This document shows, one piece after another, positions 1 to 39,630 of a stretch of 39,630 nt of DNA. Position 1 is the first letter of the stretch; each line of letters starts with the position of its first letter. Position numbers and translations under genes: made by a program. The notes beneath the pieces are model-generated. The model worked only from the letters and a program-made list of their open reading frames with translations. It did no database searches and was not told the origin of the DNA. The stretch comes from an uncultured Dehalococcoidales bacterium. GTDB taxonomy: Bacteria; Chloroflexota; Dehalococcoidia; Dehalococcoidales; BS750m-G39. The stretch covers positions 1-39,630 of the forward strand of contig CAZPLG010000001.1 in NCBI GenBank assembly GCA_964587415.1, in the 5' to 3' direction.

Positions 1-22
1 CCCGCTAACAACCGACAAGAAC

Positions 23-63
23 AGAGGCAGACGCTATAAAAAGCGCCTGCCTCTTTGTATTTT
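23..63 (+). terminator. Rho-independent terminator of the gene lying upstream of the window
   Basis: 13-bp stem agaggcagacgct (23-35) / agcgcctgcctct (42-54) with one mismatch. 6-nt loop, followed by ttgtatttt. Confidence 0.7.
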
Positions 64-91
64 CCCAAAGGGGGAAATACTTCCCCCTCCC

Positions 92-121
92 TTGTGACCC
101 CAAATACAGCCGTGCTATAAT
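92..121 (+). promoter_or_regulatory. Candidate sigma-70 promoter with extended -10
   Basis: TTGTGA (92-97), 18-nt spacer, TGcTATAAT (113-121). The -10 ends 6 nt before the thiL GTG, which implies a leaderless transcript. Confidence 0.4.
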
Positions 122-127
122 TTTGCC

Positions 128-1099
128 GTGAAGGTCTCGGAGTTAGGCGAATTCGGGCTCATCGACCTCCTGGCTAAAATGGCGGGCGGGGGCGACGAGC
201 GGATGCTCATCGGCATCGGCGACGATGCCGCCGCCTGGCAGGGCGACGACTCGATACAGCTGGCCAGCGTCGATTCCTTCATTGAGGGCGTCCACTTCAC
301 CCCGGAAACAACCCCCTGGCAAGATGTAGGCTGGAAGGCGCTGGCGGTAAACATAAGCGATATTGCCGCTATGGGCGGCATTCCCCGCTACGCCCTGGTA
401 GCGCTCTCCCTCCCCGATGATACCGAAGTCGATAATGTCACCGCCCTCTACACCAGCATGCTCAAACTGGCTAAACAGTACGGCGTGACCATCGTCGGCG
501 GCGATATAAGCCGCGCCCCGCTGGTCGCCATCGCCGTAACGATTCTAGGCAACAGCCCGACCAAAAAGATACTAACGCGTTCCTCGGCGAAGGCAGGAGA
601 GGTAGTAGCCGTCACCGGCAAGCTGGGTGCCGCCGCGGCCGGCATGGAGGTGTTGAAGAGCCGGCGTAATCTCGACCCCGAAGCCGAAAGCCACCTCAAA
701 AACGCCTTTCTCCACCCCACCCCCCGCATCGCCGAGGGGCTACTCCTGGTCGAACAGGGGGTAAAGACAGCCATAGACATCAGCGACGGGTTGGTTGCCG
801 ACCTTAATCAAATCTGCAAAGCCAGCCGGGTCGGCGCCCGCCTCGAGGTCGAGCGTGTCCCCGTCGAGCCTGCGGTTAAAGCCGCGTTCAGCGAAGGAGC
901 ACTGGAATTAGCTTTGAGTGGCGGCGAAGACTACGAGCTTTTATTCACCGCTGGGGCTGAAATCGTAGACAAGGTAAAAAAGGCAGCTTCCCGCCCGGTA
1001 ACGGTTATCGGTGAAATCACCGATGGTAAGGGCGTAAGCCTGGTCGATAAAGAGGGCAAGCCCTTTAAGCTGGCAAAGTCGGGTTGGGAGCACTTTTAG
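128..1099 (+). CDS. thiL: Thiamine-monophosphate kinase (AIR-synthase-related fold)
   Basis: 323-aa ORF, GTG start. N-terminal GEFGLIDLL...GIGDDAA motif typical of ThiL. thiL-tsaE adjacency is common. Confidence 0.9.
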   Translation: MKVSELGEFGLIDLLAKMAGGGDERMLIGIGDDAAAWQGDDSIQLASVDSFIEGVHFTPETTPWQDVGWKALAVNISDIAAMGGIPRYALVALSLPDDTEVDNVTALYTSMLKLAKQYGVTIVGGDISRAPLVAIAVTILGNSPTKKILTRSSAKAGEVVAVTGKLGAAAAGMEVLKSRRNLDPEAESHLKNAFLHPTPRIAEGLLLVEQGVKTAIDISDGLVADLNQICKASRVGARLEVERVPVEPAVKAAFSEGALELALSGGEDYELLFTAGAEIVDKVKKAASRPVTVIGEITDGKGVSLVDKEGKPFKLAKSGWEHF

Positions 1100-1105
1100 C
1101 CAGCG

Positions 1106-1564
1106 ATGGACTCATTAGAGCTAATCACCCGCAGCCCTGAGCAGACGCAGGAGTTCGGCAAACGCCTCGGCAAGATAGCCCGGCCCGGTGATGTCATTTT
1201 GCTGGTGGGGAAGCTGGGGGCGGGCAAGACCTGCCTCACCCAGGGCATCGCCTGGGGGCTGGATATCGATGAATATGCCGTCAGCCCCTCGTTCGTGCTG
1301 GTCAGGGAGCTCTACGGCCGGCTGCCGTTGTATCATGTGGACTTCTACCGCCTGGAAAACCTGGCGGAGATTGCCGAGCTGGGCCTGGACGAATACTTTT
1401 ACGGCAAAGGCGTCTCGGTGGTGGAGTGGGCGGAAAAGGCGTTGAGCCTGCTACCCGCCGAAAACCTGCTCATCGAAATGGAATATGTCGCCGATAGCGA
1501 GCGCCGTCTCGAACTCAAACCGTCGGGCAAACGCTACCGCGAAATGGTGGCGCAACTGAAATAA
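1106..1564 (+). CDS. tsaE: tRNA t6A37 biosynthesis ATPase TsaE (YjeE)
   Basis: 152-aa ORF with P-loop GKLGAGKT. Size and neighbourhood (followed by tsaB) fit. Confidence 0.9.
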   Translation: MDSLELITRSPEQTQEFGKRLGKIARPGDVILLVGKLGAGKTCLTQGIAWGLDIDEYAVSPSFVLVRELYGRLPLYHVDFYRLENLAEIAELGLDEYFYGKGVSVVEWAEKALSLLPAENLLIEMEYVADSERRLELKPSGKRYREMVAQLK

Positions 1565-2265
1565 TGCTAGTAGCTATAGACAGCTCAACCGATACCGCCA
1601 GCCTGGCTTTAGCCCGGGACGGCAAGGTGCTGGCCGATGTGAGCTGGCGCTGCGGGCAAAACCACAGCGTCGAGCTTTTGCCCCGCCTCACCCGGCTTCT
1701 GGACGAGGCTAAGGTCGGCCTGAAGGATACCAGTTATATTATCGTGGCTAAGGGTCCCGGCAGCTTTAACGGGCTGCGCGTGGGCTTGAGCACGGCTAAG
1801 GGCCTGGCCTTTAGTCTGGGCGTCCCCATCATCGGCATCAGCAGCCTGGAGATGGAAGCCTACCGCCACGCCGAAACGGGCTTACCGATATGTCCTATCT
1901 TTAACGCGGGCCGGGGCGAGATTGCCGCCGCCCTCTACCGGAAAAAGGATAATGAATGGCATAAGCTTACCCCGGAACACATCACCACCGTCGACGCTTT
2001 AAGCGCCGAAATCACCGAAAAGACGATATTCTGCGGGGAATACGTAGCTACCATCGCCCGCCAGCTAAAAGAAAAACTCAAAGAAAAGGCCGTCATCGCC
2101 CCCGACCAGATGCGCTCGGCCGTCTCATTGATTGAGCTGGCCAAGCCCCGCATTGACGCGGGCGACTACGACGACCCCGCCACCCTTCAACCCATCTATC
2201 TGCGGCGGCCCGCCATCACCAAGCCCAAACGCCGCCAGAAATACACTAACGGAGGCTCGAAATGA
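1564..2265 (+). CDS. tsaB: tRNA t6A37 biosynthesis protein TsaB (YeaZ)
   Basis: 233-aa ORF, N-terminal LVAIDSSTD ASKHA-fold motif. The start overlaps the tsaE stop by 1 nt (TAATG). Confidence 0.88.
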   Translation: MLVAIDSSTDTASLALARDGKVLADVSWRCGQNHSVELLPRLTRLLDEAKVGLKDTSYIIVAKGPGSFNGLRVGLSTAKGLAFSLGVPIIGISSLEMEAYRHAETGLPICPIFNAGRGEIAAALYRKKDNEWHKLTPEHITTVDALSAEITEKTIFCGEYVATIARQLKEKLKEKAVIAPDQMRSAVSLIELAKPRIDAGDYDDPATLQPIYLRRPAITKPKRRQKYTNGGSK

Positions 2266-2693
2266 CGCACTGGCCTCAAACATCGATTGATACGGTAAAA
2301 GAATCCGACAAGTGCTTCGCCTGCGGGCAGAAAAATCCCATCGGCCTCAAACTCAAATTCGACTGGGACGGCCAGGAGGTCAAGGCCAAGTTCACCCCCG
2401 GTGAATATCACCAGGGCTGGGCGGGGCTGGTGCACGGCGGCATTATGAGCTGTCTCCTCGACGAGGCGATGAGCTACGCCGCTTTATACAGCGGGGTCAA
2501 CAGCCTCACCGCCAGGATGCAGACCCGCTTCAAGCGCCCCCTGCCCATAGATGAGCCGCTCACCGTAACCGGCTCCGTGACCAAGAAGACGAGACGGCTG
2601 GTGGAGACTAAGGCGGAACTAAAGCTCGCCGACGATACCCTGGTCGCCGAGAGCACGGCCACCATGTATATCTTTATGGCGGAGAGGAGTTGA
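2262..2693 (+). CDS. PaaI-family hotdog-fold thioesterase
   Basis: 143-aa ORF with CFACGxxNPxGL and HGG motifs of PaaI/4HBT-type thioesterases. ATGA overlap with tsaB. Confidence 0.8.
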   Translation: MTHWPQTSIDTVKESDKCFACGQKNPIGLKLKFDWDGQEVKAKFTPGEYHQGWAGLVHGGIMSCLLDEAMSYAALYSGVNSLTARMQTRFKRPLPIDEPLTVTGSVTKKTRRLVETKAELKLADDTLVAESTATMYIFMAERS

Positions 2694-2699
2694 GGGTCA

Positions 2700-3362
2700 A
2701 TGCCTGAAATCGCCGCCGTCATCTGGGATATGGACGGAGTGCTCGCCGACACCGCCCCTCACCACCTCCTCGCCTGGCGGGAAACCTTCGCCAAGCGGGG
2801 CATCAAATTCACCGAGGAAGACTTCATGCGCGGCTTTGGCATCAGGAACGACGCTATTATCAGAAACGTCCTCGGCGAGCAAACGACCCCTGAAGAGATA
2901 GAAGCCATTGCCCGGGAAAAAGAAGCCACCTTCCGCCGCATCATCGGCAAAGACATAAAACCCCTCCCCGGTGCCCTCGACCTGCTCAAAGCCCTCGACG
3001 AAAACGGCATCAAGATGGCCATCGCCTCTTCGACGGTGATAGAAAACATCCACCTCATCATCAGCAGCCTGGGCATAGAAAAATACTTCGAGGTAATTAT
3101 CACCGGCCACGACGTCACCGAGGGCAAGCCCAACCCCCAGGTCTTTCTTTTAGCGGCTCGTAGACTGGGAGCCGAGCCCAAAAACTGCATTGTCGTCGAG
3201 GACGCGGTGGCGGGGGTAAAGGCAGCCAAGAGGGCGGGTATGTACTGCGTTGCCATCACCAGCACCCACCCTAGAGAAAAGCTCAAGGAAGCCGACCTCA
3301 TCGTGGACACGCTGGAGGCGGTTACTGTTAAAGACTTAGAAAGATTAATTCGTTCCCCCTAA
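2700..3362 (+). CDS. HAD-superfamily hydrolase, beta-phosphoglucomutase-like subfamily
   Basis: 220-aa ORF. HAD motif I DMDGVLADT, later ASS and GKPNP, EDAxAGxxAA motifs. Confidence 0.85.
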   Translation: MPEIAAVIWDMDGVLADTAPHHLLAWRETFAKRGIKFTEEDFMRGFGIRNDAIIRNVLGEQTTPEEIEAIAREKEATFRRIIGKDIKPLPGALDLLKALDENGIKMAIASSTVIENIHLIISSLGIEKYFEVIITGHDVTEGKPNPQVFLLAARRLGAEPKNCIVVEDAVAGVKAAKRAGMYCVAITSTHPREKLKEADLIVDTLEAVTVKDLERLIRSP

Positions 3363-3448
3363 TCAGAGTTGCCAAAAACCACCCTAACCTAGTATCCTCT
3401 ATGAGAAAGTCTAAGTGAGACGAAAGCCCGCGGATATATCAGGGGGAG

Positions 3449-3549
3449 TCTAAGAGGAAGAATACCCTCTAAGGGTGGGCAGGGCGGGTCAGAAAGACGT
3501 TTGCCAACAGAGTGGGGTGGTGAGTGGGACAACAAAGCGCACCCCACCC
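3449..3549. repeat. Copy 1 of the dispersed mosaic intergenic repeat (G-rich arm orientation)
   Basis: tctaagagg..ccctctaagGGGTGGGCAGGGCGGGtcagaaagacgt is nearly identical to 29417-29452. G4 motif at 3473-3488. Followed by a 9-bp hairpin ggtggggtg/caccccacc. Confidence 0.8.
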
Positions 3550-3590
3550 TGCCTGAGAATCCCAAAAATTAAGGGGGTAAGGGTGATAAG

Positions 3591-4010
3591 ATGGAACGTT
3601 CTTTAGTCCTGGTCAAACCCGACGCCATGAAAAGAGAACTGGCGGGAGCTATCATCGCCCGCCTGCAAAAGCTGGGCTTAAAGCTGGTGGCGGCCAAGAT
3701 GCTCCACGCCGATAAGGCTTTAGCCCGCAAGCACTACGCCGTCCACAAGGACAAGCCCTTCTACGACGACCTGGTCAACTATATCACCTCCGCCCCCATC
3801 GTCGCCTGCGTCTTCGAGGGCAAGAACGCCGTAGAAACCATTAGGAAGGCGATGGGCGCCACCGACCCGGCCAAGGCGGAAAAGGGCACGATACGGGCTG
3901 ATTTCGGGGAAAGCCTGGAGCGCAATAGCGTCCACGGCTCGGACTCGCCCGACAACGCCGAAATAGAAATAAGCCTCTTCTTCCACCCCGATGAAATCTT
4001 CGGTTACTGA
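3591..4010 (+). CDS. ndk: Nucleoside-diphosphate kinase
   Basis: 139-aa ORF. ERSLVLVKPDA start and active-site NSVHGSDS. Confidence 0.95.
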   Translation: MERSLVLVKPDAMKRELAGAIIARLQKLGLKLVAAKMLHADKALARKHYAVHKDKPFYDDLVNYITSAPIVACVFEGKNAVETIRKAMGATDPAKAEKGTIRADFGESLERNSVHGSDSPDNAEIEISLFFHPDEIFGY

Positions 4011-4333
4011 ATCCGCAGCACCGGTTTCGCCTGTTCCCAGAGCTCGTCGAGCTGGTAGTAATCGCGCTCAACGGGGGCAAAGATGTGGATGATAACATCG
4101 CCGAAGTCCAACAGCAGCCACCCCGAATCTATCGTCCCCTCGCGGTGGTGAGGGGTGATACCTTCGTGCTTTAGTCGGTGCCTCACCTCGTCGTAGATGG
4201 TGGTTAGCTGCCTCTCGGAATCGCCGCTGCATATCACGAAATAGTCGGCGAAGCTGCAAACCTCGCGGGTGTCGAGCAAAACAATGTCAATCGCCTGCTT
4301 GTCGGCAGCAGCCTCAACCGCCTGGCGCGCCAC
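4004..4333 (-). CDS. rsfS: Ribosome silencing factor RsfS (iojap family)
   Basis: 109-aa ORF with DYFVICSGDSERQ motif. The 3-prime end overlaps ndk by 7 bp (convergent). The GTG start at 4333 has no SD. An in-frame CTG at 4348 sits 7 nt after GGAGG, so the start is uncertain. Confidence 0.85.
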   Translation of the reverse strand: MARQAVEAAADKQAIDIVLLDTREVCSFADYFVICSGDSERQLTTIYDEVRHRLKHEGITPHHREGTIDSGWLLLDFGDVIIHIFAPVERDYYQLDELWEQAKPVLRIQ

Positions 4334-4372
4334 TTCTAACGATTCCAGAAGTCAGCCTCCATACTCAATAAT

Positions 4373-4381
4373 ATTATAGCA
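4373..4381 (-). promoter_or_regulatory. Candidate extended -10 promoter for rsfS
   Basis: The minus strand reads TGcTATAAT, about 40 nt upstream of the rsfS start. Confidence 0.4.
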
Positions 4382-4383
4382 TA

Positions 4384-4492
4384 CCACCCCCCGTCTTATA
4401 TCTTTTCTCACCACCCCCCAGGTTAAGGAGTTTATCTCATTAGGGCGGGCGGGTTGGGTCAGAAATACGTACGCAAAGCAAGGTGGGGTGGC
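4384..4492. repeat. Copy 2 of the dispersed mosaic repeat (short version)
   Basis: C-rich left part ccaccccccgtcttatatctttt. Then ccaggttaaggagtttatctcattaGGGCGGGCGGGTTGGGtcagaaatacgtacgc..ggtggggtgg. G4 motif at 4443-4458. Confidence 0.8.
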
Positions 4493-4515
4493 AGGGACAC
4501 CCCCTAACGAGAGTA

Positions 4516-4524
4516 TGCTATAAT
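4516..4524 (+). promoter_or_regulatory. Candidate extended -10 promoter for the 4552 gene
   Basis: TGcTATAAT lies 27 nt upstream of the ATG. SD-like gagagg in between. Confidence 0.45.
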
Positions 4525-4551
4525 TATGTTAACCACTCGTAGAGAGGCAAA

Positions 4552-5379
4552 ATGGAAAAACTGCTCTTCGGCACGGGCGGCACCCCCCACACCGCCAAGA
4601 CCCGGACGGCCATAGACGGCATCAAGCGCATCGCCGAGCTTGGATTAGGCTGCATGGAACTCGAGTTCGTCTACGGCGTCAGGATGGCCGAAAACAGCGC
4701 CCGCCTGGTGGCGGAAACGGCCCAAAGCGAAGGCGTCAGGCTCTCGGCTCACGGCCCCTACTACATCAACCTCAACGCCCGCGAGCCGGAAAAAATAGTC
4801 GCCAGCCAGGAAAGAATAATCCAGACCGCCCGCATCGGCGCCCTTTGCGGTGCCGAGAGCATCGTCTTCCACGCCGCTTTCTACCTTGGCGACCCTCCGG
4901 GAAAAGCCTATCAGGCGGTCAAGAAGAACCTGGCCGAGGTTATGAACCAGCTCAAAAAAGAAGAAAACAGGGTCTGGGTCAGGCCCGAGGTCATGGGCAA
5001 GACCAGCCAGTTCGGCGATATCGACGAAATCATAAACCTGTGCAACGAGCTGGATGGGGTCGGTATCTGCATGGACTTCGCCCACTGGCACGCCCGCAGC
5101 GGGCAGGCCAACTCCTACCCCGAGTTCGTCGCCGTACTGGAGCAGATAAAAAACGGCCTGGGGGAACAGGCAATAGCCAACATGCATATCCACGTCTCCG
5201 GTATCGCCTACGGCAAGAAGGGGGAGCGAAAACACCTCAACCTCTCTGACTCCGACCTGCGCTATGGAGAACTCCTCCAGGCGCTCAAGGACTACGGGGC
5301 TAAAGGACTGGTAATCTGCGAAAGCCCCAGCCTGGAAGAAGACGCCCTCCTCCTCCAGGAAAGCTACCACCGCCTCTAA
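4552..5379 (+). CDS. Xylose-isomerase-like TIM-barrel protein, endonuclease IV (AP endonuclease family 2)-related
   Basis: 275-aa ORF. Pattern LSAHGPYYINL ... VFHAAFY ... RPEVMG ... CMDFAHWHA ... HIHVSG matches the metal-binding strands of the Nfo/TIM-barrel family. Confidence 0.75.
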   Translation: MEKLLFGTGGTPHTAKTRTAIDGIKRIAELGLGCMELEFVYGVRMAENSARLVAETAQSEGVRLSAHGPYYINLNAREPEKIVASQERIIQTARIGALCGAESIVFHAAFYLGDPPGKAYQAVKKNLAEVMNQLKKEENRVWVRPEVMGKTSQFGDIDEIINLCNELDGVGICMDFAHWHARSGQANSYPEFVAVLEQIKNGLGEQAIANMHIHVSGIAYGKKGERKHLNLSDSDLRYGELLQALKDYGAKGLVICESPSLEEDALLLQESYHRL

Positions 5380-5410
5380 ACAACCCGATTTTCCTATTGA
5401 CATCGCCTTC

Positions 5411-5419
5411 TGTTATAAT
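5411..5419 (+). promoter_or_regulatory. Candidate extended -10 promoter for ftsH
   Basis: TGtTATAAT lies 16 nt upstream of the ftsH ATG. No clear SD. Confidence 0.35.
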
Positions 5420-5435
5420 ATAAGTTACGAGTCTA

Positions 5436-7361
5436 ATGATGAAATCGAACTGGATGCGCAACAGCTTAATATACATCATCATTCTGGTGGCGGCGGTCGT
5501 CCTCCTCTACCAGCTCTTCCCGACATCGCCCAAGCCGACCGAAGTCGGCCTGGAGCAGGTTATAGCCATGTCGCAGGACGGTGAGATAGCCGCCATTACC
5601 GTGGACAACGAAGAGCTGCTCATCACCACCCGCGACGGCAGCGAGCTAAAAACCGCCATCGGCAACCTCACCCTGGTCGAGCTTCAAGAGCTAGGCTTAA
5701 ATCTCGAAGGCGTGGATTACGAGGTCAAGCCTGCCGGCTTCGACTGGGGCAGTCTGCTCATCGGCTTCCTCCCCCTCATCCTCTTCGGCGCCCTCTTCTT
5801 CTTCTTATTCCGTTCGGCGCGGGGGGCTAACAGCCAGGCGATGAACTTCGGGCGCAGCCGCGCCCGCCTCATGCAGGGCAGCACGCCCACCGTTACCTTC
5901 GACGATGTCGCCGGCGTGGAAGAAGCCAAACAGGAACTGCACGAAGTGGTCGACTTCCTCAAGTCGCGGGAAAAATTCCAGAGCCTGGGGGCGCGCATCC
6001 CCAAGGGCATTTTGCTTATCGGCCCCCCCGGCACGGGCAAGACGCTATTGGCCAGAGCGATAGCCGGCGAAGCCGGCGTCCCCTTCTTCTCCATCAGCGG
6101 CAGTGAATTCGTCGAGATGTTCGTCGGCGTCGGTGCTTCAAGGGTGCGTGACCTCTTCGACCAGGCCAAGCGCAACACCCCCTGCATCATCTTTATCGAC
6201 GAGATTGACGCCGTCGGCCGCCACCGCGGCGCGGGCTTAGGCGGCGGCCATGACGAAAGGGAGCAGACCCTCAACCAGATTCTGGTGGAAATGGACGGCT
6301 TCGACACCAACACCAGCGTTATTATTCTGGCGGCGACCAACCGCCCCGATATACTGGACCCCGCCCTCCTCCGTCCCGGCCGCTTCGACCGAAGGGTGAT
6401 TCTAGACCGCCCCGACATCAACGGACGGACGGCAATTCTCAAGGTTCACACCAAGGGCAAGCCCCTGGCCGACGAGGTCGATTTAGAGGTGCTGGCTAAA
6501 CAGACGGCGGGCTTCAGCGGCGCCGACCTGGCTAACCTGGTCAACGAAGGCGCCATCCTGGCGGCTCGCCGCGGCCAGAAGGTCATCAAGATGAAGGAAC
6601 TGGAAGAATCGATCGACCGCGTGATGGCCGGCCCCGAACGCAAGAGCCGCCGCATCAGCCCCAAGGAAAAGGAAATCAGCGCCTACCACGAGGCGGGGCA
6701 CGCCCTGGTAGCCAAGCTTTTGCCCAACGCCGACCCGGTGCATAAGGTCTCCATCGTGGCGCGGGGCATGATGGGCGGTTACACCCGTCTCCTGCCCACC
6801 GAAGACCGCTACCTGATGACCAGCTCCCAGTTCAAGGACATGATTGCCACCCTGCTGGCGGGACAGACCGCCGAGGAATTGATATTCAAGGAAACGACCA
6901 CGGGCGCCCAGAGCGACCTCGAAGAAGCCACCAAGCTGGCGCATAAGATGGTGACCTCCTACGGGATGAGCGAAAAGCTCGGCCCCCGCACCTTCGGGCG
7001 CAAAGAGGAAATGGTCTTTTTAGGACGCGAAATCTCGGAGCAGCGCGACTACAGCGAGAAGGTCGCCCAGGAAATCGACGAAGAGGTCTATAGCATCATC
7101 CAGAACGCCCACGGCGAAGCCAGGCGCCTGCTCACCAAGAATAAGAAGCGGCTGGTCCATATCGCCGAAAAAATCATCGTCCAGGAAACCCTAGAGGGCG
7201 AAGAGCTGGAACTGGCTTTCACCGAACCCCTATCGGTCAAGCCCAAGGCTCGACCTGCCACCCAACCCGTCGCCGAGCCGCCCAAGGCAAAGGCTAAAAC
7301 GGCCCCCAAGAAAACGGCTCCGGCCCAGATTATCCCCAAACAGGCGCCGGCATCCTCATAG
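5436..7361 (+). CDS. ftsH: ATP-dependent zinc metalloprotease FtsH
   Basis: 641-aa ORF. Two N-terminal TM segments, Walker [12 protein letters not shown] region, HEAGHA zinc site. Pro/Lys/Ala-rich C-terminal tail. Confidence 0.97.
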
Positions 7362-7370
7362 GGAAAAACC

Positions 7371-7778
7371 GTGATTGAGATTACAGTCAAGCCCATCTCC
7401 CCTGAAGTTGTCGTCAACAGGGTCAAGACCCCCGGTAGCGGCTGCGTGGCGGTCTATGTCGGCTTAATTCGCAATAACTCCCACGGCAAGCAGGTCGTCT
7501 CCGTGGAATATGCCGACCCCAAAGGCACAGCCAAAGCCGAATTGGAGAAGATAGCCGCCGAAATCAGGCAAAAATGGCCGCTGGAGGGTATCGCCATCTG
7601 CCACCGCATCGGCAAGCTTGAGGTGGGCGACATCAACTTCCTGGTCGCTATCGCCGCTGCCCACCGCCAGGAAGGCTTCGCCGCCGCCCAATACGCCGTA
7701 GACCGCTTCAAGGAGATTCTGCCCACCCGCAAAAAGGAAAGCTACAGCGACGGCAGCACCCGTATCGAAGGGGAATAA
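7371..7778 (+). CDS. moaE: MoaE-family protein (molybdopterin synthase catalytic subunit-like)
   Basis: 135-aa ORF, GTG start 9 nt after ftsH. Pattern VYVGLIRN...VEY...ICHRIGKLEVGD..VAIAAAHRQEGF matches the MoaE fold signature. Confidence 0.7.
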   Translation: MIEITVKPISPEVVVNRVKTPGSGCVAVYVGLIRNNSHGKQVVSVEYADPKGTAKAELEKIAAEIRQKWPLEGIAICHRIGKLEVGDINFLVAIAAAHRQEGFAAAQYAVDRFKEILPTRKKESYSDGSTRIEGE

Positions 7779-7781
7779 ACG

Positions 7782-7799
7782 GGGAGACGAGCGTCTCCC
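7782..7799. terminator. Hairpin between convergent moaE and the polyprenyl synthase gene
   Basis: gggagac-gagc-gtctccc, 7-bp perfect stem. No T tract. Touches the stop codon of the minus-strand gene. Confidence 0.3.
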
Positions 7800-8776
7800 T
7801 ACTTCTTGCGGCTTATCACCAGGTCAGCTAATTCCCTTAATGCCTGACGGCTGGGCTTAGCCGGCAGCTTCCCCAGGTCGCGGCAGGCTTTTTCGCAATA
7901 GCCCGAGGCGAGCTCGTAACACTGCTTGACGATAGGCGAATGCCCCACCAGCTCTATCGCCCGCCTGATTCTATCCCGCTTATCCTTTTCGGGCATATCG
8001 GGATTACGGAACAATTCCTTTACCGGGTTGTCGTCGGGGTACTGCTCCAGCAGCAGCATGGCGGGCAGGGTCAGCGTCCCCTGCGAGAGGTCGGAGCCGA
8101 TGGGCTTGCCCATCTCCTCCTCGGTGCCCACGAAATCGAGGATATCGTCCACAATCTGAAAAGCGACGCCCAGCTTAAAGCCGTAGTCATACAAAATCTT
8201 TATCGAATCTTCGGGTGCCTGGCTCAATATAGCCCCCGAAATGGTAGCCAGCGAAAACAGCGAGGCGGTCTTGCTGGCGATTCTATCCAGGTAGTGCTGG
8301 CGGGTCTGCTCCAGCTTAAAAGCGTCGTTGGTCTGCACGATCTCGCCGCTGGTTATGGTCTGCAACGTCTGACTGAAGAGTATTATCACCCTCAGGTTGC
8401 CGGTGTCGGCGGCGAACTCCCCCGCCCTGGCGAACACATAGTCCCCCAGCAGCACCGCCCGCTCCTCCCCCCACACCTCGTTAACCGTCGGCCGCCCCCG
8501 CCGCACCGCCGACTTATCGATGGCGTCGTCGTGCACCAGGGTAGCGGTGTGCAACAACTCGATGCCGGTAGCCATGGGCAGCAGCAGGTCGAAGTTGTAG
8601 TTGTAGAACTTTCCCGCCAGCAGGGTCAGCGCGGGCCTTATGCCCTTGCCTCCCCCCAATATATGTTGCAGCAACTCGGCGAGATGCGGGGAATCGACCT
8701 CGGTTACCGATTCTAGCTGGCGCCTTACTCTAGCCAGGTCCTCTTCCACCAGTTGATAGATCTCTTCCAGCTCCAA
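7799..8776 (-). CDS. Long-chain (hepta/octaprenyl-type) polyprenyl diphosphate synthase
   Basis: 325-aa ORF with both aspartate-rich motifs (LVHDDAID and QIVDDILD). Confidence 0.9.
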   Translation of the reverse strand: MELEEIYQLVEEDLARVRRQLESVTEVDSPHLAELLQHILGGGKGIRPALTLLAGKFYNYNFDLLLPMATGIELLHTATLVHDDAIDKSAVRRGRPTVNEVWGEERAVLLGDYVFARAGEFAADTGNLRVIILFSQTLQTITSGEIVQTNDAFKLEQTRQHYLDRIASKTASLFSLATISGAILSQAPEDSIKILYDYGFKLGVAFQIVDDILDFVGTEEEMGKPIGSDLSQGTLTLPAMLLLEQYPDDNPVKELFRNPDMPEKDKRDRIRRAIELVGHSPIVKQCYELASGYCEKACRDLGKLPAKPSRQALRELADLVISRKK

Positions 8777-8787
8777 CCCTCTCTCCT

Positions 8788-9579
8788 TTATCTGATGGGC
8801 AGTCGGAACAGGCTTATCGTGTTCTTGGCCGCCGCCTCCGCCACCACCTCTCGAGGCACTCCCCTGACCTGGGCCACTTTCTCGGCGATAAGGGCGACGT
8901 AGGCAGGCTCATTGCGCTTCCCCCGGTAGGCCTGCGGCGCCAAAAAAGGCGCGTCCGTCTCCAGCAGCAGCCTGTCCAGCGATATCTCTCGGGTTACCTG
9001 CACCAGCTCCCCCGCCGAGGGGTAGGTCACCGAACCCGCCAGCGAGATGTAAAAGCCGATATCAATATATTTCTGCGCCAGTTCGATATCCCCGCTGAAG
9101 CAGTGCATAACTCCCCGCCGCCGCCTCCCCGCCGAAAGCGTCGACTTCACCCACGCGCTCAGTATCTTAAAGACCTCTCTATGGGCCTGGCGGCAGTGCA
9201 CCACCACCGGTAATCCCAGTTCCACGGCCAGGTCGAGCTGCTTCCTGAATGCCTCTTCCTGACTCTTGCGCGCGGAAAGATTACGGTAGAAATCGAGCCC
9301 GATTTCGCCCACCGCCACCACCCTATCATCTTGGGCAAGCTCGGCCAGGACTTTAAGGTCGCCGTCGCTCATCTTGTCCGCCTCGTGAGGGTGAAAACCG
9401 ACGGTGCTGAAAACGTCGTCGTACTGCTTGGCCATCTCAAGAGAGGCACGGCTCGACTCTGCGTCCAGCCCCACATTGATTATCGCTCTGATGCCACCCT
9501 GTCGGGCGCGGGCGAACACCTGCTCGCGGTCTCTATCGAAGGTGGCTAAATCGATATGGGCGTGCGAATCTATCAGCAT
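8788..9579 (-). CDS. tatD: TatD-family metal-dependent hydrolase/DNase
   Basis: 263-aa ORF. LIDSHAHID N-terminus plus later H/E/D metal ligands. The start overlaps the metG stop by 1 nt. Confidence 0.9.
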   Translation of the reverse strand: MLIDSHAHIDLATFDRDREQVFARARQGGIRAIINVGLDAESSRASLEMAKQYDDVFSTVGFHPHEADKMSDGDLKVLAELAQDDRVVAVGEIGLDFYRNLSARKSQEEAFRKQLDLAVELGLPVVVHCRQAHREVFKILSAWVKSTLSAGRRRRGVMHCFSGDIELAQKYIDIGFYISLAGSVTYPSAGELVQVTREISLDRLLLETDAPFLAPQAYRGKRNEPAYVALIAEKVAQVRGVPREVVAEAAAKNTISLFRLPIR

Positions 9580-11246
9580 CAGACCCGCCCCAGTCGCGCC
9601 GTCTCTTCCTCGATGAGTTTTTCGTCGAGCTTGACGAAAAGAGGCTCGGGTTCGCCCAGCTTCTGCCCTCCCGTCGGCAGGCGCAGCTTCCAGCCATCGT
9701 CCTCGATGGTGCCATCGAAGCCCATCATCTGATGCAATTTTTGCGAGCTGAAGGGCAGGAAGGGGGAGAGCATGACTTTAAGCGCCGAGATAACACCCAG
9801 CGCCACATATAGCGAATCAGCAGCAGCCTGCTTATCCTCTTTTATTATCTTCCAGGGCGACTTGTCGTCGAGGTAGCGGTTGGCTTCCTGCGCCAAGGAC
9901 ATAGCCGCCATCATACCCTGCTTGAAGCGGCACTGAGCAATAAAGTCGCCGACGTTGTTGAGCGTTTCCTCGGCTTGAGCCATAAGTTTCCGACTCGGCT
10001 CATCCAGCTCACCGGGCTCGGGCACACAGCCGTCGAAATTGCGGTAGACAAAGGTAAGCACCCGGTTGACCAGGTTGCCGTAGGTGGCTACCAGCTCGTC
10101 GTTGTTGCGGCGGAAGAACTCCCGCCAGGAAAAGTCGGTATCGCTGGTCTCGGGCATATTTATTGATAAGAGGTAGCGCAGCGGGTCGGGCGCGTATCGG
10201 GCTAAATAATCGGGCAGCCAGACCGCCCAGTTACGGCTCGTGGAAAGCTTTTTACCCTCGATGGTCAAAAACTCGTTGGCGGGCACGTCGTAGGGCAGAT
10301 TCAGCCCCCCGTAGCCCATCAGCATCATCGGCCAGATTATGGTGTGGAAGGGAATGTTATCCTTGCCGATGAAGTAATAGCTCTTGGCTTTATCATCCTG
10401 CCAGAAGGGACGCCACCCCTCCCCGTCTCCGTTGGATTTCGCCCATTCTTTGGACGCCGATAGGTAGCCGATAACCGCCTCGAACCAGACGTAGATGCGC
10501 TTTTTCTCGTAGCCCTCGAGCGGCACGGGCACCCCCCAGTCGATGTCGCGGGTGATGGCGCGGTCTTTAAGCCCGTCCTTGAGGTAGCGGGTGGTAAAGT
10601 TGAGCACGTTCTGCCGCCAGTGGCTCTTCGGCTTCACCCATTTAAGCAGCTTTTCCTGGAAGGCGGAAAGCCTGAGGAAAAAGTGCTCCGAGTCCTCGAA
10701 GTAGGGGGCGGCGGCGCACAAGCGGCAGCGGGGGTTGAGCAGCTCGGCGGGGTTCATCGGCTTGCCGCAGTCGTCGCACTGGTCGCCCCGGGCAGCGGTA
10801 GAGCCGCAAAAGGGGCAGGTGCCCTCGATATAGCGGTCGGGCAGAAAGCGCTGACACTGCGGGCAGTAGGGCTGCGAGACCCTGGCTTTATAGATATAGC
10901 CTTTTTCGAGCAGGGTAAGAAACATATCCTGGGTCACTTCGGCGTGGTTGGCCGTGCCCGTGGTGGTGAAGAGGTCGAAGGAGATGCCCAATTTTTGCCA
11001 GGATTCGAGGAACTCGCGGTGATAGCGGCCGGCAATATCGGCGGGCTTTTTCCCCTCCTGCTCCGCCTTAATGGTTATGGGCGTACCGTGCTGGTCCGAA
11101 CCCGAAACCATCAATACATCGTTCCCCTTGAGGCGGTGGTAGCGGGCGAATATGTCCGCGGGCAGGTAGGCACCGGCAATCTGCCCCAGGTGCAACGAGC
11201 CGTTGGCGTAAGGCCAGGCGACGGCAACCAGGATTTTTTCAGTCAT
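9579..11246 (-). CDS. metG: Methionine--tRNA ligase
   Basis: 555-aa ORF. HIGH-like SLHLGQ, KMSKS-like KLSTS, four CxxC zinc knuckles, anticodon-binding domain. No C-terminal EMAP/Trbp111 domain. Confidence 0.96.
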   Translation of the reverse strand: MTEKILVAVAWPYANGSLHLGQIAGAYLPADIFARYHRLKGNDVLMVSGSDQHGTPITIKAEQEGKKPADIAGRYHREFLESWQKLGISFDLFTTTGTANHAEVTQDMFLTLLEKGYIYKARVSQPYCPQCQRFLPDRYIEGTCPFCGSTAARGDQCDDCGKPMNPAELLNPRCRLCAAAPYFEDSEHFFLRLSAFQEKLLKWVKPKSHWRQNVLNFTTRYLKDGLKDRAITRDIDWGVPVPLEGYEKKRIYVWFEAVIGYLSASKEWAKSNGDGEGWRPFWQDDKAKSYYFIGKDNIPFHTIIWPMMLMGYGGLNLPYDVPANEFLTIEGKKLSTSRNWAVWLPDYLARYAPDPLRYLLSINMPETSDTDFSWREFFRRNNDELVATYGNLVNRVLTFVYRNFDGCVPEPGELDEPSRKLMAQAEETLNNVGDFIAQCRFKQGMMAAMSLAQEANRYLDDKSPWKIIKEDKQAAADSLYVALGVISALKVMLSPFLPFSSQKLHQMMGFDGTIEDDGWKLRLPTGGQKLGEPEPLFVKLDEKLIEEETARLGRV

Positions 11247-11475
11247 TCTGATTCTCTTGTAAAGACTCGGCCCTCTCCGGGAAAAAGGTCAAGACCTGCT
11301 GCCCCTTGTCCTCGGTATAGCGAGCGTAGCCCTTGCTCAAACAGCAATCGACACAGATGCGCGACATCGTGCCTTCCTCGTCGATAACCATATAGCGCTC
11401 GGGATATGGTATCGGGCGCTGGCACTCATCGCACTGGACATCCCCTAAAGACGTACAACCACGGCGCATTGTCAA
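11239..11475 (-). CDS. Small zinc-ribbon protein (hypothetical), translationally coupled to metG
   Basis: 78-aa ORF with CDEC...CVDCC. GGAGG lies 4 nt before the TTG (11475) and 10 nt before the ATG (11469). The 3-prime end overlaps the metG start by 8 nt. Confidence 0.55.
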   Translation of the reverse strand: MTMRRGCTSLGDVQCDECQRPIPYPERYMVIDEEGTMSRICVDCCLSKGYARYTEDKGQQVLTFFPERAESLQENQND

Positions 11476-11497
11476 CTCACCTCCATACCCGAAAGCT

Positions 11498-12310
11498 TTA
11501 GCCTGACTTCAGCCAGGCGCGATATAATTCTTTCTTGGATAACCCCGTCTCTTCGGCCAGCCCAGCCACCGCCTCTTTAGCCCCCACCCCACTCCGCCGC
11601 ATCTCTTGCAGTCGTTTTTCGATAGCCTTGGTAAGCTTCGGCTTCTCTGGCTCCTTTTGTCCGGCGATGACCAGGGTAAACTCCCCCCTGGGCTCGGCGA
11701 AGTGCTCCGCCGCCTGGCTCACCTTCCCCCGAAAGACTTCCTCGTGGAGCTTGGTCAGCTCGCGGCAGACGGCAATCTCCCGGTCACCCAGGACCTCCAG
11801 TATATCGGATAGCGCCGCCGTCAGGCGGTGCGGAGTCTCCAGAACGACGATGGTGGCCGGGTCGGCGTCAATTGATTTTAGCAGTTTTTTTCGGGCGCTG
11901 CCTTTATGCGGCAGAAAGCCTATATAGCGGAACCGCTCCGTATCCAGCCCCGAAACCGCCAGCGCCGTAACCACCACCGAGGCACCGGGAATAGGTATTA
12001 TGGGAATGCCCCGCCCGCTGGCGGCGACGACAAGCTCATGCCCCGGGTCGGATATGCCCGGCATACCCGCATCCGAAACCAGCGCCACGTCCCCCTCGCT
12101 TAAGCAATCCAGAATATAGCCCAGCTTGGTCAGTTTGTTGCGCTCATGATAGCTGGTGGTCGGTGTCTTGATATCATAGCTCGCCAGCAGTTGCTTGGTA
12201 CGGCGGGTATCTTCGGCAGCGATAAGCTTCACCTCACGCAGAGTCCGCAGGGCACGCAGGGAGATATCTTCCAGGTTGCCAATCGGGGTCGCCACAATAT
12301 AAAGAGGCAT
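11498..12310 (-). CDS. rsmI: 16S rRNA (cytidine1402-2'-O)-methyltransferase RsmI
   Basis: 270-aa ORF. LYIVATPIGNLEDIS tetrapyrrole-methylase-fold N-terminus. rsmI-metG-tatD synteny as in Firmicutes. Confidence 0.92.
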   Translation of the reverse strand: MPLYIVATPIGNLEDISLRALRTLREVKLIAAEDTRRTKQLLASYDIKTPTTSYHERNKLTKLGYILDCLSEGDVALVSDAGMPGISDPGHELVVAASGRGIPIIPIPGASVVVTALAVSGLDTERFRYIGFLPHKGSARKKLLKSIDADPATIVVLETPHRLTAALSDILEVLGDREIAVCRELTKLHEEVFRGKVSQAAEHFAEPRGEFTLVIAGQKEPEKPKLTKAIEKRLQEMRRSGVGAKEAVAGLAEETGLSKKELYRAWLKSG

Positions 12311-12377
12311 GGTTTTTATCCGCCCGATTTTTGCTATTATAGCGCATAGCTAGGTTCTAGTCCACTGTGGAGTTTGA

Positions 12378-12693
12378 CCACCCCACCCCCACCACCTTGT
12401 TATGCGGAGGTCTTTCTTTCCCACCCAATGCCCACCCTATAAGGGTTAGACCCTTATATATCTCTTATATGGGTTACGCCCTACCCCCGTGTCATTCCCG
12501 TGCAGACGGGAATCTAGTTTCCCCCTTTGTAAAAGCCCGCCTGCCAAAGCCTTGTGTGGCGGACAGGGGGGATTAAGGGGGATTTTCCTCAAAAGGGCAG
12601 TGGGCGGGAATAGATAAAATCGGGGTGGGGGGCAACGTGCCTCCAGGTTAAGGAGTTTAACTCATTAGGGCGGGCTGGGTGGGACGAAAAACC
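12378..12693. repeat. Copy 3 of the dispersed mosaic repeat (largest, composite, with inverted arms)
   Basis: Left arm CCCACCCAATGCCCACCC (12420-12437) plus hairpin 12439-12457. Internal hairpin attcccgt-gcag-acgggaat (12494-12513). Internal gggcagtgggcgggaatagataaaatcgg. Right arm ccaggttaaggagtttaactcattaGGGCGGGCTGGGTGGG (12643-12683). Confidence 0.85.
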
Positions 12694-12696
12694 TCC

Positions 12697-12725
12697 TTGA
12701 CTTTGCTCAACCCCTTTGTTATAGT
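12697..12725 (+). promoter_or_regulatory. Candidate sigma-70 promoter of the guaB3-like gene
   Basis: TTGACT (12697-12702), 17-nt spacer containing TG, TATAGT (12720-12725). ATG at 12747 preceded by aagaagg. Confidence 0.6.
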
Positions 12726-12746
12726 TTTGGTTTAAGAAGGTGCGAG

Positions 12747-13892
12747 ATGGCTAAACCCAAATTCAGAGAACTCCGACGCTCATACGGATTTGACGAGGTA
12801 GCCATCGTCCCCGGAGACATAACCGTCAACCCCGACCAGACCAACATTGACCTCGAGATAGAAGGCATCACCTTTTCCATACCCATCCTGGCCGCGGCTA
12901 TGGACGGCGTGGTCGATGTCAAGACGGCCACCCTGATGAGCCAACTGGGAGGCCTGGGCGTGCTCAATCTGGAGGGCGTGCAGACCCGCTACGATAACCC
13001 CGACGAAGTCCTGATCGAAATCGCCCGCGCCCCCGCCGACAAGGTCACCGCCCTGCTGCAAAAGGTCTATTCCGCCCCGATTAAGGAAAACCTTATCGGT
13101 GAGCGCATTAAGGCGATTAAAAAATCGAAGGTAACCTGCGCCGTCTCGGTAACCCCGGCCAACACCAAGCGACTGGCTCCGGTAACCGCTGAAGCCGGCG
13201 CCGATATACTGGTCGTCCAGTCCACGGTAACCACCGCCCGCCACACCTCCAAGAGCTACGAAGGGCTTATCTTCCCCAAACTGCGCAAGCTGGTGTCCAT
13301 GCCCGTTATCGTCGGCAACTGCGTCAGCTACAACGCCTGTTTGGAGATTATGAGGACGGGAATATCGGCGGTCTTAGTCGGTGTCGGTCCCGGCGCTGCC
13401 TGCACCACGCGGCAGGTCTTGGGCGTCGGCGTCCCCCAGGTAACGGCCACCATGGACTGCGCTTTAGCTCGGGATGACTACTTCCGCGAATCAGGCCGGT
13501 ATGTGCCCATCATCACCGACGGCGGCTTCCGCAACGGCGGCGACCTCTGCAAGGCTATTGCCGCTGGCGCCGATGCCGTCATGATCGGCTCCGTCTTCGC
13601 CCAGGCTGAAGAAGCCCCCGGGCTTGGCTATCACTGGGGTATGTCCCACCCCCACCCCGCCCTGCCCCGCGGGACGAGGATAAAGGTCGGCACCACGGCC
13701 ACATTGAAGCAGATTCTCTTCGGCCCCACCTCGGTCACCGACGGCAGCCAGAACCTGGTGGGCGCGCTGCGCACCGCCCTGGGTGTCTGCGGCGCGCTGA
13801 ACATCAAGGAGATGCATAAAGCGGAGATAATTATCGCCCCGGCCATCACAACCGAGGGTAAGTCCTGGCAGATGGCTCAGGGCGGACCTTAG
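12747..13892 (+). CDS. IMP dehydrogenase-family protein lacking the CBS subdomain (GuaB3-like)
   Basis: 381-aa ORF. IMPDH/GMPR TIM-barrel motifs, catalytic-loop-like [10 protein letters not shown]. Too short to contain a Bateman domain. Confidence 0.85.
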
Positions 13893-14623
13893 TCCTCGTC
13901 TTCCTCTTCTTCCTCGGATACAGTCCCCGTCTCGCCGCCTATGCGCGGCAGCAATGGCTCGGTTCGGCGGCGTTTACCCGCCTTCGGGGCAGGCAGCTTG
14001 TCAATCATCTGGCGCAGCTTGTCTAACTTACCCCCCGCCACCACCCCACCCACGTCGGCCTCGTATAGCGCCTGAAGCTCGCTGGCGGTAATATCGGGCG
14101 ACACCGCCACCAGCAAAGGCTTGGTCAGGATATTAGCGCAACGCCGGAAGAGCATAAGGTCCTGCCAGGTCAGGGAGGGCTTTCCCCCGGCGATAAGCAC
14201 CGCGTCTACGGGCAGGTCGTCGATTGCCTTTAATAATCCGGCATCGAGCGCCGCCTCCACCTCCACTATCTTGCCCGGCTTCTCCTCTTCCAGTACGGCC
14301 TGGGAGACGCTGGCGGCAGGAAAGACGATAAAGTCGGCGCCCCCCTCCACCAGCTGCTTTATTCCCGCACTGGAGACCTCTTTGAGCCAGCCGCCCCAGG
14401 GGATATCGAGCGCGGCTTTAGGTGCTTTAAGGGATTTTGTCCCCGCCTTGGGGATTGACACCAATACCGCGTCGGCGCCGGCGACGGCTGCTTTAGCGCC
14501 AGACTCGGCTATATGCGCCACCAGCGCCATCTTGAGCCCGGGCTTAGCCCTCGCCACCCGGAAGCCCATGGGCGCCAGCCCGCCGGATGCAATTGAATTC
14601 AACTTATCGATAAATTGGCTCAT
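13889..14623 (-). CDS. Hypothetical protein with repeated beta/alpha-like GAD(A/F)(V/I) strands and an acidic tail
   Basis: 244-aa ORF with good coding look and no antisense competitor of similar quality. C-terminus KRRRTEP...SEEEEEDED. The stop overlaps the guaB3-like stop (convergent, 4 bp). I do not recognise the family. Confidence 0.6.
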   Translation of the reverse strand: MSQFIDKLNSIASGGLAPMGFRVARAKPGLKMALVAHIAESGAKAAVAGADAVLVSIPKAGTKSLKAPKAALDIPWGGWLKEVSSAGIKQLVEGGADFIVFPAASVSQAVLEEEKPGKIVEVEAALDAGLLKAIDDLPVDAVLIAGGKPSLTWQDLMLFRRCANILTKPLLVAVSPDITASELQALYEADVGGVVAGGKLDKLRQMIDKLPAPKAGKRRRTEPLLPRIGGETGTVSEEEEEDED

Positions 14624-14679
14624 AGCTATAAAGGCTTATCGGCGCAGACGGAGCCCTACAAAGAGAATTCCGGCTGTGG

Positions 14680-15387
14680 TTAAGAGCCCATTATCTGGAC
14701 GCCCGACGGCAGCTCGAACAGGTTGTCGTTGATGTCGCCGAAGTCTATGTTCTTAAAGACAACCACAATCGTGCCTTCGGAGGTCGTTGTCTCCATACGG
14801 ATGGGGAAGCCGTGCTCCTTCCATATCCAGCTCTTTACCGTCGCCCCGCCGTAGCTGTATTCCACCACCAGGCAGACCTTGCCGTCCACGGTGTCGGTGC
14901 CGATTATGGTCGGGTTATAAGAGGGTATGTCCTGGACACCTTCGTAATCGGGCGGATTCACCTGGCTGATATTCATCTCGTACGCCATGTCCAGGTCGGG
15001 CATGTACATGTAGGCCTTGCCGGTGTCATAGTTGGACAGGTAAATTATGTGCTGCCCCTGCCCCTGCCCCTGCTCCTCCATCTCCATCCTCATCTTGTTC
15101 CCCTCCACCCACACCTCCATGCTCACCGTCGGTATGCCGGGGCCGGTCGTCTCCATAGTATAGCTAACCGAGTCTATACCCGTCCCGTGCCCCAGTATGT
15201 CGCCCAAATCCTCCCCATCCCCATTTCCGCCACCGTTTCCGTCCCCGTTAGCGTCTCCGTTGCCGTTGGCGGGCTCACCACCGCCGTTATCGGGCACCGC
15301 CCCACCATCCCCACCGCCACAGGCGGCCAGCCCGACGCAGCCCAACACCACCACCAATACCAGCAATAATGAAATAACTCTTTTCAT
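14680..15387 (-). CDS. Secreted lipoprotein, Gly/Asn/Asp-rich linker plus LolA-like/DUF4367-like domain
   Basis: Signal peptide MKRVISLLLVLVVVLGCVGLAAC with lipobox. Low-complexity GGGEPANGNGDANGDGNGGGNGDGED linker. The ORF is open up to a GTG at 15411, but the ATG at 15387 is the more likely start. Confidence 0.7.
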   Translation of the reverse strand: MKRVISLLLVLVVVLGCVGLAACGGGDGGAVPDNGGGEPANGNGDANGDGNGGGNGDGEDLGDILGHGTGIDSVSYTMETTGPGIPTVSMEVWVEGNKMRMEMEEQGQGQGQHIIYLSNYDTGKAYMYMPDLDMAYEMNISQVNPPDYEGVQDIPSYNPTIIGTDTVDGKVCLVVEYSYGGATVKSWIWKEHGFPIRMETTTSEGTIVVVFKNIDFGDINDNLFELPSGVQIMGS

Positions 15388-15414
15388 CTCCTTCACCTTC
15401 TTAACCGTCACGCT

Positions 15415-15750
15415 TTAAGCATGCTTTTCGGCGTAATCGCCCGCTATGGGCATCTTAATCTTCTCGCCCTGGTAAGCTTTTACCATCAGTATTATCCAGA
15501 GGACAAAAACGAACACCCAGAGAATCCAGCCGAAAACCCAGCCCACAATCGGTATCCAGAAAAGGATGGCGTAGACCACGCTGATGGCGCCGAAGACGAT
15601 GAGCGACTGTATGGCGTGAAAGCGCACGAACTTGTCCTTCTTCTCCAGAATCAGGAATGCCAGCCCGGTTACCCATAAAAGTAAGTAGCACAGTAATCCG
15701 GCAACGTTGGGCTTCAGCCCGGTGCTCGCTTTGCTCCTCGCTTGAGCCAT
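15415..15750 (-). CDS. DUF4870-like small integral membrane protein (paralog A)
   Basis: 111-aa ORF. NVAGLLCY..W.TGL.FL.LEKKDKFVRFHAIQS motif and 3 predicted TM helices. Confidence 0.75.
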   Translation of the reverse strand: MAQARSKASTGLKPNVAGLLCYLLLWVTGLAFLILEKKDKFVRFHAIQSLIVFGAISVVYAILFWIPIVGWVFGWILWVFVFVLWIILMVKAYQGEKIKMPIAGDYAEKHA

Positions 15751-15759
15751 CGCGCTACC

Positions 15760-16116
15760 TTATTTAGCGTATTTCTCGGCCAAATCCCCGGATATGGGCA
15801 GCTTATATTTTTCGCCCTTGTAGGCCTTAACCATGAGCACTATCCACAGAATCAGGGCACACAGCCCGACGAGATAGATTAGGATAAGGAAAAGTATCCA
15901 GATAAAGGGAATCCAGGTCAAAATCCACAATACAAGGTTTACCACACTAAAGGCGCCAAAGACGATTATGGACTGTATGGCGTGAAAGCGCACGAATTTG
16001 TCCTTCGGCTCAAGGAGCAGAAAAACCAGCCCGCTTACCCACCCCAGCACGTAGCACAGTAAGCCGGCAACATTCGGCTCCAGGCCGGTGCCTGTTTTGC
16101 CTTTATTTTCAGCCAT
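15760..16116 (-). CDS. DUF4870-like small integral membrane protein (paralog B)
   Basis: 118-aa ORF, clearly homologous to 15415-15750 at both termini (KDKFVRFHAIQS ... MVKAYxGEKxKxPIxGDxAEK). aaggagg SD. Confidence 0.75.
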   Translation of the reverse strand: MAENKGKTGTGLEPNVAGLLCYVLGWVSGLVFLLLEPKDKFVRFHAIQSIIVFGAFSVVNLVLWILTWIPFIWILFLILIYLVGLCALILWIVLMVKAYKGEKYKLPISGDLAEKYAK

Positions 16117-16190
16117 GGTTTAAGTCCTCCTTATCTGACTTTGAGCTAGATATATCATTATTTCAGCTGAAAGTCAATTATTTGGCCTAC

Positions 16191-16219
16191 TTGACAAAAA
16201 GTGGACAATAGGCTACACT
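16191..16219 (+). promoter_or_regulatory. Promoter of the trp-aro supraoperon
   Basis: TTGACA (16191-16196), exactly 17-nt spacer, TACACT (16214-16219). Confidence 0.65.
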
Positions 16220-16225
16220 CCCCCT

Positions 16226-16541
16226 AATTAAATATCGTTAAAGGCTGGGAACGAGATTAGTAGGCCCCCAGCGAGGCTAGCAGAGAGCCGGGTTGAGGTG
16301 AAAACCGGCGCTGGCGTAGGGGTTGAATGGACTCGGGAGCTGCAAACCGAAAGGCCTTAATTCTTAATAAAAAGGGCGAGTAGGCTTTGCCGGAAAGGGT
16401 ACCGTTATTAAAACCCAGGGTATCGCTCCAGAATATCGAAGCCGTACCTGAAAAGAGATGACCCTTCGGAGGAAGGGTTAACTAGGGTGGCACCGCGAAG
16501 CATTAACCTTTCGCCCCTATCGGGCGAGGGGTTATTTTTTT
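16226..16541 (+). promoter_or_regulatory. T-box riboswitch leader with tryptophan (UGG) specifier
   Basis: - Stem I elements: AGTA (16259-16262), AGAGAG (16282-16287), distal hairpin gccgg-gttgaggtgaaaa-ccggc (16287-16309).
- Specifier loop GAA-TGG-A, with UGG at 16328-16330.
- T-box sequence aactaGGGTGGcACCGCG (16480-16497).
- Terminator at 16507-16541. Confidence 0.85.
16507..16541 (+). terminator. T-box-controlled intrinsic terminator
   Basis: 10-bp stem cctttcgccc / gggcgagggg (two G-U pairs), loop ctatc, then ttattttttt. SD agggag and the trpE ATG follow. Confidence 0.8.
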
Positions 16542-16552
16542 AGGGAGAAAAA

Positions 16553-17989
16553 ATGTACCATCCTGACTTAAAAGAATATAGAAAGCTTAAAAGACAAGGC
16601 AAACTGGTGCCCGTCTACCGCGAGATAGCCGCTGGCGGCGAAACGCCCGTCTCCGCGCTATTGAAGATAAAGCGCGGCGACTACGCCTTTCTCTTGGAGA
16701 GCGTCGAGGGCGGTCAGGGCACGGCCGGCTACAGCTTTATCGGCACCGAGCCCTACCGTGTGCTCAGAACCAGGGAGAGCGATAAAACCAATCCTTTGGA
16801 TTCCCTCGCCGAAGAGCTGCCCAGGCACAGGCTGGTCGAGATAAAGGGCTTGCCCGATTTCTGCGGCGGCGCTGTCGGCTACCTCGGCTACGAGACAATC
16901 CGCCGCCTGGAAGAGTTACCCTCGCCCGAATCAGACCCGCTGGCCCTGCCCGAGTCGGTCTTTATGCTCGTGGACACTTTGCTCATCTTCGACCACGCTA
17001 ATAATAAGATTAAAATCGTCAGCCTGGCTCCCCCCGACGGCGATGACGCTTACAATGCAGCAGTGGAGAAAATAGACGACCTGGCGGAGAGGCTAAAACA
17101 GCCCTTAGAGCCGCCCCACTCCACCCCATCCCCCCACAAGTCGAGCGGGACCCCAGAAATCGTCTCTAACCTCACCAGAGCTGAATTTGAGGCTAATGTG
17201 GCCAAAGCCAGGGAATACATCATCGAGGGCGAGGCCATTCAGATTGTGCTCTCCCAGCGCCTCAGTCGGCGCACTACTGCCCAAGCTTTAGACATCTATA
17301 AAGCGCTGCGGCGCATCAACCCCTCCCCCTACATGTTCTTCCTTGACTTAAAGGGCTTCCAGGTTATCGGTTCCTCACCGGAGATTCTGGTCCGGGCCAT
17401 AGACGGCAGGGTAACCACCCGCCCGCTGGCGGGGACAAGGCCAAGAGGCAAGACGCCAGGTGAGGACAAGAGGCTGGAAGAAGAATTGCGCGCCGACGAA
17501 AAGGAGCGCGCCGAGCACATCATGCTCGTCGACCTGGGGCGCAACGACATCGGCCGGGTAAGCCTGCCCGGCACGGTCGAGGTCAGCGAACTTATGGACG
17601 TGGAACGCTACTCCCACGTCATGCATTTGGTCACCAACGTGGACGGTAAACTAAGGCCCGACCTGACGCCGATTGACGCCTTAGGCGCCTGCTTCCCCGC
17701 GGGCACGGTATCGGGCGCGCCCAAAATCCGCGCCATGGAGGTCATCGCCGAGCTTGAGCCCGACAAGCGAGGACCTTACGCCGGCTGCGTCGGCTACTTC
17801 AGCTTCTCCGGCGCCATGGACACTGCCATCACCATCAGGACTATCGTCATGGTTGACGGCACCGCCCACGTCCAGGCGGGCGCGGGCATCGTCTATGACA
17901 GCGTGCCGTCGCGGGAATATGAGGAAACGATGAACAAGGCCCGCGCTTTGCTCAAGGCAATCGAGGAAGCCGAGGCTTCAGAGGAATAG
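16553..17989 (+). CDS. trpE: Anthranilate synthase component I
   Basis: 478-aa ORF. Chorismate-binding domain motifs (LSQRL, GTRPRG, AGAGIVYDS). Confidence 0.96.
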   Translation: MYHPDLKEYRKLKRQGKLVPVYREIAAGGETPVSALLKIKRGDYAFLLESVEGGQGTAGYSFIGTEPYRVLRTRESDKTNPLDSLAEELPRHRLVEIKGLPDFCGGAVGYLGYETIRRLEELPSPESDPLALPESVFMLVDTLLIFDHANNKIKIVSLAPPDGDDAYNAAVEKIDDLAERLKQPLEPPHSTPSPHKSSGTPEIVSNLTRAEFEANVAKAREYIIEGEAIQIVLSQRLSRRTTAQALDIYKALRRINPSPYMFFLDLKGFQVIGSSPEILVRAIDGRVTTRPLAGTRPRGKTPGEDKRLEEELRADEKERAEHIMLVDLGRNDIGRVSLPGTVEVSELMDVERYSHVMHLVTNVDGKLRPDLTPIDALGACFPAGTVSGAPKIRAMEVIAELEPDKRGPYAGCVGYFSFSGAMDTAITIRTIVMVDGTAHVQAGAGIVYDSVPSREYEETMNKARALLKAIEEAEASEE

Positions 17990-17990
17990 A

Positions 17991-18563
17991 ATGCTTTTAA
18001 TCATTGATAATTATGATAGCTTCACCTACAACCTCTTCCAGTACTTGAGCGAGCTGGGCGAAGAGGTGCGGGTAGTGCGCAATGATAAAATAACCTTAGA
18101 GGAGATTGAGCAAATGAGCCCGGAGCGCATCGTCATCTCCCCCGGCCCCTCCACCCCCCTCAATGCCGGCATCTCCAACGATGTTATAAAGCACTTCGGG
18201 GACAGGTTACCCATACTCGGCGTCTGCCTGGGCCACCAGTGTATCGGCCACAGCTACGGGGGCTTTTTCGGCCCGGCCAGGACGATTATGCACGGCAAGT
18301 CCTCGCTCATTTACCACAGCGACACGGGCGTTTTCTCTGGCCTGCCCAACCCCTTCCCCGCCATCCGTTACCACTCTTTGATGGTCGCCCGCGAAGGCCT
18401 CCCCGACTGCCTGGAAATAACCGCCTGGACGGAAGACAACACCATCATGGGCATGCGCCACCGCCAACACCCGGTGGAAGGCGTCCAGTTCCACCCCGAG
18501 TCCTTCATGACCCATAACGGGAAGGAATTATTGAGCAATTTTTTGAGGGGAGGCAGGACATGA
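17991..18563 (+). CDS. trpG: Anthranilate synthase component II (glutamine amidotransferase)
   Basis: 190-aa ORF. GVCLGHQ catalytic Cys, HPES. Starts 1 nt after the trpE stop. Confidence 0.95.
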   Translation: MLLIIDNYDSFTYNLFQYLSELGEEVRVVRNDKITLEEIEQMSPERIVISPGPSTPLNAGISNDVIKHFGDRLPILGVCLGHQCIGHSYGGFFGPARTIMHGKSSLIYHSDTGVFSGLPNPFPAIRYHSLMVAREGLPDCLEITAWTEDNTIMGMRHRQHPVEGVQFHPESFMTHNGKELLSNFLRGGRT

Positions 18564-19582
18564 TTAAAGAAGCCATTGCTTTACTAATAGACGGCAAATC
18601 GCTGACTATGGAGCAGGCGTCCGAGGTCATGGAAGAAATAACCACCGGCCAGCTGACCCCCACCCAGTTCGGCGCCTTCGTTACCGCCTTAAGGATAAAG
18701 GGCGAGAGCGCCGACGAGATTGCGGGCTTAGCCAGCGTCATGCGGGCCAAGTCGGTGAGGGTGAAGACGAACGACTCAGTGATAGATATCGTCGGCACGG
18801 GCGGCGATAACTCCGGCAGCTTTAACATCTCCACCGCCGCCGCTTTTGTCGCCGCCGGCGCGGGCATCAAGGTGGCCAAGCACAACAACCGCGCCATGAC
18901 CAGCCAGTGCGGTAGCGCCGATGTCCTGGAGGCATTAAGGATGAAGATTGAGCTCGACGCCAGCCAAGTGCAAGACTGCATTGAAAAGGTCGGCATCGGC
19001 TTCATGTTCGCTCCCCTCTTCCACCCCTCGATGAAGTTCGCCGCCGCCCCCCGCCGCGAGCTGGGCGTGCGCACCGTCTTTAACATCCTCGGCCCCCTCA
19101 CCAACCCGGCATTGGCCGACTCACAGGTCTTGGGCGTACCCGGCCCGGACTTAGGCGAAAAGATGGCGCGGGTGCTCCAGCGCCTGGGCTCAAAGCGGGC
19201 ACTGGTCGTCCACGGCTTAAACGGCATGGACGAAATCACGGTATCGGGAAAATCGCGCGTCTGGGAGCTTAGTGACGGCGAGATAACCGAATACGATATT
19301 TCACCCAAGGACTTCGGCATAGCCGAGGCTGGAACGGAGACACTGGCGGGCGGGACATCGGAGGAAAACGCTAAAATACTGCGCTCGGTGCTGGAGGGTG
19401 AAAAGGGGCCCAAAAGAGACGCCGCGGTGATGAACGCCGCCGCCGGCATCGCCTTGAGTCGCAGCGCTAAAGGCGTACCCGCACTGAAGGAAGCCGCCGA
19501 AATAGCCATAGAGACGATAGACAGCGGCAAGGCGCTGGAAAAACTGGAAAAACTAATAACGCTCAGTCAGAGTTACGGATAG
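18560..19582 (+). CDS. trpD: Anthranilate phosphoribosyltransferase
   Basis: 340-aa ORF. GTGGD motif, KHNNRA. ATGA overlap with trpG. Confidence 0.95.
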   Translation: MIKEAIALLIDGKSLTMEQASEVMEEITTGQLTPTQFGAFVTALRIKGESADEIAGLASVMRAKSVRVKTNDSVIDIVGTGGDNSGSFNISTAAAFVAAGAGIKVAKHNNRAMTSQCGSADVLEALRMKIELDASQVQDCIEKVGIGFMFAPLFHPSMKFAAAPRRELGVRTVFNILGPLTNPALADSQVLGVPGPDLGEKMARVLQRLGSKRALVVHGLNGMDEITVSGKSRVWELSDGEITEYDISPKDFGIAEAGTETLAGGTSEENAKILRSVLEGEKGPKRDAAVMNAAAGIALSRSAKGVPALKEAAEIAIETIDSGKALEKLEKLITLSQSYG

Positions 19583-19586
19583 GAAA

Positions 19587-20357
19587 ATGTTTTTAGACAA
19601 GATTGTCGCCGCAAAACAAAAAGAACTGGAGCAGCAGCAAAAGGCTGTGCCTATGTCTCAACTCGAAGCAGCTATGGAGCAGAAGCCAGCGCCCCTCGAC
19701 TTAGCGGCGGCGCTCAGCGGTGACGGCATCAGCCTCATCGCCGAGGTCAAGCGTGCCTCCCCCTCGCGGGGAGACTTAAACCCTAATTTGGACGCCGTGG
19801 CACTGGCTAAGACATACGCCAAATGCGGTGCAGCGGCAATATCGGTGCTCACCGAGGAGCACTATTTTAAGGGCAGCGGCAAAGACCTCGAATCCGTAAA
19901 GAAAGCCCTCCCCCATGTCCCCGTACTGCGCAAGGACTTCATCCTCGACCCCTATCAGGTGGTCGAAGCCCGCGCCTGGGGTGCCGACGCCATACTCCTG
20001 ATTGTGGCGATACTGGACGATGTCACGCTCCAGCACCTGGTCGCCGAGAGCCACAAGCTGGGCATGTCCTGCCTGCTCGAGGTGCATAACGAGACTGAGC
20101 TTAAGAAGGCGCTGAAATATAACGCCCGGCTCATCGGCATTAATAACCGCAATTTGCAGACCATGAAGGTGGACATAAGCGTTACTAAAAGACTCCGCCC
20201 CCCTATCCCCCCCGGGCGTCTCGCCGTCAGCGAAAGCGGGATAAAGGGACGGGGGGACATCCAAAAGCTAAAAAAGTGGAAAGTCGATGCGGTATTAATC
20301 GGCGAGGCGCTGGTTACCGCTGGCGACATCCCCGCCAAAATAAAGGAGCTATTTTGA
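19587..20357 (+). CDS. trpC: Indole-3-glycerol-phosphate synthase
   Basis: 256-aa ORF. LIAEVKRASPS and RKDFI motifs. Confidence 0.95.
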   Translation: MFLDKIVAAKQKELEQQQKAVPMSQLEAAMEQKPAPLDLAAALSGDGISLIAEVKRASPSRGDLNPNLDAVALAKTYAKCGAAAISVLTEEHYFKGSGKDLESVKKALPHVPVLRKDFILDPYQVVEARAWGADAILLIVAILDDVTLQHLVAESHKLGMSCLLEVHNETELKKALKYNARLIGINNRNLQTMKVDISVTKRLRPPIPPGRLAVSESGIKGRGDIQKLKKWKVDAVLIGEALVTAGDIPAKIKELF

Positions 20358-20992
20358 CCAAGGTTAAGATTTGCGGCATCACCGATGTCTCTTACGTCGG
20401 GGCAGTAGCGGAGGCGGGCGCCGACCTTATCGGCGTCGTCTTCGCCCCCAGCCCACGCCGCGTCACTCAGGAAAAGGCGAAGGCGATAGCGGCGGCGGCT
20501 AAAGAGCACGGGTTACCCGTGGTCGGCGTCTTCGTCAACACGCCCCCCATCGAGGTCAACGCCATAGCCATAGATTGCGGGCTTGACTGGGTGCAGCTCA
20601 GCGGCGACGAGAGCTGGGACTGCTGTCGCCAGATGGAAAAATTGTTGATAAAGGCAGTCCACATAGCCCCCGACTGGGACAAGGAACGGCTCCTGTCTCA
20701 CCTGAAGCGCGGCCAGAGGGAGCTGCGCTTTCGCGCCGCTATCTATCTGCTGGACACCCTCGTCGGGGATAAATACGGGGGCACAGGGCAGGCCTTCGCC
20801 TGGGAAATCGCCCGCCGGGCGGCGGCTAAATACCCGGTAATTATCGCCGGCGGGCTCGACCCCGAGAACGTGGGTCGGGTAGTCGCCGAGCTCAAGCCCT
20901 GGGGGGTCGATGTCTCCAGTGGAGTGGAGAGCGGAGGGGTTAAAGATATTGAAAAAATCAAGGCTTTTATAAAAGCGGCCAAGTCGGCTTGA
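20354..20992 (+). CDS. trpF: Phosphoribosylanthranilate isomerase
   Basis: The track ORF (20276) begins inside trpC. The likely start is TTG 20354, 5 nt after AAGGAG (20343-20348) and overlapping the trpC TGA. The product begins (M)TKVKICGIT, typical of TrpF. Confidence 0.9.
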   Translation: MTKVKICGITDVSYVGAVAEAGADLIGVVFAPSPRRVTQEKAKAIAAAAKEHGLPVVGVFVNTPPIEVNAIAIDCGLDWVQLSGDESWDCCRQMEKLLIKAVHIAPDWDKERLLSHLKRGQRELRFRAAIYLLDTLVGDKYGGTGQAFAWEIARRAAAKYPVIIAGGLDPENVGRVVAELKPWGVDVSSGVESGGVKDIEKIKAFIKAAKSA

Positions 20993-21022
20993 AGCCTTAT
21001 CTCAACAAAGGAGGATAGTGAG

Positions 21023-22018
21023 ATGTTAGTAGTAATGAAAAACGACGCCACCGAAGCCCAGGTGAAAGCGGTCATCAAGGAAATAGAAGGGATGGGCTAC
21101 CGCGGCGTGCCCATGCCCGGCGTCCAGCGCACGGCGGTCTGCATCGTGGGCAACACCGGCCCCGTCGACGATTCCGGGCTGCTGGTGCTGGACGGCGTCA
21201 AAGAGACGGTCAGGGTAACCAAGCAGTACAAGCTGGTGAGCCGGGAAACGCACCCCCAGCCCACCGCCATCACCATCGGGGACGTCAAAATAGGCGGGGG
21301 CAAACCGATAATTATGGCCGGCCCCTGCGCCGTCGAAAGCGAGGAGCAGGCGCTCACCATCGCCCGCCTGGTCAAGAAAAGCGGCGCCCGGGTCTTTCGC
21401 GGTGGCGCCTTCAAGCCCCGCACCTCCCCCTACAGCTTCCAGGGGCTGGGAGAGGAGGGGCTTAAGATTCTAGCTAAGGTCCGCGATGAAACCGGCTTAT
21501 TGATTATAACCGAAGCCATCGACGACAGCAGCCTGGAGCTGGTGGACAAATACGCCGACATCATTCAAATCGGCACCCGCAACATGCATAACTACTCCCT
21601 GCTGCGCCACGCCGGCCACGCCTCAAAACCGGTATTGCTCAAACGCAGCTTCGCCGCCACCATTGAAGAATGGCTCATGTCGGCGGAATACATCAGCTCG
21701 GAGGGCAACAGCCGGATAATCTTATGCGAGCGGGGGATACGCACCTTCTCCGACAACACCCGCAACACCCTGGACCTGAGCGCCATCCCCTCGGTCAAGC
21801 AGGTCAGCCACCTGCCCATCATCGTCGACCCCAGCCACGCCGCGGGCAGGCGAGACTACGTCATTCCCCTCTCCAAGGGTGCGATTGCCGTCGGCGCCGA
21901 CGGCTTACTGGTCGAGGTTCATCACGACCCCCCCCACGCCCTCTCCGACGGGGCGCAGTCCTTATATCCGGAGCAGTTCGACGAATTAATCAGGGAGATA
22001 AAGAGGTTAGCGCCATGA
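21023..22018 (+). CDS. aroF: 3-deoxy-7-phosphoheptulonate (DAHP) synthase, type I-beta, with N-terminal ACT/ferredoxin-like regulatory domain
   Basis: 331-aa ORF. About 65-aa N-terminal domain MLVVMKNDATEAQVKAVIKEIEGMGY... followed by the KDO8P/DAHPS barrel (KPRTSPYSFQGLG). Confidence 0.92.
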   Translation: MLVVMKNDATEAQVKAVIKEIEGMGYRGVPMPGVQRTAVCIVGNTGPVDDSGLLVLDGVKETVRVTKQYKLVSRETHPQPTAITIGDVKIGGGKPIIMAGPCAVESEEQALTIARLVKKSGARVFRGGAFKPRTSPYSFQGLGEEGLKILAKVRDETGLLIITEAIDDSSLELVDKYADIIQIGTRNMHNYSLLRHAGHASKPVLLKRSFAATIEEWLMSAEYISSEGNSRIILCERGIRTFSDNTRNTLDLSAIPSVKQVSHLPIIVDPSHAAGRRDYVIPLSKGAIAVGADGLLVEVHHDPPHALSDGAQSLYPEQFDELIREIKRLAP

Positions 22019-23100
22019 AAGCCAGCCATGTCATCAAACTGGAGACGAGCCGGCAGTGCCCGGTCACCGTCGGCGACGGTATAATCGAGCAGCTCGACGA
22101 GCACTTCGATTTCAGCGGCTACTCCGCCATTGCGCTCATCACCGACACCACCGTCCAACGCCTCTACGGGCGAAATGTATGCCAGCAGCTCAAGGCGACG
22201 GGCCAGAAGGTCTGCCTCTTCACCCTGCCCACCGGCGAAAGGGCCAAGTCGATGAGCACGGTCGAGCGCGGCTATAAGTTCCTCCTGTCGAACAGGGTTG
22301 ACCGCAAAGGCTTAATCTGCGCCTTCGGCGGCGGCGTGGTCGGCGACACCGCCGGCTTTATCGCCGCCAGCTACCTGCGCGGCATTGACTACATCCAGCT
22401 GCCCACCACCCTCCTCGCCCAGGTGGACAGCAGCCTCGGCGGCAAGGTCGGGGTCAACTTCGAGGGCAAGAAGAACATGGTCGGCAGCTTCTACCAGCCC
22501 AGGGCAATTATCACCGATGTCGCCCTCTTAAAATCTTTGCCCCCCATCGAGATGCGCCACGGCCTGGCCGAGGTCATCAAATACGGTATAGCCATGGACG
22601 AGGGGCTATACCGTATTCTTGAGCAGAAGCAGGACAGCGTTTTCAATACCGATGAGCTTACCGACATCGTGATGCGCTGCTGCCGCCTGAAGGCGGGTAT
22701 AGTTGAAGCCGACGAGACGGAACGGACGGGCCGGCGCGCTATCTTAAACTTCGGCCACACCGTCGGCCACGCCCTGGAAGCGGTCAGCGGCTTCAAGGGA
22801 CACAGCCACGGTGAGGCGGTGGCGGTGGGCATAATCGCCGCCGCCATGGTAAGCCAGCGCCTGGGCAATCTTGGCGCTGGCGACATCGAGCGCGTCAAAA
22901 AGCTGATAGCCAAGTTCGGCCTGCCCATCGCCTGCACCGGGGTAAGCCCCGACGCTTTAATCAAAATCATCCGCTTCGACAAGAAAACGACCCTGGGCCG
23001 GACCCACTGGGTTTTAGTCAAAGGGATAGGCAAAGGTATAACCGACCAAACGGTGGCTGAAGACTTGGTCGGAAAAGTGCTAAAGGAGCTATGCCGATGA
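22015..23100 (+). CDS. aroB: 3-dehydroquinate synthase
   Basis: The track ORF is open from 21670, but that extension overlaps aroF and is Arg/Pro-rich junk. The ATG at 22015 overlaps the aroF TGA (ATGA). Motifs GGGVVGD and NFGHTVGHALE. Confidence 0.93.
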   Translation: MKASHVIKLETSRQCPVTVGDGIIEQLDEHFDFSGYSAIALITDTTVQRLYGRNVCQQLKATGQKVCLFTLPTGERAKSMSTVERGYKFLLSNRVDRKGLICAFGGGVVGDTAGFIAASYLRGIDYIQLPTTLLAQVDSSLGGKVGVNFEGKKNMVGSFYQPRAIITDVALLKSLPPIEMRHGLAEVIKYGIAMDEGLYRILEQKQDSVFNTDELTDIVMRCCRLKAGIVEADETERTGRRAILNFGHTVGHALEAVSGFKGHSHGEAVAVGIIAAAMVSQRLGNLGAGDIERVKKLIAKFGLPIACTGVSPDALIKIIRFDKKTTLGRTHWVLVKGIGKGITDQTVAEDLVGKVLKELCR

Positions 23101-23543
23101 AAATACTGGTCATTAACGGTCCCAACCTCAATATGCTGGGCAAAAGAGACGCCGAGCACTACGGCTCCGACACCCTGCAGGCAATAGAGCAAAAGCTCAT
23201 CGAGAAAAGCGAGTCGCTGGGCTGCGAGCTTAGCTTCTTCCAGTCCAACCACGAAGGCGCTATCATCGACTTCATCCAGGGGAAAGCAGAGGGAGCCGAC
23301 GGTATTCTCATCAACCCCGCCTCCCTCACCCACTACGGCTACTCCCTTCACGATGCCCTGGTTGACGCCGGATTGCCCGTGGTCGAGGTGCACCTGTCGG
23401 ACATTCAGCACCGGGAGGAATGGCGCCAAACATCGGTCATCGCCGATATAGCCATTAAGCAGATCAGCGGGCTTAAAAAACAGAGCTATATACTGGGGCT
23501 GGAAGCCCTGGTGGAACATATCAAGACCGGAAAGAAAAAGTGA
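23097..23543 (+). CDS. aroQ: Type II 3-dehydroquinate dehydratase
   Basis: MKILVINGPNLNMLGKR and HLSDIQHRE motifs. The ATG at 23097 lies 8 nt after AAGGAG and overlaps the aroB TGA. The alternative ATG at 23091 is too close to the SD. Confidence 0.93.
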   Translation: MKILVINGPNLNMLGKRDAEHYGSDTLQAIEQKLIEKSESLGCELSFFQSNHEGAIIDFIQGKAEGADGILINPASLTHYGYSLHDALVDAGLPVVEVHLSDIQHREEWRQTSVIADIAIKQISGLKKQSYILGLEALVEHIKTGKKK

Positions 23544-24823
23544 AGGTAAAGATAACGCCGTCACCGGTAACAGGCGAGCTATCGGCCCCGCCCTCCAAGA
23601 GCTACACCCATCGGGCGGTAATACTGGCTTCGCTGGCAACGGGGGAAAGCATAATCGAGAACCCCCTGCTGTCGGATGATACCCGTTACACCATAGACGC
23701 CTGCCGCGCCCTGGGTGCCGACGTTAAACTGCACGACGACAGCATCGTAGTTATCGGCACGGGCGGCAAAATCAGCCCCGAAAAGCAAGAGATATTCGCC
23801 GGCAATTCGGGCAGCACCATCAGGATGATAGCCCCGCTGGCGGCTTTGGGCAAAACAAAGGTTATACTCGACGGCGACAGCCGTCTGCGCCAGCGCCCTA
23901 TGGGCGACCTGCTCTCGGCGCTACAGAGCCTGGGGATTCAAACTCGCTCGCTGGGCGCTAAAGGCTGCCCCCCGTTTGAGATTCAGGACGGAGACTTTAA
24001 GGCTAACGAGGTTACCCTCTCCGGAGAAACCAGCTCCCAGCCCATAAGTGCCCTGCTCATGATTGCCTCTCAAACCAAAGAAGGTCTACGAATAAGAATC
24101 GACGGTGGGCTTCATTCCAAACCATATATTGACATTACCCTGGACGCCATGAGAGCCTTCGGCGTCGAGGCGGTCAACCGCGACTATAAAGAGTTTCTGG
24201 TCGAAGGCGGTCAGGTGTATAAAGCCCGCCGCTACCGCATCGAGGGCGACTATTCTTCCGCCGCCTATTTCCTGGCGGCGGGCGCTATCGGCGGCGGTCC
24301 CGTAACCGTAACCGACCTCAAGACCGATTCGGTACAGGGCGACAGACAACTTTTGACCATCCTCGCCGAAATGGGCGGTTCGGTTGACTATAAAAAGGAG
24401 GCGGTGAGAGTCCAACGCACTGGTGCACTCGAAGGCATTACTATCGACATGGGCGACTACCCCGACCTTGTCCCCACCCTGGCGGTGGTCGCCGCCTATG
24501 CCAGCGGCAAAACCAAGATAACCAACATCGCCCATCTGCGCTTTAAGGAAAGCGACCGTATCAAAGACACGGCGGCAGAACTGGGTAAAATGGGCGTTAA
24601 AACCGAGGTCAGTGGTGATACAATGGTAATATACGGCGGCAAACCTTTAGGCGCTAAAATCGACGCCCACAACGACCACCGCCTGGCCATGAGCCTTGGC
24701 GTGGCCGCCCTCTCCGCCGATGGCGATTGCATTATCAACGGCGCCGAAGCCGTCACCAAGTCCTATCCCCGGTTCTTTAGCGACCTGCTAAAATTAGGGG
24801 CCAGGGTCGAGGAACTGTCATGA
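23540..24823 (+). CDS. aroA: 3-phosphoshikimate 1-carboxyvinyltransferase (EPSP synthase)
   Basis: 427-aa ORF. KSYTHR and GNSGSTIR motifs. GTGA overlap with aroQ. Confidence 0.95.
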   Translation: MKVKITPSPVTGELSAPPSKSYTHRAVILASLATGESIIENPLLSDDTRYTIDACRALGADVKLHDDSIVVIGTGGKISPEKQEIFAGNSGSTIRMIAPLAALGKTKVILDGDSRLRQRPMGDLLSALQSLGIQTRSLGAKGCPPFEIQDGDFKANEVTLSGETSSQPISALLMIASQTKEGLRIRIDGGLHSKPYIDITLDAMRAFGVEAVNRDYKEFLVEGGQVYKARRYRIEGDYSSAAYFLAAGAIGGGPVTVTDLKTDSVQGDRQLLTILAEMGGSVDYKKEAVRVQRTGALEGITIDMGDYPDLVPTLAVVAAYASGKTKITNIAHLRFKESDRIKDTAAELGKMGVKTEVSGDTMVIYGGKPLGAKIDAHNDHRLAMSLGVAALSADGDCIINGAEAVTKSYPRFFSDLLKLGARVEELS

Positions 24824-26115
24824 ACATCGTCCTTATCGGCATGAGGGGTTCGGGCAAGACAGCGGTGGGCAGGATTCTAGCCCAAAAGCTGGGCCGGGAG
24901 TTTATCGAGATGGACAAGCTTATCGTCCAGAGAGCGGGACTGAGCATTTCCGAGATTGTGGCTCAACACGGCTGGGAAAGATTCCGCGAGCTGGAAGCAG
25001 AAGTAACCACCGAGGTGGCTGAGCGCGATAATATCGTCAACGCCACGGGCGGCGGCGTGGTCGTTAGAGAGCAGAATATTGTAAAGCTAAAGCAGAATGG
25101 CTTATTGGTCTGGCTCACCGCCAGTGTCAATAGCCTATCAAAGCGCATCGGTGAGGATGACAGCCGCCCGCTGCTCAAAGGCAAAACGCAGCGCCAAGAC
25201 TTGGAAATAACGCTGGCCGAACGCCAACCCCTCTACCGAAAGGCCGTCGACATCACCATCGACACCGAGAACAAGACACCGGAGGCAATAGCCGAGATAA
25301 TCGCCGACACCAAAATCTGCTGCCTCATCGGCGACCCCGTCGAGCACTCGCTATCCCCCCTCATCCACAACACCGCCTATAAAGCGCTGGACATCAACTA
25401 CGCCTATATTACCCTACCCGCCGGCGACATCGAGCGGGCGTTAGCGGAGATAAGAGAGCGCGGCATACGGGGCGCCAGCGTTACCACCCCCCACAAGGTC
25501 AACGCCCTGAAACACCTCGATCTTGTTGACCCCACCGTCCAGGCCATCGGTGCCGTCAACACCATCGTCAACGATAACAGCGTGCTCACCGGCTATAACA
25601 CCGATGGCGACGCCGCCCTCAAGGCATTAGAGGAAGTCACCGACCTCGGCGGCAAGAGAGTCGTCCTCGTCGGCAGCGGCGGTGCCGCCCTGGCTATCGC
25701 CGCCGCGCTTAAAGAAAAGGGGGCTAAGCTTGTGATTCTGAACCGCACCGGGGCTAAAGCCCGCCAACTGGCGGACAAGCTCGATGCCGAGGACGCGGGG
25801 GATTTAAGCAGAATTTCGCTGGTCGCCGAGGCCGATATACTAATAAACGCCACCACGGTGGGCATGGCGCCCGAAACCAGTGAGACCATTGTTCCCCAAA
25901 AATTCCTGCACGAGCGCCTCACCGTCTTCGACATCGTCTATAACCCCAGAGAAACCCGGCTGCTCCGGGAAGCCCGGGTGAAGGGGTGCGCCGTCGTCTA
26001 CGGCGACAAGATGCTGCTCTACCAGGCAGCCCAACAGTTCGAACTCTTTACCGGCCACCCCGCCCCACTCAAAATAATGGAGTCGGCCCTGACTAAAGCC
26101 CTGGGAGGAGGATAG
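24820..26115 (+). CDS. aroK/aroE: Bifunctional shikimate kinase (N-terminal) / shikimate 5-dehydrogenase (C-terminal) fusion
   Basis: 431-aa ORF. Residues 1 to about 165 carry the P-loop GMRGSGKT plus the SK fold. From about residue 168, CLIGDPVEHSLSPLIHN and GSGGAA Rossmann motifs of AroE. ATGA overlap with aroA. Confidence 0.9.
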   Translation: MNIVLIGMRGSGKTAVGRILAQKLGREFIEMDKLIVQRAGLSISEIVAQHGWERFRELEAEVTTEVAERDNIVNATGGGVVVREQNIVKLKQNGLLVWLTASVNSLSKRIGEDDSRPLLKGKTQRQDLEITLAERQPLYRKAVDITIDTENKTPEAIAEIIADTKICCLIGDPVEHSLSPLIHNTAYKALDINYAYITLPAGDIERALAEIRERGIRGASVTTPHKVNALKHLDLVDPTVQAIGAVNTIVNDNSVLTGYNTDGDAALKALEEVTDLGGKRVVLVGSGGAALAIAAALKEKGAKLVILNRTGAKARQLADKLDAEDAGDLSRISLVAEADILINATTVGMAPETSETIVPQKFLHERLTVFDIVYNPRETRLLREARVKGCAVVYGDKMLLYQAAQQFELFTGHPAPLKIMESALTKALGGG

Positions 26116-26117
26116 TC

Positions 26118-27272
26118 ATGCTACGCATTCTAACCGCTGGAGAATCTCACGGCCCCGCCTGCCTGGCCATCATCGAGGGCATGCCCGCCGGGGTCAGGCT
26201 CAAAGTCGCCGACATTAATAGCGACCTCAAGCGCCGCCACGCCGACTTCGGTAGAGGCGGACGAAAGCTCATCGAAGAGGACAGGGCCGAAATCCTCGCT
26301 GGCGTTAGGTACGGCAAAACCTTGGGCAGCCCCATCGCCTTGATGGTCAAGAACATGGACTTCGCCAACTGGCGGGAGGAGATGAGCCTTGAGGAAACCA
26401 ATAAACCAGCGCAAAAAGTAACCAAGCCCCGCCCCGGCCACGCCGACCTGGCGGGAGCCATAAAGTACGGCCAGGACGACATCAGGAACATCTCGGAAAG
26501 GGCCAGCGCCCGAGAAACGATAAGCCGGGTCATGGCGGGGGCGGCGGTAAAACAAATGCTGGCCGAGTTCGCTATCGCCATCGCCAGCCACACCGTCCGC
26601 ATCGGCGAGGTGGCTCTGGATAAAGGCGACTATTCCTTCGACGAGGTGGCAAAAGCCTTTACCACCGACCCCGATATTCGCTGTATTGATTCAGAAACAT
26701 CAGAGAAGATGAAGCAGGCAATCAAGGTAGCTGCCGCCGGAAAAGACACCCTGGGCGGTGTCGTCGAGGTCATCGCCGCTGGCGTCCCCACAGGTTTGGG
26801 CAGTGTTATGCACTACGACCGCCGCCTCGACGGCAAAATCGCCCAGGCATTGATGAGCATCCCCTCGGCCAAAGCGGTCGAAATCGGCAACGCTATTGCC
26901 GGCGCCGCCATGTTCGGCTCCGAATTTCAGGACCCCATCAGCTATAAGGGCAACCGCTTCACCCGTGAGAGCAACAATGCGGGCGGCATAGAAGGCGGCA
27001 TGAGCAACGGCAAAAACATCATCTGCCACGTCTACCACAAGCCAATTTCAACACTCGGCGAGCCCGTGGAGACAGTGGACATCGCCAGTCGCAAGTCGGC
27101 GAAAGCCAGCGTGGAGCGTTCCGATATCTGCGCCGTCCCCAGAGCCGGGGTCATTGCCGAAGCCATGCTGGCTCTGGTCTTAGGTGAAGCCATGATTGAG
27201 AAGTTCGGCGGCGACAGCATCGGTGAGATGAAGCGCAACTTCAGCGCCTACCTTAAGGAGAGAGGCTTATGA
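26118..27272 (+). CDS. aroC: Chorismate synthase
   Basis: 384-aa [12 protein letters not shown]-terminus, RPGHAD, GGISNG-like GGMSNG. Confidence 0.96.
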
Positions 27273-28450
27273 TAGACGAAAGGGGATACTTCGGAGACTA
27301 CGGCGGGCAGTTCGTCCCCGAAACCTTAATGCCCGTCCTCGATGAGCTTAGCCAGGCCTACCGGAAGGCAAAGGACGACAAGGCTTTCTGGCGCCAGTTC
27401 GAGGCGCTATCCCGCGACTATTCGGGCCGGCCGACGTCACTTTACCTGGCCAAAGGCTTGACCGAGCATTGCGGCGGCGCCAAGATTTTCCTCAAGAGGG
27501 AAGACCTGGCCCACACCGGTGCCCACAAGATTAACAACGCTCTCGGCCAGGGGCTTCTGGCCAAGAAGATGGGCAAGCGAAGAATCATCGCCGAAACCGG
27601 TGCCGGGCAGCACGGTGTCGCCGCTGCCGCCGTCTGCGCCATGCTGGGGCTGGACTGCATCGTCTATATGGGCGAAGAAGACGTCCAGCGCCAGTCCCTC
27701 AACGTTTTTCGGATGAGATTAATGGGCGCCGAGGTCAGGCCCGTGGCCAGCGGCAGCCGCACCCTCAAGGACGCCATCAACGAAGCGATAAGGGACTGGG
27801 TGACCAACCCCGACACCTATTATCTTCTGGGCTCGGTGGTCGGCCCCGCCCCCTACCCCACTATGGTCAGGGACTTCCAATCGGTAATCGGCCGGGAGAC
27901 GAGGCAGCAGATTCTGGCTGAAGTAAAACGTCTGCCTGATTACATCGTCGCCTGCGTCGGCGGTGGCAGCAACGCCATCGGCATCTTCTATCCCTTTTTG
28001 GAAGACAAGGATGTTAAACTAATCGGCGTCGAGGCGGCGGGCCGGGGCATCAAGACCGGGCAGCACGCCGCCCCCTTAATGGCGGGAACGGTGGGCGTTC
28101 TCCACGGCACGAAGTCCTACGTCCTTCAGGACGAGGGCGGCCAAATCAGGGAGACACACAGCGTCTCGGCCGGCCTCGACTACCCCGGTGTCGGCCCCGA
28201 GCACAGCTATCTTAAAGACAGCCGCCGCGCCGAATACGTGGCGGTAACCGACGAGCAGGCACTGGAGGGCTTTCAACTGCTCTGCAAGACCGAGGGCATC
28301 GTCCCCGCCCTAGAACCCGCCCATGCCATCTACCACGCGGTGGAGATGGCTAAATCGTTAGACAAGGAGCAAATCATTGTGGTCAACCTCTCCGGCCGCG
28401 GCGATAAGGACATGGATATCGTGGCTAAAGAGCTGGGGGTGGAGCTATGA
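27269..28450 (+). CDS. trpB: Tryptophan synthase beta chain
   Basis: 393-aa [19 protein letters not shown] (PLP lysine) and [12 protein letters not shown] overlap with aroC. Confidence 0.97.
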
Positions 28451-29217
28451 ACCGGATTGCGGCTGTCTTCGCTCAGCGCGACCATAAAGCCTTAATTCCT
28501 TATGTTACCGTGGGCTATCCCAGCCTAGAAGCCACCCTGAAGGTAGTCCCCCTTCTGGCTAAAAACGGCGCCGATATCGTCGAACTGGGCATTCCCTTCT
28601 CCGACCCCCTCGCCGACGGCGTCACCATCCAGCGCTCCAGCTTCCACGCCCTTAAACAAGGCGTCACCCCTCAACTCTGCCTTGAGACAGCCAAAAAGCT
28701 GCGGGAGAAAGTAGATATCCCCCTCGTCTTTATGACTTACTATAACCCCGTGTTTCATTATGGACTGGAGGAGTTTTGCAACGCCTGCGTCGGCTCCGGC
28801 ATCGATGGTTTAATCATCCCCGACCTCCCCCCCCAGGAAGGCGCCGACCTGGAGGCAATCACCAAAAAGCAGGACCTCGACCTCATCTATCTTTTAGCTC
28901 CCACCAGCACCGAGGAGCGCATCAGGCTGGTGGCGCAAAGGTCGCGCGGCTTCATCTACCTGGTCTCGGTGACGGGCGTTACTGGCGCCAGGGACAGGCT
29001 ACCCGCCGATTTAGAGGTCTTCGTCAGCCGGGTCAAGCAGTCGGTCGCCCAGCCCCTCTGTGTCGGCTTCGGCATATCGACACCGTCACAGGCAAAGCGC
29101 GTCGCCCTCCTGGCGGATGGGGTCATTGTGGGCAGCTGCATCATTCAGCTCATGGAGTCCGGGGACATGCCCCAAGTGGGAGAGTTTATCAAGGGACTGC
29201 GGGAAGCGCTCGGCTAA
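28447..29217 (+). CDS. trpA: Tryptophan synthase alpha chain
   Basis: 256-aa [16 protein letters not shown] motif. ATGA overlap with trpB. Confidence 0.96.
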
Positions 29218-29252
29218 ACTACAATCTAGACCGACCTTCTCGCTCTTTACCG

Positions 29253-29472
29253 CCCCACCCCAGGTTCTTCTTCCCACCCAATACCCACCCTATAAGGGTT
29301 AGACCCTTATATATCTCTTATCTGGGATACGCCCCACACCCCCGCCCCCTCTTAAACACCCCCAAAAGGGAGGGGTGGAGTGGCCGTAACCCGGAAGGAA
29401 TTCTAGAGGGAGAATCCCCTCTAAGGGTGGGTAGGGCGGGTCAGAAAAACGTACGCTCAACAAGGTGGGGGC
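29253..29472. repeat. Copy 4 of the dispersed mosaic repeat (complete, with inverted arms)
   Basis: Left arm CCCACCCAATACCCACCC (29273-29290) plus hairpin 29292-29310. Right side has hairpin 29404-29423 plus arm GGGTGGGTAGGGCGGG (29425-29440) and tcagaaaaacgtacgc..ggtggggg. Confidence 0.85.
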
Positions 29473-29492
29473 TGTATAATCCAGGGTGAAGC

Positions 29493-29969
29493 TTATTCTT
29501 CTTCGTGCCCGGATGTCCTCCCGTACAAAGCTCCGTTTCCGCCGGTAAAAAAGAAAACGGGGCTATCGATTCTGTGGAACAAGAGGGGAAGATGTTTCAT
29601 GCCTCGGGGAACAAAGATGAGACTGCTTTCCGTGATGATATATTGTTCATCCTCAAGCCAGAGCTCGATTTCGGCATTCAAATCACGCGGATTTTCCCTT
29701 CGACTGCCCACGAATCCCAGAATTTCATCGAAATCATGGGTATGGGCTATCTCCATCTCTACCGCTTCCGCCCCGTGCTTTTCCCAGAGCCAGACACAAT
29801 CAAAGTAAAAGGACCCTTTTAGTACACTCTCGTCTAGCGATAACATACGGGTGGCCTCGAAGTAATTACCGGCCTGCCTCTGCTCCTCCATCCTTTTGAG
29901 AAATCCCGCGGGAGGTGGCTCAGAAAAACATTCTGTTGTGATGTATTTGGCATACTTCTTTTGGGACAC
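29493..29969 (-). CDS. Cupin-like hypothetical protein
   Basis: 158-aa ORF. Cupin-type motifs AHTHDFDEILGF and FVPRGMKHLP. G+C visibly lower than the neighbours. aggagg SD upstream. Confidence 0.65.
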   Translation of the reverse strand: MSQKKYAKYITTECFSEPPPAGFLKRMEEQRQAGNYFEATRMLSLDESVLKGSFYFDCVWLWEKHGAEAVEMEIAHTHDFDEILGFVGSRRENPRDLNAEIELWLEDEQYIITESSLIFVPRGMKHLPLLFHRIDSPVFFFTGGNGALYGRTSGHEEE

Positions 29970-30118
29970 TTCCTCATTTCCTCCTTCTTAGTCTATCGTT
30001 TCAGAAAAGTCCGGTAATTTCAAGGGCTTTTCACGAATTAAGGCTAATTTAACCCGAAGACTAAAGCAAAATCCACCGAAGCCTTTGGTCGCTGGTTCGA
30101 ACCCACCCACATAGCCCT

Positions 30119-31588
30119 CTAGCCCGGCACTTCTATGATTATGGTCGTGCCCTCGCCCGGCGTCGACTTTACCTCAAGTGTTCCCCCCAGCAGCCGGGCT
30201 CTCTCCCGCATCCCCACCAGCCCCAGCTTGCCGCTGCGGGGCAGGTCGTCCACCCTCCCCACCAGCTCGAAACCCTGCCCGTTGTCGCTGATGGTCACCC
30301 TCACCTTATCCTTGGTGAAATCGATGACCACGCTGGCTTCCGGAGCCTGCGCGTGCCGCCGGATATTGTTCAGCGCCTCCTGGACGATGCGGAAAAGCGA
30401 AGACTCGAATTCGGGCGCAAAACGCTTCTCGTCGCCGAGCACCTCCAGCTTGCTGCCGATGCCGTCGTACTCCTGCATGTCTTTCATCAGCGAACGCAGG
30501 GCGGGAATCAAGCCCAGGTCGTCCAACAGCGAAGGGCGTAAGTCCTGCACGAAGCGGTGCACCCCCTGCACCCCCCGGTTGAGCTGCGCCTGCAGGTCCT
30601 TTAAGAACAAGACCTCGTTGGGAGCCAGCCCCGACTTCTTGCGCACGAAGTTGTCCAGCTGCCGGGATAGAGAACCGAGCAACTGCGCCGTGTCGTCATG
30701 CAGCTCGCGGGCGATGCGCTTGCGCTCTTCTTCCTGCGCCTGGGTAATCTCCTGCAGGTAGTAGCGCAAATTCTCCTGCATTCGCTTCTCCTGGGTGACG
30801 TTACGGGCGATATTGTGAAAGCCCCTGGCTTCGCCTTCGCCGCTAATCAGGTTGGTGGAGACCATGCATATCGCCTCCGAGCCGTTTTTTTTAATCATCC
30901 TCAGCTCGTAGGGCAGTTCCACATGGGTGTGCTGCACCAGCCTACGCCCCACCTCCCGCGCCAAGGCCAGGCTCTCCTCGCCCAGGAAAGACTTCACGTT
31001 CATCCTCAGCAGCTCTTCCACCGGGTAGCCGCTCAAGGTAGCGGCGGCTTTATTGGCCGTCTGGATGTTGCCCTCAAGGTCGTGCGACCAGATGGCGTCG
31101 TAAGCCCCCTCGAACAAAGCCCTGAAGCTATTCTCCGACTCGTTCAGCGCTTCTTCGGCGTGCTTGCGCTCGGTGATATCCTCCAGTGTTTCGATGGCGC
31201 CGATTATCTGCCCGTCGTTATCTCTGATGGGGCTGGCGGTAAAATGGAGCCACTTTCCCTCCTCGCCCATTTCGGGGAAAAAGTCCTCGGCTTCATAAGC
31301 GCCCTCGATAAGGCTCGACTTCCCGTGTCGCCCCGTGTAGTAGCCGGCAATCTCGCTCAAGGGCGCGCCGTCGACGATGAAATCGGCCATGGCCGGCCTC
31401 TTCTCGGTATAGAACGGCCGCCACTGCTGGTCGGTGCCGATAACCTGATCCCGCTTTATGCCCGAAAGCGCTTCCAGGGCGGTGTTCCAGTAGATGACGC
31501 GGTGCTGCTTATTGATGACGAATGATGGAATAGAAGAGCCGTCGATAATCTTGGCCAGCATCTCCGAACCCGGTAAACTTTGCGGCAT
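30119..31588 (-). CDS. Cytoplasmic sensor histidine kinase, two PAS domains + HisKA_3 + HATPase_c (NarX/DegS class)
   Basis: 489-aa ORF with no TM segment. H-box ARELHDDTAQ. ATP-lid motifs DNGQGF and GLVGMRERA. Confidence 0.9.
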   Translation of the reverse strand: MPQSLPGSEMLAKIIDGSSIPSFVINKQHRVIYWNTALEALSGIKRDQVIGTDQQWRPFYTEKRPAMADFIVDGAPLSEIAGYYTGRHGKSSLIEGAYEAEDFFPEMGEEGKWLHFTASPIRDNDGQIIGAIETLEDITERKHAEEALNESENSFRALFEGAYDAIWSHDLEGNIQTANKAAATLSGYPVEELLRMNVKSFLGEESLALAREVGRRLVQHTHVELPYELRMIKKNGSEAICMVSTNLISGEGEARGFHNIARNVTQEKRMQENLRYYLQEITQAQEEERKRIARELHDDTAQLLGSLSRQLDNFVRKKSGLAPNEVLFLKDLQAQLNRGVQGVHRFVQDLRPSLLDDLGLIPALRSLMKDMQEYDGIGSKLEVLGDEKRFAPEFESSLFRIVQEALNNIRRHAQAPEASVVIDFTKDKVRVTISDNGQGFELVGRVDDLPRSGKLGLVGMRERARLLGGTLEVKSTPGEGTTIIIEVPG

Positions 31589-31603
31589 AGCTACTCCAGG
31601 GAC

Positions 31604-32269
31604 CTAAGGCAGCTCTTCCAGGGTGAGCCAGCCCTTCCTCAGCCCGTAGAGCACGGCCTCGGTGCGGGAACCGACCCCCAGCTTATTGAAGATAGTCCTC
31701 AGGTGCCCCTCCACGGTGCGGTTGCTCAGGTGCAGCTTATCGGCGATGTCCTTGTTGGTCATCCCCCGGGCCGCCAGCTTGATGATGTCCGTCTCCCGCT
31801 CGCTGAGGTGCTCGGAGGGCCTCTCCAGCCCCTTCGCCTTGCCCGGTATGCGGAAATAGTCGACCACCTTGCGCGCCACCACCGGGTCGAGTACCGGCTC
31901 GCCCTTATAGACCGCCCGGATGGCGCGCGTCAGCTCGTCGCCGCTGACGCTCTTTAAGAGATAGCCGGCCGCCCCGGCCTTGAGCAGGGCGAAGACATAC
32001 TCGTCGTCATCGTAGGCACTCAGAATAAGCACGGCGATGCGGGGGTTGTTCAGCTTTATCTGCCGCGTGGCTTCGATGCCGTTCAGCTTGGGCATGGCGA
32101 CATCCATGATAATCACGTCGGGCTTCAGCTCGTCGGCTTTCTGCACCGCCTCCTCCCCGTCGCCCGCTTCCCCCACCACCGTAACCCCCTTTTCCGCTTC
32201 TAAAAGCCTGCGGATACCCTCCCGCGTGATGACATGGTCCTCAGCGAGAAGAACGCTAATAGTGCTCAT
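31604..32269 (-). CDS. NarL/FixJ (LuxR-type HTH) response regulator
   Basis: REC domain (LLAEDH..., DVIIMDVAMP) plus LSERETDIIKLAARGMTNKDIA HTH. The ORF is open from 32293, but the ATG at 32269 lies 9 nt after GGAGG. Confidence 0.9.
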   Translation of the reverse strand: MSTISVLLAEDHVITREGIRRLLEAEKGVTVVGEAGDGEEAVQKADELKPDVIIMDVAMPKLNGIEATRQIKLNNPRIAVLILSAYDDDEYVFALLKAGAAGYLLKSVSGDELTRAIRAVYKGEPVLDPVVARKVVDYFRIPGKAKGLERPSEHLSERETDIIKLAARGMTNKDIADKLHLSNRTVEGHLRTIFNKLGVGSRTEAVLYGLRKGWLTLEELP

Positions 32270-32346
32270 AAGGAAATACCTCCACTCAATCATAACAGAG
32301 CCGTATAGTCTCCTTCAAGCGTAAAACAACAATCTAAGGTGGTTAG

Positions 32347-32373
32347 GTATTATTACCTGCGTATTATTACCTG
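32347..32373. promoter_or_regulatory. Tandem direct repeat, candidate operator in the divergent regulator / nuoE-like promoter region
   Basis: gtattattacctg occurs twice (32347-32359 and 32361-32373), 13/13 identical, 14-bp period. Confidence 0.4.
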
Positions 32374-32520
32374 ATACAGAATGCTTAGGCAGTGGAAACA
32401 CTGCTGGAAAACACCCGCCGAAATAGGGCAAACACCGACGAAAAAACGGGCGTGATAACGGATGGAAACGGGCCTTCTTAGGAGTAGCATTAAATTAGAG
32501 TTGATAAGGAGGTCGGCTTC

Positions 32521-33018
32521 ATGGAGGTTACGCTCGATTTTAGCAAGGTCAAGGAAATCGTCGAAGACTATACGGAAAAGGTCGATTCCCTTATCGACAG
32601 CTACACCGACAAGAAAGAGCAGATAATATCCCTGCTCCAAGATATCCAGGCCGAATTCAACTATTTACCCCAGGACGTTCTGGTCAAAATCAGCCAGAAG
32701 CTGGGTATCCCCTTGAGCCAGGTCTTCAGCGTAGCCACCTTCTTCCGCGCCTTCAGCCTCAAGCCCAGGGGCCGCCACCTGGTGACCGTTTGCCTGGGCA
32801 CTGCCTGCCACGTCAAGGGAGGCCAGAGGCTGGTGGACAAGGTGGAACGGGACTACGGCATCAAGCCCGGCGAAACCACCGAGGACATGAGGTTCACCCT
32901 GGAAACAGTCAACTGCCTGGGTTGCTGCGCCCTCGGCCCCGTGGTCGTGGTCGACGGCAAGTACGAGAGCAAGATGACCCCGGATAAGCTCAACCGCGTC
33001 TTGAAGAAATACAAATAA
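32521..33018 (+). CDS. NuoE/HydC-like thioredoxin-fold [2Fe-2S] subunit
   Basis: 165-aa ORF. CLGTACH...CLGCCALGP cysteine pattern. aaggagg SD. Confidence 0.88.
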   Translation: MEVTLDFSKVKEIVEDYTEKVDSLIDSYTDKKEQIISLLQDIQAEFNYLPQDVLVKISQKLGIPLSQVFSVATFFRAFSLKPRGRHLVTVCLGTACHVKGGQRLVDKVERDYGIKPGETTEDMRFTLETVNCLGCCALGPVVVVDGKYESKMTPDKLNRVLKKYK

Positions 33019-33034
33019 AGGCGAGGGGGACGAC

Positions 33035-34915
33035 ATGGTAGAGCAGGTCAGAAAACTACTGGAGAAAAGATTGGAAAGCGCCGAAGGGCTGGAAAGCCTG
33101 CGCCAGTCCATTCTGGCCAAGCGAGACCCCCAGCGCACCTGCATATCGGTCTGCGGCGGCACCGCCTGCCGCGCCGCGGGAGCGGAAGGGGTCGTTGACG
33201 CCTTTCTGGATGAAATCGAAAGGCGAGAGCTCCAGGTGAAGGTATCGCTCAAGGAAACGGGGTGCCACGGCTTCTGTGAGCGCGGTCCCCTGGTTGTTAT
33301 TGAGCCTAAGAAGATTCTCTACCAGCAGGTCAAGCCTGAGGACGTCGAGGAGATTATCGACGAAACCATCGTGGCCGGCAGGGTCATCGAGCGCTTACTC
33401 TATGTCGACCCGACGACCAACGAAACCATCACCTACGAGCCCGACGTCCCCTTCTACAAGAAGCAAACCAGGAATATCTTCGGCGTTAACGGCACGATTG
33501 ACCCGACGAATATTGAAGACTATATCGCCAGCGGCGGCTACTCCGCCCTGAGCAAAGCCTTATTCCAGATGACCCCGGAAAAGATTGTCGCCGAGGTCAA
33601 GAAGTCGGGGCTGCGGGGGCGGGGCGGCGGCGGATTTCCTACGGGGAGAAAGTGGCAGTCCTGCCTCGAGGCTAAGGGCAAGGTCAAATACGTCATCTGC
33701 AACGCCGACGAGGGCGACCCCGGCGCCTACCAGGATAGAAGCCTGCTGGAAGGCAACCCTCACAGCATCCTGGAAGGCATGATAATCGGCGCCCACGCCA
33801 TCGGCTCCCACCAGGGCTATATCTACGTCCGCAATGAATACCCCCTGGCGGTAAGGCACGCCCGCATCGCCATAGAGCAGGCGATGGACTACGGGCTGCT
33901 GGGCAAGAACATTTTAGGCTCCGGCCTCGACTTCAACATAACCATAAATAAGGGCGGCGGTGCCTTTGTCTGCGGCGAGTCCAGCGCCCTCATGGCATCA
34001 CTGGAAGGCAAGATAGGCGAACCCAAGGCGAAATACGTCCACATGGCGGAAAAAGGCCTCTGGGAACACCCCAGCCTGCTTAACAATGTGAAGACCTGGG
34101 CTAACGTCCCCCTGATAGTAAATAAAGGCGCCGACTGGTACTCAAAGCTCGGCACGGCCGGCAGCAAGGGCACGATGATATTCTCCCTGGTGGGCAATAT
34201 CGTCAACACCGGGCTGGTCGAAGTTCCCATGGGGATAACCCTGCGCCAGATGATATTCGATATCGGCGGCGGCATCCCCGACGGCAAGAAGTTCAAGGCG
34301 GTGCAAACGGGCGGTCCCTCGGGCGGCTGTATTCCAGAGCAGCTTCTGGATACGCCCGTGGACTTCGACGAGCTAACCAAGCTCGGCTCGATGATGGGCT
34401 CGGGCGGCATGATCGTCATGGACGAAGACACCTGCATGGTCGACGTCGCCCGCTACTTTATCGAGTTCTTAAAAGGCGAGTCCTGCGGCAAGTGCACCCC
34501 CTGCCGCGAGGGCATCAACCGCATGAGCCAAATCTTAAGCAACATTACCCAAGGCAAGGGTAAGCCCGAAGACCTGGATACTCTGCAAGACCTGGCTGAG
34601 GTCTTGAGCGCCGGCGCCCTCTGCGCGCTGGGCCAGACGGCGGCCAACCCGGTATTGAGCACCATCCGCTACTTTAAGGACGAATACCTGACCCATATAA
34701 ATAATAAAAAATGCCCCGCGGGCGTCTGCCGGGAGCTGGTGCGCTTCTCCATCGACCCCGAAAAGTGCGAAGGCTGCCTCAGGTGCATCAGGGAATGCCC
34801 CACCGGGGCTGTCACCGGCGAGAAAAAACAGCCCCACACCATAAACCAGGATATGTGTATCCGCTGCGGCGCCTGCTACGACGTCTGCAAGTTCAACGCC
34901 GTAATAAAGCGGTAA
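33035..34915 (+). CDS. NuoF/HydB-like NAD(P)H-binding flavoprotein with extra N-terminal [2Fe-2S] and C-terminal 2x[4Fe-4S] domains
   Basis: 626-aa ORF. GRGGGGFPTGRKW (FMN/NADH site), ESCGKCTPCREG (N3 cluster), CEGCLRCIRECP and CIRCGACYDVC ferredoxin motifs. Confidence 0.9.
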   Translation: MVEQVRKLLEKRLESAEGLESLRQSILAKRDPQRTCISVCGGTACRAAGAEGVVDAFLDEIERRELQVKVSLKETGCHGFCERGPLVVIEPKKILYQQVKPEDVEEIIDETIVAGRVIERLLYVDPTTNETITYEPDVPFYKKQTRNIFGVNGTIDPTNIEDYIASGGYSALSKALFQMTPEKIVAEVKKSGLRGRGGGGFPTGRKWQSCLEAKGKVKYVICNADEGDPGAYQDRSLLEGNPHSILEGMIIGAHAIGSHQGYIYVRNEYPLAVRHARIAIEQAMDYGLLGKNILGSGLDFNITINKGGGAFVCGESSALMASLEGKIGEPKAKYVHMAEKGLWEHPSLLNNVKTWANVPLIVNKGADWYSKLGTAGSKGTMIFSLVGNIVNTGLVEVPMGITLRQMIFDIGGGIPDGKKFKAVQTGGPSGGCIPEQLLDTPVDFDELTKLGSMMGSGGMIVMDEDTCMVDVARYFIEFLKGESCGKCTPCREGINRMSQILSNITQGKGKPEDLDTLQDLAEVLSAGALCALGQTAANPVLSTIRYFKDEYLTHINNKKCPAGVCRELVRFSIDPEKCEGCLRCIRECPTGAVTGEKKQPHTINQDMCIRCGACYDVCKFNAVIKR

Positions 34916-34927
34916 AAGGAGGTAGTT

Positions 34928-35641
34928 ATGGCTAAGGTATGGATTGACGGTGAAACTTCGATAGAGGTGGAACACGCCGAAGGCGTCGACATTGTCCACC
35001 TCACCGTAGACGATAAAGAGATCGCCGTATCGGCGGGAAAAACAATTCTAGAGGCGGTGGAGCGCATGCACGGCATCGGTAATATACCCGCCCTCTGCCA
35101 CCACCCCGCCGTTAAGCCCTACGGTGCCTGCCGCATCTGCACCGTCGAGGTCAGCGAGGACGGCGGCAACAGGTTCAAGTTCGTCGCCGCCTGCCTCTAC
35201 CCGGTCAAAGAGGGCTTGATAGTCAAGACCCAGACCGAAAAGATAAAGAAGCTGCGCAAGGGCATAATCGAGCTTTTACTAGCCCGCTGTCCTAACGTCA
35301 AGAGGATACAGGAGCTGGCCGAGGAATACGGCGTGGAAAAACCCAGATTTGTCTTAGGCGACCAGGACTGCATCCTCTGCGGCTTGTGCGTCCGGGCCTG
35401 CCAGGAGATAATCGGCAAGTCGGCGATAAGCCTGGTCAACCGCGGCATCTATAAAGAGGTGGCGGCGCCCTTCTACGCTTACGAGCTTAGCGGCGACTGC
35501 ATCGGCTGCGGCGACTGCGCCTTCGTCTGCCCCACCGGCGCTATCAAGATGGGCCCCGACGGCAGACCCGACCTGCCCAAGGTCAAGATACCCTACGCCG
35601 AAATCGAGGCCATGATGAAGAAGGAGACGGTGTCTTCGTAA
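34928..35641 (+). CDS. Truncated NuoG/HydA-N-terminal-like iron-sulfur protein ([2Fe-2S] + 2x[4Fe-4S], no catalytic domain)
   Basis: 237-aa ORF. LCHH...CRICTVEV 2Fe-2S motif, then CILCGLCVRAC and CIGCGDCAFVCP. Ends before any H-cluster or molybdopterin domain, and a terminator follows. Confidence 0.85.
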   Translation: MAKVWIDGETSIEVEHAEGVDIVHLTVDDKEIAVSAGKTILEAVERMHGIGNIPALCHHPAVKPYGACRICTVEVSEDGGNRFKFVAACLYPVKEGLIVKTQTEKIKKLRKGIIELLLARCPNVKRIQELAEEYGVEKPRFVLGDQDCILCGLCVRACQEIIGKSAISLVNRGIYKEVAAPFYAYELSGDCIGCGDCAFVCPTGAIKMGPDGRPDLPKVKIPYAEIEAMMKKETVSS

Positions 35642-35669
35642 AAGATAGACGCAGACTAGAAGCTAAAAA

Positions 35670-35704
35670 GGGTGTCGAGATATTATCGGCACCCTCTTCT
35701 TTTA
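35670..35704 (+). terminator. Rho-independent terminator of the nuoEFG-like operon
   Basis: 8-bp stem gggtgtcg / cggcaccc (one G-U), 9-nt loop, then tcttctttta. Confidence 0.65.
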
Positions 35705-35705
35705 T

Positions 35706-35870
35706 CCCGACCACCCACACCGATTTTATCTATTCCCACCCGCCGCCCTTTTAAGGTAAAGAGGGGCTACGCCCCTCTTAAACACCCCCAAAGGGGGGGC
35801 GGGGTGGGGGCGTAACCCCCAGGTTAAGGAGTTTACTCATTAGGGCGGGCTGGGGTGGGACAAAAAACCC
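35706..35870. repeat. Copy 5 of the dispersed mosaic repeat
   Basis: ccgattttatctattCCCACCCGCCGCCC is the reverse complement of 12595-12623. tacgcccctcttaaacacccccaaaggg is shared with 29328-29370. Right arm ccaggttaaggagtttactcattaGGGCGGGCTGGGGTGGG (35819-35859). Confidence 0.85.
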
Positions 35871-37246
35871 TGGGGTGGCGGAGGCCCGTCCAGCCACTTA
35901 TCGCTTTTCCGTTGTTTGCGGTACTCCCGGTAGGTAACGGAAAAGGCCACTATAAAGCTGAGAGCGTCCGAAATCGGCAGCGACAACCAGACCCCGTTCA
36001 GCCCCAGCAGGTAACGCAAGAGGTATAACAGGGGAATGAAGAAGATAAGCTGGCGCACCAGCGACAGAATCAGGGCCATCATGCCCCTGGACAGCCCCTG
36101 AAAGGTGGTGACGAACATAACGCTCGGCCCGATGAGGAACATGGTGCAGAGCATGATGCGCATGGCCGGCACCGTAACCGCCAGCAACTCCGGATCATCG
36201 CTGAAGATACCAATTATCTGGGGAGCGAAAATCTCGATACACACGACCCCCACGCCGAGCACCAGCGCAATGCTCACCGAGGCTAATTTAACCGCCCTCC
36301 ACAGGCGCTTGAGGTAACCGGCGCCGAAATTAAAGCCGATAATAGGCAACAGCCCGTCGGACAGCCCGAAGACGGGCATAAAAGCTAGGTCGGTAACGCG
36401 CATCGCCAGGCCCACGGCGGCGATGGATATAGACCCGAAGGAAGACACCACTATGTTGAACAGGATAAAGCACAGGCTCTCCGTCACCTGCAGTATGGTC
36501 GAGGGAGCGCCGACGCGGTAAATATCCTTCAATATGGACATATTGGGCTTGAGGTTGGCGAATTTTATCCGGTAAGCCGTCCGGTGGCCCAGCAGGAAAT
36601 AAAGGGCGATAGCCGCCCCGAACGACTGCGCGATAATCGTCGCCAGCGCCGCTCCGCGGACACCCATCTCCGGGAAGGGCCCCAGGCCGAGAATCATAAA
36701 GGGATCCAGAATGATGTTGATAACGCTGGCGGTTATCATGATAACCATCGGTTTGACGGCATCGCCCGAACCGCGGATAAGGCTGCTGGTCACCAGGGCG
36801 AAGATTATCTGCGGAGCTCCGAAAACAACGATAGTCAGATACTGGGTGCCGTATTCCATGATATCCGGCGTGGCGCCGAAGGCGGTCAGGATAGTCTGCG
36901 AGAAGAAAGCGGCCACCGTCATGAAGAGGAGACCCCAGAAGGCGCTCAAAAAGAATATCTGTCCGGCGACGCGGTTGGTGGCTTGGGGATTATTCTCGCC
37001 GAAGCGCCGGGAGACGAGAGCGGCAACACCGATACCGGTGCCGATTCCCATAGCCGCAAAAAGAATCTGGTAGGGAAACACTATCGTCAGTGCGGCTATA
37101 GCCCCGTGACCCAGTTTCGCCACCCAGAAGGTGTCGACGATGTTATAAAGACTGAGGGTTACGGTGGCGGCTATGCTGGGCAGGCTCAAACGGAGCAGCA
37201 GCCTGCCTAAAGGGGCATAACCCAATCTTTCGGTATATTCCTGCAT
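35840..37246 (-). CDS. MATE-family multidrug/compound efflux transporter
   Basis: 468-aa ORF, 12 hydrophobic segments, typical MATE N-terminus (LLRLSLPSIAATV). The last approx. 10 codons plus the stop codon lie inside repeat copy 5. Confidence 0.9.
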   Translation of the reverse strand: MQEYTERLGYAPLGRLLLRLSLPSIAATVTLSLYNIVDTFWVAKLGHGAIAALTIVFPYQILFAAMGIGTGIGVAALVSRRFGENNPQATNRVAGQIFFLSAFWGLLFMTVAAFFSQTILTAFGATPDIMEYGTQYLTIVVFGAPQIIFALVTSSLIRGSGDAVKPMVIMITASVINIILDPFMILGLGPFPEMGVRGAALATIIAQSFGAAIALYFLLGHRTAYRIKFANLKPNMSILKDIYRVGAPSTILQVTESLCFILFNIVVSSFGSISIAAVGLAMRVTDLAFMPVFGLSDGLLPIIGFNFGAGYLKRLWRAVKLASVSIALVLGVGVVCIEIFAPQIIGIFSDDPELLAVTVPAMRIMLCTMFLIGPSVMFVTTFQGLSRGMMALILSLVRQLIFFIPLLYLLRYLLGLNGVWLSLPISDALSFIVAFSVTYREYRKQRKSDKWLDGPPPPQGFLSHPSPP

Positions 37247-37279
37247 TAATTTCTCCTGCTAACCGGCTCAAAACCTGAG

Positions 37280-37309
37280 TGGTGGAGCTGAGGGGACTCG
37301 CATCCTCGG
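37280..37309 (-). repeat. tmRNA/tRNA-Ala-type 3-prime-end remnant (direct repeat 1, with degenerate T-arm)
   Basis: The minus strand reads ..gaggatgcgagtcccctCAGCTCCACCA. That is an acceptor 3-prime strand CAGCTCC, discriminator A and CCA. No matching 5-prime acceptor or D/anticodon arms. Confidence 0.55.
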
Positions 37310-37350
37310 TTGGGTCGGGGGTAAAGGCGGTAGAGGACGAGAGGGTGGGG

Positions 37351-37365
37351 TGGTGGAGCTGGGGG
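37351..37365 (-). repeat. tmRNA/tRNA-Ala-type 3-prime-end remnant (direct repeat 2)
   Basis: The minus strand reads cccccCAGCTCCACCA. 15/16 identical to 37280-37295. G+C drops immediately to the right. Confidence 0.55.
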
Positions 37366-37516
37366 TACAATAGGCAGAACTTTTGAGCTGACCTTTAGTC
37401 TGACTATGTGATGCCCTGACTCACATCAAGCGTTATTGTATCAGTTAGCTACCGGGATACGCAATCGGTAACTAACAATCCGCCCAAATGTTTGCTTATA
37501 AGGATGGCACTGTTGT

Positions 37517-38341
37517 CTATATTGGCAAGCCTAGCCAGTCAAAGACACCAATCATCTTCAGCCCCATGTAGAACATGACTGCAATAAAAATCCACCGAAG
37601 CTGCTTTGCCGGAAGTTTATGAGCTGTTGTAGCACCCACCTGTGCCATGCCAACACTGGTGATTGCCAGTGCCAGCCATGACCAGATGTGCACATAGCCA
37701 ATATGAGGAGATGGAATGCCAGCAATCCCGATACCATTCACTATATACCCGATAAGTCCCCCTAGACTAGTAAGAATCATCATAGCGGTGGAAGTGCCCA
37801 CTGCCTGGTGCATCTTGAACTTTAGCGCTAATACCATTACTGGAACCATCAGCACTCCACCACCAATCCCGATAAGACCGGTGATAATGCCTAGTGGTAG
37901 TCCCCAAGCGACCCAAAGCCAAGGATTATCCTTGGGTTCCTCAATAACCTTAGGCGGCTTAGCAGTTAGCATCCTGATGCCACCAGCAAGTATTGCTGCC
38001 CCGAAGACAATCTTTAGTATTGAGCCCGAGATATGGGCAGCGGCGGTAGCTCCTCCGTAAGCCCCGACAAGTCCACATCCTCCTAAAATTACAGCTGCCT
38101 TCCACCACACTGCACCCTTACGCTGATGTCCCCAAGCACCGCTCATCGCTGTTGGTAGGACAACGAATAGGTTAGTGCCAAAAGCCACCCTGATGGCAAT
38201 ATCTGCTGGGATACCCATAGCGGTGTAGACCCAGAACTGAACCGGTATCATAATAAAGCAACCACCTACTCCCAGTAAGCCACTGGCAAAGCCGACTACA
38301 ATTCCGGTTGCCAGTAAGGCGACAATATATCCTAATTCCAT
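37517..38341 (-). CDS. TauE/SafE (DUF81) family anion/sulfite exporter-like membrane protein
   Basis: 274-aa ORF. 7-8 TM segments with duplicated GxGGG motifs (LLGVGGC, LIGIGGGV). Lower G+C than the core region. Confidence 0.85.
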   Translation of the reverse strand: MELGYIVALLATGIVVGFASGLLGVGGCFIMIPVQFWVYTAMGIPADIAIRVAFGTNLFVVLPTAMSGAWGHQRKGAVWWKAAVILGGCGLVGAYGGATAAAHISGSILKIVFGAAILAGGIRMLTAKPPKVIEEPKDNPWLWVAWGLPLGIITGLIGIGGGVLMVPVMVLALKFKMHQAVGTSTAMMILTSLGGLIGYIVNGIGIAGIPSPHIGYVHIWSWLALAITSVGMAQVGATTAHKLPAKQLRWIFIAVMFYMGLKMIGVFDWLGLPI

Positions 38342-38383
38342 TTTCTTCTCATTTTTCTTCTGCGATGATGTAAAACCTGAATC

Positions 38384-38758
38384 TCACGCTTTAAGAACTT
38401 TTTTCTCTTGATTAACCTTTACCGGACCTACTCTTACCGCCTTTTTCAGGCGTTCAAGGTCAAGGGCCACTTGCTCGCTACCATTAAGAGCATCTTTAAC
38501 AGTCCTTACAAGAGTCGCGTAATATTTCTCTGCGTCCTGCAAATCAATAAAATGAACTGTCCAGAGCCCGTCTCTCTTTGATTTGACGAAACCAGCATTC
38601 TCAAGGATACCGAGGTTGCGTGAGGAACGGGATTGCGATATATCCAGTGCCTGCATAATCTCGCAAACGCAGCACTCTCTCTCCATCAAGACTCGCAGTA
38701 TCCTGAGCCTAGTTTCATCGGAGAGGGCTTTTATCGCCCTAACTAAGCTACGCATCAT
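38384..38758 (-). CDS. ArsR/SmtB-family metal(loid)-responsive transcriptional regulator
   Basis: ALSDETRLRILRVL wHTH and ECCVCEI (CVC metal site). The ORF is open from 38800, but ATGATG at 38758/38755 follows GGAGG by 4/7 nt. Upstream is TATAAT overlapping a 10-bp palindrome tataattata (38776-38785). Confidence 0.85.
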   Translation of the reverse strand: MMRSLVRAIKALSDETRLRILRVLMERECCVCEIMQALDISQSRSSRNLGILENAGFVKSKRDGLWTVHFIDLQDAEKYYATLVRTVKDALNGSEQVALDLERLKKAVRVGPVKVNQEKKVLKA

Positions 38759-38982
38759 GAAACCTCCAAAGACATTATAATTATATGCACTTTTCCACAT
38801 ATAGAATACCGACTTTGGAGAGACTCGTCAACTAGCGAGATAGGGAACTTTAACGGAAGGGAATTGATTAAATTACAGCAGAGACCGGTTGCACATTCCG
38901 CTATTTTGTTACCCTTTCGGTTCCGAAAAGGGATTATTGCAAAAAAGAGCCAGCGAGGTGTAAGGAGAGCGGAATAGAGCTG

Positions 38983-39522
38983 CTAAATTAAGCCCAACTG
39001 CTTAAGCTTGATGCACATTGCTGATTTTGGAACAGCAAAGATTTCCGCCATCCTGTCCAAATCCTCAACCTCTGCCCACTTTTCCTCTACCCATTTCCTG
39101 GGCATCAGGACACAGCCAGAGAAGTGGTCAGCCAGCCACTCGTTGAAGGAACCAAAAATACTTCCCCTTTTCCTGAACATAGGGATAGTTCGGCAGTGGG
39201 CTAAGACATGGAAGGCCTCGTGGAAGATAGTGAACCGCTTTGTAGGAGTGGCATCACTGTCCTTAATTTGTATTACCCATTCACTTTTGTGATACCAGAT
39301 AGCACCATGATAGGCCTTTAGTGGTAGTTGACAAACTTCTACATTATGCTCTTGGTCAAACAGTATAACAAGCTCTGTTGGAACCGGCGGGCAGAGAACT
39401 CCTCCCTTTTTAAGATACGTTCCCGCCAGTGTTTCCAGCAATCGAACAAGCTGACACTGTTTGCCAGCTTCGGCTTCTATAAAATCGCAGTCATGAGGGT
39501 TAAAACACTTCTCATCAAGCAA
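38983..39522 (-). CDS. ImmA/IrrE-family (COG2856) zinc metallopeptidase
   Basis: 179-aa ORF, TTG start. HEXXH in FTIFHEAFHVLAH, downstream EWLADHFSGCVLMP and C-terminal KLKQLGLI typical of ImmA/IrrE. Cys-rich N-terminus. Confidence 0.8.
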   Translation of the reverse strand: MLDEKCFNPHDCDFIEAEAGKQCQLVRLLETLAGTYLKKGGVLCPPVPTELVILFDQEHNVEVCQLPLKAYHGAIWYHKSEWVIQIKDSDATPTKRFTIFHEAFHVLAHCRTIPMFRKRGSIFGSFNEWLADHFSGCVLMPRKWVEEKWAEVEDLDRMAEIFAVPKSAMCIKLKQLGLI

Positions 39523-39527
39523 CCGGT

Positions 39528-39630
39528 TCAGGCGTTCTCTGTTGTCATCAGGACACCAGCCACCCCCCTTTCTGACTCGGCAGTGGTCACATCTACACCC
39601 TGCTCATGCAGCAGAGCGCGCACCTGGTCA
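39528..39630 (-). CDS. 3-prime end of an unidentified gene running off the window (possible partner of ImmA)
   Basis: The open minus-strand frame reads ...DQVRALLHEQGVDVTTAESERGVAGVLMTTENA*. The stop lies 5 nt before the ImmA TTG. Other frames are also open, so this is weak. Confidence 0.3.
   Translation of the reverse strand, partial: DQVRALLHEQGVDVTTAESERGVAGVLMTTENA

Follow-up and report, generated by a model that had tools for sequence, protein, structure and literature searches.

The window analysed here (39,630 nucleotides from an uncultured Dehalococcoidales bacterium) harbours dispersed repeats which are best read as an undescribed, lineage-specific family. They are probably small non-coding elements of the REP/BIME/REPIN kind, i.e., structured as single strands, recombining and confined to their lineage. 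A preliminary description had also proposed a repeat family, from shared blocks in five intergenic regions, and this interpretation was supported; the five blocks proved real, though not independent, since they are pieces of a single modular unit of about 90–100 nt with fixed polarity. The unit consists of a 5' flank (GGGGNGGGG..CGTAACCC), an interchangeable "head" hairpin (types A–E), a run of the form GGGYGGG-N1-4-GGGYGGG (four G3 tracts with short variable loops), an A-rich spacer 3' of the G-run and a conserved tail (ACGTACGC..AAGGTGGGG). Directly 5' of the head stand SD-like motifs (AAGGAG, AGGAGG or GAAGGAA), and several unrelated heads are carried on one body. The canonical 5' GTAG/CGTC tag of REPs was absent from the units, which are located in gene spacers only.

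Every reported position bore its block, and all five families were recovered: D3 (4415, 12640 and 35816; 51 nt, 73–86% identity), D7 (12418 and 29271; 71 nt, 93%), D4 (3453 and 29405; 48 nt, 92%), D12 (29346 and 35772; 47 nt, 85%) and the inverted pair I1 (12583–12632 versus 35711–35760; 50 nt, 86%). The 17-mer CCAGGTTAAGGAGTTTA occurred three times, versus 0.00 times expected (100 shuffles), and direct reading of the sequence confirmed that HPIRVRPLYISY, ascribed to two junk ORFs, is the translation of caccctataagggttagacccttatatatctcttat. When the 20 window spacers of at least 40 nt were compared with 35 loci from other genomes, the five regions were the sole repeat carriers, matching 7–35 loci each versus 0–2 for the other spacers. 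Crude ORF calls gave the contexts as tandem (3449), divergent (4384 and 12378) and convergent (29253 and 35706), in agreement with the variety of contexts described. A sixth site was added at 58–84, where the window has the short allele of an array present in sister contigs.

This short allele (no strand assigned) is a 27-nt spacer with a small hairpin, tgtattttcccaaagggggaaatactt, just upstream of the -35/-10 boxes of the gene starting at 128. Sister contigs carry at this site an array of about 470 nt with five units (E-, D+, C+, A+, C+), which in L001 stands at 6033–6494; beyond this point, starting at window position 83, L001, L002, L004 and L005 match the window at 99.97–100% identity. Upstream of ndk, a solo type B unit occupies 3453–3521 (+ strand, D4), with the head hairpin AGAGG..CCTCT at 3453–3470, the G-run GGGTGGGCAGGGCGGG at 3473–3488, then the spacer, and the tail AACAGAGTGGGGTGG at 3506–3521; an imperfect G/C-rich hairpin extends 3' of it to 3549. 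At 4384–4419 a truncated type D unit (- strand, C-rich on the + strand) is fused to the next unit, and alignment with L042 and L049 showed full D(-) units at its position. The adjoining type A unit at 4415–4492 (+, D3; head GGTTAAGGAGTTTATCTCATTA at 4421–4442, G-run at 4443–4458, tail to 4491) precedes the extended -10 promoter (tgctataat) that serves an AP-endonuclease-family gene.

The composite beginning at 12378 has as its left arm a type C unit at 12378–12479 (-, D7, with hairpin covariation). Its tail (12378–12410), G-run (12420–12437) and 5' flank CGTAACCCA (12470–12478) are read as reverse complements, and its head hairpin, TATAAGGGT-TAG-ACCCTTATA, is at 12438–12458. An internal hairpin module, gtcattcccgtgcagacgggaatctag (12491–12517, no strand assigned), is a member of a second small repeat family, with related "..cgcaatgac" or "gggaatgac" modules in L007, L012, L024, L026, L036, L038 and L051. 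It is followed by a type D unit (..AAAAGGGCAGTGGGCGGGAATAGATAAAATCGGGGTGGGG; 12583–12633, +), whose inverted copy is at 35711–35760 (I1), and by the right arm, a type A unit at 12640–12696 (+, D3; head 12646–12667, G-run 12668–12683); the D-to-A adjacency of 12583–12696 was also found in L008 and L036. The tail of the right arm is deleted and the unit therefore abuts the -35 box TTGACT at 12697; in the ortholog L020 the tail is complete, and the window deletion lies between two AAAAACC repeats. Downstream of trpA, a type C unit at 29250–29331 (-, D7; G-run, reverse complement, 29273–29290; head hairpin 29291–29311) resembles, when read on the + strand, a weak terminator (hairpin, then TATCTCTTAT). 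A central C-run/G-run linker module (ccccctcttaaacacccccaaaagggaggggtgg; 29332–29383, no strand assigned), common with 35772–35818 (D12), connects to a type B unit at 29384–29472 (+, D4), with the 5' flank CCGTAACCCGG, the head GGAAGGAATTCTAGAGGGAGAATCCCCTCTAA at 29393–29424, the G-run at 29425–29440 and the tail to 29472, directly followed by TGTATAAT. The last composite comprises a type D left arm (35711–35760, -, I1), the hairpin AGAGGGGCTACGCCCCTCT with a C-run/G-run linker (35760–35809, no strand assigned, D12) and a type A unit at 35810–35879 (+, D3; 5' flank GCGTAACCCCCA, head 35822–35842, G-run 35843–35859). The stop and last ~14 codons (..GPPPPQGFLSHPSPP*) of a MatE-family ORF (35840–37246, -) come from the complementary strand of this unit.

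Units were found solo, in head-to-tail (tandem) arrays or as head-to-head inverted pairs. Inverted arms had been said to bound the larger copies, and 14 close "- +" (head-to-head) pairs were indeed counted, besides several tandem runs; no "+ -" (tail-to-tail) pair was present among close unit pairs. In head-to-head pairs the G-rich and C-rich arms are able to pair, giving a long hairpin: composites folded with z = -3.1, -4.4 and -2.4, that at 29250–29472 as one long hairpin (z = -3.1), and single units did not fold past the head hairpin (z = -0.05 to -1.8). Composites measure 179–314 bp, with tails ..ACGTACGC..AAGGTGGGG inverted at the ends and arms about 65–80% alike with different heads.

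The hairpin structure is selected. In type C heads (n = 20), 96% of cells were paired and five of nine pairs change on both sides, with a covariation score reached in 0 of 500 shuffles; type A stems occurred as GAG/CTC, GGG/CCC and AAG/CTT. G·T pairs outnumbered A·C pairs in the head hairpin by 13 to 1, and the hairpin is therefore maintained on the G-rich strand. The G-tracts are also selected, with loops free to vary: among copies ascertained by the head alone, four intact tracts followed the head in 41 of 45 type A, 8 of 8 type B and 22 of 25 type C copies, loop 2 showed at least 12 variants, and three different hairpins were inserted in loops (2 and 3) with the tracts intact. Between the window and L074, third-codon-position identity was 0.70 and head plus G-run were identical at 39 of 41 positions; the sequence of the family is thus conserved far above neutral expectation. 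A peptide-coding head was excluded by 1-nt indels in the head.

Pairing of G·T on one strand only would also suit structured non-coding RNAs or UTR leaders, i.e., transcribed units acting as a protein sponge (via the AAGGAG/GGA motifs), an RNA G-quadruplex, a terminator or a stabiliser. The position of the SD-like motifs directly before the head, a lepB-pyrE spacer filled by one unit in two species, and the type C head, in which reversed reading gives a hairpin and then a T-rich run, point in the same direction. Such a role is nevertheless very unlikely. The Rfam search proposed in the preliminary description gave no family match to the units even at E up to 5, and -35/-10 or extended -10 boxes can be recognised on the downstream side of units, so that most gene-upstream units stand outside the mRNA of that gene. 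Consensus folding with RNAalifold yielded almost no structure (-2.75 kcal/mol), single units forming only the head hairpin; a candidate helix between flank and G-run was without covariation in alignments inspected by eye, the head indels rule out a peptide, and the terminator-like feature is confined to one head type in one orientation.

The exact type A core was present in 36 copies in 10 other Dehalococcoidales species representatives, each assembly having 2–5; the context was divergent for 12 copies, convergent for 9 and tandem for 12. The blocks are thus not restricted to the five window regions. Relatives with at least 86% identity contained 0.16 units per kb, those at 72–85% identity contained diverged G4-hairpin units (G4 motifs 0.32–0.36 per kb), and no units were found in the most distant relatives sampled (60–71%). 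Being common to at least 10 species and diverged in sister clades, the family is old; several copies are syntenic between species, and the family is therefore resident as well as dynamic. Literature searches for an earlier description of such a repeat family were negative. Contigs often terminate inside units, which indicates that assemblers struggle there, but chance similarity or an assembly artefact is a practically negligible explanation: zero chance matches are expected, the same units recur in independent assemblies (JGI, GenBank MAGs, Logan), and the junctions of alternative alleles are unique in sequence.

Content turns over rapidly: from one close relative to the next, and also inside a single population, sites have acquired, lost or exchanged units. 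At the AP-endonuclease promoter, relatives carry A, A'+C, B, one of three C variants, an A/C chimera or no unit (empty in L060/61 and L091). The ndk site carries B, A or none, with a breakpoint inside the tail; in L042, whose coding sequence is about 97% identical, the head is a type A variant and identity resumes within the tail, and L047, L049 and L050 have no element. Within the same population two sites are polymorphic: the array and the short allele (about 470 versus 27 nt) alternate between contigs 99.97–100% identical, and L122 shows at the trpA site a 72-nt deletion removing the head, with altered G-tracts. The blocks are not stable leaders, the alternative considered at the outset, and the refuting test proposed there thus came out in favour of a repeat family. 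At the sites compared, ends were ragged, with neither a clear target-site duplication nor a constant insertion target.

Presence/absence polymorphism and composites of 179–314 bp with inverted tail ends could also be explained by classical MITEs, in which head-to-head composites (180–315 bp) would be mobile through cut-and-paste by a DDE transposase recognising the terminal inverted tails, solo units being decayed halves. A possible 7–8-nt direct repeat, CAC(T)CCCCC, flanks an insertion of about 190 nt in L057/L113 versus L060. We consider this distinctly unlikely: the arms are dissimilar, the ends are ragged and no consistent target-site duplication was found, the head-to-tail arrays and single-unit swaps with internal breakpoints are unlike whole-element cut-and-paste, and the strand-specific G·T pairing indicates a single-strand form. 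The absence of a transposase from the window, as described, held for the ten window proteins scanned for domains; the remaining genes in L001–L003 are ordinary, and the 782 kb examined showed no related insertion sequence. Of the two labels suggested earlier, "MITE-like" and "REP/BIME-like mosaic", the latter fits better, because neither a target-site duplication nor a transposase was found.

Among outermost units, 44 of 65 have the gene beyond the tail in the same orientation, as do 24 of 33 solo units; the tail-to-start distance is mostly 40–95 nt, which places the unit just upstream of the -35 box; in three resolved cases (the gene at 128, the AP endonuclease and an IMPDH-like gene) the last unit abuts the promoter. 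These data could suggest host-maintained non-B DNA modules tuning the downstream promoter, in which hairpin and G-quadruplex would be extruded on the non-template strand by negative supercoiling behind RNA polymerase and would absorb supercoiling, act as insulators or be bound by a regulator recognising G-tracts or hairpins. The G-rich strand being sense to the downstream gene in the co-oriented units, the kept G-tracts with variable loops, the syntenic copies in several species and the AP-endonuclease site, where all detected units (about 12 distinct alleles) point towards the gene whatever their type, would be in accordance. Such modules are possible, although unlikely: the same promoters are unit-free in close relatives or sister strains (L060/61, L091, L047/49/50, window 58–84), unit type, number and promoter distance vary freely, about one third of the units are downstream of convergent genes, and the flanked genes are ordinary, with no common functional theme. 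A constant orientation at one site would also be expected from gene conversion of heads within one ancestral insertion.

The closest known systems share some features with these repeats and differ in others. REPs and BIMEs are GTAG/CGTC-tagged palindromic repeats of E. coli, Pseudomonas and Stenotrophomonas; GTAG repeats were reported in the phylum Chloroflexi, with GTAG-23 in T. roseum (PMC3733652, PMC2817692). Common features are extragenic short stem-loops (stems 6–9 bp, loops 3 nt), sub-families in which stems show compensatory changes and G·T pairs, predominance of head-to-head dimers, clusters forming mosaics with other short motifs, abundance and content differing between strains, and copies sometimes overlapping gene ends. 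In contrast to REPs, the present unit is three times longer, with the hairpin merely as head and the four-G-tract run plus tail as the constant part; it has no unpaired 5' GTAG or CGTC tag, bears several unrelated heads on one body, commonly forms head-to-tail arrays, which are rare among REPs (PMC3733652), and is without a RAYT found. REPINs of Pseudomonas fluorescens are mobilised by RAYTs (PMC3116915, PMC3337134); they share with our repeats a long hairpin from two inverted units, which may be what replicates, persistence by vertical descent together with within-genome dynamics, and an implied single-strand structure. The arms here, however, usually have different head types and are about 65–80% alike, doublets are matched in frequency by solo and tandem units, and no flanking single-copy RAYT, the defining feature of REPINs, was seen.

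TMECO/PIT, the intrastrand-triplex repeats of E. coli (CCCTCNCCC-N3-6-GGGNGAGGG-N3-GGGNGAGGG; PMC4666352), are likewise intergenic, highly conserved, multicopy G-rich non-B-DNA motifs with loops less conserved than tracts, no link to known mobile elements and a flanking context unusually variable between strains. Our units differ in the absence of a pyrimidine arm 5' to the G-run (no Y-R-R' order), in four G3 tracts with 1–4-nt loops, which fit a quadruplex and not a triplex, and in the extra hairpin head, the tail and the formation of arrays. In Neisseria, a G-quadruplex upstream of pilE (G3TG3TTG3TG3) starts pilin gene conversion; pilE is one locus, served by a dedicated sRNA promoter and by silent cassettes as donors. 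The G-run here (GGGTGGGTATTGGGTGGG) is of nearly the same kind (G4Hunter score 2.0 versus 2.5 for pilE), may also lie upstream of a gene and is associated with cassette-like sequence replacement; unlike pilE, dozens to hundreds of copies are dispersed, and the G-run is not evidenced as the exchange trigger. Bacterial MITEs (Correia, ERIC/IRU, RU-1/2/3, RPE) are similar as intergenic composites of 100–300 bp with inverted ends, occasionally extending ORFs and polymorphic in presence; they differ from the present modular units, for which no defined termini, target-site duplication or parent insertion sequence were found.

For the mode of spread, we infer that the active form would be single-stranded DNA of the G-rich strand, because that strand alone maintains the hairpin and also bears the G-run. 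A trans-acting enzyme recognising hairpin DNA, perhaps RAYT/IS200-like or another type encoded elsewhere in the genome, might carry out copying or replacement; no Y1/RAYT-like ORF was detected in the 782 kb examined, a weak test with three approximate query sequences. Alongside such an enzyme, the conserved flank, G-run and tail could be substrates of homologous recombination or gene conversion, which would exchange heads as cassettes and expand or collapse arrays. We count against this explanation the lack of a mobilising enzyme among the findings, the ragged ends lacking both a clear target-site duplication and a fixed insertion target, the missing canonical 5' GTAG/CGTC tag, the several copies syntenic between species and the frequency of head-to-tail arrays, rare among REPs (PMC3733652).

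Survivors would accumulate immediately before promoters and immediately after genes, since these may be the only permissive places in a compact genome. Effects on neighbours would likely be incidental: the MatE-family ORF gains a new C-terminus, trpA is followed by a weak terminator-like hairpin, and units abut -35 boxes. The orientation bias and the uniform direction at the AP-endonuclease site could mean host function rather than selfish spread; on the best reading of our analysis, however, the repeats probably resemble in behaviour the "junk" repeats of REP/BIME type known from other bacteria, and not gene switches.

A repeat search of the window recovered every one of the shared blocks listed in the preliminary description. 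They comprise the direct repeat families D3 (4415, 12640 and 35816), D4 (3453 and 29405), D7 (12418 and 29271; 71 nt, 93% identical) and D12 (29346 and 35772), and an inverted pair, 12583–12632 versus 35711–35760; the 17-mer CCAGGTTAAGGAGTTTA occurs three times in the window versus zero expected occurrences. When all 20 window spacers of ≥ 40 nt were compared with 35 loci from other genomes, the five spacers named at the outset alone shared repeats with these loci (7–35 loci each), the remaining 15 matching 0–2. A scan of one genome per prokaryotic species with a 27–28-nt pattern from block D3 gave 36 matches in 35 loci, all of them in 10 MAGs whose titles name Dehalococcoidales or Dehalococcoidia, and no match outside these MAGs; the repeat family is thus lineage-specific. 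Exact type A cores (defined below) numbered 2–5 per MAG assembly, the MAG loci being partial, and exact matches to window proteins were present in several JGI metagenome contigs. Another direct repeat, D1 (176 nt, 78% identical), lies in the adjacent minus-strand ORFs 15415–15750 and 15760–16116 (111 and 118 aa), which are probably tandem paralogues, unrelated to the repeat family. At the 38–39 kb end of the window, where GC is lower (46%), an IrrE/Peptidase_M78-like ORF (38983–39522) adjoins an ArsR-family HTH regulator (38384–38800), both on the minus strand.

Alignment of the copies, together with a listing of everything adjoining runs of four G-tracts, showed that the blocks exist as described but are not independent: all are parts of a single polar unit of about 90–100 nt. 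The unit begins with a 5' flank, GGGGNGGGG..(A/G)CGTAACCC(N)A, and an SD-like motif (AAGGAG, AGGAGG or GAAGGAA), followed by a head of type A (GGTTAAGGAGTTTACTCATTA), type B (GAAGGAATTCTAGAGGGAGAATCCCCTCTAA), type C (..ATATATAAGGGTCTAACCCTTATA, with stem variants), type E (AAGGGGGC-NNN-GCCCCCTC..GACTTCTGTT) or type D, a shorter relative of the other types. After the head come the G-run, GGGYGGG-N1-4-GGGYGGG, an A-rich spacer and the tail, ACGTACGCTAACA(A/G)GGTGGGG(T)GG, which often continues into the 5' flank of the next unit; the putative quadruplex-forming sequences are GGGTGGGTATTGGGTGGG and GGGCGGGCTGGGTTGGG. The 39.6-kb window holds 10 modules, namely three of type A (+), two of type B (+), two of type C (−) and three of type D. 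They include a type B unit upstream of ndk (3453–3521), a type A unit upstream of an AP-endonuclease-family gene (4415–4492) and composites at 12378–12696, 29250–29472 and 35711–35879. The same spacers contain a second small repeat family (window 12491–12517; loci L024, L036, L038 and L051 of other genomes), with hairpins such as gtcattcccgtgcagacgggaat and, in L051 upstream of ndk, the inverted ends GTCATTGCGAG..CTCGCAATGAC; further G/C hairpin modules include CCCCCTCTCC..GGAGAGGGGG and AAGGGGGC..GCCCCCTT.

The type C head consists of a 9-bp stem with a 3-nt loop. In 20 such heads 96% of the cells were paired and five of the nine pairs had changes on both sides, as in the stem variants AAGGGT/ACCCTT, AGAGGT/ACCTCT, AGGGGT/ACCCCT, AGAAGT/ACTTCT and AAAGGT/ACCTTT; the covariation score was equalled by none of 500 shuffles. 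Type A showed the compensatory variants GAG/CTC, GGG/CCC and AAG/CTT. Since mismatched pairs in the heads were G·T in 13 cells versus A·C in one, the hairpin may be maintained on the G-rich strand and not on both strands, which is indicative only, because a single pair accounts for 10 of the 13 G·T cells, which could be inherited. In copies ascertained by the head alone, four intact G3 tracts followed in 41 of 45 type A, 8 of 8 type B and 22 of 25 type C copies. The canonical quadruplex-forming pattern (four runs of ≥ 3 G, loops of 1–7 nt) was present in 87 of 96 units, with G4Hunter scores of 2.0–2.1 for the G-run. At least 12 variants of loop 2 occur, and three different hairpins are inserted in loop 2 or 3 with the tracts left intact (L012/L025, L001 and L067/L073). 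Between the window and L074 70% of third codon positions, taken as the neutral rate, were shared in the neighbouring gene, and 39 of 41 positions in head and G-run. These comparisons indicate that the head hairpin and the G-tracts are under selection; quadruplex folding is predicted.

Across the window and the 35 loci, an HMM of G-run and tail detected 79 units. Among them were 14 close "− +" pairs, with heads facing and tails outward, forming composites of 179–314 bp, and at least seven head-to-tail runs; the number of close "+ −" pairs was zero. Folded as single-stranded DNA, the three window composites gave long imperfect hairpins (z = −3.1, −4.4 and −2.4), with imperfect arms carrying different heads, and single units folded at the head only (z = −0.05 to −1.8). 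A function of the units as RNA is highly improbable. RNAalifold on 35 type A units gave almost no consensus structure, and no tRNA or tmRNA origin was found. A helix pairing CCCAG of the 5' flank with CTGGG of loop 2-tract 3, and a stem ACGTACGC/GCGTAAC from the tail to the next flank, were both rejected on inspection of the alignment, since the partner of the variable base never changes. At the gathering threshold the only Rfam match in the window was a T-box, unrelated to the repeats; at E values up to 5 the repeat regions gave chance-level microRNA and lncRNA matches only. This T-box leader, at 16238–16521 (+) and scoring 102.8 bits, which exceeds the gathering threshold, lies directly upstream of a long operon (16553–29217, +), whose last genes encode Trp synthase beta and alpha; its spacer contains no repeats. 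Nor do the units have coding potential: a short reading frame opposite the type A head (ATGAGTAAACTCCTTAAC..), on the reverse strand, was rejected because copies differ by 1-nt indels.

Gene contexts were counted from crude ORF calls. Co-orientation with the gene beyond the tail was seen for 44 of 65 outermost units and for 24 of 33 solo units, the distance from tail end to start codon being usually 40–95 nt. Recognisable −35/−10 or extended −10 boxes sit between unit and gene, so that most of these units precede the promoter and lie outside the mRNA. This orientation bias and the promoter-proximal position would speak for a host function of the units as non-B DNA upstream of promoters, which we consider unlikely; about one third of the units follow convergent genes. 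Only type C resembles an intrinsic terminator, and weakly, types A and B showing no such fit: on the C-rich strand the type C head is a terminator-like hairpin with three G-C pairs (TATCTCTTAT), correctly placed after trpA but not at 12438. At 35840–35885 (−) a MatE-family ORF takes its stop codon and final ~14 codons (..GPPPPQGFLSHPSPP*) from a type A unit, read on its C-rich strand, and the repeat has replaced or extended the 3' end of this gene. A minus-strand ORF of 158 aa after a repeat composite (29493–29969) has no Pfam match and a GC3 of 0.55 versus ~0.8 in its neighbours, and the overlapping plus-strand ORF 29505–29822 is no better. A TGTATAAT box at 29473–29480 is directed from the repeat into this region, which may be foreign or non-coding DNA.

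A scan of metagenomes with the AP-endonuclease-family protein yielded 80 orthologous loci (64–97% amino-acid identity), which were compared upstream of one shared extended −10 promoter. This site carries type A in the window and L074, type C plus A' in L042/43 (97%), three type C variants in L045, L050 and L051, an A-head/C-body chimera in L048, type B in L049 and diverged units in the group with 75–80% identity; it is empty in L060/61 and L091. Unit density drops along the identity gradient from 0.16/kb in close relatives to zero: relatives in the middle of the gradient have a diverged "hairpin plus GGGCGGGAGGGTGGG" form, and those at ≤ 71% identity have AT-rich spacers without units. Upstream of ndk a cassette of ~100 nt differs between the window (type B) and L042 (type A variant), identity resuming within the tail, and the site is empty in L047, L049 and L050. 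Turnover extends to near-identical strains. Contigs L001, L002, L004 and L005, which are 99.97–100% identical to the window over 4–12 kb, contain a five-unit array of ~470 nt in place of 27 nt of the window (58–84). This polymorphic site directly follows a clean intrinsic-terminator-like hairpin (24–57, cagaggcagacgctataaaaagcgcctgcctctt) that ends the upstream gene. At 29.3 kb, L122 from the same population carries an allele with a 72-nt deletion. In this allele the C-rich run (L122 2290–2330) is also altered, from CCCACCCAATACCCACCC to ACCACCCAAAAACCACCC, with every G-tract broken at once; it may have arisen by decay of the copy or be an artefact of the consensus sequence. The same-population contigs retrieved showed no polymorphism at 12.3 kb and 35.7 kb. 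A type A unit in the lepB-pyrE spacer is kept in both L017 and L021, orthologous loci that differ in the ribD-lepB spacer. Contig ends frequently fall within units.

Insertion polymorphism among related genomes, as present at the AP-endonuclease and ndk sites, at 58–84 and in the L122 deletion, is shared with MITEs. These, however, have defined terminal inverted repeats and a target-site duplication, whereas the inverted tail ends of the composites are ragged, and comparison of filled and empty ndk, AP-endonuclease and position-58 sites gave no consistent duplication, the junctions being too ragged. A classical MITE is very unlikely; this and the RNA reading are the weaker ones. The only candidate target-site duplication was CAC(T)CCCCC, found on both sides of a ~190-nt hairpin-module insertion upstream of the AP-endonuclease promoter in L057 and L113 versus L060. 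The earlier statement that the window contains no transposase held when ten window proteins were searched against Pfam. A phmmer search with three approximate sequences (IS200, IS608 and E. coli RAYT), a weak test, gave no match to a Y1-type ORF among ORFs of ≥ 70 aa in 782 kb. Integron attC, CRISPR, DGR and retron were rejected on anatomy: the units have neither a GTTRRRY core nor spacers, reverse transcriptase is lacking, and the neighbours are housekeeping genes.

The closest described elements are REP/BIME, REPIN and the E. coli TMECO repeat. With REP/BIME the units share an extragenic stem-loop (stem 5–13 bp, loop 2–20 nt), compensatory sub-families and G·T pairs, and also clusters of alternating orientation in which head-to-head dimers predominate; the head-to-tail runs are atypical. 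REP palindromes carry an unpaired tetranucleotide, GTAG or CGTC, at one of their ends (PMC3733652). This tag is missing here, the heads ending in ..TGTA|GGG, ..TATA|GGG, ..ATTA|GGG or ..CTAA|GGG; the letters GTAG occur in some type C copies only, on the 3' side and partly within the stem, and CGTC is absent. REP/BIME copies number tens to hundreds or more per genome, and any genome-wide figure for the units is an extrapolation from partial MAG loci. The three window composites resemble REPINs, inverted doublets folding as one long hairpin. In REPIN-RAYT systems the repeats flank a single-copy Y1 (HUH) transposase gene; the four genes flanked by units here are ordinary (EF-G-like, signal peptidase and the like). 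The triplex repeat TMECO has a pyrimidine, a purine and a second purine arm in order on one strand (PMC4666352); the units lack this order, having no CCCNCCC arm before the G-run and head stems that are R-then-Y. What appears to be new is the covarying hairpin with a strictly conserved quadruplex-type run and interchangeable heads. The family had not been recognised at first sight, and the literature searches made for an earlier description gave none; we know of no REP, REPIN or MITE family that combines a covarying hairpin with a strictly kept G-quadruplex motif, and the literature searched contained none.

The evidence fits a resident, lineage-specific, selfish or near-neutral family of the REP/BIME/REPIN kind, because of the dispersal, the fixed polarity, the head-to-head doublets and the one-strand, structure-preserving evolution, and also because sub-families are common to species, chimeras occur and units are gained, lost and swapped very fast. 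We propose that spread proceeds through single-stranded DNA of the G-rich strand, processed by an enzyme whose gene would lie elsewhere in the genome; in addition, recombination between the constant parts (flank, G-run and tail) would swap heads and lengthen or shorten arrays. It is conceivable, although quite unlikely, that the unit is a recombination device that renews itself: lying upstream of active promoters in the non-template strand, the G-run would fold and stall or nick the DNA, as at Neisseria pilE, triggering gene conversion from other units. This would explain the cassette-like replacement of heads, the expansion and collapse of arrays and the strict conservation of four G-tracts; promoter-proximal DNA would then, as a by-product, be rewired across a clade of streamlined Dehalococcoidales without a dedicated transposase. 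Unless the G-run is shown to drive recombination, the family is not a new principle.

Streamlined genomes, those of Dehalococcoidia among them, are generally considered to contain few small dispersed repeats. The REP/BIME/REPIN-like units occupy one quarter of the larger window spacers, break metagenome assemblies and give rise to junk ORFs and to a new protein C-terminus. They differ between otherwise identical strains; a model of the unit would help to annotate and bin these MAGs better and would supply strain-level markers. With dozens of variant copies per genome, by extrapolation, the family would be a natural test system for selection on G-quadruplexes, for the promotion of recombination and for the enzyme which copies the units.

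Follow-up and report, generated by a model that had tools for sequence, protein, structure and literature searches.

The 220-bp element at 29253-29472 is a head-to-head doublet, composed of two units of an interspersed and modular family of intergenic repeats that extends across the Dehalococcoidales. The family is very abundant and previously undescribed in these uncultivated bacteria: nhmmer located ~60 units within 202 kb and 121 within 437 kb, the DNA coming from Dehalococcoidales genomes (at least 11 at species level) and related metagenome contigs. Each unit joins a hairpin to four G-runs, both of which appear to be kept by selection, which makes the family a promising natural candidate for a G-quadruplex (G4) that functions in bacteria. 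The first-pass annotation, made from the letters of this DNA, had described conserved G-run motifs flanked by hairpins, and did not recognise them as a high-copy, modular family resembling REP, REPIN and BIME repeats.

Units of the repeat family in the window

The window (the whole 39.6-kb stretch analysed) holds seven units at E < 1e-5 in nhmmer together with two modules of a further type, M4. A unit runs from a purine-rich stretch through a 7-9 bp hairpin, four G-runs and an A-rich stretch to a tail ending in GGTGGGG. The left arm of the doublet is an M3-type unit on the minus strand (29253..29340, E = 1.7e-14), comprising a reverse-complemented short tail (29253-29272), a C-rich tract that reads GGGTGGGTATTGGGTGGG on the minus strand (29273-29290), a hairpin with a 9-bp stem and a 3-nt loop (29291-29311), and a purine-rich flank with CGTATCCC up to ~29340. 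A central spacer module on the plus strand, M5 (29346..29392, CCCCTCTTAAACACCCCCAAAAGGGAGGGGTGG...GTAACCC), recurs at 35772-35818 and is partly deleted in the relative L077. The right arm is an M1-type unit on the plus strand (29382..29472, E = 9e-18) with the hairpin TAGAGGG-agaatc-CCCTCTA (29404-29423), the G-tract GGGTGGGTAGGGCGGG (29425-29440, plus strand), and an A-rich stretch and tail ACGTACGCTCAACAAGGTGGGGG to ~29470. Taken together, 29245-29480 folds as one long hairpin with z = -5 on both strands.

The inverted arms of ~70 nt recall a MITE, but the sequences bordering 29253-29472, TTTACCG and CTGTATA, form no obvious target-site duplication, and none of the loci examined within the 437 kb contained a related IS. 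No clean 'empty site' defines the ends of the element; L078 and L080 are without it, but their neighbouring genes differ too. On its C-rich strand, the M3 hairpin followed by TATCTCTTAT was flagged as terminator-like, 74 nt past the trpA stop, and short-read contigs end ~80 nt past trpA, roughly where the repeat starts. Such repeats explain intergenic breaks in short-read assemblies of these organisms. A promoter of the element's own (TGTATAAT, ~29464-29471) was rejected because TGTATAAT is not conserved in L077. The neighbouring gene (29493-29969, 158 aa) appears, from its sequence motifs, to be cupin-like and not a transposase.

Elsewhere in the window, a co-directional gap contains an M1-type singleton (3436..3530, plus strand, E = 2e-12) with its hairpin at 3451-3472 (TAAGAGG/CCTCTAA, 6/7 pairs), the G-tract GGGTGGGCAGGGCGGG at 3473-3488 on the plus strand and a tail to ~3525. 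An M2-type unit with a full tail (4405..4500, plus strand, E = 6e-20; hairpin 4424-4442, G-tract GGGCGGGCGGGTTGGG at 4443-4458, plus strand) lies upstream of TGCTATAAT (4516-4524) and of the gene at 4552-5379. The divergent gap 12311-12746 carries a doublet placed exactly between its two best promoter matches. One partner, an M3-type unit with a long tail (12381..12486, minus strand, E = 2e-21; C-tract 12420-12437, hairpin 12438-12458), points towards the promoter-like site 12364..12336 of the gene at 11498-12310; the other, an M2-type unit whose tail is deleted (12627..12695, plus strand; hairpin 12649-12667, G-tract GGGCGGGCTGGGTGGG at 12668-12683, plus strand), sits directly upstream of the promoter-like site 12697-12725. 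The same gap holds an M4-type module (12583..12632, plus strand) that reads GGGCAGTGGGCGGG, then AATAGATAAAATC, then GGGGTGGGGGG, with three close G-runs and a distant one. The second M4-type module (35711-35760) is part of a unit on the minus strand (35711..35782) with the C-tract CCCACCCGCCGCCC at 35736-35749 and the 9-bp hairpin AAGAGGGGC-TAC-GCCCCTCTT at 35759-35779. At 35793..35872 on the plus strand (E = 8e-16), a G-rich junction (35793-35810) precedes an M2-type unit with its hairpin at 35825-35842, the G-tract GGGCGGGCTGGGGTGGG at 35843-35859 (plus strand) and the short tail CCCTGGGGTGG; this segment and the called MatE ORF overlap in the ORF's final codons.

All of the G-run motifs listed in the first-pass annotation, five on the plus strand and C-rich versions at 12420-12437 and 29273-29290, were recovered where it had placed them, as was the right-arm hairpin. 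The hairpin it gave as ATAAGGG-ttaga-CCCTTAT is likewise present at 12439-12457 and 29292-29310, and is in fact a 9-bp stem (TATAAGGGT/ACCCTTATA) with a 3-nt loop. The weaker hairpins it mentioned elsewhere are TAAGAGG/CCTCTAA and TAAGGAG/CTCATTA, each with 6/7 pairs, the latter with a G.A mismatch at 4424-4442, 12649-12667 and 35825-35842. Its statement that every copy carries a canonical (G3 N1-4)x4 motif holds for the seven arms listed but not for the M4-type modules, whose closely spaced G3 runs number only three (GGGCAGTGGGCGGG / GGGCGGCGGGTGGG), a further G-run being distant, and which conserve GGGYGGYGGGYGGG without four short-range G3 runs. The motif at 35793-35810 and the M4 unit type had both been missed.

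Constraint on the G-runs and covariation of the hairpin

Counting both strands, the window contains nine (G3N1-4)x4 motifs, compared with 1.01 on average (sd 1.04) and at most 6 in 300 dinucleotide-preserving shuffles, and eight of the nine fall in five repeat-bearing intergenic regions. G4Hunter (window 25, threshold 1.5) does not discriminate in this DNA of 58% G+C: it flags many G/C-skewed stretches and misses several family motifs with A-rich flanks.

Constraint within the unit was measured in copies ascertained without reference to the G-tract. Non-consensus rates were 1.1% for the 3' arm of the hairpin, 2.2% for the G positions, 20% for the loops and 24-30% for the A-rich stretch and tail, so that the G positions are about tenfold less variable than the loops between them (Fisher p = 1.4e-9, an optimistic value because the copies are not phylogenetically independent). 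The four G-runs are therefore kept beyond the rest of the sequence, as had been proposed. Frequent uncompensated breaks, which would have spoken against this proposal, were not found: the canonical four-G-run tract is intact in 52 of 59 distinct hairpin-anchored copies and broken or interrupted in the other seven (12%). Loop lengths are 1/2/1, 1/4/1, 1/2/2 and 1/1/2, the first loop always being 1 nt, and the tract has the four runs of at least three G with loops of 1-7 nt that define a canonical putative quadruplex sequence. The only invariant columns among 28 M1 and M3 units are G-run columns, and substitutions between orthologous copies sit in the loops (GGGCGGCGGGTGGG to GGGTGGTGGGTGGG; GGGGTGGG to GGGTTGGG). 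The pattern expected of a selected G4, with G-runs kept while loops vary in sequence and length, is present, with the 12% of broken copies and the non-canonical M4 type set against it; the conservation of GGGYGGYGGGYGGG in M4 fits a G-rich recognition motif as well as it fits a G4. Naturally broken tracts include GGGTGGGGCAAAAC in L077 and GGACAGGCTGGGTTGGG in L016. In L077, a 94%-identical relative, the orthologue of the flagged right arm has suffered a 9-nt deletion that removes two G-runs and leaves the hairpin intact, and single copies are therefore dispensable.

The covariation of the hairpin, proposed from the few copies in the window, is strong in the larger set. In a gap-free alignment of the 9-bp type (n = 16 units), 97.2% of cells pair and five of the nine pairs have changed on both sides (18 cells); none of 500 shuffles reaches this level, and slid controls give 28-60%. 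RNAalifold applied to a plain MAFFT alignment of 28 units did not find the hairpin, since that alignment had put loops and stems out of register. Twelve cells are G.T wobbles that pair only on the G-rich strand, the other strand having A.C mismatches, which argues for pairing in single-stranded DNA or RNA rather than for a duplex cruciform or an i-motif. The earlier proposal of selection on structure is accordingly upheld for the hairpin and the G-runs but not for a cruciform, which is unlikely to be under selection since the two arms of the doublet belong to different subfamilies and are mismatched exactly at the loops.

For all seven window units, ViennaRNA run with both RNA and DNA parameters and with its G4 energy term, itself a model, returned a minimum-energy structure in which the hairpin adjoins a three-tetrad G4. 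Stem-loops stacked on the end of a parallel G4 are structurally established (PMC7756412). The tract may fold as a G4 or, on the complementary strand, an i-motif; within a doublet, pairing with the C-rich arm would work against G4 formation.

Distribution, arrangement and turnover

Only 3 of the 121 units lie inside called ORFs, the rest being extragenic. A 17-nt anchor on the hairpin side, outside the G-tract, has 27 copies in 11 Dehalococcoidales species-level MAGs; its remaining matches, in unrelated taxa, are due to chance, and the family is absent there. Units recur in independent assemblies (NCBI, JGI and Logan). The contigs come in part from salt-marsh and SMTZ samples (e.g., JGI 3300031698), and MAGs of the lineages concerned include JASFHK01, DATKYX01 and SOKR01. 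Rfam, searched at the gathering threshold and at E <= 1, gave no match at the repeats and only a T-box at 16238-16521, and ARAGORN found no tRNA. The units have no exact match in IMG/VR and no blastn match in PLSDB or INPHARED, and we found no literature report of G4 or REP families in Dehalococcoidia. A scan of the 2531 ORFs in the 437 kb of unit-rich DNA (tblastn and phmmer), using E. coli TnpA-REP (exact, verified against PDB 4ER8) and an IS200-like sequence as probes, gave no RAYT or IS200 transposase match at or below E = 0.08. In the same DNA no transposase of any kind was found adjoining units, and ten small ORFs with units on both sides matched only housekeeping families in a Pfam scan.

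The arrangement of units follows strict rules of polarity and orientation. Among adjacent inverted pairs, 19 have their heads facing and none their tails, and a further 13 pairs are in tandem. Singletons in co-directional gaps place the G-rich strand in the sense orientation in 13 cases and antisense in 2; several of these gaps are operon spacers of ~100 nt that a single unit fills, e.g., between panB and panD in L045. Divergent, promoter-bearing gaps, in which units are over-represented, make up 21 of the 51 occupied gaps (~40%). A general role as intrinsic terminator was considered and rejected, a U-rich 3' flank being found only in M3 on the C-rich strand. Individual positions may persist or turn over between relatives. 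L048 and L081/L086, in which the flanking genes are 79-85% identical, retain the M2 unit of position 12640 at the same site; its neighbouring modules differ between those loci, and the trpA site carries different modules in three close relatives.

Proposed explanation, alternatives and comparison with known systems

The best explanation, to which we assign an even chance, is that these are REP/REPIN/BIME-like repeats distributed throughout the Dehalococcoidales, in which a hairpin-quadruplex junction on the single-stranded G-rich strand is selected. The selected feature would be the fold that this strand adopts when single-stranded, in a transcript or in transiently unwound or replicating DNA: a 7-9 bp stem-loop, a linker of 0-1 nt and a short-looped, three-tetrad parallel G-quadruplex. 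Spread and homogenisation among loci would proceed by copy-and-paste or gene conversion through a trans-acting activity. Our best guess for this activity is an HUH/ssDNA-type enzyme, because such an enzyme would recognise a strand-specific hairpin and because no target duplication was seen. Copies may then last only where the fold does no harm or brings a benefit, namely just upstream of promoters in divergent gaps, past the stop codon in convergent gaps, and with the G-rich strand sense in co-directional gaps and operon spacers. In the sense orientation, the hairpin and an RNA G4 would block 3'-to-5' decay in the manner of E. coli REP. A copy turned the other way, with its C-rich strand sense, would present a Rho-loading or terminator-like signal. 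Transcription of the units upstream of promoters is not obvious, which means that no single RNA-level role covers all copies. More tentatively, and with the balance of probability against it, the junction may itself be the functional unit, bound as a folded single strand by a Dehalococcoidales protein, either a new ssDNA transposase or recombinase or a G4-dependent factor in transcription or RNA decay. If so, this would be the first prokaryotic repeat family to use a G-quadruplex, rather than a palindrome, as its conserved recognition element across an order-level clade.

Several of the same observations could arise from a REP/REPIN-type selfish element in which hairpin and G-tract are the signal of a single-copy HUH (RAYT-like or IS200/IS605-like) ssDNA transposase; the G-runs would be conserved because the enzyme reads them, and the G4 potential would be incidental. 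High extragenic copy number, the fixed 19:0 polarity of doublets, a strand-specific imperfect hairpin that covaries between subfamilies, and ends at 29253-29472 without obvious target-site duplication are all in keeping with it. So are the decay of single copies and the near-identical cores in species whose genes are 79-85% identical, as if copied from enzyme-recognisable masters, and REPIN/RAYT systems do persist vertically over very long times (PMC3116915; bioRxiv 10.1101/2021.07.10.451892). We nevertheless hold this account to be unlikely, as no RAYT or IS200-like ORF occurs among the 2531 ORFs of the 437 kb, the ten unit-flanked small ORFs are all housekeeping genes, a GTAG-type tetranucleotide is absent, and the tract loops vary (1-4 nt, and in sequence) while the G-runs do not, which is unusual for a linear protein-recognition site. 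Less probable still is a host cis-element that acts at the RNA level only, as a 3'-end or intercistronic stabiliser, terminator or insulator, with DNA structure and mobility irrelevant. The 13:2 sense bias in co-directional gaps, some of them ~100-nt operon spacers, the terminator-like C-rich strand of M3 74 nt past the trpA stop, the G.T wobbles typical of RNA helices and the M2 copy kept at an orthologous site in three species would all suit such an element. It does not account for the 21 of 51 gaps that are divergent, where units are found upstream of the best promoter matches, facing away from incoming transcription; moreover, M1 and M2 types are without a terminator-like U-tract, close relatives lose or swap copies, and the promoter-like TGTATAAT past the flagged element is not conserved.

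The tract can also be read as two GGGYGGG half-sites beside a palindrome, that is, as repeated sites for a dsDNA-binding protein such as a nucleoid-associated protein or global regulator, and both the many units abutting promoters and the retention of GGGYGGYGGGYGGG in M4 without four G3 runs agree with this. We regard it as very improbable: the half-sites are not at a constant distance but 1 to 4 nt apart, a symmetric duplex site would not be expected to show such strong rules of orientation and polarity, and the hairpin covaries rather than keeping its sequence and tolerates G.T but not A.C, which points to single-stranded pairing and not to a duplex recognition sequence. That the units merely reflect chance, the composition of a 58% G+C genome or faulty assembly has a negligible probability; G4Hunter at 1.5 does flag many G/C-skewed stretches across the window, but this reading is refuted by nine motifs against 1.0 expected, by recurrence in 11 species and in independent NCBI, JGI and Logan assemblies, and by significant covariation and positional constraint on the G-runs.

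It has long been asked whether G-quadruplexes in bacteria have a function or are only tolerated, and the evidence consists mostly of motif counts confounded by G+C content. With dozens to hundreds of copies per genome in many species, the family constitutes a natural replicated test of G4 function, whose value lies in the combination of tenfold G-run constraint, a covarying stem-loop with strand-specific wobbles, and strict polarity and orientation rules. It also shows that a REP/REPIN-like repeat system exists beyond the Proteobacteria, within a clade represented almost exclusively by MAGs, and provides lineage-marking sequence signatures, e.g., CCAGGTTAAGGAGTTTACTCATTAGGG.

Among known systems, the Neisseria pilE G4 (G3TG3TTG3TG3), attributed to Cahoon and Seifert, is reportedly of almost the same short-looped sequence class as GGGTGGGTAGGGTGGG, and is said to be a strand-specific DNA G4 that lies upstream of a gene and needs local transcription to form. 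It is, however, described as a single-copy, locus-specific recombination initiator, belonging to no repeat family and having no adjacent covarying hairpin. The E. coli HPG1/HPG2 'G-quadruplex-hairpin-duplex switch' (Kaplan et al. 2016, PMC5100583) shares with our family recurrent intergenic G4 motifs with conserved flanks and alternative hairpins, opposite-strand pairs less than 50 bp apart, and a C-rich stretch 5' of the G4. The E. coli motifs number only 16 + 7 copies and occupy mostly co-directional or convergent gaps, with one divergent copy, and their hairpin pairs the C-rich flank with the G-tract as a switch, whereas here a separate covarying stem-loop stands beside an intact G-tract. 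The rPQS of Methanomicrobiaceae (Chashchina et al. 2021, PMC8044849) are likewise interspersed, highly similar intergenic copies confined to one lineage, with an adjacent conserved element and sites near gene starts and ends. Their hosts are archaeal, however, what adjoins the PQS is a 3' C-track of 10-12 nt in competition with the G4 (hairpin or triplex), and no independent covarying hairpin, doublet polarity rule or subfamily structure is described there. GGGNATC-type repeats of Xanthomonas and Nostoc (Rehm et al. 2015, PMC4692102) are also non-coding, genome-wide and G4-forming, with exactly four G-tracts preferred and a strand and position bias relative to ORFs, and are transcribed. These are tandem heptamer microsatellites of variable unit number, under-represented between divergent ORFs, whereas the repeats described here have a fixed single tract in a ~90-nt unit with hairpin and tail, and are enriched in divergent gaps.

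The closest likeness is to the REP/REPIN/BIME repeats of Proteobacteria (Bertels & Rainey 2011, PMC3116915; PMC3337134). There, too, a genome carries short imperfect palindromes by the hundred outside its genes, inverted doublets keep a fixed polarity and fold up as a long hairpin, several unit types combine with spacer motifs into mosaic clusters, and the repeats persist vertically across related species as individual copies decay. The Dehalococcoidales units differ in that they occur in Chloroflexota hosts, without a RAYT gene in the DNA scanned, and are over-represented in divergent, promoter-bearing gaps. In place of a GTAG-type tetranucleotide they have a purine-rich, variable 5' flank (AAATAAGAGATAT, AGAAGGAATTC, CCAGG), and their conserved part is not the palindrome itself but the four-G-run tract 3' of the hairpin.

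Modular units in intergenic regions

Counting both strands, the window contains nine (G3N1-4)x4 motifs, whereas 300 dinucleotide-preserving shuffles of it average 1.01 ± 1.04 (maximum 6). Eight of the nine motifs fall within five intergenic regions (3363-3590, 4334-4551, 12311-12746, 29218-29492 and 35642-35839). All G-run motifs and hairpins listed by the first-pass annotation were confirmed, the hairpin beside the C-rich arms having nine base pairs and a 3-nt loop, TATAAGGGT-cta-ACCCTTATA in the G-rich-strand reading; a further motif at 35793-35810 had been overlooked. The assertion that every copy is canonical holds for the listed motifs but not for a fourth module type that had escaped notice, M4 (12583-12632 and 35711-35760), in whose tract no more than three G3 runs lie close together.

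Self-comparison of the window resolved the five regions into mosaics of a few short modules: M1 (3453-3500; 29405-29452), M2 (4415-4465; 12640-12693; 35816-35869), M3 (minus strand, 12418-12481; 29271-29334), M4 and a spacer module, M5. On the G-rich strand, M1, M2 and M3 share a common plan of G-rich/CGTAACCCC sequence, a purine-rich (often AAGGAG-like) stretch, a 7-9 bp hairpin, a 0-1 nt linker, a tract of four G-runs, an A-rich stretch and finally either ACGTACGC..AACAAGGTGGGGTGG or a short tail, CCTGGGGTGG. The element at 29253-29472 consists of a minus-strand M3 and a plus-strand M1 unit placed head to head with M5 between them; in single-stranded form it is predicted to fold as one long, branched hairpin (z about -5 for each strand). 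The MatE ORF as called (35840-37246, minus strand) extends into the M2 unit at 35840-35872, its last codons being encoded by the M2 tail and G-tract, and its true stop and C-terminus may differ among relatives.

The breadth of the family was explored with the 17-mer CCAGGTTAAGGAGTTTA, scanned against GTDB at one genome per species; it covers the left half of the M2 hairpin and is therefore blind to the G-tract. Full units were found at 26 of 66 loci (27 copies), from 11 Dehalococcoidales/Dehalococcoidia MAG species, the other 40 loci being bare chance matches in unrelated taxa. A profile search found about 60 units in 202 kb, and 121 units in 437 kb once orthologous and metagenome loci had been added. 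Nothing resembling the units was present in Rfam, IMG/VR, PLSDB or INPHARED, and we found no paper on such repeats in Dehalococcoidia. The uncultivated source organism is present in JGI sediment metagenomes, and short-read trpA contigs stop about 80 nt past the trpA stop codon, about where the repeat starts. A second, unrelated self-complementary short repeat, GAGATTGCTTCG...CGCAATGACA, recurs beside hairpin-G4 units in several Dehalococcoidales MAGs (loci L030, L054, L057 and L070, and L048 about 4950-5020). Elsewhere in the window, a T-box leader (16238-16521; 102.8 bits, gathering score 93) lies immediately upstream of the first ORF (16553-17989) of the trp/aro gene cluster, and a 176-nt direct repeat of 78% identity (15575-15750 and 15941-16116) reflects a tandem pair of small, paralogous minus-strand ORFs (15415-15750, 15760-16116).

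Constraint on the G-runs and the hairpin

To avoid circularity, the constraint analysis was limited to copies retrieved without reference to the tract. Among 26 full-length M2 copies found by the 17-mer, non-consensus rates were 1.1% in the hairpin 3' arm and 2.2% at the 12 G-run positions, compared to 20% in loop columns (Fisher p = 1.4e-9 for G positions versus loops), 24% in the A-rich stretch and 30% in the tail (p = 4e-28 for G positions versus these two combined). A profile of the 5' half only, with no tract, recovered 25 M1/M3 units, every one followed by a tract that was intact in 22, and a metagenome scan with the M3 hairpin alone yielded more copies. After pooling and de-duplication, four G3+ runs were kept in 52 of 59 hairpin-anchored copies, bearing out the claim that the runs are conserved. 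Loop lengths in the intact copies are 1/2/1 (18), 1/4/1 (18), 1/2/2 (14) and 1/1/2 (2), with a single-nucleotide first loop in every case, and substitutions between orthologous copies sit in the loops (GGGCGGCGGGTGGG to GGGTGGTGGGTGGG; GGGGTGGG to GGGTTGGG). The G-run columns are also the only invariant ones in an alignment of 28 M1/M3 units, which is weaker evidence because this set was partly ascertained through the tract. The seven broken tracts result from point changes or small deletions (loci L013, L016, L035 and L098), a 9-nt deletion (L077), a truncation (L054) and a self-complementary insert of 34 nt, CCTGCCTGCGCGTAGCCGCTTCGGCGAAGGCAGG, that separates G-runs three and four of an M2 unit in L026 (about 960-1000); the orthologue of that unit in L014 (about 5330-5360) is intact. 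This stem-forming insert could be compatible with a quadruplex-duplex hybrid.

Covariation was analysed in a gap-free alignment of 16 units sharing the 9-bp/3-nt geometry. Standard pairs occupy 97.2% of cells, and at five of the nine pairs both partners have changed (18 cells). Neither the observed pairing nor the covariation was reached in any of 500 column shuffles, and sliding the partner by 1 to 3 columns lowers pairing to 28-60%, so that the reported hairpin covariation is substantiated. The 9-bp stem variants include TATAAGGGT/ACCCTTATA, TATAGAGGT/ACCTCTGTA, AATAGAGAT/ATCTCTATT, TATAAAGGT/ACCTTTGTA and TATAGGGGT/ACCCCTGTA; the M1 stem is TAGAGGG/CCCTCTA, and that of M2, TAAGGAG/CTCATTA, has a fixed G.A mismatch. 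Twelve cells are G.T wobbles, which pair only on the G-rich strand and would be A.C mismatches on its complement. The helix thus appears to be selected on the G-rich strand, as single-stranded DNA or RNA, and the symmetric cruciform entertained in the first-pass annotation is disfavoured as the selected structure. Selection for pairing between the two arms of a doublet is further disfavoured by their membership of different subfamilies and by mismatches located precisely at the tract loops. With RNA as well as DNA parameters, ViennaRNA including its G4 term predicts for all seven window units a minimum free energy fold in which the hairpin immediately adjoins a three-tetrad G4; that a stem-loop can stack coaxially on the end of a parallel G4 is known from structural work (PMC7756412).

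Turnover at orthologous sites

The promoter-proximal M2 unit at 12640 occupies the same site in two other species (loci L048 and L081/L086), with a nearly identical core between flanking genes that are 79-85% identical; the window copy has lost its tail, and the modules upstream of the unit are unlike one another in all three species. Downstream of trpA, the doublet of the window recurs in L077 (TrpA 94% identical), where a 19-nt deletion shortens M5 and the 9-nt deletion costs the right arm two of its four G-runs. In L104, whose neighbouring cupin gene is 96% identical in nucleotide sequence, the left unit is different and the right one, of M3 type, continues into the same tail, indicating module replacement, probably by gene conversion through the shared tail. 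L079 (85%) carries an M3 unit at the same place with a different right unit, and the sites in L078 and L080 have no element and different neighbouring genes. With single copies gained, swapped and lost, the family is maintained as a population.

The 6.6-kb segment 29218-35840, bounded by family elements at both ends, carries the cupin-like gene, a PAS histidine kinase/response regulator pair and NuoE/F-like genes; it is missing in L078 (10771-10824), where trpA and the MatE gene lie 53 nt apart with no element. In L080 (W31_48 MAG), a large serine recombinase (17629-19296; Resolvase/Recombinase/Zn_ribbon_recom) adjoins the MatE gene in a region with no hairpin-G4 units. The close relative L077 lacks a stretch of about 110 nt (about 30005-30118) between the cupin-like and histidine kinase genes. 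The end of this stretch, GGTCGCTGGTTCGAACCCACCC (30087-30108), looks like a T-arm/3' fragment of a tRNA and could be an att remnant; ARAGORN called no tRNA there, and a minus-strand loop-1-7 G4 motif (30102-30125) overlaps this end.

Arrangement, mobilisation and relation to known repeats

Adjacent units at most 200 nt apart are heads-facing, with tails outward, in 19 cases, tandem in 13 and never tails-facing, a fixed polarity similar to that of REPIN doublets. Occupied gaps are divergent in 21 cases, co-directional in 18 and convergent in 12, so that divergent gaps are over-represented relative to their usual share among REPs. In the divergent gap 12311-12746 the doublet lies exactly between the two best sigma-70-like matches of a 9.5-kb stretch, each just past an outward-pointing tail, and in divergent gaps generally the end of a tail and the start codon of the gene it points at are about 50-130 nt apart. 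Co-directional singletons have the G-rich strand as the sense strand in 13 of 15 cases, and several fill operon spacers of about 100 nt (e.g., panB-panD in locus L045). The M3 hairpin and the TATCTCTTAT that follows it on the C-rich strand score as terminator-like 74 nt past the trpA stop, but termination was rejected as a shared property because M1 and M2 have no U-rich flank. An extended -10-like sequence, TGTATAAT (29464-29471), directly after the trpA-downstream doublet, points into the antisense of the cupin-like gene and is probably fortuitous, since it is not conserved in L077 or L104.

No credible RAYT or IS200-like match turned up when the 2531 ORFs of 437 kb of unit-rich DNA were searched with the exact E. 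coli TnpA-REP sequence (verified against PDB 4ER8) and an IS200-like probe. Ten small ORFs with units on their flanks proved to be housekeeping genes, and the 158-aa neighbour of the doublet at 29253-29472 is cupin-like in appearance. This doublet has no visible target-site duplication, a result more in keeping with HUH-type or recombinational spread than with a DDE-type MITE.

That these units form a genuine interspersed family, with its hairpin under selection and its G-runs kept by selection, is near-certain, and an artefact can practically be dismissed. The reading we favour, at about even confidence, is a REP/REPIN/BIME-like family in which the selected feature would be the strand-specific, predicted hairpin-quadruplex junction of the G-rich strand. 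The G-runs may matter through G4 folding or through being read by a protein, and the copies may be chiefly selfish or chiefly of use to the host, as barriers to RNA decay or as structures upstream of promoters. The organisation is like that of REP/REPIN/BIME elements (PMC3116915, PMC3337134), whereas the GTAG feature of REP/REPIN is absent from the Dehalococcoidales units; that they are REPINs proper, with incidental G4 potential, has the doublet polarity on its side and the variable loops between conserved G-runs to accommodate, and we consider it rather doubtful. An RNA-only cis-element would agree with wobble pairing and the sense-strand bias of singletons and would have to accommodate the divergent gaps, and is unlikely. 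Still less probable is a duplex protein-binding site, which would suit the many units that abut promoters and has to be set against a helix selected on one strand.

The family offers an unusually clean natural test of selection on bacterial G-quadruplexes. As recurrent intergenic G4-plus-hairpin motifs, its three nearest relatives are the E. coli HPG1/HPG2 "switch" motifs (PMC5100583), the Methanomicrobiaceae rPQS (PMC8044849) and the Xanthomonas/Nostoc GGGNATC repeats (PMC4692102). In contrast to these, the Dehalococcoidales family places an independent, covarying stem-loop next to an intact tract, comprises several subfamilies with only the G-runs in common, keeps a strict doublet polarity and spans an order-level clade.
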